This document shows positions 1 through 64,000 of a stretch of DNA of 64,000 nucleotides, one piece after another. Both the position numbers and the translations under genes were made by a program. The first letter of the stretch is position 1. Every line of letters begins with the position of its first letter. The stretch lies in the IMG/VR virus record IMGVR_UViG_3300042319_002138, positions 1 to 64,000 of that record, one strand, 5' to 3'. The notes under the pieces are model-generated. The model did not search any database. It was not told the origin of the DNA and saw only the letters and a list, made by a program, of their open reading frames with translations.

Positions 1-2
1 TT

Positions 3-1007
3 AGTGATGATGATTTTAGTAATATTGCCGATGTAACAAGTGGAGGAATTCTTAATATTGATTATGTTGGTACCGCAACAAATGGTTCTGGAGTCTTTAA
101 CGGTCTTACAGGAACAACAAGTGGTTTGGGTAGTGGGGCATCTTTTGATGTTTATATATGTGGAACGACATATAATTCAATTACCGTTGTAACAAGTGGA
201 GTTGATTATGTTGTGGGAGACACAATAACAATATTAGGAACTGATCTTAGTGGTAGTACGCCTACAAATGATATAACAATTACAGTTACTGGTTTTAATC
301 CTAATCAAACGGGATGTGTTTTCATTGCAACAGGAGAAATACCAACAAATTGGAGTAACGGTTCTACTTTAGTGTCTAGCGGTAATTTAGTGGTGAAAGT
401 ATTAGAAAATAATTTAGGTTATGATATTGAGTGGGTTACTGGTGAGATTGGAGCAGGAGTTTATTTAGGATTTAATTCAATCACAGGACCATTGTATAAT
501 ACTTTTAATAGAAACACAACATTTGTTTTAGGTGGTGGAAATTCAATATCGTTTTTTGGACTTGAGCCTAACTTATTAGAGACTTTTATAGGTCCTGTAA
601 GTTTTGTAAACGAGAAAGATGACATAATTTTTGTTGCGGTTGTTGATACGGAAATATTTGACACAGTTGCTGATAATTTGTATTATTTTCCAGTAGAGAT
701 TCAAATTAAACAAGATTTAGATACCACACCAGTTTCAATAAACGGAACTGTAGAATCATTATTTCCTATTAATTTTACTAGTATTTCTTTGTTTTGTAAT
801 GGAAATTACATTCAAACACTTTACGGGAATGGTACCGTAACTGATATGTCAGAACTTATAACTTACTTAAACTCTGAACCAAATATGAGTTATTTGGGGA
901 CATATTCTGACGCTGGAGATGGTTCTGTAAATTTAGAAATGCCAACCAACTTAGTATATCAATTCTGTTCTAGTGGAACATTAACGTTTGAGGTCTTCAA
1001 CAACTAA
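3..1007 (+). CDS. Structural/tail-fibre-like protein (5'-truncated by window edge)
   Basis: Frame is open from base 3 into the listed ORF 126..1007. Gly/Thr/Ser-rich beta-type sequence (GSGASFDV..SGVDYVVGDTITI) typical of virion fibre proteins. Confidence 0.55.
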   Translation, partial: SDDDFSNIADVTSGGILNIDYVGTATNGSGVFNGLTGTTSGLGSGASFDVYICGTTYNSITVVTSGVDYVVGDTITILGTDLSGSTPTNDITITVTGFNPNQTGCVFIATGEIPTNWSNGSTLVSSGNLVVKVLENNLGYDIEWVTGEIGAGVYLGFNSITGPLYNTFNRNTTFVLGGGNSISFFGLEPNLLETFIGPVSFVNEKDDIIFVAVVDTEIFDTVADNLYYFPVEIQIKQDLDTTPVSINGTVESLFPINFTSISLFCNGNYIQTLYGNGTVTDMSELITYLNSEPNMSYLGTYSDAGDGSVNLEMPTNLVYQFCSSGTLTFEVFNN

Positions 1008-1026
1008 CTTTATAAAAATTAAAAAA

Positions 1027-1269
1027 ATGATAAAATATATTAAAAGAAAAAGTGACAATAAGTTTCTACAATCTTTAGAAAATGATGTTTGGGTTGATAA
1101 CTCAAAGGATGCTTATGAAATGACATATAAAGAATGTGAGGAAACAAAAACCACATTACTTAACACATATACTTCTGAAGAAATTACCGAAGTTGTTAAT
1201 ATGTTTAAGAGTAAACCAATGTCAAGAGAAGAAAAAAAAGAACTACTTAATTTATTAAAAAATAAATAA
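1027..1269 (+). CDS. Hypothetical protein
   Basis: ORF; ATG at 1027 after an A-run is more plausible than 988. Confidence 0.6.
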   Translation: MIKYIKRKSDNKFLQSLENDVWVDNSKDAYEMTYKECEETKTTLLNTYTSEEITEVVNMFKSKPMSREEKKELLNLLKNK

Positions 1270-1270
1270 T

Positions 1271-1531
1271 ATGAGAATCTGTATATTATGTGAAGAATCT
1301 AAGGTTTCACAGGCAAGAGAAAAAATGAAAAATGATAATATCTTAAAAATAGATTTATCACCAACAGGAGAATTACCAGCAACACATAAATTATGTGTTA
1401 TGGCAGTAACCGAAGAAAAGGCAAAACAACTTATGGATTCTGCTGAATTAACAATAATTGAGGCAATGAACCCAAGAGAATTTTTGAAAAAGCACAACTT
1501 AAAAAAAATTGGGAAATACGGAAACATATAA
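1271..1531 (+). CDS. Hypothetical protein
   Basis: 86-aa ORF packed between neighbours. Confidence 0.6.
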   Translation: MRICILCEESKVSQAREKMKNDNILKIDLSPTGELPATHKLCVMAVTEEKAKQLMDSAELTIIEAMNPREFLKKHNLKKIGKYGNI

Positions 1532-2144
1532 GATAATAAAAAAATTTATCACAAAAGACGTGGTAGACCAAATAGTAACTTGGCTTGATTCTGTTAATCA
1601 CAATGGTAATGGTAGTAATCATCATCTTACAGAATTATCTAAAACACTTAATGGTAAATCTTGTATATTCGACATATCTAACACCCCCTTAACTAACTAC
1701 ATCACAAAATTTCAAGCAATATCTGATGTTTCAAAAGAACCTTTACCTGATTTTATTTATAAAATTATAGATAGGATATCAGAAGAGTTTAATTTTCCAA
1801 AAGATAACATTTTCTTACAAGCAGTTGACATGGATAAGGGTGGGAAAATAAATCCACATTACGACGCGTCAATTGATGGGTATATTAACTACAAATGTAA
1901 TATATCTGTGTTGTCTGAAAATTATGATTTTTTTGTGGGTGATGAATCAATTAATATTGAAAAAACGGACCTTTATGCGTTTGAAGCGTCTCTTTATAAA
2001 CATTGGACAAACGAATTTAATTCAAGAAGAATACTTTTAAGTTTTGGGTTTGTTTTGCCTTATGAGGTTTTAAATAGAACTGAAAATGAACCAAGAGTAA
2101 GATTAAGTAAAAGGATTGGGAGATACTTTCAACAAAATAATTAA
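1509..2144 (+). CDS. 2OG-Fe(II) oxygenase-like protein
   Basis: HxD (PHYD), distal His (YKHW) and RxxLSF motif; start codon uncertain. Confidence 0.7.
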   Translation: MGNTETYKIIKKFITKDVVDQIVTWLDSVNHNGNGSNHHLTELSKTLNGKSCIFDISNTPLTNYITKFQAISDVSKEPLPDFIYKIIDRISEEFNFPKDNIFLQAVDMDKGGKINPHYDASIDGYINYKCNISVLSENYDFFVGDESINIEKTDLYAFEASLYKHWTNEFNSRRILLSFGFVLPYEVLNRTENEPRVRLSKRIGRYFQQNN

Positions 2145-2197
2145 AATAATTATTATGCTATTGGTTTAGTGTGATATTTATAAATAAAAACAAAAAA

Positions 2198-5100
2198 ATG
2201 GGAAAATTAATTTTAAAAAAAGGTGGCGTTGAGACGCAATATATTAATGGTGTTGACTTTACTACAATAACGCCACAAAATGGTGTTTACTCTGTTGGTG
2301 TTGACCTTGTTACTGGTTATTTTGAAAAACTAAACCCTGACGGTACAATCATAAACTTTGACCAAGATATTACAGGTAGTACAAATACTTATGGTGTAAC
2401 TTATTCAGGATTGGTAAATCATATTACGAGTGGTACATTAGATTCAGGTTCTTTTTATCTAATCACAGATTTTAAAACTTGTTATGACCAGCCTGATTTT
2501 GATTATAACAATAATCCTATTACAAGTGGTAATTACAAACAAGGTCCTGTTGAGCCTATTTTAGTTTTAGCTACTAGTGCAAACACAATCAGTGAGATAG
2601 CTTATCAACCAGCTTATCCTAAAGATAGAATATTATATGATTGGACATTTAATCAAACGGAGGTTACTAGTGGTGTTACTTTTGGTAGAATTACTGAAAG
2701 AATCGATGAGTTCAATAACAGAACTGATTATGACCATAGAAATATTTTATTTAAAAGATATAGATTATTTACTCAAAGAGAAGGTTTAAGAATAAATGGT
2801 ACAATCGAATTACTTAGTGGTGGTACTGTGAATGGTATTGATACATCTTTTACTGGTTTAACTATTGGTGATGTTATTTATATCCCTAATGCTGACCCTA
2901 GTTATTACGAGATTGTAAGTATTTCTGGTGACACATTAATGTCAGTTTCAGGTGATACAATAGGTTCAGTAGGTCTAGGTACAGTAATTTACAAAACAAT
3001 AGAAGAAACTAATGATAGTAATGGTTATTTTAGCTTTAAAAGAACAAATGTTAAAACATCTGATTTTATTGAATACACAACATTTGGAGATGCTCTTAAT
3101 CAAGAATACGCAAAAAATAATTATGTAGGTAATTACGCTAATAACTATACAAATTTAGGTTCTGGAACTTTTATATTAGCAAATAATGTATTATTAGAAG
3201 GACAATATGAAAGTAATAAATTTGGTGATTATTGTTATAACAACACATTTGGAACCGACAATCAAAATAACGTTTGGGGGGATTGGTGTTATGAAAACGT
3301 ATCAGTAAACGATATTGATGATTGTATTATAGGTCATTATTTTAATCGTAACTTAATAAATGCAAATTTATACTCTAACCATATTGGTAATGATTTTAAT
3401 AATAACCGATTATTGAATGAGAATGGTACTGATTTTGAAGACAACATTATTGGTAATGGTTTTAGTAACAATCTTATTTATTCTGGGTTTTATAAAAATG
3501 AAATATTAGATAATTTTAACGATAATGTAATTGGTGACTTCGGTAACTTAGATAATTTTGAATTTTATAGAAATTATATTCGTAATAATTTTAACGAAAA
3601 TATCATAAGACAAAATTTCCAAAACAATCAAATTGGTACAAACTACCAAGAGAATACTATTAATGGCGATTCTCAAGGTAACACAATACTTAATGGGTTT
3701 AATAATAATCAAATTGGTAGTTATTTTAATCACAATCTTATTGGTAATGGTTTTAATAATAATACAGTTAATGATAGTTTTTATAATAATGAAACTAAAA
3801 ATTATTTTAATGGTAATATTATTAGTAATGAATTTTTTACCAACGATATAGGTACAAACTTTTATAATAACAACCCATCTAATTTAGATTTATTTGGGTG
3901 GAACGACTTATCAACAGTATCAACAAGAACATATGATACTTTTTATAATTCACTTAATGGTGATTTTGGGAAAATTTTAGGTAAAGAACTTGTGATGGAG
4001 GTTACATCAACATCACAATATTTCAAGATTAAATTTACACAATGGTCAACTAACGACAATGGATTTCAATACACAAGAGAAGAAATTGATTCTTCTGGTA
4101 ATAGTTTAGGTCCTGTTATAGCATTCACTTTAGTTAATGGTGGAACTGACGTGGATTACATTGTTCCAGGTGATGTAGAAATAACAAGAAGTGGTACTGA
4201 CCCTATTTATAATTCTTTTGCTGAACCTGGTTGGGATAGTTCAGTTTCACCAAGTGGTACATCATGGAACTCTATATATACTGAGCCTAATAATGGTGAA
4301 AGATTCGCATATAATAAAATAGGAAATGAGTTTCAAAATAACACAATAGGAAATGATTTTGGTTTCGGAGGTAGTGACGACCATGGTAATGTAATAAACG
4401 ATGTGTTTGAAAATAATACTATTGGACAATTTATGTACGATAATGTTATAGGTAATTACTTTACCAACAATATTATCGGTGATAACTTTGAGACTAACTC
4501 AATAAAAAATAACTTCGAAAATAATACTATAGGTAATACATTTACAGGTAACGATATTGAAAATTTCTTTGTTGGAAATACAGTAGTTGATGGTTTTGAA
4601 GGTAATGAAATAGGTAACTACTTTGGGAATGATGGTTCGGGTCCTGGTTCACCAGTTCAAAATATTATTTTTGATGATTTTAAATACAATAAGATTGGTA
4701 ATTTCTTTGGTAATGACACTAACTACCCTACTGTTGGTGGTGGTTCAAATGGGGATGGTGGAAACATCATAAACACTGGATTCCAATTTAACGTGATTGG
4801 TGATAATGTAATATTTAACGCACTAAACTTAAACTTCACCAATAATAAAATTGGAAACGTCTTTTGGTTTAACGTTTTTGGGTCAAACAACAACAATAAT
4901 ACAATAGGGAATTTATTTGTCGGTAACTCAGGTATTGGTGGACTCCCAATTGAAATTGGTGATAACTTTATATCTAATAATTTGGGTAACTACTCAGCGT
5001 TTAACGAAATTGGTACTGATTTCCAATATAACAAGGTTGGTCATTTCTTTGGTAACGCTGGTAGTGGAACACAAAACATTATTTCTAATGGATTTAACAA

Positions 5101-5449
5101 TAACAACATCGGTAATTACTTTGGTGATGACGGTTCTCAAACTAGTGGGGGTAATAATATTGGGATTAACTTTACATTGAATGAAATTGATTCTCTTTTC
5201 TATTCCAACACTATTGGTGATGACTTTAACAACAACACAGTGGGTAACGGTTTCTTCGAAAACACAGTGGGGAATGACTTCAAAATAAATCAAATAGACT
5301 ACTCACCAAATAGTATAGATTTCACAACGGGGGCAACTCACGTATACGGTGATTATAACTGTATAATATTCAAAAGACCTGATAGTACATTAAGATTATC
5401 TTACTACGATAACTCAGATGTGTTAAACATAACAAACATTGACGCATAA
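2198..5449 (+). CDS. Tail fibre/spike-like beta-helix repeat protein
   Basis: Dozens of ~9-aa Asn-rich NNxIGNxF repeats; ATG at 2198 downstream of the ATATTTAT motif. Confidence 0.65.
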   Translation: MGKLILKKGGVETQYINGVDFTTITPQNGVYSVGVDLVTGYFEKLNPDGTIINFDQDITGSTNTYGVTYSGLVNHITSGTLDSGSFYLITDFKTCYDQPDFDYNNNPITSGNYKQGPVEPILVLATSANTISEIAYQPAYPKDRILYDWTFNQTEVTSGVTFGRITERIDEFNNRTDYDHRNILFKRYRLFTQREGLRINGTIELLSGGTVNGIDTSFTGLTIGDVIYIPNADPSYYEIVSISGDTLMSVSGDTIGSVGLGTVIYKTIEETNDSNGYFSFKRTNVKTSDFIEYTTFGDALNQEYAKNNYVGNYANNYTNLGSGTFILANNVLLEGQYESNKFGDYCYNNTFGTDNQNNVWGDWCYENVSVNDIDDCIIGHYFNRNLINANLYSNHIGNDFNNNRLLNENGTDFEDNIIGNGFSNNLIYSGFYKNEILDNFNDNVIGDFGNLDNFEFYRNYIRNNFNENIIRQNFQNNQIGTNYQENTINGDSQGNTILNGFNNNQIGSYFNHNLIGNGFNNNTVNDSFYNNETKNYFNGNIISNEFFTNDIGTNFYNNNPSNLDLFGWNDLSTVSTRTYDTFYNSLNGDFGKILGKELVMEVTSTSQYFKIKFTQWSTNDNGFQYTREEIDSSGNSLGPVIAFTLVNGGTDVDYIVPGDVEITRSGTDPIYNSFAEPGWDSSVSPSGTSWNSIYTEPNNGERFAYNKIGNEFQNNTIGNDFGFGGSDDHGNVINDVFENNTIGQFMYDNVIGNYFTNNIIGDNFETNSIKNNFENNTIGNTFTGNDIENFFVGNTVVDGFEGNEIGNYFGNDGSGPGSPVQNIIFDDFKYNKIGNFFGNDTNYPTVGGGSNGDGGNIINTGFQFNVIGDNVIFNALNLNFTNNKIGNVFWFNVFGSNNNNNTIGNLFVGNSGIGGLPIEIGDNFISNNLGNYSAFNEIGTDFQYNKVGHFFGNAGSGTQNIISNGFNNNNIGNYFGDDGSQTSGGNNIGINFTLNEIDSLFYSNTIGDDFNNNTVGNGFFENTVGNDFKINQIDYSPNSIDFTTGATHVYGDYNCIIFKRPDSTLRLSYYDNSDVLNITNIDA

Positions 5450-5478
5450 TAATAAGAAAATTAAAAAATAAAAATAAA

Positions 5479-5865
5479 ATGGCAAGTGCAAATTTTAATA
5501 CAAAAATACTTTCATCAAATTATGAAAAACAAAATACTGAATATTTTTTAGATGATGTAATAACAAAAGGTTTTAACGGTCCTTATTCGTATAGTTTTAC
5601 TAATGAAGTCCCTAACGGTGTAACATTAGACGGAGATATGTTAACAATAGCAGAAAGATTAACTTTTGTTTTGTCAATAACAGTAAATGCTGGAGATGAA
5701 AATAACCCTACATCTGCTATAGCGACAACAAACGTAACTATTGACACCACAAAAGATTATGCTAAAGAGGTGGAAATTCTATTGGACAATCCAGGAATAA
5801 CTCAAAAAGTAACTGACACTAAAAATAATTGGACTTCAATAATTAATGGTCAAGAACCTGCTTAA
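5479..5865 (+). CDS. Hypothetical (probable structural) protein
   Basis: 128-aa ORF following the fibre gene on the same strand. Confidence 0.6.
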   Translation: MASANFNTKILSSNYEKQNTEYFLDDVITKGFNGPYSYSFTNEVPNGVTLDGDMLTIAERLTFVLSITVNAGDENNPTSAIATTNVTIDTTKDYAKEVEILLDNPGITQKVTDTKNNWTSIINGQEPA

Positions 5866-5881
5866 ATTATTTTAATTATTT

Positions 5882-6277
5882 ATGGCACAAAATTTCTTCA
5901 TAAAGAAAAATTCAGAATTACCGATTTTACAAATGAAGGTAATTAATGATGGTCGTAATGATTACAAAAAGATATTTGATAATCTTGAGAATGCTGCGAT
6001 TACTTTTTCTATGAAGGAAGTTGATTGTAGTACTTGTAAATTTAAAGTATTCAACAAACCTGCTTTAATCATACCAGTAGAAAATGAGGCTTGTGGAGTG
6101 ACAGAATATTATATTGGTTATAAGTTTAGTAAAAATGAAACTAATATGGCAGGAACATTTAAAGCAGAATTTAAAATAGATTTTTTAGATGATGGTTGTT
6201 CCTTAATTGTTCCCATATACGAAGATTTATATGTAACAATAGCCGACAGTTTTGTAAATTCAAAAATAGTATGTTAA
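5882..6277 (+). CDS. Hypothetical structural protein (BppU/Ig-like baseplate-type fold possible)
   Basis: FFIKKN..LP.L....YKF...ET...G.F.AEFKI pattern resembles phage baseplate-upper-like domains. Confidence 0.45.
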   Translation: MAQNFFIKKNSELPILQMKVINDGRNDYKKIFDNLENAAITFSMKEVDCSTCKFKVFNKPALIIPVENEACGVTEYYIGYKFSKNETNMAGTFKAEFKIDFLDDGCSLIVPIYEDLYVTIADSFVNSKIVC

Positions 6278-6280
6278 AAT

Positions 6281-6317
6281 AAAGAATCCCCCAATCACTT
6301 GGGGGATTTTCTTTTTT
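6281..6317. terminator. Bidirectional intrinsic terminator
   Basis: aatcccccaa-tcac-ttgggggatt hairpin with A/T flanks, between convergent genes. Confidence 0.8.
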
Positions 6318-8799
6318 AGGACTTACTTTCAGTACCACTGATTATTTCAACAGTAACGTCATTTTTAGCATAACCAATTTTAATGGTATCCCCTTCTTTG
6401 ACATCACCCTCCATCATTCTTTCAGCGATAGGGTCTTCAACGTACTTTTGGATTGCTCTGTTAAGAGGTCTAGCTCCATACTTCTCATCGTAACCAATTT
6501 CAACTAAATGGTCTCTCATTTTTGTAGAAATCTTGATGTTGTAACCCATTTCAGCCATTCTATCTCTTAAATCGTTAAGAGGTAACTCAACAATATTCTT
6601 GATATCTTCTTTTCCTAAAGATTGGAAGATGATGATATCATCAAGACGGTTCAAAAATTCAGGTGAAAAAGCTTTCTTAACTGACTCTTCGATTACGTTG
6701 TTACGGATATCTTCCAAGTTTTCAATTTTAGCTTTTGTACCAAAACCAACACCTGTACCAAAATCCTGTAGTTTTCTAGCCCCTACGTTAGATGTCATGA
6801 TAATTAAAGTATTCTTAAAGTCTACTTTTCTACCAAGACCATCCGTTAAGTGACCCTCATCCAATACTTGGAGTAGGATGTTGAATACATCAGGGTGTGC
6901 CTTCTCAATCTCATCTAACAAGATAACTGAATAAGGTTTTCTTCTAACTTTCTCAGTCAACTGACCACCTTCTTCATAACCAACATACCCTGGAGGAGCT
7001 CCCACTAATTTAGAGATTGCGTGTTTTTCCATGTATTCAGACATATCCACTCTAATCATAGAATCTGCAGTACCAAACATTTCTTTGGCCAACATTTTAG
7101 CTAAGTGAGTTTTACCTACACCAGTTGGTCCTAAGAAAATAAATGAACCGATTGGTTTTCCTTGTTGTTTAATCCCCATTCTATTTCTACGAATAGCTTT
7201 TGAGATTTGCTCAACAGCAGAATCTTGACCGATTACCTTACTTGTTATTTCTTTGGACATGTTTTTGAGTCTTATCAACTCGTCCTGACCAACCTTAGTC
7301 ACAGGAATACCTGTAATCAATGAAACAACTTTAGCAACATCTTCTTCAGTAATTTCTTTTCTTTCTGAATTGAGATTACTAGTCCAAACGCTTGTCTCTA
7401 TATCCAAACTTTCTTTTAGTTTTCTTTCTTCATCACGAAGACGTGCAGCTTCTTCATATCTTTGAGCTTTAACCACATCAATTTTAGCCTTATCGATATC
7501 AACAATCTTGTTCTCTAAGTCTAAAATAACTTGTGGTGGTTTTGCGTGAACTTGTGACCTAGCACCTACCTCATCCATGATATCGATAGCTTTATCAGGT
7601 TGTTCACGGTCACTGATATATCTATCAGCTAATTTAACACAAGCTTCAATTGCCTCATCAGTATATCTTACTTTGTGGTGGTCCTCATACTTATCCTTAA
7701 TGTTTTTAAGAATAATTAATGTTTCCTCAGAAGATGGTGGTTCAACCATTACAGTTTGGAATCTTCTAGTTAATGCACCGTCTTTCTCAAAGTTTTCACG
7801 ATACTCATCAAGAGTTGTTGCCCCAATACATTGAATTTCACCACGTGCTAAAGCTGGCTTCAAGATGTTTGATGCGTCAAGAGAACCAGAAGCGTTACCA
7901 GCACCAACCATAGTATGGATTTCATCAATGAAAAGAATAACGTCATCAACCTTTTCCAATTCTTGCATAATACCTTTTAAACGTTCCTCAAATTGGCCAC
8001 GGTATTTAGTACCTGCAACTAATAGAGCCATGTCAAGGGATACTACTCTCGTATTGAACAAAATTCTAGGACATTTTTTCTGAACAATTTTTAGAGCTAA
8101 CCCTTCTACAATCGCTGTTTTACCAACACCTGGTTCACCAATCAAGATTGGGTTGTTTTTCTTTCTTCTACTCAATACCTGAGCAACTCTTTCAACTTCA
8201 TCGTCTCTACCAATAATTGGGTCAATCCCACCTTTTGCAGCAATATCGGTAATATCTCTACCAAAATTATCCAGAATAGGTGTGTTGGATTTAGTACTGC
8301 CCTTCTTACCTTTTAAACCATCCATTTCATCGTAATCGTCTGTAATTCCACTCATGTTAATTTGTTTTTTTATTTCTATTAATCTTTGTTTAAAACTTTT
8401 ATAATCAAGACCCTGATGTTCCAAAACTTTAGTACAATCAAGTTCTCTATTTTTTAAAATTGCTAACATTAGGTGTTCTTCCCCAATGTGTTTATCCCCT
8501 AATTTATCTGATTCCAGTTCTGCTATGTTTAAGACAGATTTAGAACTTTTACTCAAAGGTAGTAATTTTATTTCATATTTCGGGTTTTTAATTTTTAATC
8601 TTATGTAAGATTCGACTTTTGAAGTTAATTCGTCAACATCTAAACCCATATTTCTTATAACATCAGTAACACTATTGTTGTTATCAAAAAAAAGAGCTAA
8701 AACTATATGGTCTGGACTAATATCACTCCCACCTAATCTAACGGACTCTCTAAATGATTCCTGTATTATTAATCTAATTTTTTCTCCTATGGGTTTCAT
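6316..8799 (-). CDS. clpC: ATP-dependent Clp protease ATP-binding subunit ClpC
   Basis: Clp N repeats, two AAA+ modules ([16 protein letters not shown]; IDEIH, LDEIEK), UVR middle domain ([11 protein letters not shown]), VGF ClpP-docking loop (GVGFG), YGARPL. Confidence 0.93.
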
Positions 8800-8807
8800 T
8801 CACACAA

Positions 8808-8838
8808 CAAGTATAATTACTTTTTTTAAAATAGACAA
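8808..8838 (-). promoter_or_regulatory. Bacteroidota-type sigma-A-like promoter for clpC
   Basis: Minus strand TTG-N20-TATACTTG, one mismatch to TAnnTTTG. Confidence 0.4.
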
Positions 8839-8925
8839 CTGAATTGACTTTTTTTAACAAGATAATTAAAGTTAACACAGTTCTCAATAAAAGAATTATA
8901 ACAATTTATTTATTATATTTAAAGT

Positions 8926-9141
8926 ATGTATAAAGAATTAACAATTATTTTTAAAAATAACCCCAATAGTGATGATGATTTTGATGGGGGTACACATTCA
9001 GTAACCTACGAAAAGGCAGCTTTTCAATTAGTAGGTGATTATATGGTATTACATTTACAAAAAGAAGATGATGCTGGAAATGGTTATGTAGAAGGCCACA
9101 TATTACCAATAAATTCAATTAAATCTTATAAAGGGGTTTAA
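8926..9141 (+). CDS. Hypothetical protein
   Basis: 71-aa ORF; upstream TTGACT-N17-TAAAGT at 8844-8872. Confidence 0.6.
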   Translation: MYKELTIIFKNNPNSDDDFDGGTHSVTYEKAAFQLVGDYMVLHLQKEDDAGNGYVEGHILPINSIKSYKGV

Positions 9142-9142
9142 T

Positions 9143-9442
9143 ATGGCGGTAGTAAAAAAAATAGAAAAAGAAGATGGTGTTGTTGAGTGTTTAATTGACT
9201 CATCAAACATTATAATGTCTGAATACGACGAAACTAAAAGTACTTTAGCTATTACATTTAAAGCGGGTACAAAATACCTTTATAAAGAAGTTTTAAAAAG
9301 GGATTATGTTCGTTTTGAAGTTTCTGAAAGCCAAGGAGAAGTTTTTAATAAAACTTTACGTAAATATGTATACGAAAAATTAGATAATATAGACGTTTCT
9401 CCTTTAAAAGAACAAATTAAGGAAATAAAAGGTATTGTTTAA
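9143..9442 (+). CDS. KTSC domain protein
   Basis: SSNI..EYD....L.ITFK.G..YLY..V....Y..F..SESQG..FN pattern. Confidence 0.8.
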   Translation: MAVVKKIEKEDGVVECLIDSSNIIMSEYDETKSTLAITFKAGTKYLYKEVLKRDYVRFEVSESQGEVFNKTLRKYVYEKLDNIDVSPLKEQIKEIKGIV

Positions 9443-9771
9443 TTTTTTGTGTAAGATACTACATCTACAATATCCATACATGGAGGGTTAACATCTGACT
9501 TACTTTTCGCAATAAAAACAAAAACAGGTCCTTCAGTGTAAACAATATATTTAAGTTCATCTGATATACCACCGTAACCTAAAAATTTAATTGTAATCTC
9601 TTCAAACCCTAGTTCGGATAATTTTCTTGATACTAGGGTTTTTACACTTTCCCCCGTACAATCAATGGAACTTAAAATATTTACAATTTCATTTGCAGTA
9701 TATTCCTGAATTCTTATTTCAGTTAATCTTTGTAACTGTGATTCTGTTAGTATAATATTTTTTCTTCTCAT
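9439..9771 (-). CDS. Hypothetical protein with IILTESQL leader
   Basis: Start reassigned to ATG 9771 (MRRKNIILTESQLQRL), just after the upstream gene's stop. Confidence 0.65.
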   Translation of the reverse strand: MRRKNIILTESQLQRLTEIRIQEYTANEIVNILSSIDCTGESVKTLVSRKLSELGFEEITIKFLGYGGISDELKYIVYTEGPVFVFIAKSKSDVNPPCMDIVDVVSYTKN

Positions 9772-9775
9772 ATTA

Positions 9776-10357
9776 TTAATTTTCATTGTAGTCTTCATCA
9801 TAATCTTCATCATAGTCAGAAGGGTCAAATCCAGATTCTCTTCTTTCAAAATCTTCTACATCTAACCCAGCTTCATAAGCTCTACCTTCTTCAAAGGCTT
9901 TATAATAAGTTGCTTCAACCCCCTCTTCGTAACCTTTTTGATATCCGTCTTGGATAGCTTCGTCATAACCTTCGTCATAACCTTTCTCGTATTTTTCTTC
10001 TAACTTATCTTCCATATCCCGTTTAGCTTCAGAATATCCATCACGATGACCCATATCATACCCTTGGGATTCACCTTCACTATAACCATTTTGACTCCCT
10101 GTATCTATACCCCTTTCATAAGCATTATAACCAAATTCATATAATGATTTAATTAAACTATCTAATTGTATAGTGTTTAAACCAAGATTATAAATAGAAT
10201 TAACTAAAGGACTAGTTTCGGTATTAAAAATATAAAAACCAAAATCATCAAATCTAGATAGTTTATTAGCTATTTCAGATTTTGAGGTTGGTTCAGATTC
10301 CCTAACCCAATCAAAATCGTTGTCTTCTTTTAATATTTTCTTAATTGTATTTCTCAT
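9776..10357 (-). CDS. Hypothetical protein with GYxxG repeats and KKILKE..DFDW leader
   Basis: Yae1/FliH-like GYxxG repeats; preceded by ATATTTAT on the minus strand. Confidence 0.65.
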   Translation of the reverse strand: MRNTIKKILKEDNDFDWVRESEPTSKSEIANKLSRFDDFGFYIFNTETSPLVNSIYNLGLNTIQLDSLIKSLYEFGYNAYERGIDTGSQNGYSEGESQGYDMGHRDGYSEAKRDMEDKLEEKYEKGYDEGYDEAIQDGYQKGYEEGVEATYYKAFEEGRAYEAGLDVEDFERRESGFDPSDYDEDYDEDYNEN

Positions 10358-10366
10358 TATCATTTA

Positions 10367-10386
10367 ATAAATATCATGATATTTAT
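10367..10386. promoter_or_regulatory. Back-to-back ATATTTAT putative late promoters (perfect 20-bp palindrome)
   Basis: ataaatatca|tgatatttat between divergent genes, one motif facing each gene. Confidence 0.65.
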
Positions 10387-10390
10387 GAAT

Positions 10391-11608
10391 ATGAATATAA
10401 ATGAAAAAGAAGTCGAAAAAGCTAATAGAAAAATTGACTTGGGTGGTTTTACAATGAATGATGAATTAAATCCTAAAATTTGGGATGAAAATCAAAAAAT
10501 GAAACCCGAAGTTAAAAAAAATCTTTTAAAAATAGCTGATGATTATTTTGAGAGTTTAAAAATACCTGGGGTTGACATTGAAGATGTTTGTATTACAGGT
10601 AGTTTGGCTAATTATAATTGGTCAAAATACTCTGACGTTGATTTACATATTATAATCGATTATAAAGATGTCCCTGTTGATGAAGATTTAGTACAAGATT
10701 TTTTTAAATCTAAAAGCTCTAATTGGAATAAGGAACATGACGTTAAAATTTATGATTATGACGTTGAATTATATGTACAAGATATAAATGAATCACACCA
10801 CTCAACAGGAGTTTATTCAATATTAAATAATGAATGGGTAACAAAACCACAAAACAAGAAAATTAATTTTAACGATAAATCTGTAAAAGATAAGGCTAAC
10901 GGAATTATGGACCGTATTGAAGATTTATATGATGAGTTAAATGATGGTGATTATGATGTTGCTGTTAAAGGTGTTGAAAAATTAACGGAAAAAATTAAAA
11001 AAATGCGTCAATCAGGTTTAGAGTCTGGTGGTGAATTTTCAGTAGAAAATATTGTTTTCAAAGTTTTACGTAGAAATGGAATGTTGGATAGATTGTATGA
11101 TATTAAGACAGTTGCTTACGATAAATCGGTAACACTAGAATCAATGCGTGAGTCAAAAAAAATTGATTCCCTTTTAGAATCAATTGAAGATGACCCATTT
11201 AAATGGATAAAAGATGTAGAAACAAAAACATTAATAGAAAAACAACCATATAGAAGTGCTGAATATGATATAGTTGGTGAATATTTTAAAAAAGAAAAAC
11301 CCGTTTATAAGGGTTGGTCTGTTATTTGGGACGGTTTTCAAGGAGTTGTTGAATGGAGAAATCAAGATGTACCACATTTATTTATTTTTGCAACACCTTA
11401 TTGGGATGGTGCTGATAATGTACCAGTAAATTATGATGAAAATTACGGTGATGATTACGGACATTTAGGATTTGTAAGTATTCCTGAATTTGAGTATAAA
11501 GAAGACTTAATCAATTGGATAGAAAACGATTATTTTAAAGGGGTGTATAAATTAATTATAGATTATACGGGCCCTTTAGTCGAATCAGTAGAAGATTTTA
11601 AACGGTAA
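10391..11608 (+). CDS. Pol-beta superfamily nucleotidyltransferase with C-terminal extra domain
   Basis: GS..NY....SDVDLH motif plus later VELY; start is 10385 or 10391. Confidence 0.75.
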   Translation: MNINEKEVEKANRKIDLGGFTMNDELNPKIWDENQKMKPEVKKNLLKIADDYFESLKIPGVDIEDVCITGSLANYNWSKYSDVDLHIIIDYKDVPVDEDLVQDFFKSKSSNWNKEHDVKIYDYDVELYVQDINESHHSTGVYSILNNEWVTKPQNKKINFNDKSVKDKANGIMDRIEDLYDELNDGDYDVAVKGVEKLTEKIKKMRQSGLESGGEFSVENIVFKVLRRNGMLDRLYDIKTVAYDKSVTLESMRESKKIDSLLESIEDDPFKWIKDVETKTLIEKQPYRSAEYDIVGEYFKKEKPVYKGWSVIWDGFQGVVEWRNQDVPHLFIFATPYWDGADNVPVNYDENYGDDYGHLGFVSIPEFEYKEDLINWIENDYFKGVYKLIIDYTGPLVESVEDFKR

Positions 11609-11656
11609 TTGGTGGTTTATTGAAGATTAAACATATTTATATAGAAAAAGAAAATT

Positions 11657-11944
11657 ATGGATAGTTATTATGCATTACACTTACCTTCGGGAGCTACATA
11701 TACAGCATACACGTATTATCAAATATATGTTAACGCTGGAGCTACTTTAGTATATAAAGGTGTTACATTACCCTCACCTTCGGCTGGACCTATAGTATTA
11801 AATCTAACTGTTAATTCTACTACAGATATAGCTGGTAGTTCGGGAATTGCTTTATTAGGTAAGAAAAAACCAGAAGCTTTTGCAGAAGGACCTGCTGGAC
11901 AAAACGGTCTTAACACGGATGGTACTTGGAATATAAGAGGATAA
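11657..11944 (+). CDS. Hypothetical (probable virion) protein
   Basis: 95-aa ORF after the motif at 11633. Confidence 0.6.
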   Translation: MDSYYALHLPSGATYTAYTYYQIYVNAGATLVYKGVTLPSPSAGPIVLNLTVNSTTDIAGSSGIALLGKKKPEAFAEGPAGQNGLNTDGTWNIRG

Positions 11945-11957
11945 AAAAAAATAGAAG

Positions 11958-14234
11958 ATGAATAAAAAATTATTAAATAGAATGTTGGAACTCTCTAACA
12001 TTAAACCAGTGATTAAAGAAGAAAAGATGAGTCTATCTAATTTTGAATTGGTTAAAGAATCTGTAAACGGTAAAATATATGCTGTTGTAAGAGAACAAAA
12101 TAAATATTATATAAAGAACGCTGATTCTAAAAATAATATCAATGAATCTGATTTTGATTACATTGGTGGTATAGTTAATAAGGGAAAAAAATCTTTTTAT
12201 TCTTATGAAGAGGCGGTTAAACATTTAAATTTAATGTTTGAAGAAATTAATAATCACTATAATGTAGATAATGTTAATTTGTTAGAATCAGATGTTTTAA
12301 ATGAGAAAAAATTTATTTTAAAATTAAAAAACAAAAAAACTGAACCAAAAGCTGAACCAAAAGTTGATAAAGGTGGTTTTGACTTTGGTGGAGACTCTGA
12401 AGAAAAGGAAACTTCTGATAAAGGTGGTTTTGACTTTGGTGGAGGTGATGATACTGAAGATACGGGGGATAGTGAATTTGACTTCGGTGGAGATGAAGAT
12501 ACTGAAGATACTGGTGATGATTCATTTGACTTCGGTGATGATACTGAAGATACAGGAGACGGTGAATTTGATTTTGGTGGAGACGATGAGGGAGTTGATT
12601 CCGAAGAAGACGATACTGATGTAGAAGAATTTGGTGATGATGATATCAAAGATATTCAAAGTACCACAGGTAAATTGGGTCAACAAATTAGAGATGTCGA
12701 GGATTTATCTTCTGATATGCAAAAATGGGTTGCTAAATCAGTTTTATCTGCTATGGATTTAGAAAATATGGATTCTGAAGATAAAAAAGATATTATTCGT
12801 ACAATAAAAAAGAAATCACAAGAAGAACCTGAAGAATCTGATGAAGAGTCTTTTGATTTTGGTGATGAGGAACCTGTAGAGGAATCTTCTTATATGTCTT
12901 ATATGGACGATAAATCATGTACACATTGTAATGGTTCGGGTTATGATGAATTCACTGATGAAACTTGTGAATGGTGTGAGGGTGAAGGAAAATTTATAAA
13001 TCCTAATGACACAAGTAATTATCGTAGATATATGGGTGATGGTACACACGATTCTTACATGAAAGAGAAAAAAGAAAGTTATTCAGATTCAGAATTAGAT
13101 AATTGGTTGCTGGATATGGAAATGGCTGGATTTGTTTCAACACCTTCTTACGAATCATACATGGGAGAAGACAACCCTCATATTGGTGGTGATGAGAATA
13201 TGGTTGATGGTGAATTATTATTAGATTATGATGATGAAAATTTATATGGTTTAAACCTAAATATGAGAAATAATCCTAATTTAGAGTATTCAGAAAATAA
13301 TAACATGAATCGTGGATATGGTAATTATATGTCTGATGTAACAGATAAATTTGAGACATATGAACAAGAAATTGCTTACCAAGATTTGTCGGATATGGCA
13401 TCGGAATATGGTTTTACACTAAGTCTTTGTCACGCTGATAAAACAGAAGACCCTGAAGAATCTACAATCTATTTTGATATCAAAGACGGTAGTAAAAAAT
13501 TATTAAAGGCTAGAATTAACTCTATTGGTAGTCTTGAAATTGGTACAATGAGAGGTAGACATTTTATTGGTGAACCAGTTGACTCTTTATCAGATTTTGA
13601 CGAAACTTTTGACGAAGAAGGAAAATTAAAAGATATGGGACCCCAAAGAGAAAAAGCACCTGAAAAACCTGACCGTGGAACTGAAACAATTCCCGGAACA
13701 CCTACTAAAACACCTGATAGAGAACGTCCTTCTAGAAGACCGTTTAATCCTCCCCCACATATTACGCCAGGTGAGGAACCAGGTCCAAAAGCTAGAGGTA
13801 GAAGATTAAATAATTATGACCCTACAATGGCTCCGGCTCCAGCAAAACAACCTGAAAAACCTGACCGTGGAACTGAGACAGTTCCTGGAACGCCGACTAA
13901 AACGCCTGATAAGGATAGACCATCTAGAAGGCCTTTTAATCCACCTCCTCACATTACGCCAGGAGAAGAACCAGGTCCAAAAGCTAGAGGTAGAAGAAGT
14001 TATATGAGTTATATGGGGGATGAAGATAAAACATCTAAGCCATCTCATGACAAACCTCGAAGACCTGGCCGTAATCCATTTGAAAAACCTATGGGGGATG
14101 AAGATAAAACATCTAAGCCATCTCATCCCAAACCTCGAAGACCTGGCCGTAATCCATTTGAAAAACCTCAAAGACCTGACAGTAATCCATTCAAAAGGCC
14201 TAATAATAATGAAGGTGACGTTAAGTTCTCATAA
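11958..14234 (+). CDS. Large acidic low-complexity protein (probable internal head protein) with DnaJ-type Zn finger
   Basis: FDFGG repeats, two CxxCxGxG, YM[SG]D repeats, Pro/Arg C-terminal repeats. Confidence 0.6.
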   Translation: MNKKLLNRMLELSNIKPVIKEEKMSLSNFELVKESVNGKIYAVVREQNKYYIKNADSKNNINESDFDYIGGIVNKGKKSFYSYEEAVKHLNLMFEEINNHYNVDNVNLLESDVLNEKKFILKLKNKKTEPKAEPKVDKGGFDFGGDSEEKETSDKGGFDFGGGDDTEDTGDSEFDFGGDEDTEDTGDDSFDFGDDTEDTGDGEFDFGGDDEGVDSEEDDTDVEEFGDDDIKDIQSTTGKLGQQIRDVEDLSSDMQKWVAKSVLSAMDLENMDSEDKKDIIRTIKKKSQEEPEESDEESFDFGDEEPVEESSYMSYMDDKSCTHCNGSGYDEFTDETCEWCEGEGKFINPNDTSNYRRYMGDGTHDSYMKEKKESYSDSELDNWLLDMEMAGFVSTPSYESYMGEDNPHIGGDENMVDGELLLDYDDENLYGLNLNMRNNPNLEYSENNNMNRGYGNYMSDVTDKFETYEQEIAYQDLSDMASEYGFTLSLCHADKTEDPEESTIYFDIKDGSKKLLKARINSIGSLEIGTMRGRHFIGEPVDSLSDFDETFDEEGKLKDMGPQREKAPEKPDRGTETIPGTPTKTPDRERPSRRPFNPPPHITPGEEPGPKARGRRLNNYDPTMAPAPAKQPEKPDRGTETVPGTPTKTPDKDRPSRRPFNPPPHITPGEEPGPKARGRRSYMSYMGDEDKTSKPSHDKPRRPGRNPFEKPMGDEDKTSKPSHPKPRRPGRNPFEKPQRPDSNPFKRPNNNEGDVKFS
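13659..13997 (+). repeat. Imperfect ~147-bp intragenic duplication (13659-13805 / 13851-13997)
   Basis: Encodes PEKPDRGTET.PGTPTKTPD..RPSRRPFNPPPHITPGEEPGPKARGRR twice, with mostly synonymous differences. Confidence 0.9.
14013..14168 (+). repeat. 78-bp near-perfect tandem duplication
   Basis: MGDEDKTSKPSH.KPRRPGRNPFEKP x2, differing at one codon. Confidence 0.9.
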
Positions 14235-14251
14235 ATAAGAAATAAAATAAT

Positions 14252-14284
14252 AAAAAACATAGTCTAAAAAGGCTATGTTTTTTT
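14252..14284 (+). terminator. Intrinsic terminator
   Basis: aaaaaacatagtc-taaaaa-ggctatgttttttt. Confidence 0.75.
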
Positions 14285-14310
14285 ATGCTCAAGACTAATA
14301 TTTATAGTAT

Positions 14311-14718
14311 ATGTATTTAATTTATATAAACAGAATTGGTAAAACATTTAAAGGTGAACATATGTTTGAATTTTTATTCTCAGACTCAACTGAATGGGAA
14401 TGGGATGAATCTTGGTATGAATCGTCTGTTATTACCGAAACAAGAGAATTAGCCCCCGACGAAAATATCATTAAACTAGTTGGTTCACTTAAAACTGACG
14501 AATTTGATTTGGAATTAGTTCAAGAAGATGGTGTACGTGATATTTATAATGCTGTAGAAGGTATTATAGCTTTAGGTTGGGAAAAACTACAAGATGATGA
14601 AGATTATCCAGAACAAAGAAGAATATTCCGTTTTGGGGACACAAAAAAATCTGTTGATGAACAACTATACGAGTATGACCTTGTATTAAAATATAAAGAA
14701 AACAAAGTAACAAAATGA
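14311..14718 (+). CDS. Hypothetical protein
   Basis: 135-aa ORF, ATG 5 nt after ATATTTAT. Confidence 0.7.
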   Translation: MYLIYINRIGKTFKGEHMFEFLFSDSTEWEWDESWYESSVITETRELAPDENIIKLVGSLKTDEFDLELVQEDGVRDIYNAVEGIIALGWEKLQDDEDYPEQRRIFRFGDTKKSVDEQLYEYDLVLKYKENKVTK

Positions 14719-16658
14719 TGAGAAAAAAATATTTTTTACGAGAAGCTGATGAGATGGATAAGGAAGCTGTACTTAAATCTGCCGAAGAAAGTTTGGAACA
14801 AGAGAAACAAAATTTAGAAAATAATAAAAAATCTTTAGAGGTAAATAAAGAAACTTTAAAGGCATCTGAAGTTGACGTAGATACTAAATTATCAGCAATT
14901 CAGGGTAATAATAAAGTAATAGCACAAGGTAATAAAGCAGAAGACGTTACCGACCCAAAAACACAAGCAGATGCTTTAACAAGACAAAAACCAGTTCTTA
15001 CAAAACAAGTGAATGGTTTAAAACAACAAAATAAAGAAAAAGAACAAGCCATAAAAAATCAGGAAGAATCTATAAAAAACCAAGAAGATTATATTAAACA
15101 AAAAGAAGATTATATAAAAGACATGGAAAGTGGTATGCGTGAAAGTAGAATTATAAAAGCAAAAGATTTTAAATCTATTGTTGAAAACTATTCCAAAATT
15201 GATTTGTCTGAATCAGATATTATTAATATCATTGTAGAGACTCAAAATCCAATAATGACAAAAGCTAAGATTGTTGAGTCGATACAAAATAAATTAATAT
15301 TTGAAGCGGATATGAATAGAGACGTAAACAGTAGTTTTGAAGGTGGTACAAATGAGTATTCTGAATTGTTAGGTTCAGATTTAGCTAAACAAATGGCTAA
15401 TCAATCTTTTGAAGAAATAGCTAGAGCTATTAGACAAAAAACAGGTAAAGAAAGAGTTACTTTTGATGATGTTCAACAATTAATGTCTAGTTCATTGATG
15501 AATGCGGCTAAAGAAGAATACGCTTACGGTATCGACAGATTAGAAACAAAGGCTGTTGAAATGATTCGTAAACAATTCAACATCCCTGAAGGTGCTGTTG
15601 AATTTGATGCGACCATAACAGGTGTCCCACAAAAAGCGTTAGGTTTACCTAGTGGTACCCCACAGGCAACTATAAACCAAATGTCTAGACAATTGGGTGT
15701 TAAGATTGGTGATATACAAAGAGAAGGTCTTAAATTTGATAAAGGTACTAGTCCTGTTCCACAAGGAAAAACTGAGGTACAAATGAAACCTAAAATTAAA
15801 AGAAGAAAGTACACTAACGCTATGATGCACGGTGCGGCTAGAAAGTCACAAAACATTCACCACATGGACGACCAATTAAGACAGGAGAATCCTAGATTGA
15901 GTCAAAACTACGCTAATCTTATGGCTGCAAATGACGCTTCTTACTGGATGATGAATGATGAAGACATTAAAACACAGGGTAGACAAGGTATTCACGCAGG
16001 TAATGTTAGAGTTAAATTATCTGACCAACCTAATGGAGTTCCTAAAATTATTGCACAAGGTGTGGTATTCCCAGTACTTTTACATGAATTGGCTAAAGGT
16101 GTTATTGAATTAATGTCTTTATGGTCCCTACCTGTTGATGCTGAAGAAAGAAAATATGTCCTAGATAAAACTGATAATTTAGATAATGAAACTAATGATA
16201 TTAGATTAGGTACTATCTTTTGGGAAAAATTTGTAAGACAAATACCAACTGATAATCAAGAAGTTATTTCTTTGACATGGAATATGATGCAAGAACTTTC
16301 AGATGATGAGTTTAATAGTATTATTGAGGGATTATCAAATGATAGAACAGATTCACAAATGAAAGTTCAAAGAATAGCTGAAGAAGCGGCTGAAGAGTTA
16401 AGACGTGAAGCTTCCGACGATACTTTTGGTATGTACGGTGATGATGATGATAAAGATGGTGGTGATGTAGAAACTCCTGATGAGGATGAAGAAGAAACTA
16501 ACCCTACTGTTTTAGGTGGTGAAAAAGAGGGTCCTGAAGAACCTAAAGACCTTAATGATATGACTGATGATGAACTTAGAGGTTTAATGAAGTCAGCTAT
16601 TGAAGATGAGGACTATGAATTTGCTTCAGAAATTAGAGATATCTTAAAAAATAGATAA
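14715..16658 (+). CDS. Coiled-coil protein with C-terminal UVR (UvrB/C) motif
   Basis: N-terminal coiled coil; LLHELAKG; C-terminal LMKSAIEDEDYEFASEIRD. Confidence 0.6.
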   Translation: MMRKKYFLREADEMDKEAVLKSAEESLEQEKQNLENNKKSLEVNKETLKASEVDVDTKLSAIQGNNKVIAQGNKAEDVTDPKTQADALTRQKPVLTKQVNGLKQQNKEKEQAIKNQEESIKNQEDYIKQKEDYIKDMESGMRESRIIKAKDFKSIVENYSKIDLSESDIINIIVETQNPIMTKAKIVESIQNKLIFEADMNRDVNSSFEGGTNEYSELLGSDLAKQMANQSFEEIARAIRQKTGKERVTFDDVQQLMSSSLMNAAKEEYAYGIDRLETKAVEMIRKQFNIPEGAVEFDATITGVPQKALGLPSGTPQATINQMSRQLGVKIGDIQREGLKFDKGTSPVPQGKTEVQMKPKIKRRKYTNAMMHGAARKSQNIHHMDDQLRQENPRLSQNYANLMAANDASYWMMNDEDIKTQGRQGIHAGNVRVKLSDQPNGVPKIIAQGVVFPVLLHELAKGVIELMSLWSLPVDAEERKYVLDKTDNLDNETNDIRLGTIFWEKFVRQIPTDNQEVISLTWNMMQELSDDEFNSIIEGLSNDRTDSQMKVQRIAEEAAEELRREASDDTFGMYGDDDDKDGGDVETPDEDEEETNPTVLGGEKEGPEEPKDLNDMTDDELRGLMKSAIEDEDYEFASEIRDILKNR

Positions 16659-16662
16659 AGAG

Positions 16663-16732
16663 AACGGATTAGGACCGTTATAGTCTACGGACTATTAAAA
16701 CCCACCAAGTTCGCTACTATGGTGGGTTTTTT
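16663..16732 (+). other. Triple-hairpin structured element ending in a terminator-like stem
   Basis: aacgg/ccgtt, atagtc-tacg-gactat, aaaacccacca/tggtgggtttt followed by T-run. Confidence 0.55.
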
Positions 16733-16755
16733 CATGCCTGATGATATTTATTGGC

Positions 16756-18594
16756 ATGAGTTTAAGTAAAGGACAAATGATGTATGAAATAGGTAAGTGT
16801 TTAACAGACCCTATTTATGCTATAGAAAATTACCTTGAGACAGAGGATAGAACACAAAAGGGATTTGTTGCCTTTAAATTATTTCCTAGACAAAAGGAGT
16901 TAATTGAGGCATATAAAAATCATCATCACAATATAGTGATGAAACCAAGACAGGCAGGTATATCAACTACAACCGCGGCTTATTTAGCAATTGTAACCGC
17001 TTTAGCGTCAAGTAAAAGTACCCAAAAAATTCTTATTGCGGCAAATAAACAAGAAACAGCGAAAGAATTCTTAAAAAAGATTAAAGATTTTACAATGCAG
17101 TTACCTGGTTGGATGGATGTTCACAGACCAGCGGGTTCTGATAGTTGGTTTAACCCCGAAAAGAACTCTAGTTCACATTACAAATTATGGAATGGTTCTG
17201 AAGTAAAAGCTGTTGCTTCTTCAAAAGATGCACTTAGAGGTTATACACCGTCATTCATTGTTGTCGATGAAGCCGCCTTTATCGAAGGTCATAGGGGTGA
17301 GGAATTTTATACTGCCGCACAACCGTCACTTTCAACTGGTGGTAGGTCAATTCTTATTTCAACACCAAACGGACATGACCCTTTATACCATAAAGCTTAT
17401 GTAACGGCTGAAAGAGGTAAAAATAATTTTAACATAATTTCGATGAAGTGGTATGAAGACCCTCGTTATAATGGTAAAAATGATGGTTCTGGGATGTCTT
17501 GGGTTCTTAGGGATGAGAAGAATAACGATATTATAGAAAATATTGAGGACCCAAAAAGTGGATTTGGCCCTGATGCTGTTGTCCCACAAGAAAAATGGCC
17601 TGAAATGGCTGAAAAGGGGTATGTACCAAGGTCAAAATGGTTTGACGATATGTGTGCACAACTTAATCACAACGCAAGGTCAATAGCACAAGAGTTATTA
17701 TGTTCTTTTGTTGGTTCAGGTGATAGTGTAATTGATGATAAATACAAATCTAGACAAGAAAGAGATAATGTTAGAGAACCAATAAGAAAAGAGTGGGTTG
17801 ATGGTAACATGTGGATATGGGAAGACCCTATACCTGAACATGAATATATTTTGTCTGCTGACCCTTCTTCAGGTTCTTCTGATGACTTTGCAGGTATTTG
17901 TGTATGGGATTATACAACAGGTAATCAAGTAGCTGAATACCACGGTAAAGTAGCACCCGATGTTTTAGGTGAGATAGCTAACTATTATGGTGGTTCATAT
18001 GACGCATTTGTGGTTGTGGATATTACAGGTGGATGGGGTGCTTCTGTTGTATTAAAATTAATTGAATTAGGTTACCCTAAAAAAAGACTGTATTACGATG
18101 TTACCGTTGGTATTGATTCTGTTGAAAATAACAGAGCCTTACAAAAACACATGGATAGGGGTAAACTACCTGGGTTAAACTTTCAAAAAAATAGAAATAC
18201 CATAATCTCTAAATTAGAAGAGGCTATTAGATTGGATTCGTTTAAGATTCGTTCTAAAAGAATGTTAGCTGAAATAGAGACGTTTGTCTATATTAATGGT
18301 AGACCAGACCACATGAGAGGTTATCACGATGACTTATTAATGTGTATTGGTATGTGTTGTTTTGTGGCTATGACCTCTTTTAAAGATTTGGAAAAATCTA
18401 AAGGTCAGGCAAAGGCAATGATTAACAGTTGGTCTGTTGAGACTGGTACTATAGAAGAGAATCCAATTTTAAATGAAGTTATTGGTACAGGTTTTTATAC
18501 AGATAGTAGAAATAAAGATAATAATAGAATAACTACTGAACAAACTAAGGAATACTCTTGGTTATTTAGTGGGATGAAAGGATTTAAAAAATAA
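16756..18594 (+). CDS. terL: Terminase large subunit (T4 gp17-like)
   Basis: KPRQAGIST Walker A, IVVDEAAF Walker B, ISTPNG, nuclease ADPS and HDDL motifs; start moved to 16756. Confidence 0.93.
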   Translation: MSLSKGQMMYEIGKCLTDPIYAIENYLETEDRTQKGFVAFKLFPRQKELIEAYKNHHHNIVMKPRQAGISTTTAAYLAIVTALASSKSTQKILIAANKQETAKEFLKKIKDFTMQLPGWMDVHRPAGSDSWFNPEKNSSSHYKLWNGSEVKAVASSKDALRGYTPSFIVVDEAAFIEGHRGEEFYTAAQPSLSTGGRSILISTPNGHDPLYHKAYVTAERGKNNFNIISMKWYEDPRYNGKNDGSGMSWVLRDEKNNDIIENIEDPKSGFGPDAVVPQEKWPEMAEKGYVPRSKWFDDMCAQLNHNARSIAQELLCSFVGSGDSVIDDKYKSRQERDNVREPIRKEWVDGNMWIWEDPIPEHEYILSADPSSGSSDDFAGICVWDYTTGNQVAEYHGKVAPDVLGEIANYYGGSYDAFVVVDITGGWGASVVLKLIELGYPKKRLYYDVTVGIDSVENNRALQKHMDRGKLPGLNFQKNRNTIISKLEEAIRLDSFKIRSKRMLAEIETFVYINGRPDHMRGYHDDLLMCIGMCCFVAMTSFKDLEKSKGQAKAMINSWSVETGTIEENPILNEVIGTGFYTDSRNKDNNRITTEQTKEYSWLFSGMKGFKK

Positions 18595-18598
18595 TATT

Positions 18599-18835
18599 AT
18601 GGGAATATCGTCAAACAAACCTTTTAATAGACAATGTAATGTAAGAAAAGGTGCTGGTCCAGTTTATAATAAGTTTTGTCCTCCAACAGATAGAGCTAAT
18701 AACAACAACACTAAAGTTAATGTTAAAGTTGTAAAAGAACCCTGTTTTGGGGAATACGATAACTTAGTTCAATATGTGTACGAAATAGACCTTACAGGTC
18801 ATTTAGGTTATGTAGATTGTGACTATGTAGAGTAA
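18599..18835 (+). CDS. Small Cys-containing hypothetical protein
   Basis: 78-aa ORF between terminase and portal. Confidence 0.55.
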   Translation: MGISSNKPFNRQCNVRKGAGPVYNKFCPPTDRANNNNTKVNVKVVKEPCFGEYDNLVQYVYEIDLTGHLGYVDCDYVE

Positions 18836-18918
18836 GTTTAATACGAATAACATTCACATTAATAAAGTGTCGGTTAACTTTATTAATAATATTTATAATA
18901 TAAAAAACATTTTTTTAA

Positions 18919-20823
18919 ATGGCAGAAGAAAATAAAAATTTAACGGTATATCAAAAACTCTTTTACCTTTTTGGTCAAGGTAATGGTGGTATAAAAGCCA
19001 ATACCATATATAACAAATACGCTTTAGGTGATAGAGATTTAATTGTTACAAAGTCCAGAGAGGAGTTTGAGAAAGAAAAATTACAAAGACAACAACAAAA
19101 ATACTTAGAAGGTCAATGGGCTAAAGTAGATAGTGAATTATATCAAAAAGCGATTTACTATGAAACTTCTAGGGTTGCCTCTTATATGGATTACGAGGCA
19201 ATGGAGTTTACCCCTGAAATTGCTGTCGCTTTAGATATTATGTCAGAAGAATCTTGTACATTAAACGAACAAGGTAAAATTTTAAGTGTTTATTCTGATT
19301 CATCTAGAATTAAAAAAGTTTTAGAAGATTTATTCTTTAATGTAATGGACATCCACTCAAATTTACCGATGTGGACTAGAAATACATGTAAATACGGTGA
19401 TAACTTTCTTTATTTAAAAATAGATTACAGGGATGGTATTGTTGGTTCTTCTCAATTAACAAATATTGATATTGAAAGAAAAGAAACAGGCGTATTCCCT
19501 TTTCAAGCTCAAAAAGAAGAAACAAAAGAAGAAACACAGAAAAAACAAGTTAAATTCTTTTGGAGAGATAAAACCATGGAGTTTAACGCTTGGGAAATAG
19601 CTCATTTTAGACTTTTAGGTGATGATAGAAAATTACCTTATGGTACTTCGGTATTAGAGAAAGTAAGGAGAATATGGAAACAACTTCTTTTAGCAGAAGA
19701 CGCTATGTTAGTTTATCGTGTAACTAGAGCACCTGAAAGAAGAGTATTTAAAGTTTATGTAGGTAACATTGATGATAATGATGTTGAAGCTTACGTACAA
19801 AAAGTTGCTAATAAATTTAAAAGAACACAAAAAGCTGATAGTCAAACAGGTCAGGTAGATTTAAGATATAATACTTTGGCAGTTGACCAAGATTACTTTG
19901 TACCTGTAAGAGATGCTAACGCTTCTAGTCCAATTGAAACGTTGGCGGGTGCGTCTAACCTAGACCAAATTGCAGATATTCAATTTATCCAAAGAAAAAT
20001 GGTTACAGCATTAAGAGTACCAAAAACTTTCCTAGGTTTTGATGATGTCGTTGGTGAGGGTGGTAATTTAGCTATGTTAGATATTAGATTTGCTAGGACC
20101 ATAAATAGAATTCAACAGGCTATGGTTCAAGAGTTAAATAAAATAGCTATTATCCATTTATATATTTTAGGTTTCCACGATGAGTTAAATAATTTTAAAC
20201 TAGTCCTTAACAATCCATCTACTCAAGGTGAAGTTCTTAAAGTTGAACAATGGAAAGAAAAAGTTTTGTTGTATAAAGACCTTGTTAGTGCTGTTGATGG
20301 TGGAATTGCTCCAACATCACACACATGGGCTAAAAAAAATATCTTTAATTGGTCTAATGATGAAATCTTAGAAGATTTAGAACAACAAAGACTTGAAAGA
20401 GCGGCAGCTAAGGAACTTGAAAATACTGCTGAAATTATCAAAAACACAGGATTCTTTAAGAACGTTGATAAACTTTATGGTGAAATTCCTGTTAAATCAG
20501 ATGAAACGGCTGGGACTGAAACTGGTGGTGAAGAAACTGGAGGCTTTGGAGGCGGTGAAGAAGCTGGAGGCTTTGGAGGTTTAGGAGGTGGTGAAGAAGC
20601 TGGAGGCTTTGGAGGTTTCGGAGGCGGTGAAGAAGCTGGAGGCGGTGAAGAAGCTGGAGGAGGTGAAGAAGTTGGTGGTTTTGGTGAAAGCTTTAGAGGT
20701 GATGAGAATGTAATTAATAAATTATTACTTGAAGGTAGAAAGAAAAATGAAGATATTTTAATGATGACTAAGGGTATAGATTTGTTACTTAATGAAGGTG
20801 ATGATGAAATACTTGGTAGCTAA
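18919..20823 (+). CDS. gp20: Portal protein (T4 gp20-like)
   Basis: EDAMLVYRVTRAPERRVF.V.VGN, QDYFVP.R, ALRVP motifs; position in the head module. Confidence 0.92.
   Translation: MAEENKNLTVYQKLFYLFGQGNGGIKANTIYNKYALGDRDLIVTKSREEFEKEKLQRQQQKYLEGQWAKVDSELYQKAIYYETSRVASYMDYEAMEFTPEIAVALDIMSEESCTLNEQGKILSVYSDSSRIKKVLEDLFFNVMDIHSNLPMWTRNTCKYGDNFLYLKIDYRDGIVGSSQLTNIDIERKETGVFPFQAQKEETKEETQKKQVKFFWRDKTMEFNAWEIAHFRLLGDDRKLPYGTSVLEKVRRIWKQLLLAEDAMLVYRVTRAPERRVFKVYVGNIDDNDVEAYVQKVANKFKRTQKADSQTGQVDLRYNTLAVDQDYFVPVRDANASSPIETLAGASNLDQIADIQFIQRKMVTALRVPKTFLGFDDVVGEGGNLAMLDIRFARTINRIQQAMVQELNKIAIIHLYILGFHDELNNFKLVLNNPSTQGEVLKVEQWKEKVLLYKDLVSAVDGGIAPTSHTWAKKNIFNWSNDEILEDLEQQRLERAAAKELENTAEIIKNTGFFKNVDKLYGEIPVKSDETAGTETGGEETGGFGGGEEAGGFGGLGGGEEAGGFGGFGGGEEAGGGEEAGGGEEVGGFGESFRGDENVINKLLLEGRKKNEDILMMTKGIDLLLNEGDDEILGS
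20520..20690 (+). repeat. Gly/Glu tandem repeats (GGEEAGGFGG) in portal C-terminus
   Basis: Repeated ggtgaagaagctggagg units. Confidence 0.85.
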
Positions 20824-20849
20824 AGCATATTTATTTTAAAAATAAAATT

Positions 20850-21650
20850 ATGAACTTTGGTACATTAAAAGATATATTCGTTGAGAAGTTAATAGAATCT
20901 TACATTTCTGAAGATAAATCAGGAAAAGACTTATATAAAAACTTCTTAAAAATACTTAAAGAAAACGAAACTCTTAGAACAACCTTTATTGTTTACAAGA
21001 ATATCGAGGGTAAAACAATAAAAAGTGAAACAGCGGCTAATGAATATTTAAAAGAATCTATTTCTTTATTAGAAAATTTTAGAGGTGAAAAATCCATATC
21101 TACAGAATCAGAAAAATTAATTTCTTTATTAGAAAAATATAATATTGATTTGAGTGGGGTTAAAACAAAAGGGTTACACGAATCTTTACAAAATTTACTA
21201 ACAACCAAGAAAAGTGTTTCTACAATAGACAAACTACATGAATCTAGAACTAATGTTATTTCTTGGTTAATGTCTGATAAAGAAACTATTTCAGAATCAG
21301 AAGATAAATCTTATGTTAGAAAAAATATTGACCCTAGGAAATTTCTAGAAGTAGCTGTAAATAAATTTAATGAAAAATATAATGATTCCTTAACTGAGGA
21401 AGAAAAAAAGATTTTAAAGGTTTTGCGTGAAAATAACGAAGAAAAAACAAAAACTTTAGTGTCTGATTTGGTGAAGGAAACAATCCAACTAGTTAATCAA
21501 CATTTAGATGATTACGGGGACAATGTAACAGTAAAATCAAAACTACTAGAAACTAAAGATGTTATTTACAAGATGAGTGAAAATAACGACAGTTTTAACG
21601 AAAAAGTTTTAAGGCTGTATGAATTGAAAAAGAATCTTAAAAATGATTAG
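20850..21650 (+). CDS. Hypothetical head-associated protein
   Basis: 266-aa ORF after portal, behind ATATTTAT at 20827; many (L/I)xE sites. Confidence 0.65.
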   Translation: MNFGTLKDIFVEKLIESYISEDKSGKDLYKNFLKILKENETLRTTFIVYKNIEGKTIKSETAANEYLKESISLLENFRGEKSISTESEKLISLLEKYNIDLSGVKTKGLHESLQNLLTTKKSVSTIDKLHESRTNVISWLMSDKETISESEDKSYVRKNIDPRKFLEVAVNKFNEKYNDSLTEEEKKILKVLRENNEEKTKTLVSDLVKETIQLVNQHLDDYGDNVTVKSKLLETKDVIYKMSENNDSFNEKVLRLYELKKNLKND

Positions 21651-22197
21651 TCGATTTTTTAATTACATTGTTAACAATTTTGGTTTTAACTGTACACACG
21701 ATTTTAATAATTCAATAGTACATTCTAATTTACTAACAATAACACTACCTATAGCAGGAATATCTAGTATCATAGAAACTTCAATGGGATTACAAGGTTT
21801 AACTGTTTTAGCCTTTGTTGTACTTGTAATATTAGAATTAATTACTGGTATAGCAGCATCAAGAGCAAGAGGAGAAAAAATACAATCACACAAATTTAGT
21901 AGGTTTGGTTTAAAAGTTTTTGTATGGATGTCCTTATTGTTTATAACCAATAGTATTGGTTTAGAGTACAGTGGTCAGGATGATGTATTATCTACAATGG
22001 CTAAAGGGTTTTTTGTTTGGTTACATGGTACTTTATTTATTTATGTTACACTAGAATATTTAATTTCTGTTTTAGAAAATTTGGGTTCTCTGACTGGTGA
22101 AAAAAATAAAAAAACATTAATCACAAAAATAATTGAAAAATTAAATAGTGTCTTGGGTATAGAAAGATACCAAAAAAATAATGAAGAAAATAAATAA
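21643..22197 (+). CDS. Phage holin family protein (holin 4-like)
   Basis: Several TM segments; LELITG..S.KF.RF.LK and E.LISVLENL motifs. Confidence 0.75.
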   Translation: MISRFFNYIVNNFGFNCTHDFNNSIVHSNLLTITLPIAGISSIIETSMGLQGLTVLAFVVLVILELITGIAASRARGEKIQSHKFSRFGLKVFVWMSLLFITNSIGLEYSGQDDVLSTMAKGFFVWLHGTLFIYVTLEYLISVLENLGSLTGEKNKKTLITKIIEKLNSVLGIERYQKNNEENK

Positions 22198-22226
22198 AAT
22201 TTAATATTATTATTAAAAAATATGAT

Positions 22227-22258
22227 AAAGCCTCCCTATTTTAGGGGGGCTTTTTTTT
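22227..22258 (+). terminator. Intrinsic terminator
   Basis: aagcctcccta-ttt-taggggggctttttttt. Confidence 0.75.
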
Positions 22259-22296
22259 ATGTTAAAAAATTAGTATAATTAAGAAAAAAATTATAT

Positions 22297-23376
22297 ATGA
22301 ATAAAATTTTATTAGAATACATTTGGTTGGATGGTAATCAACCACAACAATTACGGAGTAAAACAAAAGTAGTTTCTAAAGCTGATACATTAAAAGCGTC
22401 AGAGTACCCATTGTGGTCTTTTGACGGTAGCTCAACAAATCAAGCAGAAGCAGGTAAAGGTAAAAATACAGATTGTATACTTAAACCAGTTTTTGTAAAA
22501 CAAGACCCCTTTAGAGGTGGAAACCATTTATTGGTTTTTTGTGAGGTAATGAATCCTGATGGTACACCACATAAAAGTAATACTAGGTATAAATTAAGTC
22601 AGTTTATTTTGGAAAATAAAAACATTGAGAGTAATGTTTGGTTTGGTTGGGAACAAGAATATACGTTAACCCATAAACCATCAATGCCTTTTGGGGAAGG
22701 TGTAGGGTTACCTCTAGGTTTTACTAGTGACCTCTCTAGATTACCTAGACCACAGGGGGACTATTATTGTGGTATCGGTTCAGATACAGTTGTTGGTCGT
22801 AAAATTGTTGAGGAACACATGGAAAAATGTTTAGAAATAGGTTTAGAGGTTTCTGGTATTAATGCCGAAGTTCTTTTAGGTCAATGGGAGTATCAAATCG
22901 GACCTGTGGCACCATTAAATGGTTCAGACCAATTGTGGGTTTCTAGATATATTTTAGACCGTGTGGCAGAAGAAAACGATGTAAACGTATCTTTACACCC
23001 AAAACCACTAAAAGGTGATTGGAACGGTTCAGGATGTCATGTTAATTTTTCAACAAAAGAAATGCGTGAAGAAGGTGGTTTGAAGATAATTGAGGATACC
23101 ATGGAAAAACTCAAAAATAATCATGAAGAACACATTAAAGTTTATGGTTTACATAACAATGAAAGATTAAGTGGTGAACACGAAACATCTAGTATTCACG
23201 ATTTTAGTTATGGATATAGTACAAGAGACACAAGTATTAGAATTCCAGCTCAAGCAATAATTGACGGATGTGGTTATTTTGAAGATAGAAGACCGGCGTC
23301 AAATTGTGACCCTTATATGGTTTCTTTAAGAATGTTAGATACCGTGTATAACACAGTGGCAGAAACAATTCAATAA
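22297..23376 (+). CDS. glnII: Glutamine synthetase type II
   Basis: EYIWLDG, FDGSST, EQEY, NAEV..GQWEYQIGP, HPKP..GDWNGSGCH, EDRRPASNCDPY. Confidence 0.92.
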   Translation: MNKILLEYIWLDGNQPQQLRSKTKVVSKADTLKASEYPLWSFDGSSTNQAEAGKGKNTDCILKPVFVKQDPFRGGNHLLVFCEVMNPDGTPHKSNTRYKLSQFILENKNIESNVWFGWEQEYTLTHKPSMPFGEGVGLPLGFTSDLSRLPRPQGDYYCGIGSDTVVGRKIVEEHMEKCLEIGLEVSGINAEVLLGQWEYQIGPVAPLNGSDQLWVSRYILDRVAEENDVNVSLHPKPLKGDWNGSGCHVNFSTKEMREEGGLKIIEDTMEKLKNNHEEHIKVYGLHNNERLSGEHETSSIHDFSYGYSTRDTSIRIPAQAIIDGCGYFEDRRPASNCDPYMVSLRMLDTVYNTVAETIQ

Positions 23377-23813
23377 TGAAAAGAGGTAAAGAAATGAGAG
23401 TAGAAACCCCATACCAATATAACGTAATATCGGGTACAGTAGATAACAAAGAACCTAAATCTATTTATATCCAAATATCCGCGTGGGGAAAACCTAAAGA
23501 GTATGGTTTAGAAAATTACGATAATATCATTAAGAAAAAATCAAAAAGAGTAAAAAGTAAGTTGTTTGAAATTTTAAACGATACCGAATTCCACAAAACA
23601 AAATCAATAGTAGATTTTAATATGGCTTCATCAGGTATTAATTTTGATAAAAGAAGTTTTATGTCGGTTGAAATAACTTTATTTAAAAAAGAACCATTTT
23701 TACCTATAAATTCAGATGAGATGAAACCAATGATTGAGTCCATATCTCAAAAAATAATATCAGATGTCTTTGAAAAAGACGAAACTTTTGAATTTTATAA
23801 AACAAAAAAATAA
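23376..23813 (+). CDS. Hypothetical protein
   Basis: 145-aa ORF overlapping the GS stop codon. Confidence 0.65.
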   Translation: MKRGKEMRVETPYQYNVISGTVDNKEPKSIYIQISAWGKPKEYGLENYDNIIKKKSKRVKSKLFEILNDTEFHKTKSIVDFNMASSGINFDKRSFMSVEITLFKKEPFLPINSDEMKPMIESISQKIISDVFEKDETFEFYKTKK

Positions 23814-23842
23814 AAAGGAGGGGTAGTAACCCCTCTTTTTTT
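23812..23842 (+). terminator. Intrinsic terminator
   Basis: gaggggt-agta-acccctc followed by T-run. Confidence 0.75.
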
Positions 23843-23886
23843 GCTCCAAAGATTAATATAGCATATTTATAAGAAAAAGTATAAAT

Positions 23887-24654
23887 ATGAAAATATTAAA
23901 ACCAGGTGAAGAAGGTACAGGTTTTTTAGTTGAATATGATTCAGGGTATATTAAACCTGAATTAACTTGCAAAGATGGCGTTTGTTCAAACGTTAATTTA
24001 ATTAGAGAATTTAAGTCTGGAATGAATTTCACTATGGACGGGCCTTTACCTGAAAAAATTGAAATATATGCCGTACTACAAAAGTGGGGTGTAGAAAATA
24101 AAAACGGTAGGGTCTACCCTAAAGATATCTTAGAAAGAGAAGCTAAAAGATACCAAGAGTTTATCAAAATGGGTACTTCTTTGGGTGAATTAAACCACCC
24201 AGAATCATCTATTATTGATGGTGAAAGGGTATCACATATGGTAACTGAATTATGGTGGGAAGGCAAAACTCTAATGGGTACATTAGAATTAGATACAACA
24301 CCAGGATATCATAAAATGGGAATTATTTCATCAGTTGGTGATAAAGTTCTTAATATGATTAGAAAAGGTTGGACCGTAGGTATCTCATCTAGAGGTGTAG
24401 GTTCACTTAAAAATGAAGGTGGTAAGAATGTAGTTCAAGATGACTTTGAGTTAATCTGTTGGGATATTGTAACTTCACCATCAACTCCAGGTTCTTGGAT
24501 TTCTTCTGATAAGAATGACCTTAAACCTTATACGGAATCTACTAATAAAAAAATGGATTTATTAAATAGTAGTTCAAATATAATAGCAGATAACCTATAT
24601 TTATCTGAAAATGAATCTAAATTATTAAACAATTTAAATAAATTTTTACTATAA
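23887..24654 (+). CDS. gp21: Prohead core protease (T4 gp21-like)
   Basis: NKNGRVYP, LGELNHP, GISSRGVGS, WDIVTSPSTPG motifs. Confidence 0.92.
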   Translation: MKILKPGEEGTGFLVEYDSGYIKPELTCKDGVCSNVNLIREFKSGMNFTMDGPLPEKIEIYAVLQKWGVENKNGRVYPKDILEREAKRYQEFIKMGTSLGELNHPESSIIDGERVSHMVTELWWEGKTLMGTLELDTTPGYHKMGIISSVGDKVLNMIRKGWTVGISSRGVGSLKNEGGKNVVQDDFELICWDIVTSPSTPGSWISSDKNDLKPYTESTNKKMDLLNSSSNIIADNLYLSENESKLLNNLNKFLL

Positions 24655-24724
24655 AAAATAAAAGCGCGCAGCAGCTAGCTTAAGCTAAAAGCAAAGCAGC
24701 AAAAATAAATAAAATAAAATTAAT

Positions 24725-25003
24725 ATGAAAAAAGTAATTAAATTAAACGAAGCTGATTTGGAAAAATTAGTTCAAAAAATTATTAGAGAAGAAGGTGAAC
24801 AAGGAGGTCAGGAAATGTCACAAGGTTCAGAAGCAAAAACTGGAAAAGTGTTAGACTCAACAGTTTTTAATCAGTTGCTTACAACATTAAAATCTAAATC
24901 AGCTGACGAACAAGTTAATATTATAATGACATTATTAAAACAAATGGATTTAAAAGGTGGTTTTGGTGTGAAATTTAAACAAGCTTTAAAAACTTTAAGT
25001 TAA
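24725..25003 (+). CDS. Hypothetical protein with KKVIKLNEADL leader
   Basis: 92-aa ORF. Confidence 0.7.
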   Translation: MKKVIKLNEADLEKLVQKIIREEGEQGGQEMSQGSEAKTGKVLDSTVFNQLLTTLKSKSADEQVNIIMTLLKQMDLKGGFGVKFKQALKTLS

Positions 25004-25527
25004 TGAATATTCGTAAAATTATAAAAGAAGAATTACTTAAGGAAGTTGGTGGGTATGATGATAAAAATATCATGTCTATTCATGCCGGAGTTTCTATGAC
25101 TACTTTAGCTAACGTATATAATGACTTAACACTCGTTATCGAAGGTTTAGCTAATGCTGTGGTGGATGGACATTCAAAGAATGATTTTATAAGTTATTTA
25201 AGTGAAACTTCTGAAGTTATTGGTTCTCTTATCAAAGAGGTTGAAACCGTTATAAACGAATTTACTGAAGACGATTTAATTAGAGATGCTAGAAGCATGA
25301 TTAAAAAACTAAACACTTTCAAGAGAAGAGTAGATGTTCTTTCTAATTTTTCAGACGCTATGGGTAATGATGAAGTTTTCACCGAAAAAATAAAACAATT
25401 ATTAATTGATTTATTACCTTCTTTACATAAGTTTGGTGAACAATTACAAATTACTGGTCATGAGTTTAAACATAGATTGGCTGGTCATGGTAGAAGTTCT
25501 TTTGGTTCAGGATTTAGTGATAATTAA
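25003..25527 (+). CDS. Hypothetical protein with RKIIKEE leader
   Basis: 174-aa ORF. Confidence 0.7.
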   Translation: MNIRKIIKEELLKEVGGYDDKNIMSIHAGVSMTTLANVYNDLTLVIEGLANAVVDGHSKNDFISYLSETSEVIGSLIKEVETVINEFTEDDLIRDARSMIKKLNTFKRRVDVLSNFSDAMGNDEVFTEKIKQLLIDLLPSLHKFGEQLQITGHEFKHRLAGHGRSSFGSGFSDN

Positions 25528-25598
25528 TACTTCACTATTTAATTTATTATCCTTATCATTAATACGTAAATAAATTATTAATTTAAAAAGTATTAAAA

Positions 25599-25832
25599 AT
25601 GGGAGACCAAGTAACAAATTTTTTCCTTATCAAGGTTGAATTCGAAGATGTAAACGAAGAAACAGGAAAAATAAAAAAAATCAAAACACAGTATCTTGTT
25701 GATGCAATGACTTGTACTGAAGCTGAAGCAAGAACTCACAAGTACCTAGATGGTACGGTATTAGACTACGAGATTGTATCGGCTGTTAAATCATCAATTG
25801 AGGATGTAATTCGGGTAGAAGTTACAGCTTAA
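25599..25832 (+). CDS. DUF4494-like protein
   Basis: FxxKV......ETG..KK....YLVDA...TEAEAR pattern, a Bacteroidota-associated family. Confidence 0.7.
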   Translation: MGDQVTNFFLIKVEFEDVNEETGKIKKIKTQYLVDAMTCTEAEARTHKYLDGTVLDYEIVSAVKSSIEDVIRVEVTA

Positions 25833-25838
25833 TTAAAT

Positions 25839-25865
25839 AAAGACTCAGAAATGGGTCTTTTTTTT
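25839..25865. terminator. Intrinsic terminator between convergent genes
   Basis: aaagactca-gaaa-tgggtcttttttt. Confidence 0.7.
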
Positions 25866-25876
25866 GTACCTAGTAT

Positions 25877-26305
25877 TTAATCTTGGTATTCTTTAGGTAA
25901 TCCCATTCTATCAGCTAATTTTTTAAATAAACCCGAATGTTCATCACTTTGTGGTAAATCTTCCCCAACGGACGCATGTATTAATTCATGTACTATAATC
26001 CATTTTAGATATTCCTTATCTTTTAAAGCCTTTTCTTTAATACCCATCTCTGCGTTTTCACCATTTTTAGGATGATTAAAACCAGCTATTTTCCCTTTTT
26101 TAATAGAGTTATCTATATTAATCTCTATGTTAGGTAGGGTTAATTCTTTGCCTGTTATCTCCCGATAAACATTTTTTAATTTTTTTTCTATAGAAGATTT
26201 TAAGAATTTGATTTCTTCTAAATCCCCATTTTTTTCTGTTAAATGAGGTTTTTCAATTCTTTCACTTAGAATTTGATTTACAATGTCGGACATAAGATAC
26301 TTCAT
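25877..26305 (-). CDS. SprT-like zinc metalloprotease
   Basis: HELIH motif plus downstream H...FK; behind ATATTTAT on the minus strand. Confidence 0.7.
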   Translation of the reverse strand: MKYLMSDIVNQILSERIEKPHLTEKNGDLEEIKFLKSSIEKKLKNVYREITGKELTLPNIEINIDNSIKKGKIAGFNHPKNGENAEMGIKEKALKDKEYLKWIIVHELIHASVGEDLPQSDEHSGLFKKLADRMGLPKEYQD

Positions 26306-26443
26306 ACAATAATAAATATCAATTGTTTTTAAATAATCTTTTTAAAAAAATCAATCTTTTCCACATTTAATACATATTTATTTGAGAAACTAGCGTTTTA
26401 AAGCGCTATTTTTTCATAATAACAGTTTAAAAAAACAAAAAAA

Positions 26444-27721
26444 ATGGCTGAAACAAGAAAGTCTATCATCGATGAAGCTTTTATGGAAGCGGAGCACATA
26501 GACAATGCTTTCAAAGCCAACGCGAAAGAAATACTAGCTCATACAATGAGTCTAGAAATTGAGGAAATGGTAAAAGAATCTCTAGGAGATTGGAGTGGCT
26601 TAACAGAAGACGAAGATGAAGAGAATGTGGATTTAGAGTTAGACAATGACTCTGATGTAGCCGGCTTAGGTGCTGGTAACGATGAAGAATTCGACTTTGA
26701 CAGTTTAGATTTAGATGACGAGGACGATGATGACGACCTTGATGGTTTAGATTTAGATGACGAGGACGATGATGATGTAGATGTTGTAGACCTTACGGGT
26801 GAGGAAGATATCGAGAAAGTAGTTAATGTGTTCAAAAAAATGAGCCCAGAAGATGAAATCGAGGTTGTTCAAGACGGAGGTAACATTGAAATCAAAGATA
26901 ACGCAACTGGTGCTGAGTACAGAATAGAACTTGGTGGTTCTGACGACACTGAAATGTTTGATGATGAAGAAGACATGTTTGATGATGAAGAAGATATGTT
27001 TGATGATGAAGAAAACGAAGATGATGAAGCCTTTAATAGAATGGGTGAAGAAGTTATCTACGAAATTCATTTATCTGAAGATGAAGAAGGTGATGATGAT
27101 GAATACATGTCTGATAAATACATGTCTGATAAATCTAAGGATGAAGATGGTGAAATGGAAGAAGGTAGAATGCCTCGTACATTATCTAAAGCTGGAAAAG
27201 TTGGGAATCGTAAATCATCTGACATGAACTCAAACCGTGAAAAATTAGGTATGAGAGAATCAACAACACCAAGAGTTACACAGTTAATGACTGAAAACAA
27301 AGTTCTAAAAAACAAAGTTAGTTCTATCAATTCTGAAAATAAGAGTTTAACAGAAGACTATAACAAAATGGTCGACGCTCTTAAAGAGTTCAGAAATAAA
27401 TTAAATGAGGTAGCTATCTTTAATAGCAACCTTACATACACAGTAAGATTGTTTACTGAACACTCAACTACTAAAGACGAGAAGGTGGATATCATCAAAA
27501 GATTTGATGAGGCAAAAACTCTTAAAGAATCTAAAAATATCTACAAAAATTTAGTTAAAGAAATTTCTAAAACTAAAGCTCCAATCAAAGAATCTATTGA
27601 AAATAAATTCAATGATACTAAAAGTAGTGGTTCATCAACACAAATTACTGAATCAAAAGTTTATGTAGACCCCCAACTAGAAAATATGAAAAGATTGTGG
27701 GAATACGAATATAAACACTAA
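26444..27721 (+). CDS. Prohead scaffold/core protein (gp22-like)
   Basis: Very acidic with C-terminal coiled coil; directly upstream of the capsid gene. Confidence 0.7.
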   Translation: MAETRKSIIDEAFMEAEHIDNAFKANAKEILAHTMSLEIEEMVKESLGDWSGLTEDEDEENVDLELDNDSDVAGLGAGNDEEFDFDSLDLDDEDDDDDLDGLDLDDEDDDDVDVVDLTGEEDIEKVVNVFKKMSPEDEIEVVQDGGNIEIKDNATGAEYRIELGGSDDTEMFDDEEDMFDDEEDMFDDEENEDDEAFNRMGEEVIYEIHLSEDEEGDDDEYMSDKYMSDKSKDEDGEMEEGRMPRTLSKAGKVGNRKSSDMNSNREKLGMRESTTPRVTQLMTENKVLKNKVSSINSENKSLTEDYNKMVDALKEFRNKLNEVAIFNSNLTYTVRLFTEHSTTKDEKVDIIKRFDEAKTLKESKNIYKNLVKEISKTKAPIKESIENKFNDTKSSGSSTQITESKVYVDPQLENMKRLWEYEYKH

Positions 27722-27751
27722 AATAATAATAAAATAAAAAACAAAAAAAAA

Positions 27752-29551
27752 ATGGGATATTTATTAAAATCTGGAGAGGTTGGTAATATCGGATTAAAGC
27801 ACCAAAAAGCTATCCGTGAGGCAACTGTAAACAAATGGAATGACCTTGGGTTCTTAGAAGGACTTACAGGACATGTACGTGAGAATATGGCTTTGTTGTA
27901 TGAAAACCAAGCATCTGTTCTTATCAATGAGACTGACACATCGGGTGGTGCATCTACTGGTTCTTTTGAAACTGTAGTTTTCCCTATCGTAAGACGTGTA
28001 TTCTCTAAATTATTAGCTAACGACATCGTGTCTGTACAAGCGTTGAACTTACCTATCGGTAAATTGTTCTACTTTGTACCTAAGATTTCTGAAAGAATCG
28101 AAGCTACTGAAGGTGAAAGCACAGTTTATAAGCACGGTGAACCAATCGTTACACCTTGTCTTTCTGTAGATAACGCAACTTGTCCTGAGACTACATATGT
28201 AGAATGTGCTAAAAATCTTTACGATAGATTTTACAATGATGGTTTATATGACCAATCAAAAGGTAAAATCACTTTAGTTGTTACTAACGGTGTACCAGTT
28301 ATTTGGACATCTTGTACAACAGGTAACGAATTTACAGATGGTGTATCAGCTTTTGCTGGTGACGGTTCTGTTAGAACTCAAATCCTTGAATTAACAGGAT
28401 TTAACAATAATGGTCAAGGTAGACTTTTAGGTCCTGATGGAAATGAAATGGATACTGAGGCTTTCTTAGCTTCTTTAGCTGTTACTGTCGGTGGTGGTAG
28501 TCTTAAAGATAAAGATGGTGAAGTTATTTACGCTCCAGGTGATGAAGTTCCTGTAAGAGTTGTAACACAAAGATATGGTAAAGGTATTGTTAATTATGGT
28601 GATATTTGTACTGGTGAAGGTATTATGTATCTTGAAGTAGATTTAACTCACCCTAAGTGTATTACTTGTTCATCAGGTACATTTGATGGTTATATCGGAG
28701 CTCAATCTGGTAATACATCTATCGTACCTGGAGTTGGTGTATCTACATTAGGTGGTGTTAGTTTTGTTATCACTTATAGACAATACGCTGACTTAGAAAT
28801 GGAATCTCAAATGGGTGAAGTTTCTTTCGAATTAGATTCTGTAACGGTATCTGTAACTGAAAGAAAACTAAGAGCTACTTGGACTCCTGAATTAGCACAA
28901 GATGTTAGTGCATTCCACAACATCGACGCTGAAGCTGAATTGACAGCATTACTTTCTGAGCAAGTTGCGGCAGAAATTGACCGTGAAATCTTACGTGACT
29001 TACGTACAGGTGCAGCATGGCAATTACGTTGGGATTACAACGGATGGAAGAGACTACCTAACAACAACGGTTACACTCAAAAAGACTGGAACCAAACGTT
29101 AGTAACAGCTATCAACCAAATCTCAGCACAAATTCACAAAGCTACATTGAGAGGTGGAGCTAACTTCGTAGTTGTATCTTCTGAAGTATCTGCTGTTTTT
29201 GATGATTTAGAATACTTCCACGTATCTAACGCTTCTCCTGAGCAAGACCAATATAACATGGGTATCGAAAGAGTAGGTTCACTTTCAGGAAGATATACTA
29301 TCTACCGTGACCCTTACGCACCAGCATACTCTGTATTGATTGGACACAAAGGAAAATCATTGTTAGACACAGGTTACATCTACGCACCGTATGTACCTCT
29401 ACAATTAACACCTACAATGTACAATCCGTTTAACTTTGTACCTGTTAAAGGTATCATGACTCGTTACGCCAAAAAAATGGTGAACAACAGGTTTTACGGC
29501 CATATCCGTGTAGACGGTTTACGTACATTTGACGTAAGAGAATTAAGATAA
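27752..29551 (+). CDS. gp23: Major capsid protein (T4 gp23-like)
   Basis: LLYENQ, PIVRRVF, RKLRATWTPELAQD..AFHNIDAEAEL, GYIYAPYVPL, GIMTRY. Confidence 0.95.
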   Translation: MGYLLKSGEVGNIGLKHQKAIREATVNKWNDLGFLEGLTGHVRENMALLYENQASVLINETDTSGGASTGSFETVVFPIVRRVFSKLLANDIVSVQALNLPIGKLFYFVPKISERIEATEGESTVYKHGEPIVTPCLSVDNATCPETTYVECAKNLYDRFYNDGLYDQSKGKITLVVTNGVPVIWTSCTTGNEFTDGVSAFAGDGSVRTQILELTGFNNNGQGRLLGPDGNEMDTEAFLASLAVTVGGGSLKDKDGEVIYAPGDEVPVRVVTQRYGKGIVNYGDICTGEGIMYLEVDLTHPKCITCSSGTFDGYIGAQSGNTSIVPGVGVSTLGGVSFVITYRQYADLEMESQMGEVSFELDSVTVSVTERKLRATWTPELAQDVSAFHNIDAEAELTALLSEQVAAEIDREILRDLRTGAAWQLRWDYNGWKRLPNNNGYTQKDWNQTLVTAINQISAQIHKATLRGGANFVVVSSEVSAVFDDLEYFHVSNASPEQDQYNMGIERVGSLSGRYTIYRDPYAPAYSVLIGHKGKSLLDTGYIYAPYVPLQLTPTMYNPFNFVPVKGIMTRYAKKMVNNRFYGHIRVDGLRTFDVRELR

Positions 29552-29574
29552 TAAATTCTTAAAACTATAATACT

Positions 29575-29603
29575 AAGAGGGACTTCGGTCCCTCTTTTTT
29601 TTT
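29575..29603 (+). terminator. Strong intrinsic terminator after MCP
   Basis: agagggac-ttcg-gtccctct with cUUCGg tetraloop and T-run. Confidence 0.9.
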
Positions 29604-29646
29604 GTATTATTTACAATAATATATTTTATGGGTATATTTATATTAT

Positions 29647-30345
29647 ATGGGAAAAAAGAAAATTGAAATACCTGAAGATGTTTTATCAGAAATGATAAGA
29701 TTATATAATGAAGACTATATTGGTACACCTTCATTATCTGATAGATTTGGTTATCATAAATCTATTATTTTAAGAAGTTTTAAAGATAAAGGTGTACAAC
29801 TAGGTCCATCTGGCCGTAAATGGACTGGTGGTAAAGAAGAGGCAGCTAAAAAATATCACTCTAAACCTGAAGTTAAAAAAAGAAAAAGTGATAACCACAA
29901 AATATGGTCAGAAAAAAACCGTGAACATCTACGAGAATACCACACCAAATGGAGAGAAGAAAATCGTGAAGACTTAAATGAGTACAAACGTATCTACGAA
30001 AAAACAAAAAAAGATTCCGACCCATCATATCGATTGGCATGTTATACAAGAACAGCTGTTTACACTTGTTTAAAAGAAAGAGATGTAACAAAATATAAAA
30101 GTACTTTTGATTTATTACCTTATTCTTTGGAGGAATTAATCACCCATTTGGAATCCCAATTTAAAGAAGATATGACATGGGATAACTATGGTGAGTGGCA
30201 TGTTGACCATATTAAACCTATGACTTCATTTAATATCCAATCACCTGAAGATAAATCTTTTCAAGAGTGTTGGTCGTTAAATAATTTACAACCTCTATGG
30301 GGTGTGGAAAATCTTTCCAAAGGTTCAAGATATTTATTAATATGA
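29647..30345 (+). CDS. Free-standing HNH (homing) endonuclease
   Basis: WHVDHIKP...NLQPLW..ENLSK, basic helical N-terminal region. Confidence 0.8.
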   Translation: MGKKKIEIPEDVLSEMIRLYNEDYIGTPSLSDRFGYHKSIILRSFKDKGVQLGPSGRKWTGGKEEAAKKYHSKPEVKKRKSDNHKIWSEKNREHLREYHTKWREENREDLNEYKRIYEKTKKDSDPSYRLACYTRTAVYTCLKERDVTKYKSTFDLLPYSLEELITHLESQFKEDMTWDNYGEWHVDHIKPMTSFNIQSPEDKSFQECWSLNNLQPLWGVENLSKGSRYLLI

Positions 30346-30689
30346 ATCTACGTAAGATTATAAAAGAAGAGATTAATGATTTTGATTGGATTCCCAAAAA
30401 AAGTATTATAACCAATGAGTTTGATTTTGATGGGGAGTTAAATACTGACGAGGCTAATCAAAATTTTAAGAATGAAGTTAATGGGTATTATGCTATTTCA
30501 ACACCAAAGGGTAAGGAATCTCCTGAAACAATAATAGCTTATGGACCTGTATTCTATATAAAACAAGTTTTAAGATATATTGATAGTTTAAACGACCCTT
30601 ATTGGGGTGGCATGGATTTATATCTTGGGGTTGTTAAATACTCTAGGAAAGATAAAGATAACGTATTATCTTTAATAAAATATTATTAA
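30342..30689 (+). CDS. Hypothetical protein with RKIIKEE..DFDW leader
   Basis: Start reassigned to ATG 30342 (ATGA overlap with the HNH stop). Confidence 0.7.
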   Translation: MNLRKIIKEEINDFDWIPKKSIITNEFDFDGELNTDEANQNFKNEVNGYYAISTPKGKESPETIIAYGPVFYIKQVLRYIDSLNDPYWGGMDLYLGVVKYSRKDKDNVLSLIKYY

Positions 30690-30690
30690 T

Positions 30691-31335
30691 ATGAATCTTA
30701 AAAAAATCATAAAAGAAGAGGTTGACGAATTTGATTGGGCTCGTGAAATAGAACCAAAATGGGAACCCCAAGTCGGTGATAAATTTATTTGTAAACATGG
30801 TTTTAATAGGAATAGTATGTCAGATTATTATGGGGGTGCCGCATATGTGGAAGGAAAAGTCTATACTATATATAGAATTACACCCGACATTCATAATGAT
30901 GATAATGTCATATTATGGGGTAAAGAAGATGAAGATAACAACGGTGTTTATAAAAGAGCCACTGAACTTTATTTTGAATCTCTAAGTGAATCTAAAGAAG
31001 ATGATTTTGAATGGGCTAGAGGTGAGGTTATTTTTACAATTAATGATATTATTGGTAAAAAATGTACTTATAGAGAAAATAATTTAGTAGACCTAGAACA
31101 AGAGTATGAAATCTCCCAACTTAAAAGAGGTGACGTTGATTTGGGTCCCATTAGATATAATGATAAGTATTCTTATTGGGTGGTGACTAGATTAGAAGGT
31201 GATGATGCTTTTATTAATTTAGCTGATGGTACTGAATTAGATTATAAAATAGAAGAAATAGAACAATACGTTAATTTAGGTGTATGGGTTTTATTTGATG
31301 ATAATGGTAATATTTTAAACGATTTTTATAAATAA
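30691..31335 (+). CDS. Two-domain hypothetical protein, each domain preceded by a DF[DE]WAR motif
   Basis: MNLKKIIKEEVDEFDWARE ... LSESKEDDFEWARG. Confidence 0.7.
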   Translation: MNLKKIIKEEVDEFDWAREIEPKWEPQVGDKFICKHGFNRNSMSDYYGGAAYVEGKVYTIYRITPDIHNDDNVILWGKEDEDNNGVYKRATELYFESLSESKEDDFEWARGEVIFTINDIIGKKCTYRENNLVDLEQEYEISQLKRGDVDLGPIRYNDKYSYWVVTRLEGDDAFINLADGTELDYKIEEIEQYVNLGVWVLFDDNGNILNDFYK

Positions 31336-31338
31336 TAC

Positions 31339-31370
31339 AAAAAAGGGAACTTCTCAGTCCCCCTTATTTT
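31339..31370. terminator. Imperfect terminator-like hairpin
   Basis: aaaaaagggaac-ttctca-gtcccccttatttt. Confidence 0.5.
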
Positions 31371-31380
31371 GTGATAGATA

Positions 31381-31492
31381 GGTATTATTCTTTAATACCT
31401 TTTTTGGTTGCCGCCTCTTTGTTTGTAGGGCCGTTCTCCAATTTGTCATTGATAATGGTCATAATCTCACTTCCAACCAAACTATAAACTTT
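31381..31492 (-). pseudogene. Orphan copy of the last 35 codons of the 33402..34142 gene (direct repeat with 33398-33509)
   Basis: 112 bp with 7 mismatches; encodes KVYSLVGSEIMTIINDKLENGPTNKEAATKKGIKE*. Confidence 0.9.
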
Positions 31493-31557
31493 ATTTACGT
31501 TTTTCTTAGGGACAACACATATTTATATATAAATAATATTTTTTAAAAAATAAAAAA

Positions 31558-31974
31558 ATGGCAGAAGAAATGCAAGAAATACAAGATGTATGTTTATGTT
31601 TTGAGGGAGATAAAGCACAAACACGAGTTGGTGGTGAATGGTTTGTTACGGCAGCGGATGTTAGTTTTTCTGGTTCCGTTCAGAGTGGTAAAATTCAATT
31701 TACTGGTGAACAATCAATGTCTGTAAAGGACAAGCCTGAATTTAATTTGGCTGTTAAACCTGGTGGGTACGAAAATGAGCTTATTAAATACCCTGGTAGT
31801 GTTTTAGACACACCAGATAAATTACCTTTACCTGTTGAAATTAGACAGTTAACACCACAACAAAAAGTAGATGTTATTAAACGAAATGCTAGAAGAATAA
31901 AAGATAATTTCCAACGAACTTTACAAAACCGTTTTGGTAGCCAAACATCAGTAATTAATAACACAAATACTTAA
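31558..31974 (+). CDS. Hypothetical protein (cassette gene 1)
   Basis: 138 aa; behind ATATTTAT at 31519. Confidence 0.7.
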   Translation: MAEEMQEIQDVCLCFEGDKAQTRVGGEWFVTAADVSFSGSVQSGKIQFTGEQSMSVKDKPEFNLAVKPGGYENELIKYPGSVLDTPDKLPLPVEIRQLTPQQKVDVIKRNARRIKDNFQRTLQNRFGSQTSVINNTNT

Positions 31975-31976
31975 TT

Positions 31977-32453
31977 ATGGCAGTAGAAACAATAAAAGAA
32001 AAGATAAAAATAGGTCAATTATTAGATAAAAATAATAAACCTATTGAAATAAGTTCAAATTTTGAGAATGTAGTTTTAACCTTTAATGGGGTTAAAGTAA
32101 TCAAAGAAAAAACTACTTACAGTGAGATTGTAAAAGCGACCACAGATAAAGATGGTTTTATATACCTTAATAACGAAGATGAAATTAAAAAAGTTAGTGA
32201 GGTGTTAAAAAAAGAAACAGTAACTTTTAATACATCAAGTATTTTTGGTTATGAGGATAGTATAAATATAGTGACTAAAGAAAATTTTGATTCAAAAAAT
32301 TTAAAAATTGTTTTAACAATTAAATCTTATACACCCGAAGAAAAGGTTGATTTAATAATTAAAAACGCTAAAGCACTAAAAGAAAAAGTAGTAAAAGCTT
32401 TAGAGACACGTTTTAAACCGTCATTAGGGGAAGCAACACAAGCAACTCAATAA
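31977..32453 (+). CDS. Hypothetical protein (cassette gene 2; C-terminus similar to gene 1)
   Basis: TPEEKVDLIIKNA...LETRF versus TPQQKVDVIKRNA...LQNRF. Confidence 0.7.
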   Translation: MAVETIKEKIKIGQLLDKNNKPIEISSNFENVVLTFNGVKVIKEKTTYSEIVKATTDKDGFIYLNNEDEIKKVSEVLKKETVTFNTSSIFGYEDSINIVTKENFDSKNLKIVLTIKSYTPEEKVDLIIKNAKALKEKVVKALETRFKPSLGEATQATQ

Positions 32454-32498
32454 TTTTTAAAAACAATAAAAAATAATAATTTAATAAAATAAAAAAAA

Positions 32499-33341
32499 AT
32501 GAACTTTTATAAAAATACTAAACAATTTTACGCACTAGTCGGTAATAATGTTGCTGGTAACAGTAATCTAACTATAGATGAATTTTTAAACCAATTAGAA
32601 AATAAATATTCTAATGCTGGTTTAATCTTTAATTATTTAATAGATAGGGGTGTAAATGGTAATCTTCAAATTAAAGCATTATTAGCTAGACCTGAATATT
32701 TTTCTTTTATAGATAAATCTTTGACGTTGGCTAGTGCTACAGATACTACTGATTTTTACCAAAAGGTAGTTGAAGTCAATTCTCTTTACACAGAAGAAAA
32801 TAAGTTTTCACTTTTAGCAAACGATGTTGAAGCTTTTGGTTATAGTGGTGGGACTTATGTATACACAACTTTATTAGAATCAAAAGAATCTGCTTTAATC
32901 CAAGATACTATTGCATTTAGTGGTGACGTTGCTGTTAAAAGTTACAGGTTAGTTGGTAGTGCATATTTAGATGACAGTACCGGATTTTATGTTTTACCTT
33001 TAGGTTTAATTACTATAGAAGGTGATTATATTGGGGCCAGTCTTTCTTCTGGTAAAAACACTGTGTCAGCACAAGACACACTTTTTGATAACGTTGTAAC
33101 ACCTTTAGCTCCTGGTTGTTTTGTTACTGACTCATCTAGTGGTGATTTTGAAGTGGCTCCTATTGCTTTCATATTTGCTGATAATACCTCTTTAGGTCCA
33201 AATGATTATGAGTTATACCTAGTAGTTGCGTCAATTAGTTTCTCTATTGGTAGTACGGTTGTGACTATTGACCAAGAATTTACTATTTCAACATTAACAA
33301 AAGATTTTAGTAACGTTAAAGCTAATTTTATTAATATATAA
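32499..33341 (+). CDS. Hypothetical protein (cassette gene 3)
   Basis: 280-aa ORF. Confidence 0.7.
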   Translation: MNFYKNTKQFYALVGNNVAGNSNLTIDEFLNQLENKYSNAGLIFNYLIDRGVNGNLQIKALLARPEYFSFIDKSLTLASATDTTDFYQKVVEVNSLYTEENKFSLLANDVEAFGYSGGTYVYTTLLESKESALIQDTIAFSGDVAVKSYRLVGSAYLDDSTGFYVLPLGLITIEGDYIGASLSSGKNTVSAQDTLFDNVVTPLAPGCFVTDSSSGDFEVAPIAFIFADNTSLGPNDYELYLVVASISFSIGSTVVTIDQEFTISTLTKDFSNVKANFINI

Positions 33342-33364
33342 TTTAATATTATTTAATTAAAAAT

Positions 33365-33397
33365 AAAAAAGGGACTTATAAAAAGTCCCTTTTTTTT
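33365..33397. terminator. Bidirectional intrinsic terminator
   Basis: aaaaaagggactt-ataaa-aagtcccttttttt. Confidence 0.8.
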
Positions 33398-33401
33398 GGT
33401 A

Positions 33402-34142
33402 TCATTCTTTAATACCTTTTTTAGATGCGGCCTCTTTGTTGGTAGGTCCGTTCTCCAATTTGTCATTGATAATGGTCATAATCTCACTTCCGACCAAACT
33501 ATAAACTTTCATGGCGTTGCTAACGTTCATTTGTGTGTCAACAACATCCCACAATGTAATACCGTCTTGTTTGTTACGGTCATTGTGAAATGCTACTTTT
33601 GAGAAAATGTTATTACGAGCTTCACTATCTTTGACATTTTTATCAATCAAATACACTAGAACACCGTTCTCAGTATATTGTTTGAAGTATCTACCGTAGT
33701 TTTGGTCTTCACTTGCCACACACCACTTAGTTGCTTTACCATAAAGGTTTGAACTACGTGTTGAAAGTGGGAATATAACCAACCAACGGTCATCTTCATA
33801 AAGAACTTCGGTTTCTTTTTTCTTAACCTCAGAACGAGTTATTTTTTCTTTAGCCGTTTTTACAGCTTCGATAATATCTTGATTTGATTCGTAAGAATAG
33901 ATATCTTTATTATCCAGTAAATTACGTTGTGAAAGGTCCTCAAAATCTTTGATTACCTCAAACATTTCTTTAAATGTTTCATTACGTAATTCATTATTAA
34001 TCCAGTCTACCCATTCAGCGGTACATTTAATCATGAATGGTAGGTACTTGTTGGACTTACTTGGGTCCATTGAAGACAAAACCTCGATAACGTCTACTAC
34101 GTAACTTGGATTTTGTACTTTTAAATCTTTAACTCTTGCCAT
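33402..34142 (-). CDS. Hypothetical phage protein with YGxxTKWC motif
   Basis: 246-aa ORF behind a host-type promoter; likely an early gene. Confidence 0.7.
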   Translation of the reverse strand: MARVKDLKVQNPSYVVDVIEVLSSMDPSKSNKYLPFMIKCTAEWVDWINNELRNETFKEMFEVIKDFEDLSQRNLLDNKDIYSYESNQDIIEAVKTAKEKITRSEVKKKETEVLYEDDRWLVIFPLSTRSSNLYGKATKWCVASEDQNYGRYFKQYTENGVLVYLIDKNVKDSEARNNIFSKVAFHNDRNKQDGITLWDVVDTQMNVSNAMKVYSLVGSEIMTIINDKLENGPTNKEAASKKGIKE

Positions 34143-34176
34143 ATAAATTGTTTTTTTTTCTTAAACGTTAACACTA

Positions 34177-34208
34177 CAAATATAAGTATCTTTTTTTAAT
34201 CAATCAAA
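34177..34208 (-). promoter_or_regulatory. Bacteroidota sigma-A consensus promoter (-33/-7)
   Basis: Minus strand TTTG-N20-TATATTTG, exact match to TTTG...TAnnTTTG. Confidence 0.7.
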
Positions 34209-34261
34209 GGGTAAACCTAAAATTTTTCTTTTTTCTGGGATATTTATATAAAAACATTAAA

Positions 34262-34690
34262 ATGAAAAAAATAATCAAACTTAACGAGCAAGATTTAGAG
34301 AGGTTAGTTAAAAAAGTTATTGCTGAAGAAGAGAATTCTTCACAAGGTAAAACTCCTGAAAAGAAGACAACAATGACAAAACACCCAGCTTATAGTGTTA
34401 TTGATAAATTAGGTAGAGATTTGGAATCTTTAAAAACAGAATTTAAAGATGGTATCGCTGATGCTGTTTCTGGTTCTGACGGTTATCATAGTGAAATAGA
34501 TACATTTTCTAGTGACTTTACAAAATTCATTGGTAAACTTGAGGATTTAAAGAAAAAAATTAATGATTACCAAGTTATTGATAATGCCAGACATAAAGAA
34601 ATGAAAGAAAAACAAAAACAACAGGATAAGTACCAACAGCATATGAGGGTAAGAGAAGCCGGAAGAAATGGTTCAAATTATTCTTACTAA
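34262..34690 (+). CDS. Hypothetical protein with KKIIKLNEQDL leader
   Basis: 142 aa; behind ATATTTAT at 34240. Confidence 0.7.
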   Translation: MKKIIKLNEQDLERLVKKVIAEEENSSQGKTPEKKTTMTKHPAYSVIDKLGRDLESLKTEFKDGIADAVSGSDGYHSEIDTFSSDFTKFIGKLEDLKKKINDYQVIDNARHKEMKEKQKQQDKYQQHMRVREAGRNGSNYSY

Positions 34691-35082
34691 TGAAAAGACG
34701 AGATAAACTAAAAGTAATTCAGGAAGCTAATCAAAGATTGGAAGAAAAGTTTTTAAATGAAAAAGCTATAGGTTTTCAAACTGCTGGTGATAATAGAGAT
34801 AAGGACACAAATTCAGAAAGAGGTAAATTAGGATTTAAACCATCTAAAGACCTTGAAGATAAAATCATTAGTTTAATGATTAAATTAAAAGCTATGGCTG
34901 AAAAAGGTGAATCTGGTGAAAAAGATACCGCTATGAAAAAACTTAATGACTTAGCTAAAAAATACGGGATAAGTACAAAAAACCTTGGTGAAAAAAGTTC
35001 TAAGGTTGGGTTTAAATTCTCTTGGGAAAATGGTGACTATGACATAGAGGATATCACTAAAGAAGTTAATAAATTAAATTAA
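34690..35082 (+). CDS. Hypothetical protein with DUF2786-like segment
   Basis: KLKAMAEKG..GEKDTAMKKLNDLAKKYGI. Confidence 0.55.
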   Translation: MKRRDKLKVIQEANQRLEEKFLNEKAIGFQTAGDNRDKDTNSERGKLGFKPSKDLEDKIISLMIKLKAMAEKGESGEKDTAMKKLNDLAKKYGISTKNLGEKSSKVGFKFSWENGDYDIEDITKEVNKLN

Positions 35083-35083
35083 T

Positions 35084-35115
35084 AAAAAAAAGGTCTGATT
35101 TCTCAGACCTTTTTT
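35084..35115. terminator. Bidirectional intrinsic terminator
   Basis: aaaaaaggtctga-tttc-tcagacctttttt. Confidence 0.85.
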
Positions 35116-35117
35116 AT

Positions 35118-36620
35118 TTAACACCAATCTTTTTCAGAAACAATTTCAAATTGTATGATATCGTGGTAAGTTCTAATTTCACTACCTGATTCTAATTTAA
35201 ACTCTAAATAATAATCATTAGGTATAAACCAAGAAGTATCAATTAAAAAGAAGTTACTATCTTCAGTTCTATTTAATTCACCCCAAGGAAGATATTCTAT
35301 TTGTGTTTCACCTTCTTTAATGTATATTCTATAATACATTTTATCAACAGGTTTATAATCAGATGTATAAGGTATTGTAGCCTGAACCTCAACTCTTCTA
35401 GTATCACCACGTTTTATTTTTTCTTTACGTTGTATTCCATTAAAAGAAAAATGATAGTCATATATTGATATGTTTTTACCATTACCAACGCCTCTACCAC
35501 TTCTATCATTAGAACCAATATTATAATAAGAATTTTTTTCTTGAATAATGAAGTCTAACTCAATATCACCTACGTTATTACCGTTTATAGTTACATTTTC
35601 CCAAACATCTCTAAACTGAACATTACCACAGTAACCATTAACAGGGTCACTAGATACGTTTAATTCAACATAATAAACACCTGTAGTTGTTTGTTTTATA
35701 TCTATAGCCGGTATTATCTGATATACGTTATCATTTTGGTCGTATATACTAACAGAATCTATGGTAGCGTTAACTCTTTCACCACCAGCATTAACAAATA
35801 GATAAAGTCTGTTTGTTTTATCTAAATAAAATTCACATCTATCATCTTTTATTAAATCATTATATACACTCTCCATAAAAGGTTCATAAACTGTTTGGGT
35901 TTCTCTAGAGAAAAATCCTACATAACAAAAAGATTCTTGTGGAGCTGATTCTAAACCTGGTGAAAAAGCTACACCCATTGTACAAGCAGTAACACTATTT
36001 AAAATTAAACCATTAACATAGTTAGTAACGTCTACACAAAAGTTTTCATTTCCCTTATCAAAGTGTTGTTCACCTTTAACTAAGTTGGTTGTTGTTCCTG
36101 TGTATCCTGTTGATGAACCTGGCCACCACATAGTAGGGTCTATATAAACACCTTGTTGGTACCAAGATGTAAACCCTACACGTTCAACCCAGTTTGCTGG
36201 TGATTCACAATATACTTGGTCACCCGTATCACAAGTTAGGTAAGTTGTTGGTACATAATCATATCCATTACCCTCATCCCAAAATTCAGGTACTTCAAAA
36301 AGTATTAAATCAAAACTTGTAGCTCTAGATACTTCACCACAAGAACTTGAAACTGTTTTACAATACAATTCCCTGTCAAAACAAGATGTATTTGTTAAAT
36401 TAATTTTATGTGTTAGATTAGATAAATTATACTCACCACTCGCAACTTTAGATATTAATTCAGTCAAATCCAAATTAAAAATATATCTAGTATAAATTAA
36501 GTCATTTACATTATTAGACCCCCCATGAAATAACTCTACTATTGGGTTTCTGCCTGTATTGACACAAGAATTTCTTATAATTACAGTATCTTTATCAAAG
36601 TAAGTTCTGTATATACTCAT
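35118..36620 (-). CDS. Cys-rich structural protein (tail/baseplate candidate)
   Basis: 500 aa, beta-rich, behind the late motif; 12 Cys counted. Confidence 0.55.
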   Translation of the reverse strand: MSIYRTYFDKDTVIIRNSCVNTGRNPIVELFHGGSNNVNDLIYTRYIFNLDLTELISKVASGEYNLSNLTHKINLTNTSCFDRELYCKTVSSSCGEVSRATSFDLILFEVPEFWDEGNGYDYVPTTYLTCDTGDQVYCESPANWVERVGFTSWYQQGVYIDPTMWWPGSSTGYTGTTTNLVKGEQHFDKGNENFCVDVTNYVNGLILNSVTACTMGVAFSPGLESAPQESFCYVGFFSRETQTVYEPFMESVYNDLIKDDRCEFYLDKTNRLYLFVNAGGERVNATIDSVSIYDQNDNVYQIIPAIDIKQTTTGVYYVELNVSSDPVNGYCGNVQFRDVWENVTINGNNVGDIELDFIIQEKNSYYNIGSNDRSGRGVGNGKNISIYDYHFSFNGIQRKEKIKRGDTRRVEVQATIPYTSDYKPVDKMYYRIYIKEGETQIEYLPWGELNRTEDSNFFLIDTSWFIPNDYYLEFKLESGSEIRTYHDIIQFEIVSEKDWC

Positions 36621-36663
36621 TAGTTTTTATTTACTAATAAATATCTAAAAAAAAGATATAATT

Positions 36664-38013
36664 TTAGAAAACTTTTATTTTGTTAATAGGAGGTATTTCA
36701 ACATCACTATTATTAATACCATTAGCAACAAGATAAGATAATAATGCTGTCACAACTTGTTGATAAGCTAATAATTGATTTCCTCCCCTACCTTCTAGTT
36801 TAGTTATTATTTCACCAGACGCATTATTAATAATATCAAATTCAACTAAACATTCATTATCATCACAATTCCTGACTGCATTTATACTAATTAAAGGTGA
36901 ATTAATTTCGTCAACCCTTTGTATTTCAGAATTAACCCTAACTTCAGCTTCATTAGGTAATATGGTTGCTTGTTTATTTACCGTTGATTTTGTTTTATTA
37001 TTTTCAAAATCACCACCAGCAAAAATATTTCTACTATTTAATCTAGGTAATTCTTCGGTCATCCATCTTTGTAATTCAATATAAGCGGGTTCTTCTGGAT
37101 ATTGCGGTAATTTATGATAAGAGTGGGTGTGTGATTTAGCCCAATTAAATAACTTTTCAATAAAATCTTTTAATATATCACCATAAACTAATGGGTGTAA
37201 TTTATCTTCTAAAGAAAATTCTTCTTCATCAGTAAAATAAGGATTAACAATTGATGAGTTATTGTCTCTACCAATTAAATAAATCTTATTACTAACCATA
37301 TTAATATCAGTCCTAGTCTCTGAAAATTTTTCTTGTTGTAATATTTTTTTAAAAAAAGTATCAGTAGTAGCATTTATATCTATATTAGTACTGTATTTAC
37401 CCGGATTTATTGTTTTTAATTGTATATAGGCAGGGTTCACTTCATTTCTAACCGTAGGTTGGTCTGGTAGGAACTTTGCTGCTCTAATCAAAACTTCTGA
37501 AGGTTTAAAAATTATATCAGAGTTGTCACGTCCTTGTATTGCAATCTCATCTACATTAGGGTAAACACCTTGAGCGGTAACAATTTTTTTTATTGATTTC
37601 TCATAAGTTAATGGAAAATCAGGTCTACCTCTTTTAGCATCGGGAAAATCTAATGATTCTTTTAACTTATCACCTAATTGTGGTATTAAAGGTCCGACAT
37701 ATTCTCTGACAGCTTGGTCATTTTTACTATCGTATAAAATTATTTTAGCCGTTTCACCTACTTTTGGGATTATGTTTATATGTAAAGGTAAAAAAGGAAA
37801 ACAGACTAAAGGGTCAAACTTTGACCATGGTGTGGGTGGGGTATCTTCAGGTTTATCATCAAAACCTTTTATCTTCACCCTAATTCTACCCGCAGCTACA
37901 GGGTCATTAACATCAATAACAATACCTAAGTGTATTATTTTCTGTTGATTTCTTGATTTTATCGAACCGTCACCACGTGCCCCTTCTCCTAGGGATTCAT
38001 TTCTTTCAGACAT
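36664..38013 (-). CDS. Baseplate hub/central spike protein (gp5/gpV-like)
   Basis: N-terminal G.V.DVNDP...GRIRV OB-fold motif; HTH(SYH) spike-tip motif. Confidence 0.7.
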   Translation of the reverse strand: MSERNESLGEGARGDGSIKSRNQQKIIHLGIVIDVNDPVAAGRIRVKIKGFDDKPEDTPPTPWSKFDPLVCFPFLPLHINIIPKVGETAKIILYDSKNDQAVREYVGPLIPQLGDKLKESLDFPDAKRGRPDFPLTYEKSIKKIVTAQGVYPNVDEIAIQGRDNSDIIFKPSEVLIRAAKFLPDQPTVRNEVNPAYIQLKTINPGKYSTNIDINATTDTFFKKILQQEKFSETRTDINMVSNKIYLIGRDNNSSIVNPYFTDEEEFSLEDKLHPLVYGDILKDFIEKLFNWAKSHTHSYHKLPQYPEEPAYIELQRWMTEELPRLNSRNIFAGGDFENNKTKSTVNKQATILPNEAEVRVNSEIQRVDEINSPLISINAVRNCDDNECLVEFDIINNASGEIITKLEGRGGNQLLAYQQVVTALLSYLVANGINNSDVEIPPINKIKVF

Positions 38014-38182
38014 CTACACCTCTATTTTTTAATTCCTCATTAATTGAGTTATAAACCTTTTCTATATTTTTCATATGGTCATATTTTTTTATAGTTTCTT
38101 CCTTAACTCTATAAAAATCCTGACCCAATTTAAATCTAAGTTCCAATAGTTGTGTATTACTCTTTTTATCCAACCCCTTCAT
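38006..38182 (-). CDS. Small hypothetical protein
   Basis: ATG at 38182. Confidence 0.55.
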   Translation of the reverse strand: MKGLDKKSNTQLLELRFKLGQDFYRVKEETIKKYDHMKNIEKVYNSINEELKNRGVDV

Positions 38183-38184
38183 AA

Positions 38185-38631
38185 TTAAAACATTTGCCCA
38201 TGACCACATGAAGTGTTTATTGTAGTACCAAAAACTTGTATAGGACCTCCCGCATTACCACCAGTAGCCTGTAATTGTGTACCAGCTTTTGTACACACAT
38301 CAATTCTAGCGTCTTCAGTTAAAGCTTTAACAATTTCTTCCATCCTTATTTTTTCCATTACCTCATCAGGTGATACTTGACCCCCAGGTAATGGACCAAC
38401 AGGTAAACCTGCTTCAGATTTTCTTTGGATGATTCTTGCCGCAATTTTATCGGGACTCATGCCAGGTTTTAAACTACCCGTGTACGCTAATATATTTGAA
38501 TCAATTAAATTTGTTGTTGGTATATTCGGTACTTTAAATAAATTTTTTATTGCATTTAAAACAGAACGTGAACTTTTAAAATTTATTTGACCAATTTTTT
38601 CTGATTCCCTACATTTATTTTTATTACTCAT
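38185..38631 (-). CDS. Hypothetical (structural) protein
   Basis: 148 aa in the late operon. Confidence 0.65.
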   Translation of the reverse strand: MSNKNKCRESEKIGQINFKSSRSVLNAIKNLFKVPNIPTTNLIDSNILAYTGSLKPGMSPDKIAARIIQRKSEAGLPVGPLPGGQVSPDEVMEKIRMEEIVKALTEDARIDVCTKAGTQLQATGGNAGGPIQVFGTTINTSCGHGQMF

Positions 38632-38636
38632 ACAAT

Positions 38637-40232
38637 TTAAACGTTATTAGCACCACTTATTTGTGGTTCAGGTACACCACTTATTAACCCTGAGTCTTCT
38701 GAAGCAGCTAATTTAGCTTTAGCGTAACTTTTGATTATTTTTATTTTCTTTTCTGCTATTTTCTTAAGTATTTTTTTAACCATTTTAGCAATAAGTTTTA
38801 ATATTTCAGGTTTTAACCATACCTGAAAAGTTATTTTTACTAAAACAGCTAAAGATTCTCTAGCTATGTATTCAACAAATACTCTATTATTTATAACAAA
38901 ATCAAAACTAGTATTTTGTGTAGTATTTACCGCTGTTGTTATATACCCCGAAAGGTTATAAATCCCCACAACGGTTGGTTTCATAACAGAATTTTTTACA
39001 AGAATTTTTGGTAATTCTAATAAGATGTCCCAATTAAATTTTTTCTTAATTGCTTCACTATTTCTTGGTGAATTCTTTGCAGCAATATCTTCTATTGAAT
39101 TTAATAATTGTATTGTTTTTCTTTCTTGTAATTGTGCGTTGTTGTTGTTATTTTTTATATCGTCTAAAAAACCCACTAATAAAGGTGTGTTGTCATTTAA
39201 ATCAAATTCAAAAATACCACAACCTAAATCTATGTTCGTTACACCCAATTTTCTTTCTCTTGCTCTTCTTTCTATTTCTTCTAAATCTTCATTATTAAAA
39301 CTAAAAAAAGAATTATCGTAAACTATTTCATCATAACATGGGTCTGTATCTAAAATTTTGTCTATAATTTTATTAGTTTTTTCTTCATTAATTAATTGTT
39401 CTACAGTTGTGTCTGTTTGTGAAGAAATAAGACCAAAAAAGAAATCTAATAATGTTGCCATAAATTTTTCTTTACTAAATAATTCTACACTTGCAAAAAA
39501 ATCTAATAAAAAATCACCAAAATTTTTATCATCATAATTTTGATTTACTTTAAAATCTATTTGATTGTTTTGTGTACCCCCAGAAAAATATGTTAAATCT
39601 ATTAATGGACCATTAGGTCCTTGCCAAACATTAAGGGTGTTTGGTGTTCTTACTGTATCGTATATAAACTTATCAAAATCTTTTGATGAATCACCCAATA
39701 AAAATGATGCCATACCACCAGCGTTGGGGTCCATTTTAAATAGATTATTATAATCTATATCAGCTAAATTCATTAACATATTAGCTCCTGATGGCATCAC
39801 AAAATCAGAACCACAATTAAACGTGGCTTTAATACCCAAAATCAAAGCTTCTTTTAATATTTTAATAAATTCAGGTAAAAATTTAATTAATATTTTTTTT
39901 ACAATTGTTTTCCATTTTGGTTCTTCTTCGGGTTCTTCTTCGGGTTTTTCTTCCTTTTTTTTTTGTAAAAGTTTTCCGTTACCTGGGAGTTTAAAATCAA
40001 AACCACGTTCCACGTTTTTTTCTTTTTCCTTTTCCTCTTTTTCGGCTTCTCTTTTTTCTTTTTTATCATTAGAAACAATAGTCAACAACTCTAATAAAAA
40101 AGGTAATATGTTTTTTGAATTGCTATTAGCAGAGTCAAAAGAAGAGGTACTTTTTGAATCGGGTATATCATTAAGCGTCTTAATGATACCAACCTCTTCA
40201 AATACACTTTTTTTATCATTTTTGTAACTCAT
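38637..40232 (-). CDS. Hypothetical (structural) protein
   Basis: 531 aa in the late operon. Confidence 0.65.
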   Translation of the reverse strand: MSYKNDKKSVFEEVGIIKTLNDIPDSKSTSSFDSANSNSKNILPFLLELLTIVSNDKKEKREAEKEEKEKEKNVERGFDFKLPGNGKLLQKKKEEKPEEEPEEEPKWKTIVKKILIKFLPEFIKILKEALILGIKATFNCGSDFVMPSGANMLMNLADIDYNNLFKMDPNAGGMASFLLGDSSKDFDKFIYDTVRTPNTLNVWQGPNGPLIDLTYFSGGTQNNQIDFKVNQNYDDKNFGDFLLDFFASVELFSKEKFMATLLDFFFGLISSQTDTTVEQLINEEKTNKIIDKILDTDPCYDEIVYDNSFFSFNNEDLEEIERRARERKLGVTNIDLGCGIFEFDLNDNTPLLVGFLDDIKNNNNNAQLQERKTIQLLNSIEDIAAKNSPRNSEAIKKKFNWDILLELPKILVKNSVMKPTVVGIYNLSGYITTAVNTTQNTSFDFVINNRVFVEYIARESLAVLVKITFQVWLKPEILKLIAKMVKKILKKIAEKKIKIIKSYAKAKLAASEDSGLISGVPEPQISGANNV

Positions 40233-40233
40233 A

Positions 40234-40584
40234 TTATTCTTTTTCTTTTGTAAACATATCTCTTAATAACTCCATGTCTTCGGGAGTTAATGAACCATCT
40301 GATTTAGATTCAGTTCCCTCACCTTTAAAAATTAAAGTACCCATTAATTTAACTATTGAAAGTTTTTTATCTATGGTACTATCAACTAATTTTAATAAGT
40401 CAGTGTTTGCTTTGTTTAGATTAACTAAATCATGCATATCCTCAACTTCAACTTTCTTTTTGTTTTCGTTGATTTGTCTTATAGCGGTACTACGTTGTTC
40501 AACAAGTTCGTTATATGCTTCTTGTGCCACACCTAAAAAACTATCTGTACTTAACTTAATTTCTTTTTTCTTTGGCCTACTCAT
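40234..40584 (-). CDS. Hypothetical protein
   Basis: 116 aa; first gene behind ATATTTAT at 40597-40604. Confidence 0.65.
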   Translation of the reverse strand: MSRPKKKEIKLSTDSFLGVAQEAYNELVEQRSTAIRQINENKKKVEVEDMHDLVNLNKANTDLLKLVDSTIDKKLSIVKLMGTLIFKGEGTESKSDGSLTPEDMELLRDMFTKEKE

Positions 40585-40619
40585 AATCTTTTTTTTATAA
40601 ATATCCTTTTTATATAATT

Positions 40620-41402
40620 TTAAAAAGAATCATCTCTTAAAACATTGTAAATGACCCTATATCTTTTCATGCCATTTCTAATGTCTTTAGTATTAAGAGA
40701 TGTCATTTCTCTCATATAATATAAAATAAGGTTTTTATTGAATTTATTTTTACCAGGAACATTATCATCATCAAAAAGATTTTCCCATTCATCTAAAATA
40801 GAAGTTAGGGCCTTACCGACTTTAATTTCATTTTCGTTTAAAACTTTATTTTCCATTTCTTTTTTAATGCTAGTAGAAATGCTTCCGATTAAATCACCCA
40901 AATTTGGTTTTGGGTCATCGATATAATAAGCCATGTTTTCGTCCTCCTCAATCATAGGAGCAACGTCATCGTAACTTAAATTTTGTTTAAGTCTTTTATC
41001 CCCCTTTATCATTTGACCTAAGAGGTAGTGTTTACACACAGTCCCATAATAAGAGTAAGATTTTTTATTTCTTGACGGCTTAAATTTATGAAACTTAATG
41101 TGTAAAAAACTAAGTGTATCGGCATGAAGGTCATCAAACTCCATTGTTTTAGAATAGAGTTTGTACCTTCTAATAATGCTTTCAACCATTTTATCTAACG
41201 GGGCCTTGAGCTGTTTACTGTAGATTCTATTTCTAAGTGTGTCTTCTTCCGTTGTGCCAGTCCATCTATACCCGTCTTGTGTAGTCGGGTCTTTAATTAA
41301 TTCTCCAAGTTCAAGATAATTCTTTACTGCTTCTTCTTCTTCCGGACCAAAGTAAGGTTTCTTTTTAGGTTTCCTACCCCTTTTCTTTGGTTCTTCTATC
41401 AT
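40620..41402 (-). CDS. Late-transcription sigma factor (T4 gp55-like)
   Basis: Region-2-like KFKPSRNKKSYSYYGTVCKHYL, compare gp55-type F.P.K....FAYFT; no obvious region 4. Confidence 0.6.
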   Translation of the reverse strand: MIEEPKKRGRKPKKKPYFGPEEEEAVKNYLELGELIKDPTTQDGYRWTGTTEEDTLRNRIYSKQLKAPLDKMVESIIRRYKLYSKTMEFDDLHADTLSFLHIKFHKFKPSRNKKSYSYYGTVCKHYLLGQMIKGDKRLKQNLSYDDVAPMIEEDENMAYYIDDPKPNLGDLIGSISTSIKKEMENKVLNENEIKVGKALTSILDEWENLFDDDNVPGKNKFNKNLILYYMREMTSLNTKDIRNGMKRYRVIYNVLRDDSF

Positions 41403-42215
41403 TTAGACTGTTTGTTCTTCTGCGTTATAAGTTAGACCTCTGTCTTGTTTAAAATAACATTCCTTTTTAGCAGTATTAAACCACCATCTAGCTTCAAGAG
41501 GGTCAATTTTATTTACACCATTATAGTATTCAAAAAACAAAGAAGAAGGTCTCATATTTGTTTTTTTGTAACCAATCTTAGGGATAGTCATAATTTTTTT
41601 ATCGTAGTAAGTCATTCTTAAGAAGAACTCATACACAAATTGTAGTCTAATACTAGATTTCAATTTACCTACAGATTCAAAAGATTCTTTTCTGTAAACT
41701 CCACCAGAGATTTGGAAACTTGGGTAGTTCAATAAAGCGTCATTATCTAAGAAACCAATCTTGTCTGAAAAATCTTTTGCCCATACAGGTTCATTTGTAA
41801 AATGTAAAAATCTACCTTCAACATTAGCGTCTAAAACAATAGGTAAAAATGCGTCTACATCATCATAATAGTTTGCGTATTGGTAAAAATTACTAAACCA
41901 AATTTTAGAATATTCATCATCCATTTCTAGAATACTAAACCACTCTGTTTCTACTTGTGAAACACCGTAGTTAATTTGTGAACAAAAATCAGTTTCACCA
42001 TCATTTTCAACAATAGTTAAAATATCTTTAATTTTTTCATCATAAGAATATTCTTCCACTGTTGTTTTTGCTTCACTACCTTTTGGTACTACAATAATAA
42101 CTTTTGTAGGTAATTCTTTTTGTTCTCTAAGACTAGCCATAGCTTTAGCAAAGTAGTCTTTCTCCTCTTCATTAATTTTATGTACAGGTACAATAACTGT
42201 TACTTTATTATCCAT
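41403..42215 (-). CDS. Glycosyltransferase family 2
   Basis: VTVIVPVH, N.G......WF..LEMDD. Confidence 0.75.
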   Translation of the reverse strand: MDNKVTVIVPVHKINEEEKDYFAKAMASLREQKELPTKVIIVVPKGSEAKTTVEEYSYDEKIKDILTIVENDGETDFCSQINYGVSQVETEWFSILEMDDEYSKIWFSNFYQYANYYDDVDAFLPIVLDANVEGRFLHFTNEPVWAKDFSDKIGFLDNDALLNYPSFQISGGVYRKESFESVGKLKSSIRLQFVYEFFLRMTYYDKKIMTIPKIGYKKTNMRPSSLFFEYYNGVNKIDPLEARWWFNTAKKECYFKQDRGLTYNAEEQTV

Positions 42216-43308
42216 TTGTTTCTTCTGTTTTAGTTTCTGTTATTACTTCTGGTTCAACAAATTGTGTCAAACTAGATTTAAATTCCTCAATAGCTTTATT
42301 AGTTAACTTTTCAAAATAATTTTTGATTGTTTCTTTTTGTTCTTCAGGAGTATATTTTTTGTTAGTTTCTTCCATTTCAGTGTACAATTCTTGTGGTTCT
42401 AAATCTTCCAACCAAGCTTGAACGTAGTTACCTAAAATATCTACAATATTGTTAACATTGTTAGTCCACATTCCGTTTCTATCTGTCATCCATTCAGGTA
42501 CCATGTTAGGAACTTTACCAATAACAGGTACACCACATCTCATAGATTCTAATGGGAAAGTACCAAAGCCTGAAATATCGTCAACCCAAATAGATACACA
42601 AGATTCAGCTAAATTTTCAGCAAATTTTTCTCTAGACATACCTCTTAAATCTCTAAAAGAAACCCATTTTAAGTGTGGGTATTTAATGTAAAAAGCCTTA
42701 AAGATTTTTAGAGTATCTCTTTGGTCTCTAGTGTTAATCGTTACAATAGGTTTTCTAGGTTCTTCCGATTTTTTAAAGTAACTTGGGATTGAAATTGATG
42801 TTGAATCAACTTCGATTGTTGGGTTATTGAACAGGGTGTTAATGTATTCTTTTTGGTTTGCTGATGTTGTAATAACATCTCTTACTTTATAGTCAGCCCA
42901 AGTTTTACCTGGTTCTAACATCTCAAAAATATAATCATATGCCTGTGACATAATCATTTTTCTACATGGTAATCCTTTAATTTGTTCTAATACATTAGCA
43001 AAAATTTCAGGGATGATTACAAAATCACTACCACCAACTTTTAATTCGTTTCTTTCGATAGAAAGGTGTGGTAAATTACCATACTCTTCACCTAACCAAG
43101 AATTAACACTAGTATAATCATTTTTTTCATGTAAGATATAAGCTCTATATCCTAGTTCAGTTAAAACTTTTACGTGTTCATAAACGTTTGCTACTCCAGC
43201 CGTAGGAGCTCCTTTTGTGTCCATCGTAAAGAAATAAATACCAAAATCTTTTTTTGATAGTTTTTCGATGTTAGACTCAATTTGTTTTACAATTTCTAAT
43301 TTTTCCAT
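42208..43308 (-). CDS. Glycosyltransferase (GT-B/GT4-like)
   Basis: GFGTFPLESMRCGVPVIG. Confidence 0.7.
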   Translation of the reverse strand: MEKLEIVKQIESNIEKLSKKDFGIYFFTMDTKGAPTAGVANVYEHVKVLTELGYRAYILHEKNDYTSVNSWLGEEYGNLPHLSIERNELKVGGSDFVIIPEIFANVLEQIKGLPCRKMIMSQAYDYIFEMLEPGKTWADYKVRDVITTSANQKEYINTLFNNPTIEVDSTSISIPSYFKKSEEPRKPIVTINTRDQRDTLKIFKAFYIKYPHLKWVSFRDLRGMSREKFAENLAESCVSIWVDDISGFGTFPLESMRCGVPVIGKVPNMVPEWMTDRNGMWTNNVNNIVDILGNYVQAWLEDLEPQELYTEMEETNKKYTPEEQKETIKNYFEKLTNKAIEEFKSSLTQFVEPEVITETKTEETNG

Positions 43309-43309
43309 A

Positions 43310-43657
43310 TTAGCTTCTGTTTTTTTTTATTAATTTATATTTTATTAGTGTATTAAATGAAAGTCTGAACGGTATTGATAGTTGTTCACCTAATTTGGTG
43401 ATTCCCATACCCTCATCAACAATCCCATTTTCGTTTAATATTGATTCAATCATTGCTTTAGTTAAATCCCATTTAGTCATATCGACCATTGGACCTTGTA
43501 AATCAATGGGTTCTTCTTCCCCTTCACCTTTTGGGTTTTTTTCTTTAGTCAACAAGTCCTCAAAACTTTTAGACTCTTCTTCGTCTATTTTTACAAAATC
43601 AGAAATTGATTTTAAATCAAAATAGTACTCTTCTCCAGCTATGTCAAATAATTCCAT
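43310..43657 (-). CDS. Hypothetical protein
   Basis: 115-aa ORF. Confidence 0.65.
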   Translation of the reverse strand: MELFDIAGEEYYFDLKSISDFVKIDEEESKSFEDLLTKEKNPKGEGEEEPIDLQGPMVDMTKWDLTKAMIESILNENGIVDEGMGITKLGEQLSIPFRLSFNTLIKYKLIKKNRS

Positions 43658-43694
43658 AGTTAATTATTAATAATAAAATTTTAGATGTAAACCA

Positions 43695-44390
43695 TTATAA
43701 GGACCATTCTCCCTCACCACCCAATAAAATATTTTGAATATCTTTTAGTGTGGTAGAATCAATTTCTTTAATTGACTTAATATTAATATTAGATTGTACT
43801 AATAGTGTATTAAATTCTTTCTCTATTTTAACACAAACTTTTTTACTTGGTTTTGAATTGATTATTTCTGGGTGGTCCGTAATCATCACGTCAACGTAAT
43901 CCCATACTTTATTATATTCTGTAACAAATTTTATGTTAGGACAAGTGCATCTTGTTTTTGATAGAAAAAATAAAGTAGACGGAATAACTAACCCACCTTC
44001 TCTAGTTATGATAATAAATTCGTGTTGTGGATTATCTATAATTAATTTATTTAATGTCTCTACAGCAGAATTAACAACCTCATTTGCGTACCCAAAAATC
44101 TCTAATGTACATTTTTCATACATAAATTCTTCTAATGTAACTTGTTTTTTGACCGTAACTAATTTTGTATCTTCCTCTGATTCAAGAAAAGAATCTTCAT
44201 TAAAGTCAGGATTAAATTCTAATTCAGCTTGTTTAACTTCTTCTTCAGGAAACTTAATCCAATTTTCTAAATCATAGTCTTTAACCTCAATCGGTTCATT
44301 GTCTTCGTCAGCAAAATATTTTTGGAATGTGTTTTCTATTTGCCCAAAATAATCTCTTAATACATTATCTATTGATACCCCTATCTTCAT
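43695..44390 (-). CDS. 5'(3')-deoxyribonucleotidase/HAD-like protein
   Basis: IGVSIDNVLRD, ITR, DVMITD; first motif Asp appears replaced by Ser. Confidence 0.55.
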   Translation of the reverse strand: MKIGVSIDNVLRDYFGQIENTFQKYFADEDNEPIEVKDYDLENWIKFPEEEVKQAELEFNPDFNEDSFLESEEDTKLVTVKKQVTLEEFMYEKCTLEIFGYANEVVNSAVETLNKLIIDNPQHEFIIITREGGLVIPSTLFFLSKTRCTCPNIKFVTEYNKVWDYVDVMITDHPEIINSKPSKKVCVKIEKEFNTLLVQSNINIKSIKEIDSTTLKDIQNILLGGEGEWSL

Positions 44391-44535
44391 CTTCTACAAC
44401 TTTATAAATTTTTAGTAATTCTTTTTTTGTTAATTTTTTTACTTCACTAAAATATTCTATAGATTCTTCCAGTGAGTCAGATTTAAATTTATTTATGGCT
44501 TCACCATTTTTATTTATTAATTTAAAAGTTTTCAT
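44365..44535 (-). CDS. Small hypothetical protein (56 aa, not in ORF track)
   Basis: MKTFKLINKNGEAINKFKSDSLEESIEYF...; fills the gap between phoH and the HAD-like gene. Confidence 0.6.
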   Translation of the reverse strand: MKTFKLINKNGEAINKFKSDSLEESIEYFSEVKKLTKKELLKIYKVVEDEDRGINR

Positions 44536-44537
44536 AA

Positions 44538-45293
44538 TTAATTTTTTCTTTTGGTGTTTGGTATTCTTCCCTCGGCAAGAGCCTTTTCGTAGTTATCAAT
44601 AATCTTAATAAGTAATGGGTCTCTAACAATATCATTTCTATCAAACTTAAAGTGAAACATTTGGTCATCTTCACCTAAAATTTCTTTAACAAAAAAGTCT
44701 AAAGCCACATACTTTTCATTGATGTCGTTTTGTCTTGAATCTCCAATAATAGTAATTTTAGAACCTTCACCAAAACGAGTAATTGTTGTCATTAATTGTT
44801 TAATGTCAGCGTTTTGCATTTCATCACAGATAATATATGAGTGTTTAAAAGTACGACCCCTCATGTAAGCAATGGGTTCAAATTTAATAGTGCCGTTGTC
44901 AATTAACATTTTAAGTGTTCTACCGTCCATCATCTCAATTAAATTATCTAAAAAAGATTCCATAAATGGTTGTACTTTATCTTTTTCAGAACCAGGTAAA
45001 AACCCTAAGTCTTCACCAGAAGTCTCAAGAGGCTTCACTAAAACTATTCTTTTAACTTCACCCTTTTGTAATGCTTTAACTGCTGCCCAACAAGCGGTAA
45101 ATGTTTTAGATGTTCCTGGAGGGCCGACAATTGTAGAGATTCTAGAATCTTTTATACCATTAAAAAGTTCGTATTGTTTTTCTGATAATTTAACATTTTT
45201 ATAGGAACCAAATTCTTTATTAATTGATTCGTTGTTTAAATACTCATCATAAACCTCTTGTGTATTAATTTTACGTTTTTTTTGATTTGTCAT
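44538..45293 (-). CDS. phoH: PhoH-like ATPase
   Basis: GPPGTSKT, LGFLPG, YMRGRTF, DEMQN, GDSRQ.D, DIVR. Confidence 0.9.
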   Translation of the reverse strand: MTNQKKRKINTQEVYDEYLNNESINKEFGSYKNVKLSEKQYELFNGIKDSRISTIVGPPGTSKTFTACWAAVKALQKGEVKRIVLVKPLETSGEDLGFLPGSEKDKVQPFMESFLDNLIEMMDGRTLKMLIDNGTIKFEPIAYMRGRTFKHSYIICDEMQNADIKQLMTTITRFGEGSKITIIGDSRQNDINEKYVALDFFVKEILGEDDQMFHFKFDRNDIVRDPLLIKIIDNYEKALAEGRIPNTKRKN

Positions 45294-45329
45294 AAAAAAT
45301 TATATTAAATTTTTGGAAAAAGTATATGA

Positions 45330-46265
45330 TTACTTCCTAATTTTATTATAGTTACCCTCAAACCATTCTATAGTTTCTTTTAAACCTTCATATAAAGGTG
45401 TGAATTTAAAATTTGGTAAATAATTTTTAATTTTACTATTGTCGCTTGGTTTTCTAAATTGTCCGTCTGGTTTTGAGGTATCCCATATAACCTCACCCTT
45501 AAAATTCATAATTTCAACAATTACGTCAACAATTTCTTTAATCGATATTTCTTCGGATGTCGATAAAATTATTGGTTCGTTTTCAGTGTAATTATTTAAA
45601 ACCCATTCAGATAAAATGGCAACATCTTTATTGTATATAAATTCCCTTAATGGTTTACCTGAACCCCATATAGTTAAAGGTGTTTTAGTTTCTCTAGCAA
45701 TATAACATTTATGTATTATGGAAGGAATTACATGTCCGTTTTCAATATCAAAATTATCATTTATACCATATATGTTTGTTGGTATAACTGATTTATAATT
45801 TAATCCATATTGTTCTTTGTAAGCTCTTATTTGAATGTCAGCCATTCTTTTAGAGTAAGCGTAAGCATCATTAGAAAAATGTGGTGGACCTAAATGTATT
45901 TTATTCTCTGTTAAGGGATACTCAACGTTGTCAGGAAAAACACATGTTGAAAGGAAAACAACTAAATCTTTTATGTTGTGTTTTCTACATGATTCAATAA
46001 CATTTGTATTTATCATGATGTTATCATAAAAAAATTCTCCCTTATATCTCATGTTTCCACCAACGCCACCTACTTTAGCTGCGGTATGGATAACCTTATC
46101 AACAACAAATTCTTTTTGTATTTCTTTATTTGTATAAAAAGAAAAAATTTCGTCAACAGATTTTTGGTCTCTTAAATCACAAACTTTAGAATTTAAGGCA
46201 ATTAAATTACCTTTAAACTGTGAACCCACCAAGCCACTTTGTCCTGTAACTAATAATCTACCCAT
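45330..46265 (-). CDS. fcl: GDP-L-fucose synthase
   Basis: GQSGLVG, AAKVGG, STCVFP, YAYSK, PTNIYG.NDNF, HVIP, WGSGKPLREF, KPDGQ. Confidence 0.92.
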   Translation of the reverse strand: MGRLLVTGQSGLVGSQFKGNLIALNSKVCDLRDQKSVDEIFSFYTNKEIQKEFVVDKVIHTAAKVGGVGGNMRYKGEFFYDNIMINTNVIESCRKHNIKDLVVFLSTCVFPDNVEYPLTENKIHLGPPHFSNDAYAYSKRMADIQIRAYKEQYGLNYKSVIPTNIYGINDNFDIENGHVIPSIIHKCYIARETKTPLTIWGSGKPLREFIYNKDVAILSEWVLNNYTENEPIILSTSEEISIKEIVDVIVEIMNFKGEVIWDTSKPDGQFRKPSDNSKIKNYLPNFKFTPLYEGLKETIEWFEGNYNKIRK

Positions 46266-47320
46266 TAAACATTTCTATTTCTCATAATACCTAGCATTAC
46301 CTCTGATGGTATGTCTAATATATTTTGTTCTATTTCATTCTCTTCTACTTTATAATGTTCTAACCAATATTCAATCATTTCATCTAACATTGTCTCAAAA
46401 GTATATTTTGGGTCCCAATTTAACTCATCTCTTAACTTACTTGAATCCCCCTTTAAATCATGTAATTCTTCAGGTCTAAAATGTTTATCATCAATAACAA
46501 CATATTTTCTAAAATCCAAGTTTAATTTGGAAAATGTGTATTCACATAATTCTTTTACTGAATGTGAAACACCTGTAGAACATACATAATCATCTGGTTT
46601 ATCAGATTGTAACATTAACCACATAGCTTCTACATAATCTTTTGCGTGACCCCAATCTCTGGTAGCATCAAGATTACCTAAATGTAAATTATTTTGTAAT
46701 CCTAATTTAATTCTAACTGCAGCTTTAACAACTTTATTAGTTACAAAATTAGTTCCTCTTCTAGGGGACTCGTGATTAAATAATATACCGTTCCATATTT
46801 TCATACCATATGAATTTCTATAATTCTTACAAATGTTGTAAGAAAAAACTTTAGCACAACCATATGGTGATACAGGATTCAATGGTGTCGTTTCTCTTTG
46901 ATACCCATCATCGTCTATTGAATTACCAAACATTTCTGAAGATGATGCTTGATAAATTTTTGAATGTGGTGAAACCATCCTTACAGCTTCAAGTAAATTT
47001 AATGTACCTAAACCAGTAGCGTTAGCCGTGTATATTGGTTGGTCAAAACTAACTCTAACATGGGATTGTGCTGCTAGATTATATATTTCATCAGGTTGTA
47101 CTTTTTGTAAAACTCTAACTAAAGATGCCATATCAGTTAAATCAGCGTACTCTAAATTAATTTTACCTTCTGAGAGTAGGTGTTCTATTCTAGTAGATTG
47201 TGTTTCAGATACAGAATTTCTTTTTACGGTACCCCATATCTCATAATCTTTATTCAACAAAAATTCTGCTAAATAAGAACCGTCTTGTCCGTTAATACCC
47301 GTTATTAAAACTTTTTTCAT
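46265..47320 (-). CDS. gmd: GDP-mannose 4,6-dehydratase
   Basis: GINGQDGSYLAE, NLAAQSHV, QASSSE, SPYGCAK, NHESPRRG, RDWGHA. Confidence 0.95.
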   Translation of the reverse strand: MKKVLITGINGQDGSYLAEFLLNKDYEIWGTVKRNSVSETQSTRIEHLLSEGKINLEYADLTDMASLVRVLQKVQPDEIYNLAAQSHVRVSFDQPIYTANATGLGTLNLLEAVRMVSPHSKIYQASSSEMFGNSIDDDGYQRETTPLNPVSPYGCAKVFSYNICKNYRNSYGMKIWNGILFNHESPRRGTNFVTNKVVKAAVRIKLGLQNNLHLGNLDATRDWGHAKDYVEAMWLMLQSDKPDDYVCSTGVSHSVKELCEYTFSKLNLDFRKYVVIDDKHFRPEELHDLKGDSSKLRDELNWDPKYTFETMLDEMIEYWLEHYKVEENEIEQNILDIPSEVMLGIMRNRNV

Positions 47321-47353
47321 TATTAATTTTTTGTGTTAATATATTTATTATTT

Positions 47354-48112
47354 TTAAAAATTCATTTTATTGTTTATTACGGATGTTAACCTATCCCAAA
47401 AACTCGTATAAATTAACGATAACTCAAAATTATTTTTAATAAAAGGTAACATGTTATTATATGTCTCAAGATTTAATTTTTCAATTATTCCCTTAAATTC
47501 ATCGACACTGTTAAACTCTAAAAAACCCCTCTTATCAAAATAATTACCAATATTACCACACCCCCAATATATTGGTACGGTTCCAGTAACTAAACAATCG
47601 ATTATTTTTTCTGTAAACAAATTATCTATTTTTTCATTTTCTATAATTAAAGAAAACATATAATCTTTAAATGCGGTAATTTTATTCTCAACTGGATTAT
47701 ATCCATGACCATAAGTGTCCATAGGGGTTAACTTACTATCAATTATTTTATGTCGAAGTTGATGTCCCTCAGTTTGACGTTTGTTGGAAGCTACAATTGA
47801 TAAAATTTTTGTTTTATCATGAATACCCCTATCAGATTCATTTATCCAACAAGAACCAAAAGGAAATAATTTACTATTTTCACATTCTTCTAATACTTTT
47901 GTATTCCAACTTAAAATTAAATCAAAATTATTTTTAAATGAGGGTATTTGGTTTACTATCCCCATGATAGAGGGTGGTTCTATTTGGACCATGACTTTAT
48001 AATCAGCATTTTCATCGTAATTAAAACTATCAAAAGAAATACTAACTTTTTTATTAAAATATAAATCGTTATGTAGAGTACCAAAAGTAGAAGCTTTTAT
48101 ATTATTTTCCAT
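47354..48112 (-). CDS. GT10-like alpha-1,3/4-fucosyltransferase
   Basis: YMFSLIIEN.....FTEKI.D....GTVPIYWG. Confidence 0.75.
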   Translation of the reverse strand: MENNIKASTFGTLHNDLYFNKKVSISFDSFNYDENADYKVMVQIEPPSIMGIVNQIPSFKNNFDLILSWNTKVLEECENSKLFPFGSCWINESDRGIHDKTKILSIVASNKRQTEGHQLRHKIIDSKLTPMDTYGHGYNPVENKITAFKDYMFSLIIENEKIDNLFTEKIIDCLVTGTVPIYWGCGNIGNYFDKRGFLEFNSVDEFKGIIEKLNLETYNNMLPFIKNNFELSLIYTSFWDRLTSVINNKMNF

Positions 48113-48127
48113 TTTTTTTACAAATGC

Positions 48128-48658
48128 CTATTTTATTGCTTGAATGTTTAAACTCATTAAAATACCATTCTCTTTATCCATATGAGGCATATATGCCTGT
48201 GAAAAATCATCAATATTAGAATGTTCCGATTCTCTCCAATCCCATATTTTGACATCAGTAAAACCAATTTGTTCTAAGTCTTCTTTTAAAGTGTTGTAAT
48301 CAAACCCAACATAATGATAATTGTGTTCATAACTTTGTCCACCATATAAAAACCCCATTAATTCTCTTAAAGAAGTACCATTTTTATATTGTAAAAAAAC
48401 TTTTTCTAAATCAGGTACAGATAGTTTTATAATTCCACCTTTTTTTAATATTTCATACCATCTTTTTAATACTGTGATATATTCATGTCTACTAAAATGT
48501 TCTAACACATGACAAGCATAGATTTCATCTGCACTAGATGGATTGAATTGTGAAAGTGTTTTTATATCATCAACTACGTCACAATCTAAATTTTCTCGTA
48601 TATCTATGTTTATATAATTTTTTATAATTTTTGTCCCGCAACCTAAGTGTAATTTCAT
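48128..48658 (-). CDS. SAM-dependent methyltransferase
   Basis: LHLGCG, HVLEH, LKKGG. Confidence 0.8.
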   Translation of the reverse strand: MKLHLGCGTKIIKNYINIDIRENLDCDVVDDIKTLSQFNPSSADEIYACHVLEHFSRHEYITVLKRWYEILKKGGIIKLSVPDLEKVFLQYKNGTSLRELMGFLYGGQSYEHNYHYVGFDYNTLKEDLEQIGFTDVKIWDWRESEHSNIDDFSQAYMPHMDKENGILMSLNIQAIK

Positions 48659-48662
48659 ATTT

Positions 48663-49340
48663 TTAAGTATAATAATTGTGTGATTTTAATTGTCTATGTA
48701 TAGTTTCGTTTTCTTTAACTTCATACTGAATGTCGTTTAATAAGCAATACACGGTTAGATACCTTTCAAAATGGTGTGCAAAATAATTAGAATCATTATT
48801 ATCCAAATAAACAGGGTAAAACCATTCCATAAAATTTCTAAATGTTTCAGTTTTTATTAAGACATCCCCAATACTAAACCATTTGTCTTGTATAAATTTA
48901 TTATAATGTTTTTCTATTAAAAATTGTAGATTAAAACCTAATTTATTTTTTATATAATCATTAAATTTATGATGTTCTGGAAAACCAGTGTTAAAATAAA
49001 AATTAAAATTAAAACCCATAGATGATTTAATATCGTAACTAGTTTGATTATTAGGTGTTAAAATGTCAACATCGTAATCAATTAATCTAATGTAATCTGA
49101 ATTTAAAGATGTGTTTTTAAATATGGAATACCACCCACAGTATTGTAAACAATGCTTATTGTTTTCTATATTATCAGATAAATTTCTAGATATAATTACA
49201 TTCTCTAGACCTTCAATTTTGTCAACCTCATTAAAACCTAAAAAAACAAAATAATGTTTACCTAAACAGTCATACCTAGTATTTTCAATACTATTCAAAA
49301 TAAAGTTTTGGTCGTGGCAAAATATGTATGTAGTAACCAT
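48663..49340 (-). CDS. Putative glycosyltransferase (DUF4422-like)
   Basis: DYD motif, H.FER; located in the glycan island. Confidence 0.4.
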   Translation of the reverse strand: MVTTYIFCHDQNFILNSIENTRYDCLGKHYFVFLGFNEVDKIEGLENVIISRNLSDNIENNKHCLQYCGWYSIFKNTSLNSDYIRLIDYDVDILTPNNQTSYDIKSSMGFNFNFYFNTGFPEHHKFNDYIKNKLGFNLQFLIEKHYNKFIQDKWFSIGDVLIKTETFRNFMEWFYPVYLDNNDSNYFAHHFERYLTVYCLLNDIQYEVKENETIHRQLKSHNYYT

Positions 49341-49967
49341 TTAAATATTAATAAATTTTTTATTATTTAATTTTTGTGTGTGAACATTATGTGGTAGTTT
49401 AACGTTATTAGCATCAAAAACCGATGGTAATACATTAATGTACTTATTATCCACAAATATTAAATTTGTAAAATCAGTTTCAGCGTATAAATAATAACCT
49501 TTTTCTTCTCCTAAATTTTTTAAACATGTTAAAGATGCACTATAAGCATAAGTTTCATCCCAAACATGGTTTTCATCATATTCCAACGCTACAGATTCTT
49601 CGTGTGAAAAATTTGAGTTATACTCTATAATGACTACGGATGGTTTATATGTCAATTCTTTCCAAACCCAATAATCATTACCATCGATATCTATAGATAG
49701 TAAATCTAAATTTTCAGGTACTTCATATTTTTTTAATAAAAAGTTTATATTGTCTTTTGTTATAAACTCATTTTTTACATTACCTTGTGGGTTTGATATA
49801 CCTTCCATTTGTAACCCATTCCACCCAATGTCTAAAAACATTCTAATATTAGATAACCAATAACCGTCACCTGCACCAAATTCTACAGCGTACTTGCTAT
49901 TGACACCTATTTTTTCAAAAATACTATGTAGTATTTTACTTTCCCCATTTTGTGAATAATCTGTCAT
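49341..49967 (-). CDS. FkbM-like methyltransferase
   Basis: YSQNGE, VEFGAGDG, DLLSIDIDGND. Confidence 0.75.
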   Translation of the reverse strand: MTDYSQNGESKILHSIFEKIGVNSKYAVEFGAGDGYWLSNIRMFLDIGWNGLQMEGISNPQGNVKNEFITKDNINFLLKKYEVPENLDLLSIDIDGNDYWVWKELTYKPSVVIIEYNSNFSHEESVALEYDENHVWDETYAYSASLTCLKNLGEEKGYYLYAETDFTNLIFVDNKYINVLPSVFDANNVKLPHNVHTQKLNNKKFINI

Positions 49968-49997
49968 ATTTAATTTTTTAATTGTTTATTATTATTA

Positions 49998-50594
49998 TTA
50001 TTTTTTATTATTAATAAAAAGAGCGTTACCCCAATTACTGTTTTCGGGGTATATTGAATCAAGTTCAAAAGAGTATTGTTTAACATAATTCTCTATTTTA
50101 TCTAAATTACTACAATCTTCATATAATTCTGAATTTATATATTCGACATATATGTAATCTAATTTTTTTAAAAAATCACCAAAGCCTTTTAATACTTGAA
50201 TTTCATAACCTTGTGTATCTGAAACTAACACATTAAAATTATTAATATCAATACCCAAAGAATCAAATCTTTTTATTTCAACACTTTCAGTATGATTAAA
50301 TTGTATAGAAGTAAATTGTGATAAATGATTTAAAGGTTTAAGAAAAGATGATGACTCACCGTTATTTGAGGCGATATTTATATTTTTTATCTCATCCCTA
50401 TCACCTAAAGCAAAATTATAACAAATAAAATCTGGGTTATTTTTTGTTAATAAATTGAACACATCTTTTATGGGTTCAAAACACATAACATTATTTGTAT
50501 ATTTTCTAAATAAACTAGACTCTTGGCCTGTATTAGCACCTACCTGTATTATACCCCTTATTTCTTTAATTTTCTCCAATACTTCGATTTCCAT
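49998..50594 (-). CDS. FkbM family methyltransferase
   Basis: QVGANTGQ, FEP, DTQGYE..VLKG. Confidence 0.85.
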   Translation of the reverse strand: MEIEVLEKIKEIRGIIQVGANTGQESSLFRKYTNNVMCFEPIKDVFNLLTKNNPDFICYNFALGDRDEIKNINIASNNGESSSFLKPLNHLSQFTSIQFNHTESVEIKRFDSLGIDINNFNVLVSDTQGYEIQVLKGFGDFLKKLDYIYVEYINSELYEDCSNLDKIENYVKQYSFELDSIYPENSNWGNALFINNKK

Positions 50595-50656
50595 TTTTAT
50601 AATATATAAAAATTTTAGTTAAATTAAAGTCTAACTAATTTTTATTTTTTACATTT

Positions 50657-51415
50657 CTAACACCATTCATTCGGTATTAAATCATGAGTATTGTGGTTTA
50701 TTGCCTTACCGAACCAATTTTTTGGTGTTATAACCATTTTGTTAGGGTTTGTGTTTAACCATGCACCCCACCATGAAAAAGATGAATTAGCTATTATATT
50801 ATTTTTACATAGACTCATTAACCATAAATCGATATAGTCTTTTTCGCCCTCAATAAAAATAAATTGTGGTCCTTTAAAATTTTTTTTACACCATTCTATG
50901 TCGTTTGAAAAAACTAAAAAAATTGTTTTTTTATCAAAATTAGAAATAGCTTGATTATAATATTCGATACTACAAATTGGGTGGTGTTCTGGTAATCCTA
51001 AATAATCACCTCTTCTAATATGAATTGAACAGGTTTTTTCGTTTAAAAATTTACCATATTTTTCATATATTTCTTCTTTAGATTTTTCATCTATCGCATA
51101 TAAATTTAATATTTGTTCACGATTATGTAAAAAATATTTTTCACTTTGAAAGTATCCGTACAACTTTAAATTTGTTGTGTACGGTATTTTAGAATAATGA
51201 AAAAAAGGTTCTTGGTAAGTTTTATTACAATTTGTAATACCGAATTTTACGAATCTAAAAATATTTTCAGTGTAAGAATTTATTGGTTGGTGAGCATTTG
51301 AAGCTTGGGTTACTTCGAATACGGATTCGTCATTATTATCTAAAGACAATGAATAAGTTGTAGCTATTTGGAACATCTTGTTACCTAACCCACCTATTAA
51401 GTTACACGTTATCAT
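50657..51415 (-). CDS. GT11 alpha-1,2-fucosyltransferase
   Basis: GGLGN.MFQ, GYFQSEKYF, HIRRGDY, NSSFSWW. Confidence 0.9.
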   Translation of the reverse strand: MITCNLIGGLGNKMFQIATTYSLSLDNNDESVFEVTQASNAHQPINSYTENIFRFVKFGITNCNKTYQEPFFHYSKIPYTTNLKLYGYFQSEKYFLHNREQILNLYAIDEKSKEEIYEKYGKFLNEKTCSIHIRRGDYLGLPEHHPICSIEYYNQAISNFDKKTIFLVFSNDIEWCKKNFKGPQFIFIEGEKDYIDLWLMSLCKNNIIANSSFSWWGAWLNTNPNKMVITPKNWFGKAINHNTHDLIPNEWC

Positions 51416-52094
51416 TATATTTTTGTTTTACGTAATCTATTTCTTCATTTATATTTTTATTGTATCTACTACTAATTTGAAATTGGTGTATTCTATTACT
51501 TATTAAAATATCACTAACTACCTGTGGTAAACCATATTTTTTATATAAATGGTAATAATACTCACAATCCATTAACATTGTTAAATTCTCATCAAAAAAA
51601 ACAATTTCTTCATTAATAAAGGAAAGTACTGAAGGTGAACTAATTGTGTTAACACCATACAATATTTGGTCATTCCAAGAAGGTACCATTTCCCTGTTAA
51701 AAGTAAGACCATCATTTGTGTGATTACAACCATTAACTAACCATTTACAGTTGGTTTCTTTAAATGTATTGTGTATTATTTGTAATGCGTTATCGTCCAC
51801 AAATAGGTCATCCTGGAACATTACTTTTATAATTTCCCCATCAGCATTTTTTATGGCTATATTTGTATTAGCAGGACCATTGCCTCGGTCATACTCATTT
51901 TTAATATAAACAATATCAAAAAATATATTATAAGATTCTACAAGTTTTTTGATTCCATCATCTACACTATGGTCAGAAATAATAACGTTAAAATTTTTAA
52001 AACTTTGTGTTTTTATAGAATTTAATAAAGCCTTTAAATAATGCAGACCATTACCATACTGTTCCCAAGTGGGTATGCAAATACTTATTTTCAT
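51402..52094 (-). CDS. Glycosyltransferase family 2
   Basis: ISICIPT, SDHS, FQDD; start at 52094. Confidence 0.8.
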   Translation of the reverse strand: MKISICIPTWEQYGNGLHYLKALLNSIKTQSFKNFNVIISDHSVDDGIKKLVESYNIFFDIVYIKNEYDRGNGPANTNIAIKNADGEIIKVMFQDDLFVDDNALQIIHNTFKETNCKWLVNGCNHTNDGLTFNREMVPSWNDQILYGVNTISSPSVLSFINEEIVFFDENLTMLMDCEYYYHLYKKYGLPQVVSDILISNRIHQFQISSRYNKNINEEIDYVKQKYNDNV

Positions 52095-52849
52095 ACCCAA
52101 CGCCAAGTTTTAATATGATTAGTTAATTGTTCTCTATTCATATTTCTTATTTTATGGAATTCTTGCCCATTAGAATGAAAAAGTGGGTTACTATCAGAAC
52201 TATTGTGTGTCCTACTATGGGTTAAATGATAAAGAGGACCCTCAACTCTACATAAACTATAACCCATAATTTCTATACGTACAACTCTTTCCCAATCTTC
52301 ATGACCCCATGAAACAAAATTTTCATTTTCTAAACCAATTTGTGAGTATCTTTCTTTGTTAAAGAAAAAAGCTCCACCAACAGAATTAGGGTTAAATAGA
52401 GTACACTGACTTAAATCAATGTCTTGAATATTATCAGAATCAACTAAATGGAATTGATTTTTTTGTACGTCATAGAATTTTCCTGAGTAAGGGAATACCA
52501 TATCACAACCTTCTAAAATTTTATTTCTAGATTCTAGGTATTGGTCAACTGTGAAAATAACATCAACATCATAGTTAACAACAATGTTTGTTTCACACAT
52601 TTTAGTCATATCATTCAACAATCTTGTTCTATGAAAAAGTCTTTCATCGTTTTTTTCAAAAACATATTTTATTTTATCTGAAACTGATTTTACAAATTCT
52701 TCATTAGAATTTTCATCACTTTCTAATACTATAATATTAGTATCAAAGTTCCTTAATAAAAAACTTATTGAAGTTTTAAAATTATCTCTTCTATCCTGTG
52801 AATCAAATCTAACAGGAACAATAAATGTAACGTCTTTAAAATCTATCAT
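52091..52849 (-). CDS. Glycosyltransferase (GT2/GT7-C galactosyltransferase-like)
   Basis: YDVD, ENENFVSWGHED. Confidence 0.75.
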   Translation of the reverse strand: MIDFKDVTFIVPVRFDSQDRRDNFKTSISFLLRNFDTNIIVLESDENSNEEFVKSVSDKIKYVFEKNDERLFHRTRLLNDMTKMCETNIVVNYDVDVIFTVDQYLESRNKILEGCDMVFPYSGKFYDVQKNQFHLVDSDNIQDIDLSQCTLFNPNSVGGAFFFNKERYSQIGLENENFVSWGHEDWERVVRIEIMGYSLCRVEGPLYHLTHSRTHNSSDSNPLFHSNGQEFHKIRNMNREQLTNHIKTWRWV

Positions 52850-54387
52850 CCTCTATTTTGATATATTGCTTGTAATTGTTGTTGTACCTGTTCTGGTGTT
52901 GCTAAAGGTGTTTCTGTGGGTGTAATCCCATGTTTATTTTTGTACCACATAGTACCTTTTCTAAAATTCTCATTCCATGTTGGTGTTCTAGCAATAGTAC
53001 TTTCAGCTATTGAGTTCGGTATATCAGTTAAGTAATTCCAACTTTCATGAATATCGGCAAAATACCAAAAAGCTGGGTGATACATTTTTTTAATAGCTTG
53101 GTATGTGTGTTCAACATGTTCCCACGCGTTTTTAAACATTGGGTCAAAACCACCGATATCTTCTAATACTTTTCTTTGGTAATAAGAAAATGCCCCAACA
53201 CAATTAGGGTACAATGCTATTTTTACACCCGTATTTAATACATCACCATTTTCATAAGGGATAATCATCCTAGGGTTAGGTTTACCATCTACATCCTCTC
53301 TTTCAGATAAATCTGTAAATCCCTTACTACCAATCTTATTAGCTGGTCCGTGTAAAGCAAAATTTAAATGTTTAATACCAGAAATTAATGAGTGTTTAAT
53401 ATATTCTTTAAAAACATTTTCATCTTTAATTAAGATATCATCTTCCATAATAAAAATATGTTCACAACCTTTTTCCATTAGATAATTAATAGCTGTTGTT
53501 TTTGCTGCACCTACAGACATATTTGTTTTATGCTGTATGATATGTGCATCTTCAGGGTAAGCGTCTTCAGGGTAAGGTGTACCGTCATTTACAATAACAA
53601 AATTCTTAACCCATTTTGGAACTGTAAAAGCACTTTGCCTAATTCTATGTTCAGCATTATAAGTAACCATACCAAAACCAATAGAATCAGGGTCAAACTC
53701 TAACTTTTCTTCAAAAGTTTTATTATTTGATAGTCTTACAGGTAAGTTATCTTTATATCTTTCTTCAAATTTAATTTTATTATCTTCCCATTGTTGATTG
53801 GTCATACCTACTGATAAATGGGTTACTCTAATTAAAGTCGTTAAACCAATTTTAACACCATCTAAATAATTAGGGAAACAAAAAGCTAAATCATAAAAAT
53901 GGAATCCATCAAAAGATTCGTCAAAAGTATGTTTAATTTTTGTTTTATCTATAGCAAAAAACAAACCATCTAAAACAACCATTTCAGTAATTTTATTACC
54001 CTGGTCTTTAGAATAATAGTTAGTCCATTTTTTACCTTCGTGTTGGTGTGATACAATACCATTCATAGATTCTTTCAAAGTCCACCATCTACCGTCTAAT
54101 AAATCTGTTGTACCAGCTATCCCTAAAATTCCATATTCAGGATTTTTATTAAATAGTTTTTGTAGTTTTTGGCCCCAACCCTTAGTTTCAAAAATTAAAT
54201 CATCGTGACAAAAAACAACTATATTATTTTTAGCCATATCTAATCCTTTATTATAAGCTTGTGGTAATGACATTTCACCATCATTAACAATTTGTATAAC
54301 ATCTACGTTATGAATACCACAAGTTTTTTTAATTTGTTCGATATACTCAGGGTTATCTTTTCTTGTTGAATATACTACTGTAATCAT
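52846..54387 (-). CDS. Two-domain GT-A glycosyltransferase
   Basis: FCHDD...LDG.F...FHFYD domain followed by a second GT2 domain (VNDG, MEDD). Confidence 0.8.
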   Translation of the reverse strand: MITVVYSTRKDNPEYIEQIKKTCGIHNVDVIQIVNDGEMSLPQAYNKGLDMAKNNIVVFCHDDLIFETKGWGQKLQKLFNKNPEYGILGIAGTTDLLDGRWWTLKESMNGIVSHQHEGKKWTNYYSKDQGNKITEMVVLDGLFFAIDKTKIKHTFDESFDGFHFYDLAFCFPNYLDGVKIGLTTLIRVTHLSVGMTNQQWEDNKIKFEERYKDNLPVRLSNNKTFEEKLEFDPDSIGFGMVTYNAEHRIRQSAFTVPKWVKNFVIVNDGTPYPEDAYPEDAHIIQHKTNMSVGAAKTTAINYLMEKGCEHIFIMEDDILIKDENVFKEYIKHSLISGIKHLNFALHGPANKIGSKGFTDLSEREDVDGKPNPRMIIPYENGDVLNTGVKIALYPNCVGAFSYYQRKVLEDIGGFDPMFKNAWEHVEHTYQAIKKMYHPAFWYFADIHESWNYLTDIPNSIAESTIARTPTWNENFRKGTMWYKNKHGITPTETPLATPEQVQQQLQAIYQNRG

Positions 54388-54563
54388 AGTTCAAAATTAT
54401 CTTTAGTATTTTCTTTTATTGAAACAAATTCTCTAATAGTCTTACCTAACTCTGTATCATCAGAATAAGTTTTAACTAATAATTCTACAACCTCCATTCT
54501 TAAAGCCTCATGTCTTTCATTAATGGGGTTATTTTCCAAATCCGTATATACTTGATTTTTCAT
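54384..54563 (-). CDS. Small hypothetical protein
   Basis: ATG at 54563. Confidence 0.5.
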   Translation of the reverse strand: MKNQVYTDLENNPINERHEALRMEVVELLVKTYSDDTELGKTIREFVSIKENTKDNFEL

Positions 54564-54564
54564 A

Positions 54565-55056
54565 TTACTTCTCAATTTCAATAATATTAATTGGTTCCTC
54601 ACAATAAACTGATAAGTGACATGAAGCCTTAATAGCTTCTTTTACTGAATTACCCAAGTATAATGCTGCTAAAGCAAAATCCATACCAGCACCAATAGCT
54701 GTATAATCAGTTACTTCTTTACACCAAAAACCTTCCATTACAAAAGCTTTTTTCTCAAAAACAATAACATATTGGTTAGTTAATTTTGTTTCTTCTGTTT
54801 TATTTCTATACCAATCTTGGAACTCTGACATAAACTCTACCATTCCCTCCACAGAAGCTTCTCTAGGCTTTCTTGTTTTAGAATAAATTAGAAATAATCC
54901 ACCTTCTTGTGCATCACCACAATCACCGATAACCATTCCGTTTACTTCATTAAGTTTTGCTAATTTATCTTTTTCTTGTGTCCAACCAGATACTAGGATA
55001 CTATCCGCTCCAATTGTAATTTTTTTATTTGTTACTCTTACTGCTACTACTGACAT
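54565..55056 (-). CDS. Ntn-hydrolase, HslV/proteasome-beta-like peptidase
   Basis: N-terminal SVVAV...IGADS, AKL, AIGAG..FALAAL. Confidence 0.65.
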   Translation of the reverse strand: MSVVAVRVTNKKITIGADSILVSGWTQEKDKLAKLNEVNGMVIGDCGDAQEGGLFLIYSKTRKPREASVEGMVEFMSEFQDWYRNKTEETKLTNQYVIVFEKKAFVMEGFWCKEVTDYTAIGAGMDFALAALYLGNSVKEAIKASCHLSVYCEEPINIIEIEK

Positions 55057-55058
55057 GT

Positions 55059-55391
55059 TTAAGCTTTTGTTGTTATGTTATAAATCCCACTATTTAAAGT
55101 TACACTATCCGTCCCTGATGTGGTATACCATACTTGTGGGTAAAAGGGTGGCTGAGGACTTGTATATGGGTTAACCTCATTTGGTACCCCAGTTGGTATA
55201 AACGGATTTATTGGTGTGTGTGGTGTGATTGTTATAGGGTTTCTCCATTCAGTAATTTTAGTTACCTTTAATGTAAATTCTCTCCACAAACCACTTGGTA
55301 ATAAAGAATTTAGTTCTTCATAAAAATCATGAAGGTTAACATCTTCCTCTATTGTAATTGTTTTATTAATTGTATCTAATTGAATTTTCAT
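55059..55391 (-). CDS. Hypothetical protein
   Basis: 110 aa with Pro-rich tail. Confidence 0.6.
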   Translation of the reverse strand: MKIQLDTINKTITIEEDVNLHDFYEELNSLLPSGLWREFTLKVTKITEWRNPITITPHTPINPFIPTGVPNEVNPYTSPQPPFYPQVWYTTSGTDSVTLNSGIYNITTKA

Positions 55392-55987
55392 TACTTTGTA
55401 CCTGTAGAACCAAATCCACCCTCACCACGTTCAGATTCGTTTATTTCCATAACTTCGATTAAATCACCGTAGTCTGAACTAATTCTATGTGCCACAACAC
55501 CTTGTGCGATTCTTTCACCTCTTTCCCAAGTAAATTCCTCATTACTAATGTTAACCAAAAGAACTTTAATTTCACCACGGTATCCTGTATCTACAGTTCC
55601 AGGTGAGTTTAATACGGTAATACCGTTTTTATAAGCCAACCCACTTCTAGGTCTAATTTGTAATTCATAACCATCAGGTAATTCAAAATACAAACCTGTA
55701 CCAACAAGTTTTCTTTCTAATGGTTTTAAAGAACCACCTTCATTTGCTCTTAAATCAAAACCTGAATCTCCCTCTTTTGCATAGACAGGATTTTTATTTT
55801 CGGATTTATTAATATAATTAATTTTTACTTTTGTTTTAACTGGTTCATTAACTTTTTTATTATCGTATTCTTGTACTGATTCAGCTAATTTAATCGCCAT
55901 TAAAATTTCTTGTCTAGTTGCTTCAGGTAACATATCCATTTCAGCTAGAGCTTTTAATTCTTCTATTTGTTGTGTAATTTCTCCCAT
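55391..55987 (-). CDS. dut: dUTPase (trimeric)
   Basis: GFDL, RPRSGLA, GTVD.GYRGE, RIAQ, RGEGGFGSTG. Confidence 0.95.
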   Translation of the reverse strand: MGEITQQIEELKALAEMDMLPEATRQEILMAIKLAESVQEYDNKKVNEPVKTKVKINYINKSENKNPVYAKEGDSGFDLRANEGGSLKPLERKLVGTGLYFELPDGYELQIRPRSGLAYKNGITVLNSPGTVDTGYRGEIKVLLVNISNEEFTWERGERIAQGVVAHRISSDYGDLIEVMEINESERGEGGFGSTGTK

Positions 55988-56700
55988 TATTTAAGATTAT
56001 TTAATTTTGTTATTATATCTACAAGAGCCTTAACGTCTCTTTCACAATATTCTTTAATTTCTTCATGATTACCCTCCCAATAATTGGTAGTAACGCTATC
56101 CCCTTTAACATCACCGTTTTTAGGTGATTCAATATCTAATGATGAACAGATTAAATCTAAAGAACCCAAAGACCAATTGTTACCAAATTGCCAAACTTCT
56201 TTAGTATCAACAACTCTTAAATCCCATGGTTTAGTTTCATGTGTTGGGAACAGTTTAGGTGGTTTCATTCCATTAATAAAAAATCTTTTACCTAAAAATG
56301 GGATATCAAATATTTTAATACTTTGACCACAAAGGTCAAACCCAAGAGGTTCAATTTTATTAAAGATTTTTCTAACTTCAGTTAAAATATGTAATTCATC
56401 TTCACCGTAAAAAGATTCAAATCTAACCTCACCTTCTTTAGTTACAAATGCCATAGAAACACAAGCTACCTTACCATATTCAGGGAAGAATGCCGCAGTT
56501 TGTCTATAAACTTCTTGGTGAATTTCTTTTAATGACATAGATTCAGAGTCTATTCTAGTTTCATCGGTAACTTTTTTTCTAAACGAGTCATAGTAAGATT
56601 CCCACATCTTTAATTTATCTTCAGGCATGTCGTATAAATCTTCATACTGACTTACTGATTCGATATCAAAAAATAATAATTTGTCTAATTTAAATTGCAT
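55987..56700 (-). CDS. DnaQ-like 3'-5' exonuclease (PolB-exo-like)
   Basis: FDIE, FDIPF, YCERDV. Confidence 0.8.
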   Translation of the reverse strand: MQFKLDKLLFFDIESVSQYEDLYDMPEDKLKMWESYYDSFRKKVTDETRIDSESMSLKEIHQEVYRQTAAFFPEYGKVACVSMAFVTKEGEVRFESFYGEDELHILTEVRKIFNKIEPLGFDLCGQSIKIFDIPFLGKRFFINGMKPPKLFPTHETKPWDLRVVDTKEVWQFGNNWSLGSLDLICSSLDIESPKNGDVKGDSVTTNYWEGNHEEIKEYCERDVKALVDIITKLNNLK

Positions 56701-58006
56701 TTGTATGTTCGATTAATTGTCCAACTTCTTTTTTATCATCTTTCAATATTGTTTTATAGAAAGATGCTCTTGTATGTGTAACTGTATCAATATGGTATTT
56801 ATCCTTAACCGTTTCATGTAAGTTATGTGACAATAACTCTACTAAACTCGGATTATCCTTTAATTTTTTGAGTGCTTTATACCAATCCTTATGATTTTTA
56901 CCTGTATCTACTAAAATTGCGTTACCCTTTTCATTAATACCACCACCATACTCTAACAAGTTTACACAATCTATTTGATAAGGTCCATAATTTTGTGCGA
57001 TTAAAGCTTTTTTATGGAAACCAGATTCAATAACTTTTAATTGTGATTTAACCTTATTAAATGTATGTTCTTTAAGTGGGGCCATTGATACATCAAATAG
57101 ATTGTAGTTTGATGCATAAGTGGTAATAGGTTTGGTCCAAACTCTTCTATATAATTCATTTAAATCGTTGTATTTTTTATCACTACTTTCATCATATTTT
57201 TTTATTTGATTCAAATAGTCACCTTCAAGTAATTTGTAATTTTTAGTAAACATTTCTTCATAACGAGCCCAAACACTTTCATGTGGTTCAATTTTTCTTG
57301 TTCTTTGTTGTCCTGTATTTCTATCAATTTCAGTAATACTACCTCTAGTATCAAAACCACAAAGTACCATTTGTGAATCCATTTTATTTTCACCTAAAAA
57401 TCTACTCACACCCTCTTCAATAATTTTTAAGTCATGTAAGTGAGATGAACCACCTAACCAACCTAATCTAATAAGTTTATCTGTTTTTTCGAGGTTTGGT
57501 GTAAATTGTTTTTCTGAAGGGTCAATTGCATTTGGTAATACAATTACATTTTTATTTAATTGGCTAATTTCTTTAGCAAAAATATCTGTAGTTGTAATTA
57601 CATAATTAACTCTCTTAATATTTTCTTTGATTTTTTTAGGTAATTCATCACTAACAATCATATGATATGCTGGGTGTTCTTTAGAAGGTAACCAGTAATC
57701 ATCTAAATCCATAACTGTTATAATACCCAATGAATGGATTTTGTCCAATATTTGAAACATATCTTCCATATATACTTGTCTTAACATACCGTCTTTAATC
57801 ATTGGTAACGTTCTATGGAAATGGACAATATCAAATTTTCGTAAAAAACTTTCGTCCCAACTAAAATTATCTGTACCTGCTGTAATAATTTCTACATAAA
57901 AATCGTCATTATACAATTCTTGTAGTTTCATATGTGGTTCTACTGAACGAAATTTAGATACCCCTGTTCTATCTGATGGGAATACTAAAACATTTATTTT
58001 ACTCAT
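56690..58006 (-). CDS. Glycosyltransferase (GT-B/GT4-like)
   Basis: DLDDYW, LPNAID, GWLGGSSH..DL, APL...FN..KS.LK.IE. Confidence 0.75.
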   Translation of the reverse strand: MSKINVLVFPSDRTGVSKFRSVEPHMKLQELYNDDFYVEIITAGTDNFSWDESFLRKFDIVHFHRTLPMIKDGMLRQVYMEDMFQILDKIHSLGIITVMDLDDYWLPSKEHPAYHMIVSDELPKKIKENIKRVNYVITTTDIFAKEISQLNKNVIVLPNAIDPSEKQFTPNLEKTDKLIRLGWLGGSSHLHDLKIIEEGVSRFLGENKMDSQMVLCGFDTRGSITEIDRNTGQQRTRKIEPHESVWARYEEMFTKNYKLLEGDYLNQIKKYDESSDKKYNDLNELYRRVWTKPITTYASNYNLFDVSMAPLKEHTFNKVKSQLKVIESGFHKKALIAQNYGPYQIDCVNLLEYGGGINEKGNAILVDTGKNHKDWYKALKKLKDNPSLVELLSHNLHETVKDKYHIDTVTHTRASFYKTILKDDKKEVGQLIEHTNAI

Positions 58007-58053
58007 AATCTATATTTTATACCAATATAAACTATTAGAAAAGTTTAGTAAAT

Positions 58054-58079
58054 AAAAAACCCGACTTAATGTCGGGTTT
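58054..58079 (-). terminator. Intrinsic terminator
   Basis: aaacccgac-ttaat-gtcgggttt with A-run on the left. Confidence 0.8.
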
Positions 58080-58083
58080 AGTA

Positions 58084-58137
58084 TTACTTTTTTGGTGTTC
58101 CTTTGTTACCTTTGCAACTACATCCTTTTGTTCTCAT
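58084..58137 (-). CDS. 17-aa basic CxC micropeptide (MRTKGCSCKGNKGTPKK)
   Basis: A-rich leader, ATG, TAA, then terminator; last position of an operon. Confidence 0.45.
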   Translation of the reverse strand: MRTKGCSCKGNKGTPKK

Positions 58138-58160
58138 GTTTTCTTTTTTTTAGTTGTTTG

Positions 58161-58742
58161 TTATTGTACCCTTTTAACTTTACTATTTAAAGTTTTTAAG
58201 ATTTTTACGTTTTCTTGAATCATTTTTTTATCAAAATATTTTTCAACAATACTAGGTAATGCTTTTGATATTTCCTCAGCAATCATTTGTCTAATTACAT
58301 TTTCATTTAGTGTACTAGAATTTTTTGCTACAGGTTTTTTTTGTTCTACTATATGTCTTTTTTGTTCCATATAATCAAACTCGTCTTCTTCAGAATAGTA
58401 TTCTTCTTTTACACTACCGTATTTTGGGTTTATTTCTTTGATGTCCTCATCATCCAAAGAAAATGTCCCAACAGCATCTGGTTGTGGAATTGGGTTTTCT
58501 AACATCGCCCTCTGAATTTCAGGTGGTAATTTAGATTCTTTAACTCTTTGTTTATACATATCACTTCCTATTGCTACTTTAGGTACAGAATTTCTAACAG
58601 GTTCACTAATTTCTTCACTTAAAGAAGCTTGTCTACTTGTAACATTAGATTCTAAAATTGCCATGTCAGTTTTATCAAACTGTCTAGCTCTTTCATCGAT
58701 AACTTTCGCTTTTTGTAGTATTGCTTTTAATCTTGGGTCCAT
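58161..58742 (-). CDS. Hypothetical protein
   Basis: 193 aa. Confidence 0.65.
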   Translation of the reverse strand: MDPRLKAILQKAKVIDERARQFDKTDMAILESNVTSRQASLSEEISEPVRNSVPKVAIGSDMYKQRVKESKLPPEIQRAMLENPIPQPDAVGTFSLDDEDIKEINPKYGSVKEEYYSEEDEFDYMEQKRHIVEQKKPVAKNSSTLNENVIRQMIAEEISKALPSIVEKYFDKKMIQENVKILKTLNSKVKRVQ

Positions 58743-59128
58743 TATTCAAATGTTGCTTGTTTATAAATTTTTATCATACTCCTATCTCCGTTAGGATTAT
58801 ATTTTGGTACGCCTGATTTTCTATCAGAAATAGGTTCATAAAACGTTTGACCCGTTTTAATCCAATTGCTAATTCTATCTACCCTAAAAGTTTTCCAACC
58901 TTCAGGTTCGGTATCAGTAACCCCTTGAGTTTGATAGACTCTAATTATTGGGTTATTGGCTAAAGATTCTCCATAAACATAAGGTTCAATCCATCTCCAA
59001 CCTCTTACTTCTGTTTCATCACCCTCATAATAAATTCTAGCAACCTTATGTTTTTCAATAGAATCTTCTATTTCATTTGGTCGTACTTCTTCTAATATAA
59101 TATTGCTTAATAGAGAGTAAAGTTTCAT
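58742..59128 (-). CDS. WYL-domain protein
   Basis: IYY.G......R.IEPY.YG....IRVYQ....WKTFRVDRI; start at 59128. Confidence 0.7.
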   Translation of the reverse strand: MKLYSLLSNIILEEVRPNEIEDSIEKHKVARIYYEGDETEVRGWRWIEPYVYGESLANNPIIRVYQTQGVTDTEPEGWKTFRVDRISNWIKTGQTFYEPISDRKSGVPKYNPNGDRSMIKIYKQATFE

Positions 59129-59130
59129 TA

Positions 59131-59499
59131 TTACCAATATTGTTCCCCGTAACTATAATTATAATAATTACTACCAGCTGTTCCAGGTTTGTATTTATTA
59201 CCAGAAGTATACAACAACACATTTTTACGTTGTATATCTATCAAAGTACCAACACCTGAATTAGGTGCGGTTTCTCCTCTACCATAGTTATCACCAGTGC
59301 TTTGTGCGTTAGGGTGTTGAGCGTCGTATCTCTGTCCATTAACATTCTTATAATCGTTAATTACAGTTTGTTGTGCTCTACTAATATCACCTTGTGCTTT
59401 TAATGATGGTAATTGATTAGTAACTGCCCCACCATTAGGGTTTAGTTCTTGTACTGAGTCTGCGTCCGTTAATATAGGAGCTATTGATTGTCCAGGCAT
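59131..59499 (-). CDS. Hypothetical protein
   Basis: 122 aa, Gly/Asn/Gln-rich. Confidence 0.65.
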   Translation of the reverse strand: MPGQSIAPILTDADSVQELNPNGGAVTNQLPSLKAQGDISRAQQTVINDYKNVNGQRYDAQHPNAQSTGDNYGRGETAPNSGVGTLIDIQRKNVLLYTSGNKYKPGTAGSNYYNYSYGEQYW

Positions 59500-59978
59500 A
59501 ATTTTCTGTTTTTATCAATTGTTGTTATTAGGTTTTCCATTAACCTCATATTATAAATACCTTCTTGTCTTAAAATTTTATTTGTATCTGAGTCATGTTT
59601 TTCTGTGTCTATTCTAACATTACCACCAATTTTTTCTTTTTGGTATTGGTTTTTCATACCCACGTCACTCATAGCATCTTGTTTACCTTTAATACTTTGT
59701 CTAGCTTTATTCAAGGTATGTTCTATCCAATTCTTCATTAAGGTTCCACCATTTAATAGGTAAGATGTATGTTTATTACCCTCATTATGACCATCAAAAA
59801 AATTCTTAATTAATTTTAATTGTTCATAGGTGATAGAATCTTTATCTACCAATTCTTCCAACCTTTGATATCCCTCAACATCTTTAGCACCTTTATATGC
59901 ATTAAAAATTTTTTTTAAATGATTTTTTATTTCCTCATCAATATCAAAAGATTGTCCCTGTAGTTTGGAATTGGCCAT
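59481..59978 (-). CDS. Hypothetical protein
   Basis: 165 aa. Confidence 0.65.
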   Translation of the reverse strand: MANSKLQGQSFDIDEEIKNHLKKIFNAYKGAKDVEGYQRLEELVDKDSITYEQLKLIKNFFDGHNEGNKHTSYLLNGGTLMKNWIEHTLNKARQSIKGKQDAMSDVGMKNQYQKEKIGGNVRIDTEKHDSDTNKILRQEGIYNMRLMENLITTIDKNRKLCLDNQ

Positions 59979-60511
59979 TATCTAATTTTCTTTTTAAGTT
60001 CATTCTTATATTCAACAGGGATGTCTGTCATATCCATGTCTAAAAGATAATTTATTATAATAGCCTTTTCTTCACCAGTGGCATCATTTTTACCAATTAA
60101 ATCTCTAAGTGTTTCTACTTTTCTAATTAAAATAGGATTAGAGTCTTTAATAGTATCTAAATTTTGGATTCCGTTTAATCTTAAATCAGGTTGTTTAGTA
60201 ACAAAATCCCTATCAAAATCTTTTTTAGTAAAGATATCCTCAATAAGTTCATCCATTTTTTTTGCTGAACCCTCTTCTACTCTTTTTTTTAAAGATTTTT
60301 TATTTTTCTTTTTTGTTAAATTCGGTTTTTTATCGGACATATATCTCCATCTGCCGTAATTATTATACCTACTAAGTCCCTGCATTTGATTTTGCTTATC
60401 GTCAGTAGTTAGTTTAGAAGCTGTAACATCATCGTTACTATTAATAGGCATATCACCCTTAATTTTAGCTCCCCCTTTGGTTATAAATTCACGTAATAAT
60501 AAAATAGCCAT
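59978..60511 (-). CDS. Hypothetical protein
   Basis: 177 aa; behind ATATTTAT at 60526-60533. Confidence 0.65.
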   Translation of the reverse strand: MAILLLREFITKGGAKIKGDMPINSNDDVTASKLTTDDKQNQMQGLSRYNNYGRWRYMSDKKPNLTKKKNKKSLKKRVEEGSAKKMDELIEDIFTKKDFDRDFVTKQPDLRLNGIQNLDTIKDSNPILIRKVETLRDLIGKNDATGEEKAIIINYLLDMDMTDIPVEYKNELKKKIR

Positions 60512-60579
60512 AAATTACTTTCTATATAAATATCAGGTAATTATTATAATTCTACTTTATTTTTTCTTATTTTAAGGGT

Positions 60580-63480
60580 TTAATCAACTAAGGCTATGTT
60601 TTTAGAATCTAAATTTTCTTTTTTATCGGATAATCTATCATTAACCATATAATCGGGTGAAATACCTTTTTTCTGCCAAAACTTTAATTCATCATCACTC
60701 ATTGTCATAAGTTCTTCTAAACTATCTTGGTCTCCAGGTTCAGATGGTATGCCCGATACTAATCCCAACTCACTTCTAGTAAAAAATTGTTTATCAGCCG
60801 GGTCAGTTATCAATAAACTTTCTCTAATATGTAAATTAAAAACTACCAATAAAGGTTCTACTTTTTTATTAAAAGAATCTATATATTTTGGGACATTATA
60901 ATTTCCTTTCATATTTGGATTTTTTTCCATTTCGTCAGAAGTAATCAAATAAGAGTTAAAAACTAAAGTACCTTCAGGTGGGTCATTTTTAGTTTTTTTA
61001 ACTTGGATGTCTCCATGTGATTTTTTTGTACCGTTATTAACATAGTAAACTTGGTCCCCCAATTGAGGTTCAATTCCTTCTTTAATTAAAAGTTCCATGT
61101 GAGCTTGTCTAGGTAAATCAGCTCCATTTTTATTTGAACCTCTATTCTTATATTGTTTAAAAGTTTTTTTAACTTTTGATTTATTAGCAATATCGGCTAA
61201 AGGAATATCCATATTATAAATCTTTTCAAGGTATTCATTATAATAATCTACAAAAGATTTTCCATCACCATTTAATAACATTTTAATACCATTGTTCAAA
61301 AATGTTTTAATATATTTTTGAATCATTTTACCTTTAATAGTATTACCTGTTAATTTAATTTTACCATTTGGTTTAAGAGTGGCATAATTTTTACGTGATA
61401 AATTAATTGTTGCCGGCCATACCTCATCAATATCAAGACCCATAGCTTCATACATATAACGGTCATTATATTCCATTACATCAGCATCAATACCTTTATA
61501 TTCTTTCCCCTCCTCAACAAATCTATGGAGACCTTTACCAATGTAAGTATGTGATAATACTTTATCATCATAAGAAAAGTTTACACCATCAGTATCTAAT
61601 ACCAAAGGGTCGTAACCTCTTTCCATAAAAAATTTAATCATGTGTCTTAGGTATTGTCTACCTGTACAAGTAATAGTTTCACCAATATCAATATCACCCC
61701 AAGGAAAAATATAAGGTGCTGAAATAGAACCAAAAGCAGAGTTATTGAAAATTTTAATCGGTAATTGTTTTTTATCAAATTTACCGGCTAATTTGTCATC
61801 ACCCTCAGCTCTATATTTGTTCATTAAATTTTTATATAAATTACGAGTATCAGACAAGTATTTTATCATTGCTTTTAAAGCACCAGATACATCTACATCA
61901 GGAAAAACATTATGTGTTAATTGGATTGATGGGTAAAGTGAAGCGTAGTCAAATTTAGCAATATTCTTACTATACCCCAAGTTTAATAATCTAGATAACC
62001 CCCCAACAAAATCTCTTTTTGGTGATACGTCTGGTAAAGCTAAATTATTTTCATAAGACCATGCCATCATTAAAGTTTTCCACATTGTTGCGGTACCCAT
62101 TGTAATTGAACGAACAAAGTTAGTCGGAACTAAAGCTGCGGTTAAGAATCCTGCTTGTGCATAAATGTCATCAACTTGTTCAGTTTCCCAAAGGTCATCA
62201 TGAAGATATTCTTTAATTAAAAATTGACCGTCAACTATATTCCAAGTGTCTTCATAGGCATCAATAATTTCACCTTCAATTTCTTTCGGGTTTGGTTTAT
62301 TTCCGTCTAATGAATACCACTGACCACTAGTCGGGTTATAATGATATTTTTTATTTTCTTTCCAAATCTTACCTAATTGAGCTCCATCAATATAAACACG
62401 GTTGGGTCTTTCGATATTAGCCTCCTTAGCAATATATTTCAAACCACCTTCTTGTAAATTTGAATTTAAAGCCATCGCCTGTCTAACTCTGTGGTAAGTG
62501 TCCATCACATTATAACCCCATAGTTGGGTTTGTTCATATTCCTCAGTTTCAGCACCCAATTTTAAACTAGCTTTTTTTCTAGATGCTTTAATCATTGGAT
62601 GTTTTGTTTTAATAATGTCGTCAGTATTTAAACCTAAAAGTTGAGCACGTCCAGGAATTAATGTTTTCTTAACTTCAATCTTTCTTGTTTTTGGGTGTGT
62701 GTATTTTTGTTCTTCTGTTCTGCCTATAAGGTAAGTCCAGTCAAAGTTTTCTGAGTTGTAACCAATAATAACTGTTGGTTCTAGTTCATGTATAATTTCA
62801 AAAAATTCTTTTAACATTTTTTTTTCACCCTCTTTAGTATACTCACCGTCATTGTCGTAAGCAGTTAAAAGTTTTTGGAACCCACGATTATCTTTAATCC
62901 CAATCATAAAAGCATGCCCTTCTGCTGGGTCAAGACTTGTGGTCTCAATATCGAATGTTAATTTGTGAACTTCTGTGTAATCCTCATAACCTTTAAATAA
63001 TCTTTTACCTGTTTGAATCATGAATTGTTCTACAGGGGGTAAAATTTGTATTAATCTTTTATCTCTATCCCAAGGATTGATTCCACCTTTTTTAAAGAAA
63101 TTAATTAGGTCACGGTAAGTACCTGTTGTTTTAACCAAAAAACTAAAACCATCTTCAAGTCTTTCGTTATCATCAGTATTTAATTTTTGTGTACTTATAC
63201 CATATTTTTTGGCCTCACGTCTAATGACATCTAGGTCATCACCGTAAAAACCACTTCCTCTTAATGATTTGGTCCAACAAAAAGGTGTAAATTTTTGGAC
63301 TTTAATTTTTTTACCCTTATTAGGGTCATCGATAATTAAATAAACTTTGTTGGTTTCGTCAATTGACCAATCGTCTGTTTGGTCTAATTCAATTGAGACA
63401 ATATATTTTTCAGGGTCATGTCCTTCTAAAAATAATTTAATGTCTTCAGGGGTTGCCTGTTTGATTTTTTCTTTTTTCAT
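60580..63480 (-). CDS. polB: DNA polymerase family B
   Basis: FDIETT (ExoI), YNSENFD, DYASLYPS, KIFNNSAFG, LDTDG. Confidence 0.93.
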   Translation of the reverse strand: MKKEKIKQATPEDIKLFLEGHDPEKYIVSIELDQTDDWSIDETNKVYLIIDDPNKGKKIKVQKFTPFCWTKSLRGSGFYGDDLDVIRREAKKYGISTQKLNTDDNERLEDGFSFLVKTTGTYRDLINFFKKGGINPWDRDKRLIQILPPVEQFMIQTGKRLFKGYEDYTEVHKLTFDIETTSLDPAEGHAFMIGIKDNRGFQKLLTAYDNDGEYTKEGEKKMLKEFFEIIHELEPTVIIGYNSENFDWTYLIGRTEEQKYTHPKTRKIEVKKTLIPGRAQLLGLNTDDIIKTKHPMIKASRKKASLKLGAETEEYEQTQLWGYNVMDTYHRVRQAMALNSNLQEGGLKYIAKEANIERPNRVYIDGAQLGKIWKENKKYHYNPTSGQWYSLDGNKPNPKEIEGEIIDAYEDTWNIVDGQFLIKEYLHDDLWETEQVDDIYAQAGFLTAALVPTNFVRSITMGTATMWKTLMMAWSYENNLALPDVSPKRDFVGGLSRLLNLGYSKNIAKFDYASLYPSIQLTHNVFPDVDVSGALKAMIKYLSDTRNLYKNLMNKYRAEGDDKLAGKFDKKQLPIKIFNNSAFGSISAPYIFPWGDIDIGETITCTGRQYLRHMIKFFMERGYDPLVLDTDGVNFSYDDKVLSHTYIGKGLHRFVEEGKEYKGIDADVMEYNDRYMYEAMGLDIDEVWPATINLSRKNYATLKPNGKIKLTGNTIKGKMIQKYIKTFLNNGIKMLLNGDGKSFVDYYNEYLEKIYNMDIPLADIANKSKVKKTFKQYKNRGSNKNGADLPRQAHMELLIKEGIEPQLGDQVYYVNNGTKKSHGDIQVKKTKNDPPEGTLVFNSYLITSDEMEKNPNMKGNYNVPKYIDSFNKKVEPLLVVFNLHIRESLLITDPADKQFFTRSELGLVSGIPSEPGDQDSLEELMTMSDDELKFWQKKGISPDYMVNDRLSDKKENLDSKNIALVD

Positions 63481-63586
63481 AAACTTTTTTGATTTTTGGT
63501 ACGGGGTAAATCTTAACCTCTCGTTATTTTATTAATTATACTACATTTATAAATAAAAACAAATATATTTATGATAAAAATAAGTT

Positions 63587-64000
63587 ATGTTTTTAAATAA
63601 AATAAATGTAAATAAATTAGATAATATAAAATATTTTGTTTTTTGTAGTGGAAAAACAGGGTCTAGAACTTTATTTGGTGGTATGAAAAATAAGTTTGGT
63701 TCTAACTCTGTCATACATTTACACAGTACGGCTCATTTTAAAGGTGGTCACCCAAGACACGGTGATGTAAAAAAATTAATTACTGACAGCTCAAAAAAAT
63801 TTGATAAAATCTATATTATAGATTCTTACAGGGAACCTTTTGAAAGGGGTATTTCCTCTTTTTTTCAGAACATAGACAAACATTGTCCTAATTGGCGCTC
63901 AATGTCAGTTGACGAGATTATCATTTTTTTTAATGAAAATAAATTATACCTTTTGGATATATATCATTCTTATCACGAATCGTGGGGTTATTTTAACATC
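63587..64000 (+). CDS. Sulfotransferase-like protein (3'-truncated, not in ORF track)
   Basis: Open frame from ATG 63587 to the window end; KTGSRT (5'-PSB-like) and REPFERGISSF (3'-PB-like). Confidence 0.65.
   Translation, partial: MFLNKINVNKLDNIKYFVFCSGKTGSRTLFGGMKNKFGSNSVIHLHSTAHFKGGHPRHGDVKKLITDSSKKFDKIYIIDSYREPFERGISSFFQNIDKHCPNWRSMSVDEIIIFFNENKLYLLDIYHSYHESWGYFNI

What the first reader, a model, noticed from the sequence alone, without database searches (positions are those of the whole stretch)
2174..63572. Directional ATATTTAT motif: putative late promoter, often giving leaderless mRNA
Seen: the motif lies in sense orientation shortly upstream of most structural or leader-bearing genes. 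Plus strand: 2174, 10379, 11633, 14298, 16744, 18889, 20827, 23863, 26374, 29634, 30330, 31519, 34240, 63565. Minus strand: 10367, 26312, 36637, 40597, 60526. I did not find it in sense orientation before clpC, GS, the glycan genes or polB. In five cases the ATG is only 4-5 nt downstream. It approximates the reverse complement of the T4 late box TATAAATA and resembles the Bacteroidota -7 box (TAnnTTTG). Inference: it is read by the gp55-like sigma at 40620. Caveat: the 8-mer is common by chance in AT-rich DNA, so position and orientation are the evidence, not count.
Basis: partly seen in the sequence, partly recalled or inferred. Interest (0 to 1): 0.6.

Follow-up and report, generated by a model that had tools for sequence, protein, structure and literature searches.

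The report
Late-gene promoter box of a jumbo phage
The 8-base word ATATTTAT is very probably the core of the late-gene promoters of a large T4-like phage of Bacteroidota. It works like the T4 late promoter but has a different box, is conserved across a big clade of aquatic phages, and is probably read by a very divergent phage sigma factor.

Summary
All 19 listed sites exist. Raw count is only modestly high (28 vs 17.6±4.2), but position and strand are decisive. Across the whole 226-kb record, 50 of 99 copies lie in sense just upstream of ORF starts, a zone covering 3.1% of positions (p≈5e-48). In co-directional intergenic regions the split is 39 sense to 2 antisense.

ATATTTAT is the top de novo upstream 8-mer here, in a complete 380-kb relative, and near the top in the cultured Flavobacterium phage immuto. 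All 8 positions are strict and there is no -35/-33 partner. Downstream genes are terminase, portal, prohead protease, scaffold/major capsid, endonuclease VII, sheath, tube and baseplate.

Box-to-ATG distance is bimodal (4-7 and 12-18 nt), with A enriched 5-7 nt after the box. That places the box near -13 to -6 and predicts about 30% leaderless mRNAs.

A second class (TTTG-N19-21-TAnnTTTG, the Bacteroidota sigma-A type) precedes non-structural genes. ORF 40620-41402 is a real but very divergent sigma: it has a region-2 fold and weak gp55-profile links. That it reads the box is inferred; immuto keeps this protein and the box but has no detectable sigma-70 region 2. No transcription start data exist. 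Verdict: a new variant of the T4 late-promoter principle.

The parts
2174..2181 (+). L box; 16 nt before ATG 2198, the likely true start of the 1092-aa ORF called from GTG 2171
10367..10374 (-). L box; 3 nt before ATG 10363 (gene 9776-10363, whose product starts with the shared leader peptide). Back to back with 10379+
10379..10386 (+). L box; 4 nt before the in-frame ATG 10391 (gene to 11608); predicted leaderless
11633..11640 (+). L box; 16 nt before ATG 11657, at the head of the 11657-14234 unit
14298..14305 (+). L box; 5 nt before ATG 14311 and just after a hairpin with a T-run; predicted leaderless
16744..16751 (+). L box; 4 nt before the in-frame ATG 16756 of the terminase large subunit, after a hairpin with a T-run; predicted leaderless
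18889..18896 (+). L box; 22 nt before the portal gene (18919-20823). Conserved before the portal gene of nearly all of about 60 relatives
20827..20834 (+). L box; 15 nt before ATG 20850
23818..23835 (.). G+C-rich hairpin with a T-run (terminator-like) 28 nt upstream of L box 23863. An example of the terminator-then-promoter layout
23863..23870 (+). L box; 16 nt before the prohead protease gene (23887-24654)
26312..26319 (-). L box; 6 nt before ATG 26305 (gene 25877-26305)
26374..26381 (+). L box; 62 nt before ATG 26444 (scaffold-like gene, then major capsid 27752-29551). The predicted leader contains hairpin 26391-26408
   Evidence: RNA-library contigs cover 26450-29600 only
29634..29641 (+). 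L box; 5 nt before the endonuclease VII-like gene (29647-30345), after a hairpin with a T-run; predicted leaderless
30330..30337 (+). L box inside the end of the endonuclease VII gene; 4 nt before ATG 30342 of a gene whose product starts with the shared leader peptide
31519..31526 (+). L box; 31 nt before ATG 31558
34240..34247 (+). L box; 14 nt before ATG 34262
36637..36644 (-). L box; 16 nt before ATG 36620 (gene 35118-36620)
40597..40604 (-). L box; 12 nt before ATG 40584. It heads the minus-strand unit 40584 down to 35118, directly downstream of the sigma-like gene
60526..60533 (-). L box; 14 nt before ATG 60511
63565..63572 (+). L box; 14 nt before ATG 63587
40620..41402 (-). Candidate late sigma (260 aa): a sigma region-2-like N-terminal domain (about residues 20-140) plus a conserved C-terminal helical domain (about 165-256)
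34177..34208 (-). Example of the second promoter class (E): TTTG, 20-nt spacer, TATATTTG, 34 nt before gene 33402-34142. This is the host sigma-A type and is not part of the L class

Best explanation
ATATTTAT (the 'L box', usually followed by an A-rich stretch) is the core, -10-region-only element of this phage's late promoters.

Proposed mechanism:
1. Host core RNA polymerase carries a phage-encoded, highly divergent sigma: ORF 40620-41402, which has a sigma region-2 domain distantly related to T4 gp55.
2. This holoenzyme recognises the strict 8-bp box lying at about -13 to -6.
3. Transcription starts at an A 5-6 nt downstream of the box.
4. About 30% of units are then leaderless, because the ATG sits 4-6 nt after the box. 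The rest carry short A-rich leaders without a Shine-Dalgarno sequence, as is usual in Bacteroidota.

Non-structural genes, presumably early, instead use host-type sigma-A promoters (TTTG-N19-21-TAnnTTTG).

What is shown: the sequence statistics, the conservation across relatives, the gene classes downstream, and the sigma-like nature of the ORF. What is inferred: promoter activity, late timing, the exact start site, and which sigma reads the box.
For: Position and strand:
- 50 of 99 copies lie in sense-upstream zones (3.1% of positions), p=4.8e-48. Co-directional intergenic regions hold 39 sense vs 2 antisense copies.
- It is the top de novo upstream 8-mer in G000: 49 genes vs 2.7 expected.

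Positive control: the same script run on T4 recovers TATAAATA as the top 8-mer (20 genes vs 1.5 expected), and ATATTTAT is not enriched there.

Strictness: the exact word gives 123 sense-upstream / 18 antisense / 139 elsewhere in G000 plus G002. Every single-base variant sits at background (1-13% sense-upstream) except ATATTTGT, which belongs to class E.

No -35/-33 partner: there is only a weak T-run 14-16 nt upstream of the box. A is enriched at the 5th to 7th nt after the box (95-103 of 142 sites).

Spacing: box-to-ATG distance is bimodal, 4-7 and 12-18 nt. Class-E boxes, whose position is known from Flavobacterium start-site maps (-12 to -5; PMC9723704), also often sit exactly 4 nt from an ATG.

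Layout: several boxes directly follow hairpin-plus-T-run terminators.

Downstream genes: terminase large subunit, portal, prohead protease, scaffold-like/major capsid, endonuclease VII, sheath, tube, baseplate wedge. Class-E genes are a phosphoesterase, an Fpg/Nei-type glycosylase, a cREC_REC protein, the operons holding the sigma-70 gene and a weakly primase-like gene, and small unknowns.

Conservation:
- The box is kept before the portal gene in nearly all of about 60 relatives (67-100% portal identity), while flanks and spacing vary.
- It is the top 8-mer in a complete 380-kb relative: 88 genes vs 5.7 expected.
- In the cultured Flavobacterium phage immuto it precedes the terminase/head operon, tail spike, tail fibre and virion protein genes.

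Sigma candidate:
- Pfam Sigma70_r2 at E=0.008 on the ORF; 25 of 68 diverse family members hit Sigma70_r2 (best 4e-7).
- Fold search: the model of residues 20-147 matches sigma-2 domains of CnrH, SigW, SigE and AlgU (Z 6.2-7.0) and T4 gp55 (7d7d_F, Z 5.9).
- The family profile aligns to gp55 residues 42-123, its region 2, at E=4.7e-4.
- Its orthologues are the only gp55-profile (phrog_234) hits in two near-complete relatives.
- The family has 4532 word-search hits and 1220 representatives at 50% identity.
- Immuto has a homologue of this protein and the L box, but no Sigma70_r2 match at E<=1.
Against: - No transcription start sites or time course exist. The only RNA data were assembled metatranscriptome contigs, which cover 26450-29600 and cannot show 5' ends.
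- The ORF itself gets no gp55-profile hit, no Pfam hit above threshold and no PDB sequence hit. Structural Z scores of 7 or less are in the range the tool warns can arise from common helical arrangements.
- hhalign probability against T4 gp55 is only 32%.
- A second, full sigma-70-family gene exists in this phage and its close relatives.
- No T4-type clamp was found in G000 or in a 100%-complete relative; gp33 was not searched for. The T4 activation scheme is therefore unsupported.
- Gene models are my own simple ORF calls, so some distances may be off by an alternative start codon.
Confidence: 0.62

Rival explanations
1. The box is read by the host primary sigma (sigma-A) as a deviant -7 element. 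A phage-made appropriator or activator, in the manner of T4 MotA/AsiA, would make up for the missing -33 element and final G.
For: - If one base to the left is included, the box overlaps the TAnnTTT part of the host -7 consensus.
- In immuto, the early promoters use TTG-N18-19-tATATTTAG, which shares ATATTTA with the L box.
- Both classes sit at the same distance from leaderless ATGs.
- Some genes carry E and L boxes in tandem (G000 159334/159349, 83994/84022).
Against: - The L box has no -33 element.
- The base before the box is not T-biased, and the 8th position T is required: variants ending in G, C or A show no enrichment.
- The two classes precede different kinds of genes.
- Flavobacterium sigma-A motifs all keep TAnnTTTG (PMC9723704).
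- No MotA/AsiA-like factor was looked for or found.
Confidence: 0.15
2. The box is read by the phage's own full-length sigma-70-family protein (G000 160497-161312; regions 1.2, 2 and 4). That gene is expressed early from class-E promoters.
For: - It is a clear sigma-70 family member: Pfam region 2 at 5.5e-16, region 4 at 3.3e-16 and region 1.2 at 2.4e-12, and PDB SigA at E=1e-58.
- It is conserved in close relatives.
- It lies behind class-E boxes, which fits an early-made factor that switches the programme.
Against: - Immuto has the L box before structural genes but no Sigma70_r2 match at all.
- A sigma with region 4 is expected to use an upstream element, which L promoters lack.
- Its length (271 aa) and domain set resemble a short primary sigma, so it may instead serve class-E-like promoters. 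That is inference.
Confidence: 0.1
3. The motif is not a promoter. It would act on RNA or in translation instead, as a processing site, a translation enhancer for mRNAs lacking a Shine-Dalgarno sequence, or an intergenic repeat without function.
For: - It lies very near start codons.
- Bacteroidota translation relies on A/U-rich upstream sequence (PMC6847099, abstract only).
- The downstream A-rich stretch is part of the conserved context.
Against: - Distance to the ATG ranges from 3 to more than 60 nt in two modes, rather than at a fixed spacing.
- In many cases the box would lie upstream of any RNA that begins at the ATG.
- It follows terminators.
- It is restricted to one functional class of genes.
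- It is an A/T-only strict 8-mer with the same geometry as the T4 late box (PMC2988020).
Confidence: 0.05

Closest known systems
T4 late promoters (TATAAATA) read by gp55 with gp33 and the gp45 sliding clamp
   Same: - An 8-bp, A/T-only, strictly conserved box in the -10 region with no -35 element, placed before virion, packaging and endonuclease VII genes of a phage with T4-type portal, capsid and terminase genes.
- A phage protein with a sigma region-2 domain is present.
- The same de novo pipeline recovers both boxes (PMC2988020).
   Different: - The box is ATATTTAT. With its preferred following A it is the reverse complement of the T4 box: TATTTATA vs TATAAATA, 6 of 8 positions identical in the same orientation.
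- The T4 box itself is not independently enriched in sense orientation.
- About 30% of units are predicted leaderless. In T4 every box-to-ATG distance in the histogram, which covers boxes within 80 nt of a called start, was 13 nt or more.
- The candidate sigma is 260 aa, with an extra conserved C-terminal domain, and is barely detectable as a gp55 relative.
- No gp45-type clamp was found.
Bacteroidota primary-sigma promoters (-33 TTTG / -7 TAnnTTTG)
   Same: - Same host phylum is inferred.
- Same position relative to the start site (box at about -12 to -5; PMC9723704).
- A/T-rich with a TTT core.
- Followed by leaders without a Shine-Dalgarno sequence.
   Different: - No -33 element, no final G, and the first T is not conserved. 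All 8 positions including the final AT are needed.
- The phage carries a separate class that does match this consensus, before non-structural genes.
Extended -10 and other -10-only promoters of bacteria
   Same: Recognition is confined to the region where the DNA opens, without any sigma-4 / -35 contact.
   Different: - No TGn motif directly upstream of the box.
- The only upstream signal is a weak T-run about 13 nt away.

Membership tests
T4-type late promoter | Strict 8-bp A/T-only box in the -10 region | tested here: met
   The exact 8-mer is 44% sense-upstream. Single-base variants are at 1-13%. Spacing to leaderless ATGs and the A enrichment 5-7 nt downstream place the box near -13 to -6.
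T4-type late promoter | Box sequence is TATAAATA | tested here: not met
   The box is ATATTTAT. Sense-oriented TATAAATA that does not overlap an L box occurs before only 8 (G000), 5 (G002) and 5 (immuto) genes. In T4 the same test gives TATAAATA as the top 8-mer.
T4-type late promoter | No -35 element | tested here: met
   Logos of 56 and 142 sites show no informative upstream block apart from a weak T-run 14-16 nt upstream of the box.
T4-type late promoter | Precedes late (virion, packaging) genes | tested here: met
   Downstream genes are terminase large subunit, portal, protease, scaffold-like/major capsid, endonuclease VII, sheath, tube and baseplate wedge. In immuto they are the terminase operon, tail spike, tail fibre and a virion protein. 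Timing itself was not measured.
T4-type late promoter | Activated through gp33 and the gp45 sliding clamp | tested here: inconclusive
   The gp45 profile phrog_223 finds nothing in G000 or in the 100%-complete G002, and only a spurious 33-residue hit in G001. gp33 was not searched for. A divergent clamp cannot be excluded.
T4-type late promoter | Transcription starts mapped downstream of the box, late in infection | not testable with these tools
   Only assembled metatranscriptome contigs were available.
Bacteroidota sigma-A promoter | -7 box TAnnTTTG | tested here: not met
   The final G is absent and the preceding base is not T-biased. ATATTTAG and ATATTTAC are not enriched.
Bacteroidota sigma-A promoter | -33 TTTG placed 19-21 nt upstream | tested here: not met
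   It is absent from the L logos but present in the separate class E.
gp55 family (for ORF 40620-41402) | Significant match to a gp55 profile | tested here: inconclusive
   phrog_234 gives no hit on G000. It hits the 63-65% identical orthologues in G002 and G001 at E=3.4e-4 and 0.016. hhalign of the family against T4 gp55 gives E=4.7e-4 at 32% probability, over gp55 residues 42-123.
gp55 family (for ORF 40620-41402) | Sigma region-2 fold | tested here: met
   Model residues 20-147 match sigma-2 domains at Z 5.8-7.0, including gp55 chain 7d7d_F at Z 5.9. 25 of 68 family members hit Pfam Sigma70_r2. The Z values are moderate.
gp55 family (for ORF 40620-41402) | Single-domain protein of about 185 aa ending in a clamp-binding tail | tested here: not met
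   The protein is 260 aa and has a conserved, confidently folded C-terminal helical domain (pLDDT 82). That domain resembles sigma region 4 only weakly: 2h27_D Z 5.4 and 6ono_B Z 4.9, which do not stand above unrelated hits. A clamp-binding motif was not tested.

The most novel reading that the evidence does not exclude
A large, environmentally abundant clade of T4-like phages of Bacteroidota runs its late programme with a box that mirrors the T4 late box. The box would be read by a two-domain late sigma: a gp55-like region 2 fused to a C-terminal domain like sigma region 4 or gp33. This would work without a T4-type sliding clamp. Such a protein would be a natural example of the 'fused late sigma' that the T4 literature notes has not been found (PMC2988020). 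About a third of late mRNAs would be leaderless, in a phylum where leaderless mRNAs are rare (5.5% in F. psychrophilum; PMC9723704).
Probability: 0.2. Interest if true: 0.75.

Novelty: new variant of a known kind. Interest (0 to 1): 0.55.

Why it matters
- The box gives a simple, testable rule for annotating late transcription units and true start codons in a very abundant group of aquatic jumbo phages that remains mostly uncultured. The sigma-like protein family alone has over 4500 word-search hits and 1220 clusters at 50% identity.
- It separates early from late genes by sequence alone.
- It identifies a cultured proxy, Flavobacterium phage immuto on Flavobacterium sp. LMO8, in which the promoter and its sigma can be tested.
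- It would show how the T4 late-transcription principle was re-tuned for a host phylum whose own promoters and translation signals are unusual.
- The strict 8-mer and its sigma could become an orthogonal expression switch for Bacteroidota genetics.

Tried and rejected
- Megablast of 20 kb against the GenBank phage collection found nothing.
- T4 gp55 and gp45 proteins, and the PHROG profiles of gp55 (phrog_234, phrog_12791) and gp45 (phrog_223), found nothing in G000.
- Pfam and PHROG scans of ORF 40620 gave no hit at the default thresholds. phmmer and a family-profile hmmsearch against PDB sequences were empty.
- Foldseek against the PDB gave no significant hit for the whole model or the C-terminal domain. 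For the whole model, several of the top non-significant rows were sigma factors or TFIIB-type chains.
- The search for RNA evidence returned only Logan contigs of three metatranscriptomes. These show the scaffold/capsid genes in RNA libraries (26450-29600) but cannot show starts, strand or level.
- I looked for a third class around GTATAAT, seen before the glutamine synthetase gene and polB. The genome-wide positions show no clear upstream bias, so I dropped it.
- E. coli-type TTGACA/TATAAT promoters are depleted relative to shuffles.
- I considered that the true element is TATAAATA on the opposite strand. I rejected this because orientation follows the downstream gene 39 to 2 and the spacing to the ATG is fixed in the sense direction.
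- Literature searches for the motif, for gp55 in Bacteroidetes phages and for immuto found no description of this promoter. The library is incomplete, so this is not proof of novelty.
Full report
**Context.** The window is the first 64 kb of a 226,303-bp IMG/VR virus record (G000). The record is linear, CheckV estimates it about 70% complete, and it is 30.8% G+C. It encodes a T4-type portal (18919-20823), a Gp23-type major capsid protein (27752-29551), a family-B DNA polymerase (60580-63480), ClpC-like (6316-8799) and glutamine synthetase-like (22297-23376) proteins, a terminase large subunit (16756-18594), a prohead protease (23887-24654) and an endonuclease VII-like protein (29647-30345). 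Further along the record lie tail sheath, tail tube and baseplate wedge genes. There is no close DNA match in the GenBank phage collection. Dozens of IMG/VR contigs carry portals 67-100% identical, including records of 318 kb (96% complete) and 380 kb (100% complete).

**The observation.** All 19 coordinates are exact matches. Position and strand are not weak:
- With my own simple gene model, 17 of the 28 fall in the zone from -45 to +12 of an ORF start on the same strand (p=1.5e-18).
- Across the record, 50 of 99 copies fall in such zones (3.1% of strand positions; p=4.8e-48), against 7 antisense.
- In intergenic regions between co-directional genes there are 39 sense and 2 antisense copies (p=8e-10).
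- Intergenic DNA holds 59 copies, where a third-order Markov model of that same DNA gives 13.6±3.6.
- Among all 256 A/T-only 8-mers, ATATTTAT ranks first.
- In an unbiased count of all 8-mers in the 50 nt before ORF starts it is also first: 49 genes vs 2.7 expected.
- As a positive control, the identical script run on phage T4 returns TATAAATA, the known late box, as the top word (20 genes vs 1.5 expected). It does not return ATATTTAT.

**Anatomy.**
- The box is strict. In G000 plus the 380-kb relative, the exact word is sense-upstream in 123 of 280 cases. Every single-base variant is at background except ATATTTGT, which belongs to the other promoter class.
- Logos of 56 and 142 sites show no -35 or -33 block. 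There is only a weak T-run 14-16 nt upstream of the box and a preference for A at the 5th to 7th bases after it.
- Box-to-ATG distance is bimodal, with modes at 4-7 nt and 12-18 nt. There are few cases in between in G000 and in the portal-neighbourhood loci; the trough is shallower in G002.
- In the window, seven boxes lie 3-6 nt from an ATG (10367-, 10379+, 14298+, 16744+, 26312-, 29634+, 30330+). For 10379, 16744 and 30330 this picks an in-frame ATG slightly downstream of the longest ORF start.
- Several boxes sit just after G+C-rich hairpins followed by T-runs (14298, 16744, 23863, 29634). Terminator-like sites are enriched in the region, 16 vs 7.0±2.9.
- Three divergent gene pairs share back-to-back boxes in a palindrome (10367/10379, and G000 90210/90216 and 164366/164370).

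**A second class gives the frame of reference.** The next most striking upstream word is TATATTTG. Twenty-eight intergenic sites fit TAnnTTTG, and many have TTTG or TTG 19-21 nt upstream. This is the promoter architecture of the Bacteroidota primary sigma. In Flavobacterium psychrophilum start-site maps the box lies at -12 to -5 (PMC9723704).

These class-E sites precede a phosphoesterase, an Fpg/Nei-type glycosylase, a cREC_REC protein, the operons holding a weakly primase-like gene and a sigma-70-family gene, and many small unknown genes. Eight of the 28 sit 4-6 nt from an ATG, six of them at exactly 4 nt. Given the known geometry, 4 nt puts +1 on the A of the ATG. The L boxes show the same behaviour at 4-5 nt, so the L box most likely occupies about -13 to -6 (or -12 to -5).

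That predicts roughly 30% leaderless units in both classes, against 5.5% reported for the host-type bacterium (PMC9723704). Class E also points to a Bacteroidota host. This is an inference, supported by the kinship to a Flavobacterium phage described below.

**Gene classes.** Every L-box gene that could be named is a virion, packaging or endonuclease VII gene. Many others are unknown. Several unknowns share an N-terminal peptide of the form M-x-x-I-(R/K)-K-I-L-K-E. It resembles T4-type capsid-targeting propeptides that end in L-x-E. That comparison rests on my own knowledge and is untested. No L box precedes clpC, glutamine synthetase, the glycosyltransferase gene or polB. 'Late' is thus inferred from function, not measured.

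**Conservation.**
- Before the portal gene, nearly all of about 60 relatives keep the exact 8-mer, while the flanks differ and the distance to the ATG ranges from 4-5 to about 44 nt. Rare variants change one base.
- In the neighbourhoods of those portals, 159 of 270 distinct copies lie within 60 nt upstream of an ORF, with the same two distance modes.
- In the complete 380-kb relative it is again the top 8-mer (88 of 435 genes vs 5.7 expected), with TATATTTG again enriched.
- In the cultured Flavobacterium phage vB_FspM_immuto (160 kb, host Flavobacterium sp. LMO8) ATATTTAT is enriched (19 genes vs 1.3 expected, 1 antisense). It stands before the terminase/portal/protease/capsid operon and before tail spike, tail fibre and virion protein genes.
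- In immuto, a cluster of small genes at 60-76 kb instead carries a repeated TTG-N18-19-tATATTTAG promoter-like element.

**Who reads it.** ORF 40620-41402 (260 aa) gets no hit at the default thresholds in Pfam, PHROGs or PDB sequences. The evidence that it is nonetheless a sigma is:
1. A genome-wide scan with Pfam Sigma70_r2 picks it at E=0.008.
2. Its family is huge and well conserved: 4532 word-search hits and 1220 representatives at 50% identity.
3. 25 of 68 diverse members match Sigma70_r2, the best at 4e-7. None matches a region-4 model.
4. An AlphaFold model (pLDDT 67.5) has residues 20-147 aligning to sigma-2 domains of ECF sigmas (Z 6.2-7.0) and to T4 gp55, chain 7d7d_F (Z 5.9).
5. 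The family profile aligns to gp55 residues 42-123, exactly its region-2 segment (PMC2988020), at E=4.7e-4 but only 32% probability.
6. In two near-complete relatives the only hits of the gp55 profile are the orthologues of this ORF.

So it is a sigma-like protein, remotely gp55-like. It also has an extra C-terminal domain (pLDDT 82) whose likeness to sigma region 4 is weak and does not stand out from unrelated hits.

A second candidate exists: a full sigma-70-family protein at G000 160497-161312, conserved in close relatives. Immuto, however, has the L box and a 25%-identical homologue of ORF 40620 but no Sigma70_r2 match at all. The argument is correlative, not proof.

No gp45-type clamp was detected, so T4-style clamp activation is not supported.

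**Comparison with known systems.** It works like the T4 late promoter: an 8-bp, A/T-only, -10-only box before late genes, with a region-2-type phage sigma. It fails membership on the box sequence, and probably on the accessory factors. With its preferred following A, the box is the exact reverse complement of the T4 box (TATTTATA vs TATAAATA). The T4 word in sense orientation is not independently enriched. It is not a Bacteroidota sigma-A promoter either, because there is no -33 element and no final G, and a separate class fills that role. I found no description of this box in the searchable literature, which is incomplete.

**Limits.**
- No start-site or timing data exist. The RNA evidence was assembled contigs only, covering the scaffold and capsid genes (26450-29600) and nothing else in 26001-32000 apart from a trace near 31500.
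- The gene model is a home-made ORF caller.
- The structural matches are moderate.

**Verdict.** The reading as a late promoter is well supported in silico. The leaderless inference is plausible. The assignment to the sigma at 40620 is the best available hypothesis but is unproven. Overall this is a new variant of a known kind.

Noticed in passing
window 10363(-), 30342(+); G000 171523, 184627, 210298, 217534(-), 220952, 222315: Many predicted leaderless L-box genes encode proteins that begin with a shared peptide, M-x(2-4)-I-(R/K)-K-I-L-K-E-(E/S), often followed by DFDW. It resembles a T4-type capsid-targeting propeptide ending in an L-x-E protease site, so these may be proteins packaged in the head.
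   Followed up: partly
G000 160497-161312 (outside the window; locus L002 1351-2166): A full sigma-70-family gene (regions 1.2, 2 and 4; 271 aa) lies next to a SIR2-family gene and behind host-type class-E promoters. It is conserved in close relatives, and the 380-kb relative has two copies. Its target promoters are unknown.
   Followed up: partly
window 34177-34208(-); G000 91302(-), 159848, 160065, 188446, 200229, 200943, 208073, 217572, 224170 and others: A second promoter class, TTTG-N19-21-TAnnTTTG (the Bacteroidota sigma-A type), precedes non-structural genes. It often sits exactly 4 nt from the ATG, which also predicts leaderless mRNAs. It implies a Bacteroidota host.
   Followed up: partly
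window 26391-26408(+): A hairpin followed by a T-run lies inside the predicted 62-nt leader of the scaffold/major-capsid operon, 10 nt after L box 26374. It could be a 5' stabilising stem-loop or an attenuator.
   Followed up: no
window 10367-10386; G000 90210-90223 and 164366-164377: Palindromic back-to-back L boxes serve divergent gene pairs from intergenic regions of only about 12-80 nt.
   Followed up: partly
Flavobacterium phage immuto NC_055915, about 60-76 kb: More than 15 copies of a long repeated promoter-like element (TTG, 18-19 nt, tATATTTAGgtatcaataattaaaaca) stand before small genes. The element shares ATATTTA with the late box.
   Followed up: partly
G000 206221-206593 (locus L091 2221-2593): A cluster of tRNA-Leu(taa), tRNA-Glu(ttc) and tRNA-Arg(tct) genes.
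   Followed up: no
window 22260-22290 and 63530-63550(-): The glutamine synthetase and polB genes share an upstream word TAGTATAATTAA (TATAAT-like). Genome-wide, GTATAAT shows no clear upstream bias, so its meaning is open.
   Followed up: partly
window 9000-28900: E. coli-type TTGACA/TATAAT promoter matches are fewer than in shuffles (63 vs 91.7±9.3).
   Followed up: no

What the first reader, a model, noticed from the sequence alone, without database searches (positions are those of the whole stretch)
6316..16658. Phage ClpC plus a UVR-motif protein beside terminase: possible phage adaptor-unfoldase pair
Seen: an intact ClpC with UVR M-domain and VGF loop, and no ClpP in the window. The 647-aa gene immediately upstream of terminase ends in an acidic linker plus a UVR motif (~16575-16650). 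Known: UVR coiled coils mediate head-to-head contacts, and ClpC is controlled through its M-domain; the ClpC-associated protein McsA carries a UVR motif. Inference: the late protein recruits or activates phage or host ClpC(P) for head assembly or scaffold turnover, or redirects host proteolysis. Its HELAK segment resembles a degenerate HExxH.
Basis: partly seen in the sequence, partly recalled or inferred. Interest (0 to 1): 0.62.

Follow-up and report, generated by a model that had tools for sequence, protein, structure and literature searches.

The report
Phage ClpC and a UVR-tailed head-module protein
A jumbo phage encodes its own ClpC/ClpP protease, and the unknown protein just upstream of terminase really does end in a UVR-like helical hairpin, but comparison with relatives does not show that this protein and ClpC work as a pair; a small UVR protein is the better candidate ClpC partner.

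Summary
Window 6316-8799(-) is an intact ClpC with Clp_N, two AAA modules, an M-domain UVR motif and a GVGFG loop. The 647-aa gene at 14715-16658(+), directly upstream of TerL, ends in an acidic linker and a UVR-like helical hairpin. That Pfam UVR hit is weak (19.7 bits against a 21.5 cut-off; 25 bits in the six-frame scan).

- ClpP is absent from the window but present in the same 226-kb phage record at about 86 kb.
- The 647-aa protein belongs to a large unnamed family (1,865 cluster representatives) that sits just upstream of TerL. ClpC lies 4-7 kb upstream in both sampled clades.
- The tail was probably gained once, in one sub-lineage. It drifts away from the UVR consensus in most relatives, while the ClpC M-domain stays constant. 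The sister clade has no tail at all.
- A complex prediction gave no verdict.
- A conserved small UVR protein lies at about 213 kb here. In about half of the sampled sister-clade loci it is double-UVR and sits next to clpC. It is the better candidate ClpC partner.
- HELAK is not a zinc site: the His varies, whereas Glu and Lys are nearly invariant.

Best reading: a head-module accessory protein with a lineage-specific docking hairpin whose partner is unknown. ClpC remains a minority possibility.

The parts
6283..6310 (.). Bidirectional terminator-like hairpin (12 pairs) between the + strand gene ending at 6277 and the 3' end of clpC
6316..8799 (-). Phage ClpC, 827 aa: Clp_N N-domain, D1, M-domain, D2 and D2-small
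7411..7512 (-). UVR motif of the ClpC M-domain (aa 430-463; core [11 protein letters not shown] at aa 448-458)
6739..6753 (-). GVGFG, the ClpP-docking-type loop in D2 (aa 683-687)
8926..9141 (+). 71-aa ORF divergent from clpC with no UVR motif. In about half of the sampled sister-clade loci this slot holds the small double-UVR protein
9143..9442 (+). KTSC-domain protein; it keeps the same position next to clpC in the sister clade
11958..14234 (+). 758-aa acidic and proline-rich repeat protein with a CxxC...CxxC knuckle; conserved in position across the lineage
14311..14718 (+). 135-aa ORF overlapping the start of the 647-aa gene by 4 nt; no family hit
14715..16658 (+). The 647-aa protein (P0002), a member of a large unnamed phage family
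14721..15131 (+). N-terminal antiparallel coiled-coil hairpin (aa 3-139); variable among relatives and absent from the sister clade
15306..16430 (+). Conserved core domain (aa 198-572); the model has pLDDT 93 and no significant structural relative
16083..16097 (+). HELAK (aa 457-461). Across the family E458 and K461 are nearly invariant, while H457 is conserved in only 119 of 148
16431..16550 (+). Disordered acidic linker (aa 573-612; 18 of 40 residues D or E; pLDDT below 50)
16569..16655 (+). C-terminal UVR-like helical hairpin (aa 619-647)
16741..18594 (+). Large terminase subunit (T4-type N-domain)
18919..20823 (+). T4 gp20-type portal protein
23887..24654 (+). gp21-type prohead maturation protease; head maturation therefore already has its own protease
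27752..29551 (+). gp23-type major capsid protein

Best explanation
The 647-aa gene is the local member of a large, so far unnamed family of phage proteins. Its roughly 375-aa core is an autonomous domain with an invariant polar cluster (R364, N368, E458, K461, D487, E492, W503). In this lineage of uncultured, T4-head-type jumbo phages the gene is fixed directly upstream of TerL, inside the head and packaging module.

Inferred role: a head or packaging accessory protein, possibly carried in the capsid. The core would do the work by binding or catalysis. A flexible acidic C-terminal tail ending in a hydrophobic or amphipathic element would tether it to a partner.

In the window's sub-lineage that terminal element is a helical hairpin, probably gained once together with the N-terminal coiled coil. 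It probably started out UVR-like and has since drifted from that consensus in most relatives. It therefore most likely acts as a generic helical-hairpin docking or oligomerisation module rather than a dedicated ClpC M-domain ligand.

The phage's ClpC/ClpP is a separate core function of the lineage. Its most plausible UVR-type partner is the conserved small UVR protein (159 aa, at about 213 kb in this genome).

Shown: gene order, family size, domain boundaries, tail distribution, and the presence of ClpC, ClpP and the small UVR protein. Inferred: the head-associated role, the docking function of the tail, and the partner assignments.
For: Family and position:
- The family has 192 word-search hits and 1,865 cluster representatives at E<=1e-3.
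- It has no PHROG hit. Pfam hits only the UVR tail and nothing in the core.
- TerL follows the homologue in 60 of 60 second-scan loci with at least 3 kb downstream, and in every first-scan locus that reaches far enough downstream.
- The surrounding genes are a T4-type head module: portal, gp21 protease and gp23 capsid protein.

Domain structure:
- The core model has pLDDT 93, the linker is disordered, and the terminal hairpin has pLDDT about 90.
- Sister-clade homologues (390-431 aa) lack both the coiled coil and the hairpin. They still end in an acidic run followed by a short hydrophobic motif.

Tail history:
- On the quick tree the long and short forms are separated by one long branch.
- Canonical 'IRD' tails include the basal rows; degenerate tails form derived clades.
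- Only 14 of 48 members hit the UVR model.
- Four long-clade relatives (two of them near-complete) and one sister-clade record show no UVR hit at the tail.
- The ClpC M-domain motif is constant in all clades.

The core as an independent module: it is also the N-terminal domain of 850-2,000-aa proteins, and one of these lies beside ART-PolyVal and SNF2 giant genes.

The small UVR protein:
- It is conserved in three of four long-clade relatives searched.
- It is homologous to the clpC-adjacent double-UVR gene of the sister clade.
Against: - No direct evidence places the protein in proheads or virions, and no cultured phage carries it.
- UVR motifs are rare in this genome (three hits) and the other two belong to ClpC and a likely ClpC partner. 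The tail's resemblance may therefore be functional.
- ClpC is conserved in both clades and so remains a possible partner of the acidic tail in general.
- The fused relatives lie in non-structural, polyvalent-protein-type neighbourhoods, which could point to an injected effector rather than an assembly factor.
- Conserved gene order in T4-like modules is weak evidence of function.
Confidence: 0.45

Rival explanations
1. In the window's sub-lineage the C-terminal UVR hairpin docks on the UVR-containing M-domain of phage ClpC, or on the small UVR protein bound to it. This would make the head-module protein a ClpC client, either as an adaptor that opens the resting state or as a substrate removed by ClpCP during head assembly or packaging.
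For: - The tail scores as UVR. It is 52% identical over 21 aa to the UVR of the small phage protein.
- Only three UVR hits exist in 226 kb, and the other two are ClpC and that small protein.
- In the sister clade the small UVR gene sits right next to clpC, which suggests that UVR proteins are ClpC partners in these phages.
- The phage has a full-length ClpC with N-domain, M-domain and VGF loop, plus its own ClpP.
- Literature: CLPF binds the CLPC N-domain and the UVR-bearing middle domain. Five UVR proteins are enriched in CLPC1 traps (PMC8889267; bioRxiv 10.64898/2026.08.05.743032). ClpC is held in a resting state by M-domain contacts (PMC12583610).
Against: - Most relatives have lost the UVR-defining residues (IRD becomes LGS, LTD or YQS), yet their ClpC M-domain and small UVR protein stay canonical.
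- The sister clade keeps ClpC and the same gene order without any tail.
- L041 has an N-domain ClpC together with a tail-less homologue.
- The relative in L037 has a canonical tail but no clpC in the 8 kb upstream.
- clpC is on the opposite strand, about 6 kb and seven ORFs away.
Confidence: 0.27
2. The core is an enzyme or effector domain of the 'polyvalent protein' type. It would be packaged in the head and delivered with the DNA to act on host targets. The coiled coil and the hairpin would serve packaging or oligomerisation.
For: - 19 of the top 150 family representatives are multidomain proteins of more than 800 aa.
- One of them, 1,626 aa, lies between a 1,486-aa ART-PolyVal protein, an 1,830-aa SNF2 helicase and other giant ORFs.
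- The core carries an invariant charged cluster of the kind expected at an active or binding site.
- The weak fold matches are mostly zincin peptidases.
Against: - Only two fused relatives were examined in context, and only one of them shows the polyvalent-type neighbourhood.
- The structural matches are below the noise level the tool quotes (best Z 5.5).
- There is no metal-ligand set: the His is variable and a Lys replaces the second His.
- In this lineage the gene is single-domain and tied to TerL.
Confidence: 0.18
3. It is an unusually large small-terminase analogue. The coiled coil would give a ring oligomer and the C-terminal tail would bind TerL.
For: - It occupies the position of T4 gene 16, directly upstream of TerL.
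- It has an N-terminal coiled coil.
- A flexible C-terminal tail is the usual TerL-binding element of small terminases (general knowledge, not tested here).
Against: - No terminase-small family hit was found.
- It is three to four times the usual size.
- The coiled coil is missing in the sister clade.
- The core also occurs in giant proteins far from any terminase.
- A 135-aa ORF just upstream (14311-14718) is an equally good candidate by position.
Confidence: 0.08

Closest known systems
ClpC with its adaptors MecA and McsA/McsB (Firmicutes), and CLPF/CLPS1 with CLPC1 (chloroplasts)
   Same: The phage ClpC has the full class-I architecture with a UVR-bearing M-domain and a VGF loop, and the phage has its own ClpP. 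McsA and CLPF carry UVR motifs, and CLPF contacts the CLPC middle domain (bioRxiv 10.64898/2026.08.05.743032; PMC8889267). A protein with a C-terminal UVR hairpin therefore resembles a known kind of ClpC partner.
   Different: Pfam shows no similarity to MecA, McsA, McsB, ClpS or CLPF outside the 25-aa motif. The tail is not conserved as UVR in relatives. No binding has been shown. The 647-aa protein is a head-module gene with a large unrelated core.
UvrB/UvrC C-terminal UVR helical hairpin (Pfam PF02151)
   Same: Both are two short antiparallel helices with the x-x-[DE]-[FY]-E-x-A-A-x-[IL]-R-D pattern. The window protein reads EDYEFASEIRD.
   Different: The hit is below the curated cut-off in hmmscan. 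The motif sits at the end of a disordered acidic linker in a phage structural-module protein, with no nucleotide-excision-repair context.
C-terminal helix-turn-helix of phage scaffolding proteins such as P22 gp8, and acidic-tail docking peptides such as the SSB C-terminus and T7 gp2.5 (from general knowledge; not tested here)
   Same: Both have a flexible linker followed by a small terminal helical or hydrophobic element that tethers a protein to its partner during assembly.
   Different: There is no sequence or demonstrated structural relation, and the partner here is unknown.
'Moraphages', large aquatic Bacteroidota phages (PMC12619734)
   Same: These are jumbo genomes with T4-type head genes. 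A Clp ATPase is among the 26 core orthologous groups, and nine genomes carry glutamine synthetase. The window has both a Clp ATPase and a glutamine-synthetase-like gene (22297-23376) in its head module.
   Different: Membership was not tested by sequence because those genomes were not at hand. The paper calls the ATPase ClpA and does not discuss UVR proteins or the TerL-adjacent family.
Polyvalent-protein domains of phages and conjugative elements (ART-PolyVal, MPTase-PolyVal and others)
   Same: The core domain recurs as a module of giant multidomain proteins encoded beside ART-PolyVal and SNF2 giants. Its weak fold matches lean towards zincins.
   Different: There is no Pfam hit to any polyvalent-associated domain. 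The motif is HExxK rather than HExxH. In this lineage the protein stands alone and is tied to TerL.

Membership tests
ClpC (class I Clp/Hsp100 unfoldase) | N-terminal Clp_N repeat domain | tested here: met
   PF02861, 58 bits, two stretches. The main sister clade lacks it, with proteins of about 670 aa.
ClpC (class I Clp/Hsp100 unfoldase) | Two AAA+ modules with Walker A and B motifs and pore loops | tested here: met
   AAA and AAA_2 hits. [34 protein letters not shown] and GYVG were all located.
ClpC (class I Clp/Hsp100 unfoldase) | Short coiled-coil M-domain carrying a UVR motif | tested here: met
   UVR at aa 430-463: 21.5 bits in hmmscan and 27.5 bits in the genome scan. The motif is conserved in all clades.
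ClpC (class I Clp/Hsp100 unfoldase) | ClpP-docking (I/V/L)GF loop and a ClpP partner | tested here: met
   GVGFG at aa 683-687. Phage ClpP is at G000:85993-86517, 195 bits. ClpP is present in 8 of 10 relatives' records.
ClpC (class I Clp/Hsp100 unfoldase) | ATP-dependent unfolding and adaptor-dependent activation | not testable with these tools
   Needs biochemistry.
UVR domain (PF02151), tail of the 647-aa protein | Score at or above the curated cut-off of 21.5 bits | tested here: inconclusive
   19.7 bits in hmmscan but 25 bits in the six-frame scan. 14 of 48 relatives hit at E<=0.01. Five related records (four long-clade, one sister-clade) show no tail hit at E<=0.1.
UVR domain (PF02151), tail of the 647-aa protein | Antiparallel two-helix hairpin | tested here: met
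   The AF2 model has helices at aa 618-630 and 634-646 with pLDDT about 90. This is a prediction only.
ClpC adaptor (MecA, McsA or CLPF type) | Homology to a known adaptor family | tested here: not met
   No Pfam family other than UVR in the protein or its 48 relatives.
ClpC adaptor (MecA, McsA or CLPF type) | Physical binding to the ClpC N-domain or M-domain, with activation | tested here: inconclusive
   The complex prediction (ClpC 1-500 with tail 575-647) scored 0.28 against a mark of 0.34. The tool's verdict is 'no answer'.
ClpC adaptor (MecA, McsA or CLPF type) | The interaction element co-distributed with ClpC | tested here: not met
   ClpC was found in 31 of 32 and 25 of 25 loci with enough upstream sequence. 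The tail occurs only in the long clade and is UVR-like in only part of it.
Zincin metallopeptidase (HExxH) | HExxH plus a third metal ligand | tested here: not met
   The motif is HELAK. Lys is at the second-His position in 145 of 148, and the first His is Gln or Asn in 24 of 148.
Zincin metallopeptidase (HExxH) | Zincin fold | tested here: inconclusive
   The best match is Z 5.5 to M32 carboxypeptidase, rmsd 5.2 A over 178 aligned residues. The list is rich in zincins but lies below the tool's noise range. Foldseek against PDB found nothing. Atlas gave DA1-like at TM 0.33.
Small terminase subunit | Family hit or typical size, with a position upstream of TerL | tested here: not met
   The position fits, but there is no terminase-small hit in Pfam or PHROGs and the protein is 647 aa.

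The most novel reading that the evidence does not exclude
These uncultured jumbo phages run a self-contained ClpC-ClpP machine with phage-specific UVR-motif partners: the small UVR protein, and in one sub-lineage the UVR hairpin on the TerL-adjacent protein. Unfoldase activity would thereby be coupled to capsid assembly or DNA packaging, for example by ClpC extracting or activating this protein at the portal or terminase vertex.
Probability: 0.2. Interest if true: 0.75.

Novelty: new variant of a known kind. Interest (0 to 1): 0.5.

Why it matters
If the link were real, it would be the first case of a phage bringing its own ClpC together with its own UVR-type adaptors and aiming them at virion morphogenesis.

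Even without that link, the locus gives three concrete and testable objects:
- a very large uncharacterised protein family fixed next to terminase in a widespread lineage of aquatic jumbo phages, with no detectable structural relative;
- a phage ClpC/ClpP pair that is a core feature of that lineage, including N-domain-less ClpC variants;
- a small phage-specific UVR protein family, encoded next to clpC in about half of the sampled sister-clade loci, which is a clean candidate regulator of ClpC.

All three can be expressed and assayed with standard ClpC biochemistry.

Tried and rejected
- Complex prediction of ClpC 1-500 with the tail 575-647: score 0.28, below the mark of 0.34, and the controls were not run. 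The tool says this is neither support nor evidence against.
- Foldseek of the full-length and core models against PDB found nothing at E<=1e-3. BFVD returned only one uncharacterised homologue.
- The VIA second look gave a best Z of 3.6. The ESM Atlas feature search gave no usable hit. The PDB sequence-profile search gave nothing.
- PHROGs scans of the protein and of 60 distant relatives found no family.
- blastn of the region against phage records gave no match. tblastn found only two huge uncultured phages, LR745206 and LR756502. In LR745206 the neighbouring ORFs gave no terminase hit.
- The nearest cultured phages by portal, Microcystis phage Mel-JY01 and Flavobacterium phage immuto, have neither the family nor ClpC. 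That is consistent with joint presence but comes from only two genomes.
- I looked for co-variation between tail type and the ClpC M-domain and found none.
- I considered a link between the ClpC N-domain and the tail. The two traits follow the two clades, with L041 as an exception, so there are too few independent events to count.
- I considered the phage ClpP as the prohead protease and rejected it. A gp21-type protease sits in the head module, while ClpP lies about 62 kb away from that module at about 86 kb.
- bS21, the hallmark of a related published phage group, is absent from this record.
- The promoter scan was at chance level.

Full report
**What is in the window.**

The window is the first 64 kb of a 226-kb IMG/VR virus record. 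GC is about 30%, and CheckV estimates it at about 70% complete, so this is a jumbo phage.

The ORF at 6316-8799(-) encodes an 827-aa ClpC.
- Pfam finds Clp_N, AAA, AAA_lid_9, a UVR motif at aa 430-463 (21.5 bits, exactly the curated cut-off), AAA_2 and ClpB_D2-small.
- PHROGs places it in phrog_4871 at 1.7e-264.
- Both Walker A and B pairs, both pore loops and a GVGFG loop (aa 683-687) are intact.
- A 12-pair bidirectional terminator-like hairpin lies just beyond its 3' end.

The ORF at 14715-16658(+) encodes the 647-aa protein. It overlaps a 135-aa ORF by 4 nt and is followed after 82 nt by TerL at 16741-18594.

Downstream comes a T4-type head module: a gp20-type portal (18919-20823), a gp21-type prohead protease (23887-24654) and a gp23-type capsid protein (27752-29551).

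**The UVR tail is real but weak.**

- hmmscan gives UVR at aa 620-642 with E=6.8e-4 and 19.7 bits, below the 21.5-bit cut-off.
- The six-frame scan of the whole record gives 25 bits. It lists only three UVR sites in 226 kb: ClpC, this tail, and a 159-aa ORF near 213 kb.
- 14 of 48 non-redundant relatives hit UVR on their own.
- AlphaFold2 (mean pLDDT 79.7) models five parts: a long N-terminal coiled-coil hairpin (aa 3-139), a poorly defined stretch, a confident core (aa 200-570), a disordered acidic linker (aa 570-609) and a confident two-helix hairpin (aa 618-646).

One correction is needed. ClpP is absent from the window but present in the same record at 85993-86517(-) (195 bits). ClpP is also present in 8 of 10 long contigs of relatives.

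**The protein family.**

- The word search found 192 relatives, all unnamed.
- Because Pfam and PHROGs left the core open, I spent the one large profile search. It found 1,865 cluster representatives at E<=1e-3 and 864 at E<=1e-30.
- None of 60 distant members hits a PHROG of known meaning.
- The nearest cultured phages by portal lack the family.
- The core alone folds with pLDDT 93 but has no significant structural relative. Foldseek against PDB finds nothing. The exhaustive VIA search gives a best Z of 5.5, below the tool's stated background. The second look gives Z 3.6.
- The weak list is rich in zincin peptidases (M32, DUF885, MATCAP, M3, M1, thermolysin, YbeY). Atlas returns DA1-like and Zincin_1 clusters at TM 0.33-0.44. 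This is a lead, not a finding.
- Column counts argue against a metal site. E458 (147 of 148) and K461 (145 of 148) are nearly invariant, as are R364, N368, G373, Y399, D487, E492, G499 and W503. H457 is Gln or Asn in 24 of 148.
- HELAK is thus part of a conserved polar site, but it is not a degenerate zinc-binding HExxH.
- Nineteen of the top 150 representatives are proteins of more than 800 aa. Most of these carry the core at the N-terminus, and a few carry it further in. One lies among ART-PolyVal and SNF2 giant genes. The core is therefore an autonomous module.

**Comparative test of the pairing hypothesis.**

Two scans of viral contigs gave 157 loci.
- The order clpC(-), several small genes, an acidic repeat protein, the family member, TerL, portal holds across a lineage whose TerL is only 41-45% identical to the window's.
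- ClpC is found in 31 of 32 first-scan loci and 25 of 25 second-scan loci with at least 8 kb upstream. TerL follows in 60 of 60 second-scan loci with at least 3 kb downstream.
- This co-occurrence is complete but uninformative, because it is shared by every core gene of the module.
- L037 is the exception: it has a canonical tail but no clpC within the 8 kb upstream.

The informative variable is the tail.
- The family splits into a long form (578-700 aa, with coiled coil and C-terminal hairpin) and a short form (390-431 aa, with neither). The short form ends in an acidic run followed by a short hydrophobic motif.
- On a quick maximum-likelihood tree the two forms are separated by one long branch. 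Canonical '...EDYEFASxIRDIL' tails include the basal rows of the long clade. Degenerate tails ('...GDMxLVRxLGSIL', '...DYxxVxxLTDIL') form derived clades.
- Four long-clade relatives (two of them near-complete) and one sister-clade record show no UVR hit at the tail.
- The ClpC M-domain motif (VVKAQ[RK]YE[ED]AA.LRDEE) is the same in all clades.
- The short-form clade mostly has an N-domain-less ClpC of about 670 aa. L041, however, combines an N-domain ClpC with a tail-less homologue.

The tail thus looks like a single lineage-specific acquisition under constraint as a helical hairpin, not as a UVR-specific ligand. The complex prediction gave no verdict and carries no weight either way.

**A better candidate ClpC partner.**

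- The third UVR site belongs to a 159-aa protein at about G000:212867-213346, with UVR at 37-40 bits.
- It has orthologues in relatives of 143 and 192 aa, sharing a '...G.WEK..W.SPDG...' motif and a C-terminal UVR.
- In the short-form clade its homologue carries two tandem UVR motifs (127-166 aa). In at least 22 of 49 sampled sister-clade loci it lies roughly 30-230 nt from clpC, divergently transcribed, and is followed by a KTSC-domain gene. Pairwise BLASTP gives E=1e-7, including the non-UVR part.
- In the window that slot holds a 71-aa ORF without UVR (8926-9141) next to the same KTSC gene (9143-9442).
- The family has 33 word-search relatives, all metagenomic. A few are mislabelled UvrB.

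By gene neighbourhood this small protein is the more likely UVR-type partner of phage ClpC.

The tail of the 647-aa protein is 52% identical over 21 aa to its UVR motif.

**Literature.**

- In chloroplasts the adaptor CLPF binds the CLPC N-domain and the UVR-bearing middle domain. Five UVR-domain proteins are strongly enriched in CLPC1 substrate traps (PMC8889267; bioRxiv 10.64898/2026.08.05.743032).
- Bacterial ClpC is kept in a resting state through M-domain contacts (PMC12583610).
- That McsA carries a UVR motif is from my own knowledge.
- I found no paper on phage ClpC partners.
- A 2025 paper describes 'moraphages', large aquatic phages of Bacteroidota. A Clp ATPase is among their few core genes, and several carry glutamine synthetase (PMC12619734). 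The window has both traits (ClpC, and a GlnA-like gene at 22297-23376). Membership was not tested by sequence.

**Verdict.**

The best-supported reading (0.45) is that the 647-aa gene is a head or packaging-module accessory protein of a large unnamed family. Its conserved core carries the function. Its acidic tail with a terminal hairpin is a lineage-specific docking or oligomerisation device with an unidentified partner.

The rivals are:
- a packaged polyvalent-type effector (about 0.18);
- a giant small-terminase analogue (about 0.08).

Shown: anatomy, family size, gene order, tail distribution, ClpP and the small UVR protein. Inferred: every functional statement.

**Limits.**

- All relatives are metagenomic contigs, and many are fragments.
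- The tree is the quick version, because the careful search did not finish.
- The regex used undercounts diverged UVR motifs.
- Structural statements rest on predicted models.

Noticed in passing
Own genome G000:85993-86517(-), outside the window (L082:1483-2172): The phage encodes a 229-aa ClpP (195 bits), and its Ser/His/Asp motifs look intact by eye. Relatives carry one or two copies.
   Followed up: yes
Own genome about G000:212867-213346(+) (L083:1129-1608); sister-clade examples L172:226-672, L173, L174: A conserved small UVR protein family specific to these phages. It has a single C-terminal UVR here. In about half of the sampled sister-clade loci it has two tandem UVRs and lies immediately next to clpC, divergently transcribed. 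It is a candidate ClpC regulator.
   Followed up: partly
G013 (the record behind L116; 294 kb, 100% complete): This complete relative has an N-domain-less ClpC but no ClpP hit and no small UVR protein. In some phages ClpC may therefore work with host ClpP or alone.
   Followed up: no
G007 (the record behind L040): 5014-6789(-) and 8468-9172(-): clpC is split at the first Walker A motif (aa about 222-230) into two open frames about 1.7 kb apart. This looks like an intein, intron or homing-element insertion.
   Followed up: no
L037 10775-13930 and 14276-17119; also L008, L014, L019 and L020: In several relatives TerL (break near aa 207) and portal (break near aa 107-113) each match in two pieces separated by more than 1 kb. 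This suggests mobile insertions in packaging genes.
   Followed up: no
window 11958-14234(+): A 758-aa protein that is very acidic in its first half and proline- and arginine-rich in its second. It has a CxxC...CxxC knuckle, GGFDFGG-type repeats, and a 78-bp unit repeated twice at 97% identity (14012-14168). Its position is conserved across the lineage but its sequence is highly variable.
   Followed up: no
window 22297-23376(+): A glutamine-synthetase-like gene (Gln-synt_N and Gln-synt_C) sits inside the head module, between portal and prohead protease. Glutamine synthetase is reported for 'moraphages' (PMC12619734).
   Followed up: partly
window 21643-22197(+): A 184-aa ORF with a Phage_holin_4_1 hit (E=1.2e-7) lies within the head gene block.
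   Followed up: no
L176 (ENA contig, 37.7 kb): A 1,626-aa protein with the family's core at its N-terminus lies in a row of giant ORFs that includes an ART-PolyVal protein (1,486 aa) and an SNF2 helicase (1,830 aa). Methyltransferase genes follow.
   Followed up: partly
window 33639-33923(-); own genome about 219.0-219.5, 221.0-221.5 and 224.3-224.7 kb: The N-terminal domain of two fused family members (P0263, P0196) matches several paralogous places in the phage's own genome. This is an unexamined multi-copy domain.
   Followed up: no
window 29647-30345(+): An endonuclease VII-like gene (phrog_1035) sits directly after the major capsid protein gene.
   Followed up: no
LR745206.1 and LR756502.1 (uncultured phages of 635 and 642 kb): Both huge phages carry an N-domain-less ClpC (61% identity) and a distant member of the 647-aa family. 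There the two genes are about 160-170 kb apart.
   Followed up: partly

What the first reader, a model, noticed from the sequence alone, without database searches (positions are those of the whole stretch)
9439..59128. Shared N-terminal leaders on unrelated late proteins: candidate capsid-cargo tagging system
Seen: about a dozen otherwise unrelated ORFs start with short basic/aliphatic leaders ending in (I/L)xE. Class A: MNIRKIIKEE (25003), MNLRKIIKEEINDFDW (30342), MNLKKIIKEEVDEFDW (30691), MRNTIKKILKEDNDFDW (10357 -). Class B: MKKVIKLNEADLEKLVQKIIREE (24725), MKKIIKLNEQDLERLVKKVIAEE (34262), MRRKNIILTESQL (9771 -). Weaker cases: WYL (IILEE), SprT (ILSE..LTE), 11958, 14715, 34690. The E..DF[DE]W tag also recurs internally before a second domain (30691 ORF LSESKEDDFEW; NTase LLESIEDDPFKW). 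Nearly all lie in units behind ATATTTAT. Known: T4 gp21 cleaves after (I/L)xE, and T4 internal proteins use a cleavable N-terminal capsid-targeting sequence. Inference: a modular tag loads diverse effectors (NTase, WYL, metalloprotease, unknowns) into the head for injection, with tandem fusions acting as polyproteins.
Basis: partly seen in the sequence, partly recalled or inferred. Interest (0 to 1): 0.78.

Follow-up and report, generated by a model that had tools for sequence, protein, structure and literature searches.

The report
Shared leader and junction tags
A freshwater jumbo T4-like phage and its uncultured relatives put the same short N-terminal leader, and a matching internal junction motif, on dozens of unrelated proteins per genome, most plausibly to load them into the capsid and cut them into about 110-residue units for injection, but no virion data exist yet.

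Summary
The window is the first 64 kb of a 226-kb T4-superfamily phage from lake water.

**Leader.**
- Fifteen proteins in this genome start with M(K/R)NLI(K/R)KILKE or MNI(K/R)KIIKE. A 23-residue variant (class B) lies mainly in the head gene cluster.
- Three related genomes carry 21-24 N-terminal copies each.
- T4 and a Flavobacterium T4-like phage have none.
- The Glu and the Ile/Leu two residues before it never vary, which fits the L/I-x-E site of the gp21-type prohead protease this phage encodes.

**Junction.**
- An internal motif, (L/I)-N-E-S-x-D-F-D-W-V-K-D-V-x-P, separates unrelated modules of about 110 residues, up to 12 or more per protein.
- It aligns with the second half of the leader.

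**Supporting results.**
- AlphaFold2 places leader and junctions in low-confidence linkers between folded domains.
- Codon use shows selection acts on the peptide, not the DNA.
- The genes sit behind a late-type promoter motif.
- More than 1,100 protein clusters worldwide carry the tag, and almost none have a known domain.

**Verdict.** Capsid targeting plus polyprotein processing, a much enlarged relative of the T4 internal-protein system, is the best explanation. It rests on inference only: no proteomics, cleavage or packaging data exist.

The parts
9439..9771 (-). Class-B-like leader protein (110 aa), MRRKNIILTESQLQRL...
   Evidence: Orthologues in G001-G003 keep MKK.I.L.ESQ.
9776..10357 (-). 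Class A leader protein (193 aa), MRNTIKKILKEDNDFDWVRESEP
   Evidence: HMM score 26.7 bits exactly at the N-terminus. Orthologues in G001 and G002.
10367..10374 (-). ATATTTAT promoter-like motif just upstream of the 10357 gene
10376..11608 (+). NTase-like protein (phrog_36119) with no N-terminal leader. An extra C-terminal module is attached through a junction.
   Evidence: Orthologues in G001 and G003 end before the junction, and the module occurs in a leader protein of G003.
11171..11227 (+). Internal junction LLESIEDDPFKWIKDVETK (aa 266-284 of the 10376 protein)
11958..14234 (+). Acidic 758-aa protein with a class-B-like start, INESDFDY at aa 61-68 and six FDFG repeats. Membership uncertain.
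23887..24654 (+). Prohead protease, gp21 / Peptidase_S77 family. Candidate processing enzyme.
   Evidence: PF03420, E = 3.5e-27. 414 relatives in IMG/VR.
24725..25003 (+). Class B leader protein (92 aa), directly after the protease
   Evidence: Twelve of 15 class B genes in four genomes lie within about 12 kb of the protease or capsid genes.
25003..25527 (+). Class A leader protein (174 aa, helical bundle), a conserved head-cluster gene
   Evidence: In 16 orthologues the first 20 residues show 92% column identity, against 42-60% for the rest. Atlas model.
25877..26305 (-). SprT-like zinc metalloprotease. Its leader is degenerate here and canonical class A in orthologues.
   Evidence: PF10263, 27.1 bits. 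Orthologue N-termini.
26444..27721 (+). Scaffold-like, very acidic protein. N-terminus MAETRKSIIDEA resembles the leader core.
   Evidence: The resemblance is seen by eye only and was not picked up by the HMM.
27923..27931 (+). Predicted capsid-protein maturation site I58-N-E60, inside the gp23-family gene 27752-29551
   Evidence: It aligns with the LTE cut in T4 gp23 and is conserved as INE or ISE in G001-G003.
30330..30337 (+). ATATTTAT motif 4 nt before the ATG of the 30342 gene
30342..30689 (+). Class A leader protein (115 aa), a single module
   Evidence: Its module is fused behind another module in P0021 and P0023.
30691..31335 (+). Class A leader protein (214 aa) with two beta-rich modules
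   Evidence: AlphaFold2: domains at pLDDT 70-87, leader residues 1-21 and junction residues 97-111 below 50.
30982..31020 (+). Internal junction L98-S-E-S-K-E-D-D-F-E-W-A-R110
   Evidence: D105, F106 and W108 are invariant or nearly so in 22 homologues. The junction aligns with the N-terminal leader of single-module homologues.
34240..34247 (+). ATATTTAT motif 14 nt before the 34262 gene
34262..34690 (+). Class B leader protein (142 aa)
   Evidence: Orthologues lie next to the capsid genes in G001-G003.

Best explanation
The leader and the junction are short, disordered peptide signals of a cargo system tied to head assembly.

**Proposed steps (all inferred).**
1. Late in infection the tagged proteins are made from units behind the ATATTTAT motif.
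2. The basic amphipathic N-terminal helix (LIKKILKE) binds the assembling prohead core, perhaps the very acidic scaffold. This takes the protein inside the shell.
3. The gp21-type prohead protease then cuts after the invariant Glu: I-(I/L)-(K/R)-E at the N-terminus and (L/I)-N-E before Ser at each internal junction.
4. Multi-module proteins are thereby reduced to free units of about 80-130 residues, small enough to leave through the tail with the DNA.
5. The conserved D-F-D-W-V-K-D-V-x-P stretch next to the cut is either a prime-side or exosite determinant for the protease, or a second docking element.

**What is shown.** The motifs, their positions, their link to unrelated modules, their disorder in the models, peptide-level selection, the head-cluster origin and the late-type promoter.

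**What is inferred.** Binding to the core, cleavage, packaging and injection.
For: 1. T4-type head machinery is present, including an S77 protease. The capsid protein has a conserved I-x-E at the position of T4's maturation cut.
2. In 81 of the 82 N-terminal class A leaders that could be anchored (four genomes), P3 is I or L in all 81 and P2 is K or R in 75. All 82 carry the Glu, which sits at residue 9 or 11 in 76 of the 81. T4's targeting tag is 10 residues and is cut after Glu10.
3. Internal junctions keep (I/L/V/M)-x-E just upstream in 66 of 76 cases, against a 19% background, and in 302 of 318 cases in the global set. The basic helix decays at these internal positions.
4. The junction aligns with the second half of the leader, and the same module occurs behind either one.
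5. The tagged parts are unrelated. There are 61 BLAST clusters for 82 proteins and 88 clusters for 143 modules. Only 2 of 561 family pairs reach hhalign probability 90.
6. AlphaFold2 gives the leader and junctions pLDDT below 50, between folded domains of different fold types. Yet they are the best conserved segments.
7. Class B genes cluster with the head genes. In distant relatives the only leader genes sit right after the capsid gene.
8. ATATTTAT is shared with the terminase, portal, protease, sheath, tube and endolysin genes.
9. A lysozyme domain occurs both alone without a leader (171977) and with leader plus modules (71476), like an endolysin versus a virion lysin.
10. T4 and the Flavobacterium phage immuto have no match. 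Codon use at the leader columns equals the genome-wide use.
Against: - No proteomic, cleavage or packaging data exist, and the clade has no cultured member in the collections searched.
- (I/L)-x-E is a low-information motif in a Lys/Glu/Ile-rich proteome.
- The strongest conservation is in D-F-D-W, which T4 gp21 specificity does not explain.
- Twenty to forty different cargo proteins per genome is many, although SPN3US heads hold about 50 proteins (PMC7411985 abstract).
- The 10376 protein has a junction but no N-terminal leader.
- The modules are on average acidic, about -5 net charge per 100 residues, unlike the basic T4 internal proteins (own knowledge).
- The leader has no sequence similarity to the T4 tag.
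- Metatranscriptome contigs showed scaffold and capsid genes but not the leader genes. That result is uninformative.
Confidence: 0.55

Rival explanations
1. The motifs are recognition signals for another trans-acting factor or destination. One candidate is cutting by the SprT-like zinc protease encoded inside the head cluster. Another is handling by the phage ClpB/ClpC-like AAA+ protein. A third is targeting to the membrane, tail or baseplate rather than the head interior.
For: - The SprT-like gene lies between the protease and scaffold genes and itself carries the leader in relatives.
- Another SprT-like gene lies 1 kb from a 1489-aa polyprotein.
- Polyvalent phage proteins are predicted to be processed by zincin-type peptidases (PMC5512222).
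- The Clp-like gene is conserved in G001-G003.
- The leader is a cationic amphipathic helix, and D-F-D-W is not part of the known gp21 specificity.
Against: - The invariant P3 Ile/Leu and P1 Glu match the S77-family rule exactly.
- No SprT match was found in G001, which has many leaders. That record is only 64% complete.
- No known Clp degron looks like this (own knowledge).
- Eleven residues with four charges make a poor membrane anchor (inference).
Confidence: 0.2
2. The leader and junction are mainly a gene-shuffling device. Conserved ends (promoter, start codon, leader or linker) let recombination swap and fuse modules, and the peptide itself is only a tolerated flexible linker.
For: - Modules are combined in many different ways between phages.
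- The promoter sits at a fixed 4-8 nt before the ATG in 27 of 33 leader genes, so promoter and leader travel together.
- The conserved tag and promoter of the T-even internal-protein genes have been proposed as recombination points (own knowledge, not checked here).
Against: - Synonymous sites in the leader are randomised to the genome-wide codon use while the amino acids stay fixed.
- Trp, Phe and Glu are nearly invariant across more than 1,000 clusters.
- A passive linker would not be the most conserved part of the protein.
Confidence: 0.15
3. The leader is an RNA-level or translation-level feature of leaderless late mRNAs, and the peptide is a by-product of A/U-rich first codons.
For: - The promoter-like motif ends 4-8 nt before the ATG, so the transcripts may be leaderless.
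- The leader codons are A/T-rich.
Against: - Codon choice follows the genome average.
- The full motif recurs deep inside long reading frames.
- Trp, Asp and Phe positions up to codon 25 are conserved.
- A Flavobacterium T4-like phage has no match.
- Structural genes with the same promoter motif lack the leader.
Confidence: 0.05

Closest known systems
T4 capsid targeting sequence (CTS) of internal proteins IPI, IPII, IPIII and Alt
   Same: - A tag of about 10 N-terminal residues is shared by otherwise unrelated proteins.
- It ends in (L/I)-x-Glu, the site of the gp21-family prohead protease.
- The tagged genes lie in variable regions of the genome.
- The tag resembles the scaffold N-terminus. 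In T4, MKTYQEFIAEA resembles gp22 MLKEQLIAEA. Here RKIIKEE resembles RKSIIDEA (PMC3012670, PMC9026906).
   Different: - There is no sequence similarity to the T4 tag, and the leader profile finds nothing in T4.
- The tag here is basic.
- It is followed by a second motif, D-F-D-W-V-K-D-V-x-P.
- There are 15-40 tagged genes per genome rather than about four.
- It also occurs internally as a junction in multi-module proteins.
- Packaging and cleavage are not demonstrated.
Polyvalent proteins of phages and conjugative elements (Iyer et al. 2017, PMC5512222)
   Same: - Phage-encoded polypeptides with many unrelated domains.
- Predicted to travel with the DNA and to be cut into active parts.
- Lysozyme is among the fused domains.
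   Different: - The modules here are almost all unknown. Of 116 proteins scanned, Pfam finds NUDIX in 3 and lysozyme in 1.
- The proteins have no embedded peptidase domain.
- A regular, conserved junction motif and a common N-terminal leader are not features described for polyvalent proteins.
Propeptides of the inner-head and ejection proteins of phiKZ, 201phi2-1 and SPN3US
   Same: - Jumbo phages with a gp21-related protease that trims many head proteins after Glu.
- The propeptides are thought to act like targeting tags.
- Heads hold about 50 proteins (PMC5694885; PMC9026906).
   Different: - Their motif is S/A-x-E.
- Their propeptides are often longer than 100 residues and belong to paralogue families.
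- No shared short leader on unrelated proteins and no repeated junction has been reported for them.
Encapsulin cargo-loading peptides
   Same: A short disordered peptide directs diverse cargo into a shell with the HK97 fold (own knowledge).
   Different: - Encapsulin peptides are usually C-terminal and are not cleaved.
- Their sequence is different.
- No phage head or injection is involved. This comparison was not tested here.

Membership tests
T4-type capsid targeting sequence / internal proteins | A short N-terminal propeptide (10-20 aa) shared by otherwise unrelated proteins | tested here: met
   82 leaders fall in 61 unrelated clusters. Fifteen of 17 regular-expression hits lie at Met starts.
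T4-type capsid targeting sequence / internal proteins | The propeptide ends in the L/I-x-E site of a gp21-family protease encoded by the same phage | tested here: met
   P3 is I or L in 81 of 81 anchored leaders. All 82 leaders carry the Glu. PF03420 protease. This is a sequence-level test only.
T4-type capsid targeting sequence / internal proteins | Sequence homology to the T4 tag MKTYQEFIAE | tested here: not met
   The leader profile finds no match in T4. T4 tags were read.
T4-type capsid targeting sequence / internal proteins | Late expression together with head genes | tested here: inconclusive
   The genes share an oriented ATATTTAT motif with structural genes. No transcript data exist for the leader genes.
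T4-type capsid targeting sequence / internal proteins | The protein is found in the prohead or virion with the tag removed, and the tag is sufficient for packaging | not testable with these tools
   The clade is uncultured and no proteome is available.
Polyvalent proteins (PMC5512222) | Two to 15 distinct domains in one phage-encoded polypeptide | tested here: met
   Up to 12 matched stretches per protein. Eight mutually unrelated modules occur in one 1582-aa protein.
Polyvalent proteins (PMC5512222) | The domains are recognised conflict or anti-defence families, often with an embedded zincin peptidase | tested here: not met
   Pfam finds nothing in 8 of 9 giant proteins. In the global set only 5 of 116 proteins have any hit. 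SprT-like is a separate gene.
phiKZ/SPN3US-type head propeptides | An S/A-x-E cleavage motif and long paralogous propeptides | tested here: not met
   The motif here has I or L at P3, the leader is 9-11 aa up to the Glu, and the tagged proteins are unrelated.
Single repeated domain family (the junction as part of a fold) | Modules are homologous and the motif lies inside the folded domain | tested here: not met
   Only 2 of 561 hhalign pairs reach probability 90. Junctions and leader have pLDDT below 50 between folded domains of different type.

The most novel reading that the evidence does not exclude
A large clade of freshwater jumbo T4-like phages uses a two-part peptide code. An N-terminal basic helix acts as the entry ticket to the prohead. 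A repeated (L/I)-N-E|S-x-D-F-D-W junction acts as the cut mark. With this code each phage pre-loads dozens of different proteins of about 110 residues, drawn from more than 1,000 unknown families and freely shuffled between phages. They are injected with the DNA as a ready-made host-takeover or anti-defence arsenal.
Probability: 0.4. Interest if true: 0.85.

Novelty: new variant of a known kind. Interest (0 to 1): 0.78.

Why it matters
**If the tag works as proposed.**
- It would mark the complete set of injected proteins of a whole phage clade by sequence alone: more than 1,100 clusters of unknown function. That would be a large, pre-sorted pool of candidate host-takeover and anti-defence proteins.
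- The capsid-targeting principle, so far known from four T4 proteins, would be shown to have been scaled up into a combinatorial cassette system with its own processing signal.
- It would offer a second natural tag for loading foreign proteins into phage heads.

**If the destination turns out to be different.** A conserved disordered motif on about a tenth of a phage's genes is still an unexplained sorting or processing signal worth solving.

Tried and rejected
- **Cultured relatives.** A megablast of 22 kb against GenBank phages found nothing. A tblastn of the 25003 protein found nothing. The nearest capsid proteins are only 42-44% identical.
- **Function of the tagged proteins.** Pfam, PHROGs and PDB sequence searches of leader proteins and giant polyproteins were almost all empty.
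- **Fold searches.** ESM Atlas gave no useful lead beyond a helical bundle for the 25003 protein. Foldseek against the PDB for the 30691 model found nothing at E <= 0.001, only weak matches to tandem Tudor, KOW and SH3-like barrels.
- **RNA evidence.** Three lake metatranscriptome runs (Logan contigs) show scaffold and capsid genes of related strains. They show nothing over the leader genes and no transcript ends, so this is uninformative.
- **Strict DNA pattern.** The pattern for DDFDW(V/I)(K/R)D gave only 5 hits in IMG/VR, all in this clade. It is too strict for a census.
- **Literature.** Searches for the motif, or for phage polyproteins cut by prohead proteases, found no prior description.
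- **Rejected: a paralogue family**.
- **Rejected: a single repeated domain**.
- **Rejected: a compositional or translation artefact**.
- **Cases dropped.** The WYL-like 58742-59128, 14715 and 34690 proteins are not members. The WYL-like gene sits in the replication-gene cluster with no promoter motif before it.
- **Scaffold resemblance.** The leader resembles the scaffold N-terminus by eye only; the HMM does not score it.

Full report
**What the window is.** The 64-kb window is the start of a single 226,303-bp phage contig with 30.8% G+C. It encodes:
- a T4-type large terminase;
- a gp20 portal (PF07230);
- a gp21-family prohead protease (PF03420, E = 3.5e-27);
- a very acidic scaffold-like protein;
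- a gp23 major capsid protein (PF07068).

The DNA is found almost complete in many lake-water metagenomes. No close cultured relative is in the phage collection. The nearest capsid proteins, at 42-44% identity, belong to an uncultured 484-kb phage, a Microcystis phage and the Flavobacterium phage immuto. IMG/VR holds 414 contigs that encode relatives of the protease.

- All strong cases lie at the stated coordinates.
- Genome-wide there are 15 class A leaders, 11 of them outside the window, plus one full internal copy at 85450.
- A simple class A pattern hits the first 30 residues of 16 of 249 genes. Shuffles give 0.015.
- In six-frame translation, 15 of 17 hits start at a Met.
- After removing 28 residues, the proteins share no BLASTP similarity except one paralogous pair.
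- Three large relatives (210, 380 and 318 kb) have 37, 39 and 26 profile matches. By my own stricter count they carry 24, 23 and 21 N-terminal class A leaders, against 14 here.
- Controls: T4 has 0 matches, Flavobacterium phage immuto 0, the Microcystis phage 1 weak match and the 484-kb phage 6 weak matches. The feature is therefore specific to this clade and is not a by-product of A+T-rich genomes.

**Anatomy of the leader.**
- There are 82 N-terminal class A leaders in four genomes. All carry the Glu.
- In the 81 that could be anchored, the Glu sits at residue 11 in 46 (M-K/R-N-L-I-K/R-K-I-L-K-E) and at residue 9 in 30 (M-N-I-K/R-K-I-I-K-E).
- The residue two before the Glu is Ile or Leu in 81 of 81. 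The residue one before is Lys or Arg in 75 of 81. The next residue is mostly Glu, Ser, Asn or Asp.
- Half of the leaders (41 of 82) continue with D-F-D-W and then V/I-K/R-D-V/I-x-P.
- Class B (MKK-h-I-K-L-N/T-E-x-D-L-x-x-L-V-K-K-I-I-x-E-E) is a class-A-like core with an N-terminal extension that holds another h-x-E.
- Codon choice at the conserved positions matches the genome-wide use. For example, AAA is 78-85% of Lys codons against 87%, and GAA is 88% of Glu codons against 81%. The constraint is therefore on the peptide, and the copies are old.

**The internal junction.**
- In the four genomes I found 76 internal copies of the W-centred motif. In 66 of them (I/L/V/M)-x-E lies directly upstream, with the Glu six or seven residues before the Trp. 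The background is 19%.
- The consensus is (L/I)-(N/K)-E-S-x-D-F-D-W-(V/I)-(K/R)-D-(V/I)-x-P.
- One 1582-aa protein has seven junctions and a 1256-aa protein has six. Spacing is about 80-130 residues.
- The basic helix is lost at internal positions, while h-x-E and D-F-D-W are kept.
- Homologues of the 30691 protein show that the pieces are interchangeable. The same C-terminal module occurs behind a junction, or directly behind an N-terminal leader in 120-aa proteins, or with other partner modules including that of the neighbouring 30342 gene. The junction aligns column for column with the second half of the leader.
- Homologues of the 186485 protein show the same shuffling and further leader variants such as M-P/S-K-N-F-F-x-R/K-I/L-K-E-S.

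**The tagged parts are unrelated and independently folded.**
- The 82 leader proteins fall into 61 BLAST clusters, and only three clusters have paralogues within one genome.
- 143 modules fall into 88 clusters. Modules inside one giant protein belong to different clusters.
- Among 34 module families, only 2 of 561 profile-profile pairs reach 90% probability.
- The AlphaFold2 model of the 30691 protein has two beta-rich domains at pLDDT 70-87. The leader (residues 1-21) and the junction (97-111) are below 50.
- The model of the 186485 protein has three alpha/beta domains. Segments 1-28, 134-220 and 344-361, which hold the leader and both junctions, are below 50.
- Yet these segments are the best conserved. 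D105, F106 and W108 are invariant or nearly so in 22 homologues. The first 20 residues of the 25003 protein show 92% column identity in 16 orthologues, against 42-60% elsewhere.
- Conserved but disordered segments are the signature of motifs read by another protein.

**Links to the head.**
- Aligned with T4 gp23, the capsid protein has a conserved I-N-E or I-S-E where T4 is cut after L-T-E.
- The class B 24725 and class A 25003 genes lie directly after the protease.
- Of 15 strict class B genes in four genomes, 12 lie within about 12 kb of the protease or capsid genes.
- In distant relatives (protease about 50% identical) the gene order is terminase, portal, 20850-like, protease, scaffold, capsid. 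The only leader genes, one to three of them with M-K-x-L-I-K-K-L-L-K/R-E, follow the capsid gene directly. The tag therefore seems to have arisen in head-cluster proteins and then spread.
- The SprT-like protease gene inside the cluster has a degenerate leader here and a canonical one in relatives.
- The scaffold N-terminus M-A-E-T-R-K-S-I-I-D-E-A is conserved and resembles the leader core. This parallels T4, where the tag MKTYQEFIAEA resembles gp22's MLKEQLIAEA. The resemblance is by eye only.

**Promoter motif.**
- ATATTTAT is not over-represented in the genome as a whole: 99 copies against 84 expected.
- It is strongly oriented and positioned. Forty-nine genes have it within 50 nt upstream, against 11 for the reverse complement and 0-20 for permutations.
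- It precedes the terminase, portal, protease, sheath, tube and endolysin genes.
- The phage encodes its own sigma-70-family factor.
- It precedes 9 of 16 leader genes against 43 of 233 others (p = 0.0014).
- In leader genes it ends only 4-8 nt before the ATG in 27 of 33 cases. The same layout is seen on an unrelated metagenomic contig. That the motif drives late expression is inferred, not shown.

**Global extent.**
- A profile of 40 leaders found 1,175 proteins at E <= 0.001, and 60 at E <= 1e-10, among 1.84 billion cluster representatives. A single protein has up to 12 matched stretches.
- Of the top 148, 110 start with the leader. They hold 318 internal junctions, 302 of them with h-x-E upstream. 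The median spacing is 112 residues.
- Pfam recognises only NUDIX (3 proteins), lysozyme (1) and MIB_HERC2 (1) in 116 of them.
- In this genome one leader protein carries a lysozyme domain (71476), while a plain lysozyme without leader exists at 171977.

**Interpretation.**
- The best-supported reading is a much enlarged analogue of the T4 capsid-targeting and internal-protein system (PMC3012670, PMC9026906), combined with polyprotein processing. It also recalls the 'polyvalent proteins' predicted to travel with phage DNA (PMC5512222).
- Proposed course: the basic helix takes the protein into the prohead core. The S77 protease cuts after the invariant Glu at the leader and at each junction. The resulting units of about 110 residues are small enough to leave through the tail, as argued for T4 IPI*.
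- Weak points:
  - there is no direct evidence;
  - D-F-D-W conservation is unexplained;
  - the modules are on average acidic;
  - the 10376 protein has a junction but no leader;
  - (I/L)-x-E carries little information on its own.
- Rivals:
  - another reader or destination, such as the SprT-like protease, the Clp-like ATPase, the membrane or the tail (0.2);
  - a recombination cassette with a passive linker (0.15);
  - an RNA-level feature (0.05).

**Verdict.** I rate it a new variant of a known kind. Nothing like the leader-plus-junction code turned up in the literature held here.

Noticed in passing
window 30330-30344, 10357-10374 (-), and G000 184614, 210285, 217548 (-), 220940, 222300: In class A leader genes the ATATTTAT motif ends only 4-8 nt before the ATG. 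In structural genes the gap is 12-38 nt. This suggests leaderless late mRNAs and a promoter-leader cassette that moves as one unit.
   Followed up: partly
window 27752-27769: The first codons of the major capsid gene (ATGGGATATTTATTAAAA, MGYLLK) themselves contain the promoter-like sequence GATATTTATTAAA.
   Followed up: no
window 21643-23376: A holin-family gene (PF05105) and a glutamine-synthetase-like gene (PF00120, PF03951) lie between the portal and prohead protease genes. These are unusual passengers in a head morphogenesis cluster.
   Followed up: no
window 6316-8799 (-): An 827-aa ClpB/ClpC-like double AAA+ protein with a Clp_N domain. It is conserved at about 70% identity in three related jumbo phages.
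   Followed up: partly
window 11958-14234: A very acidic 758-aa protein with six (D/E)-x-F-D-F-G repeats, a junction-like INESDFDY near the N-terminus and a CxxC pair. The acid-aromatic repeats recall the D-F-D-W motif.
   Followed up: partly
window 33402-34142 (-); G000 219603 (-) and 220952: A large paralogue family with an N-terminal L-L-E-G-R-x-E-D-V-x-K-K-Y block has many members in all four genomes. Some members start with class-A-like leaders and others lack them.
   Followed up: partly
window 29647-30345: An endonuclease VII-like gene (phrog_1035) follows the capsid gene directly. It keeps this position in distant relatives.
   Followed up: no
window about 41400-54400 (-): A long run of genes whose N-termini look like sugar-nucleotide and glycosyltransferase enzymes, for example a GDP-mannose dehydratase-like start at 47320. 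This rests on inspection of the sequence only.
   Followed up: no
G000 107014-113559 (outside the window): Three tandem genes of 642-845 aa share an almost identical N-terminus (MSDNTRLVGLKKDKN...). They look like a fibre-type paralogue set.
   Followed up: no
L155 (JGI metagenome contig, 42 kb) 1271-15182: An array of six adjacent leader or junction genes, including a 531-aa leader-lysozyme and a 1489-aa protein with 12 or more junctions. Each has the promoter motif 4-8 nt before the ATG, and a SprT-like gene lies 1 kb away.
   Followed up: partly
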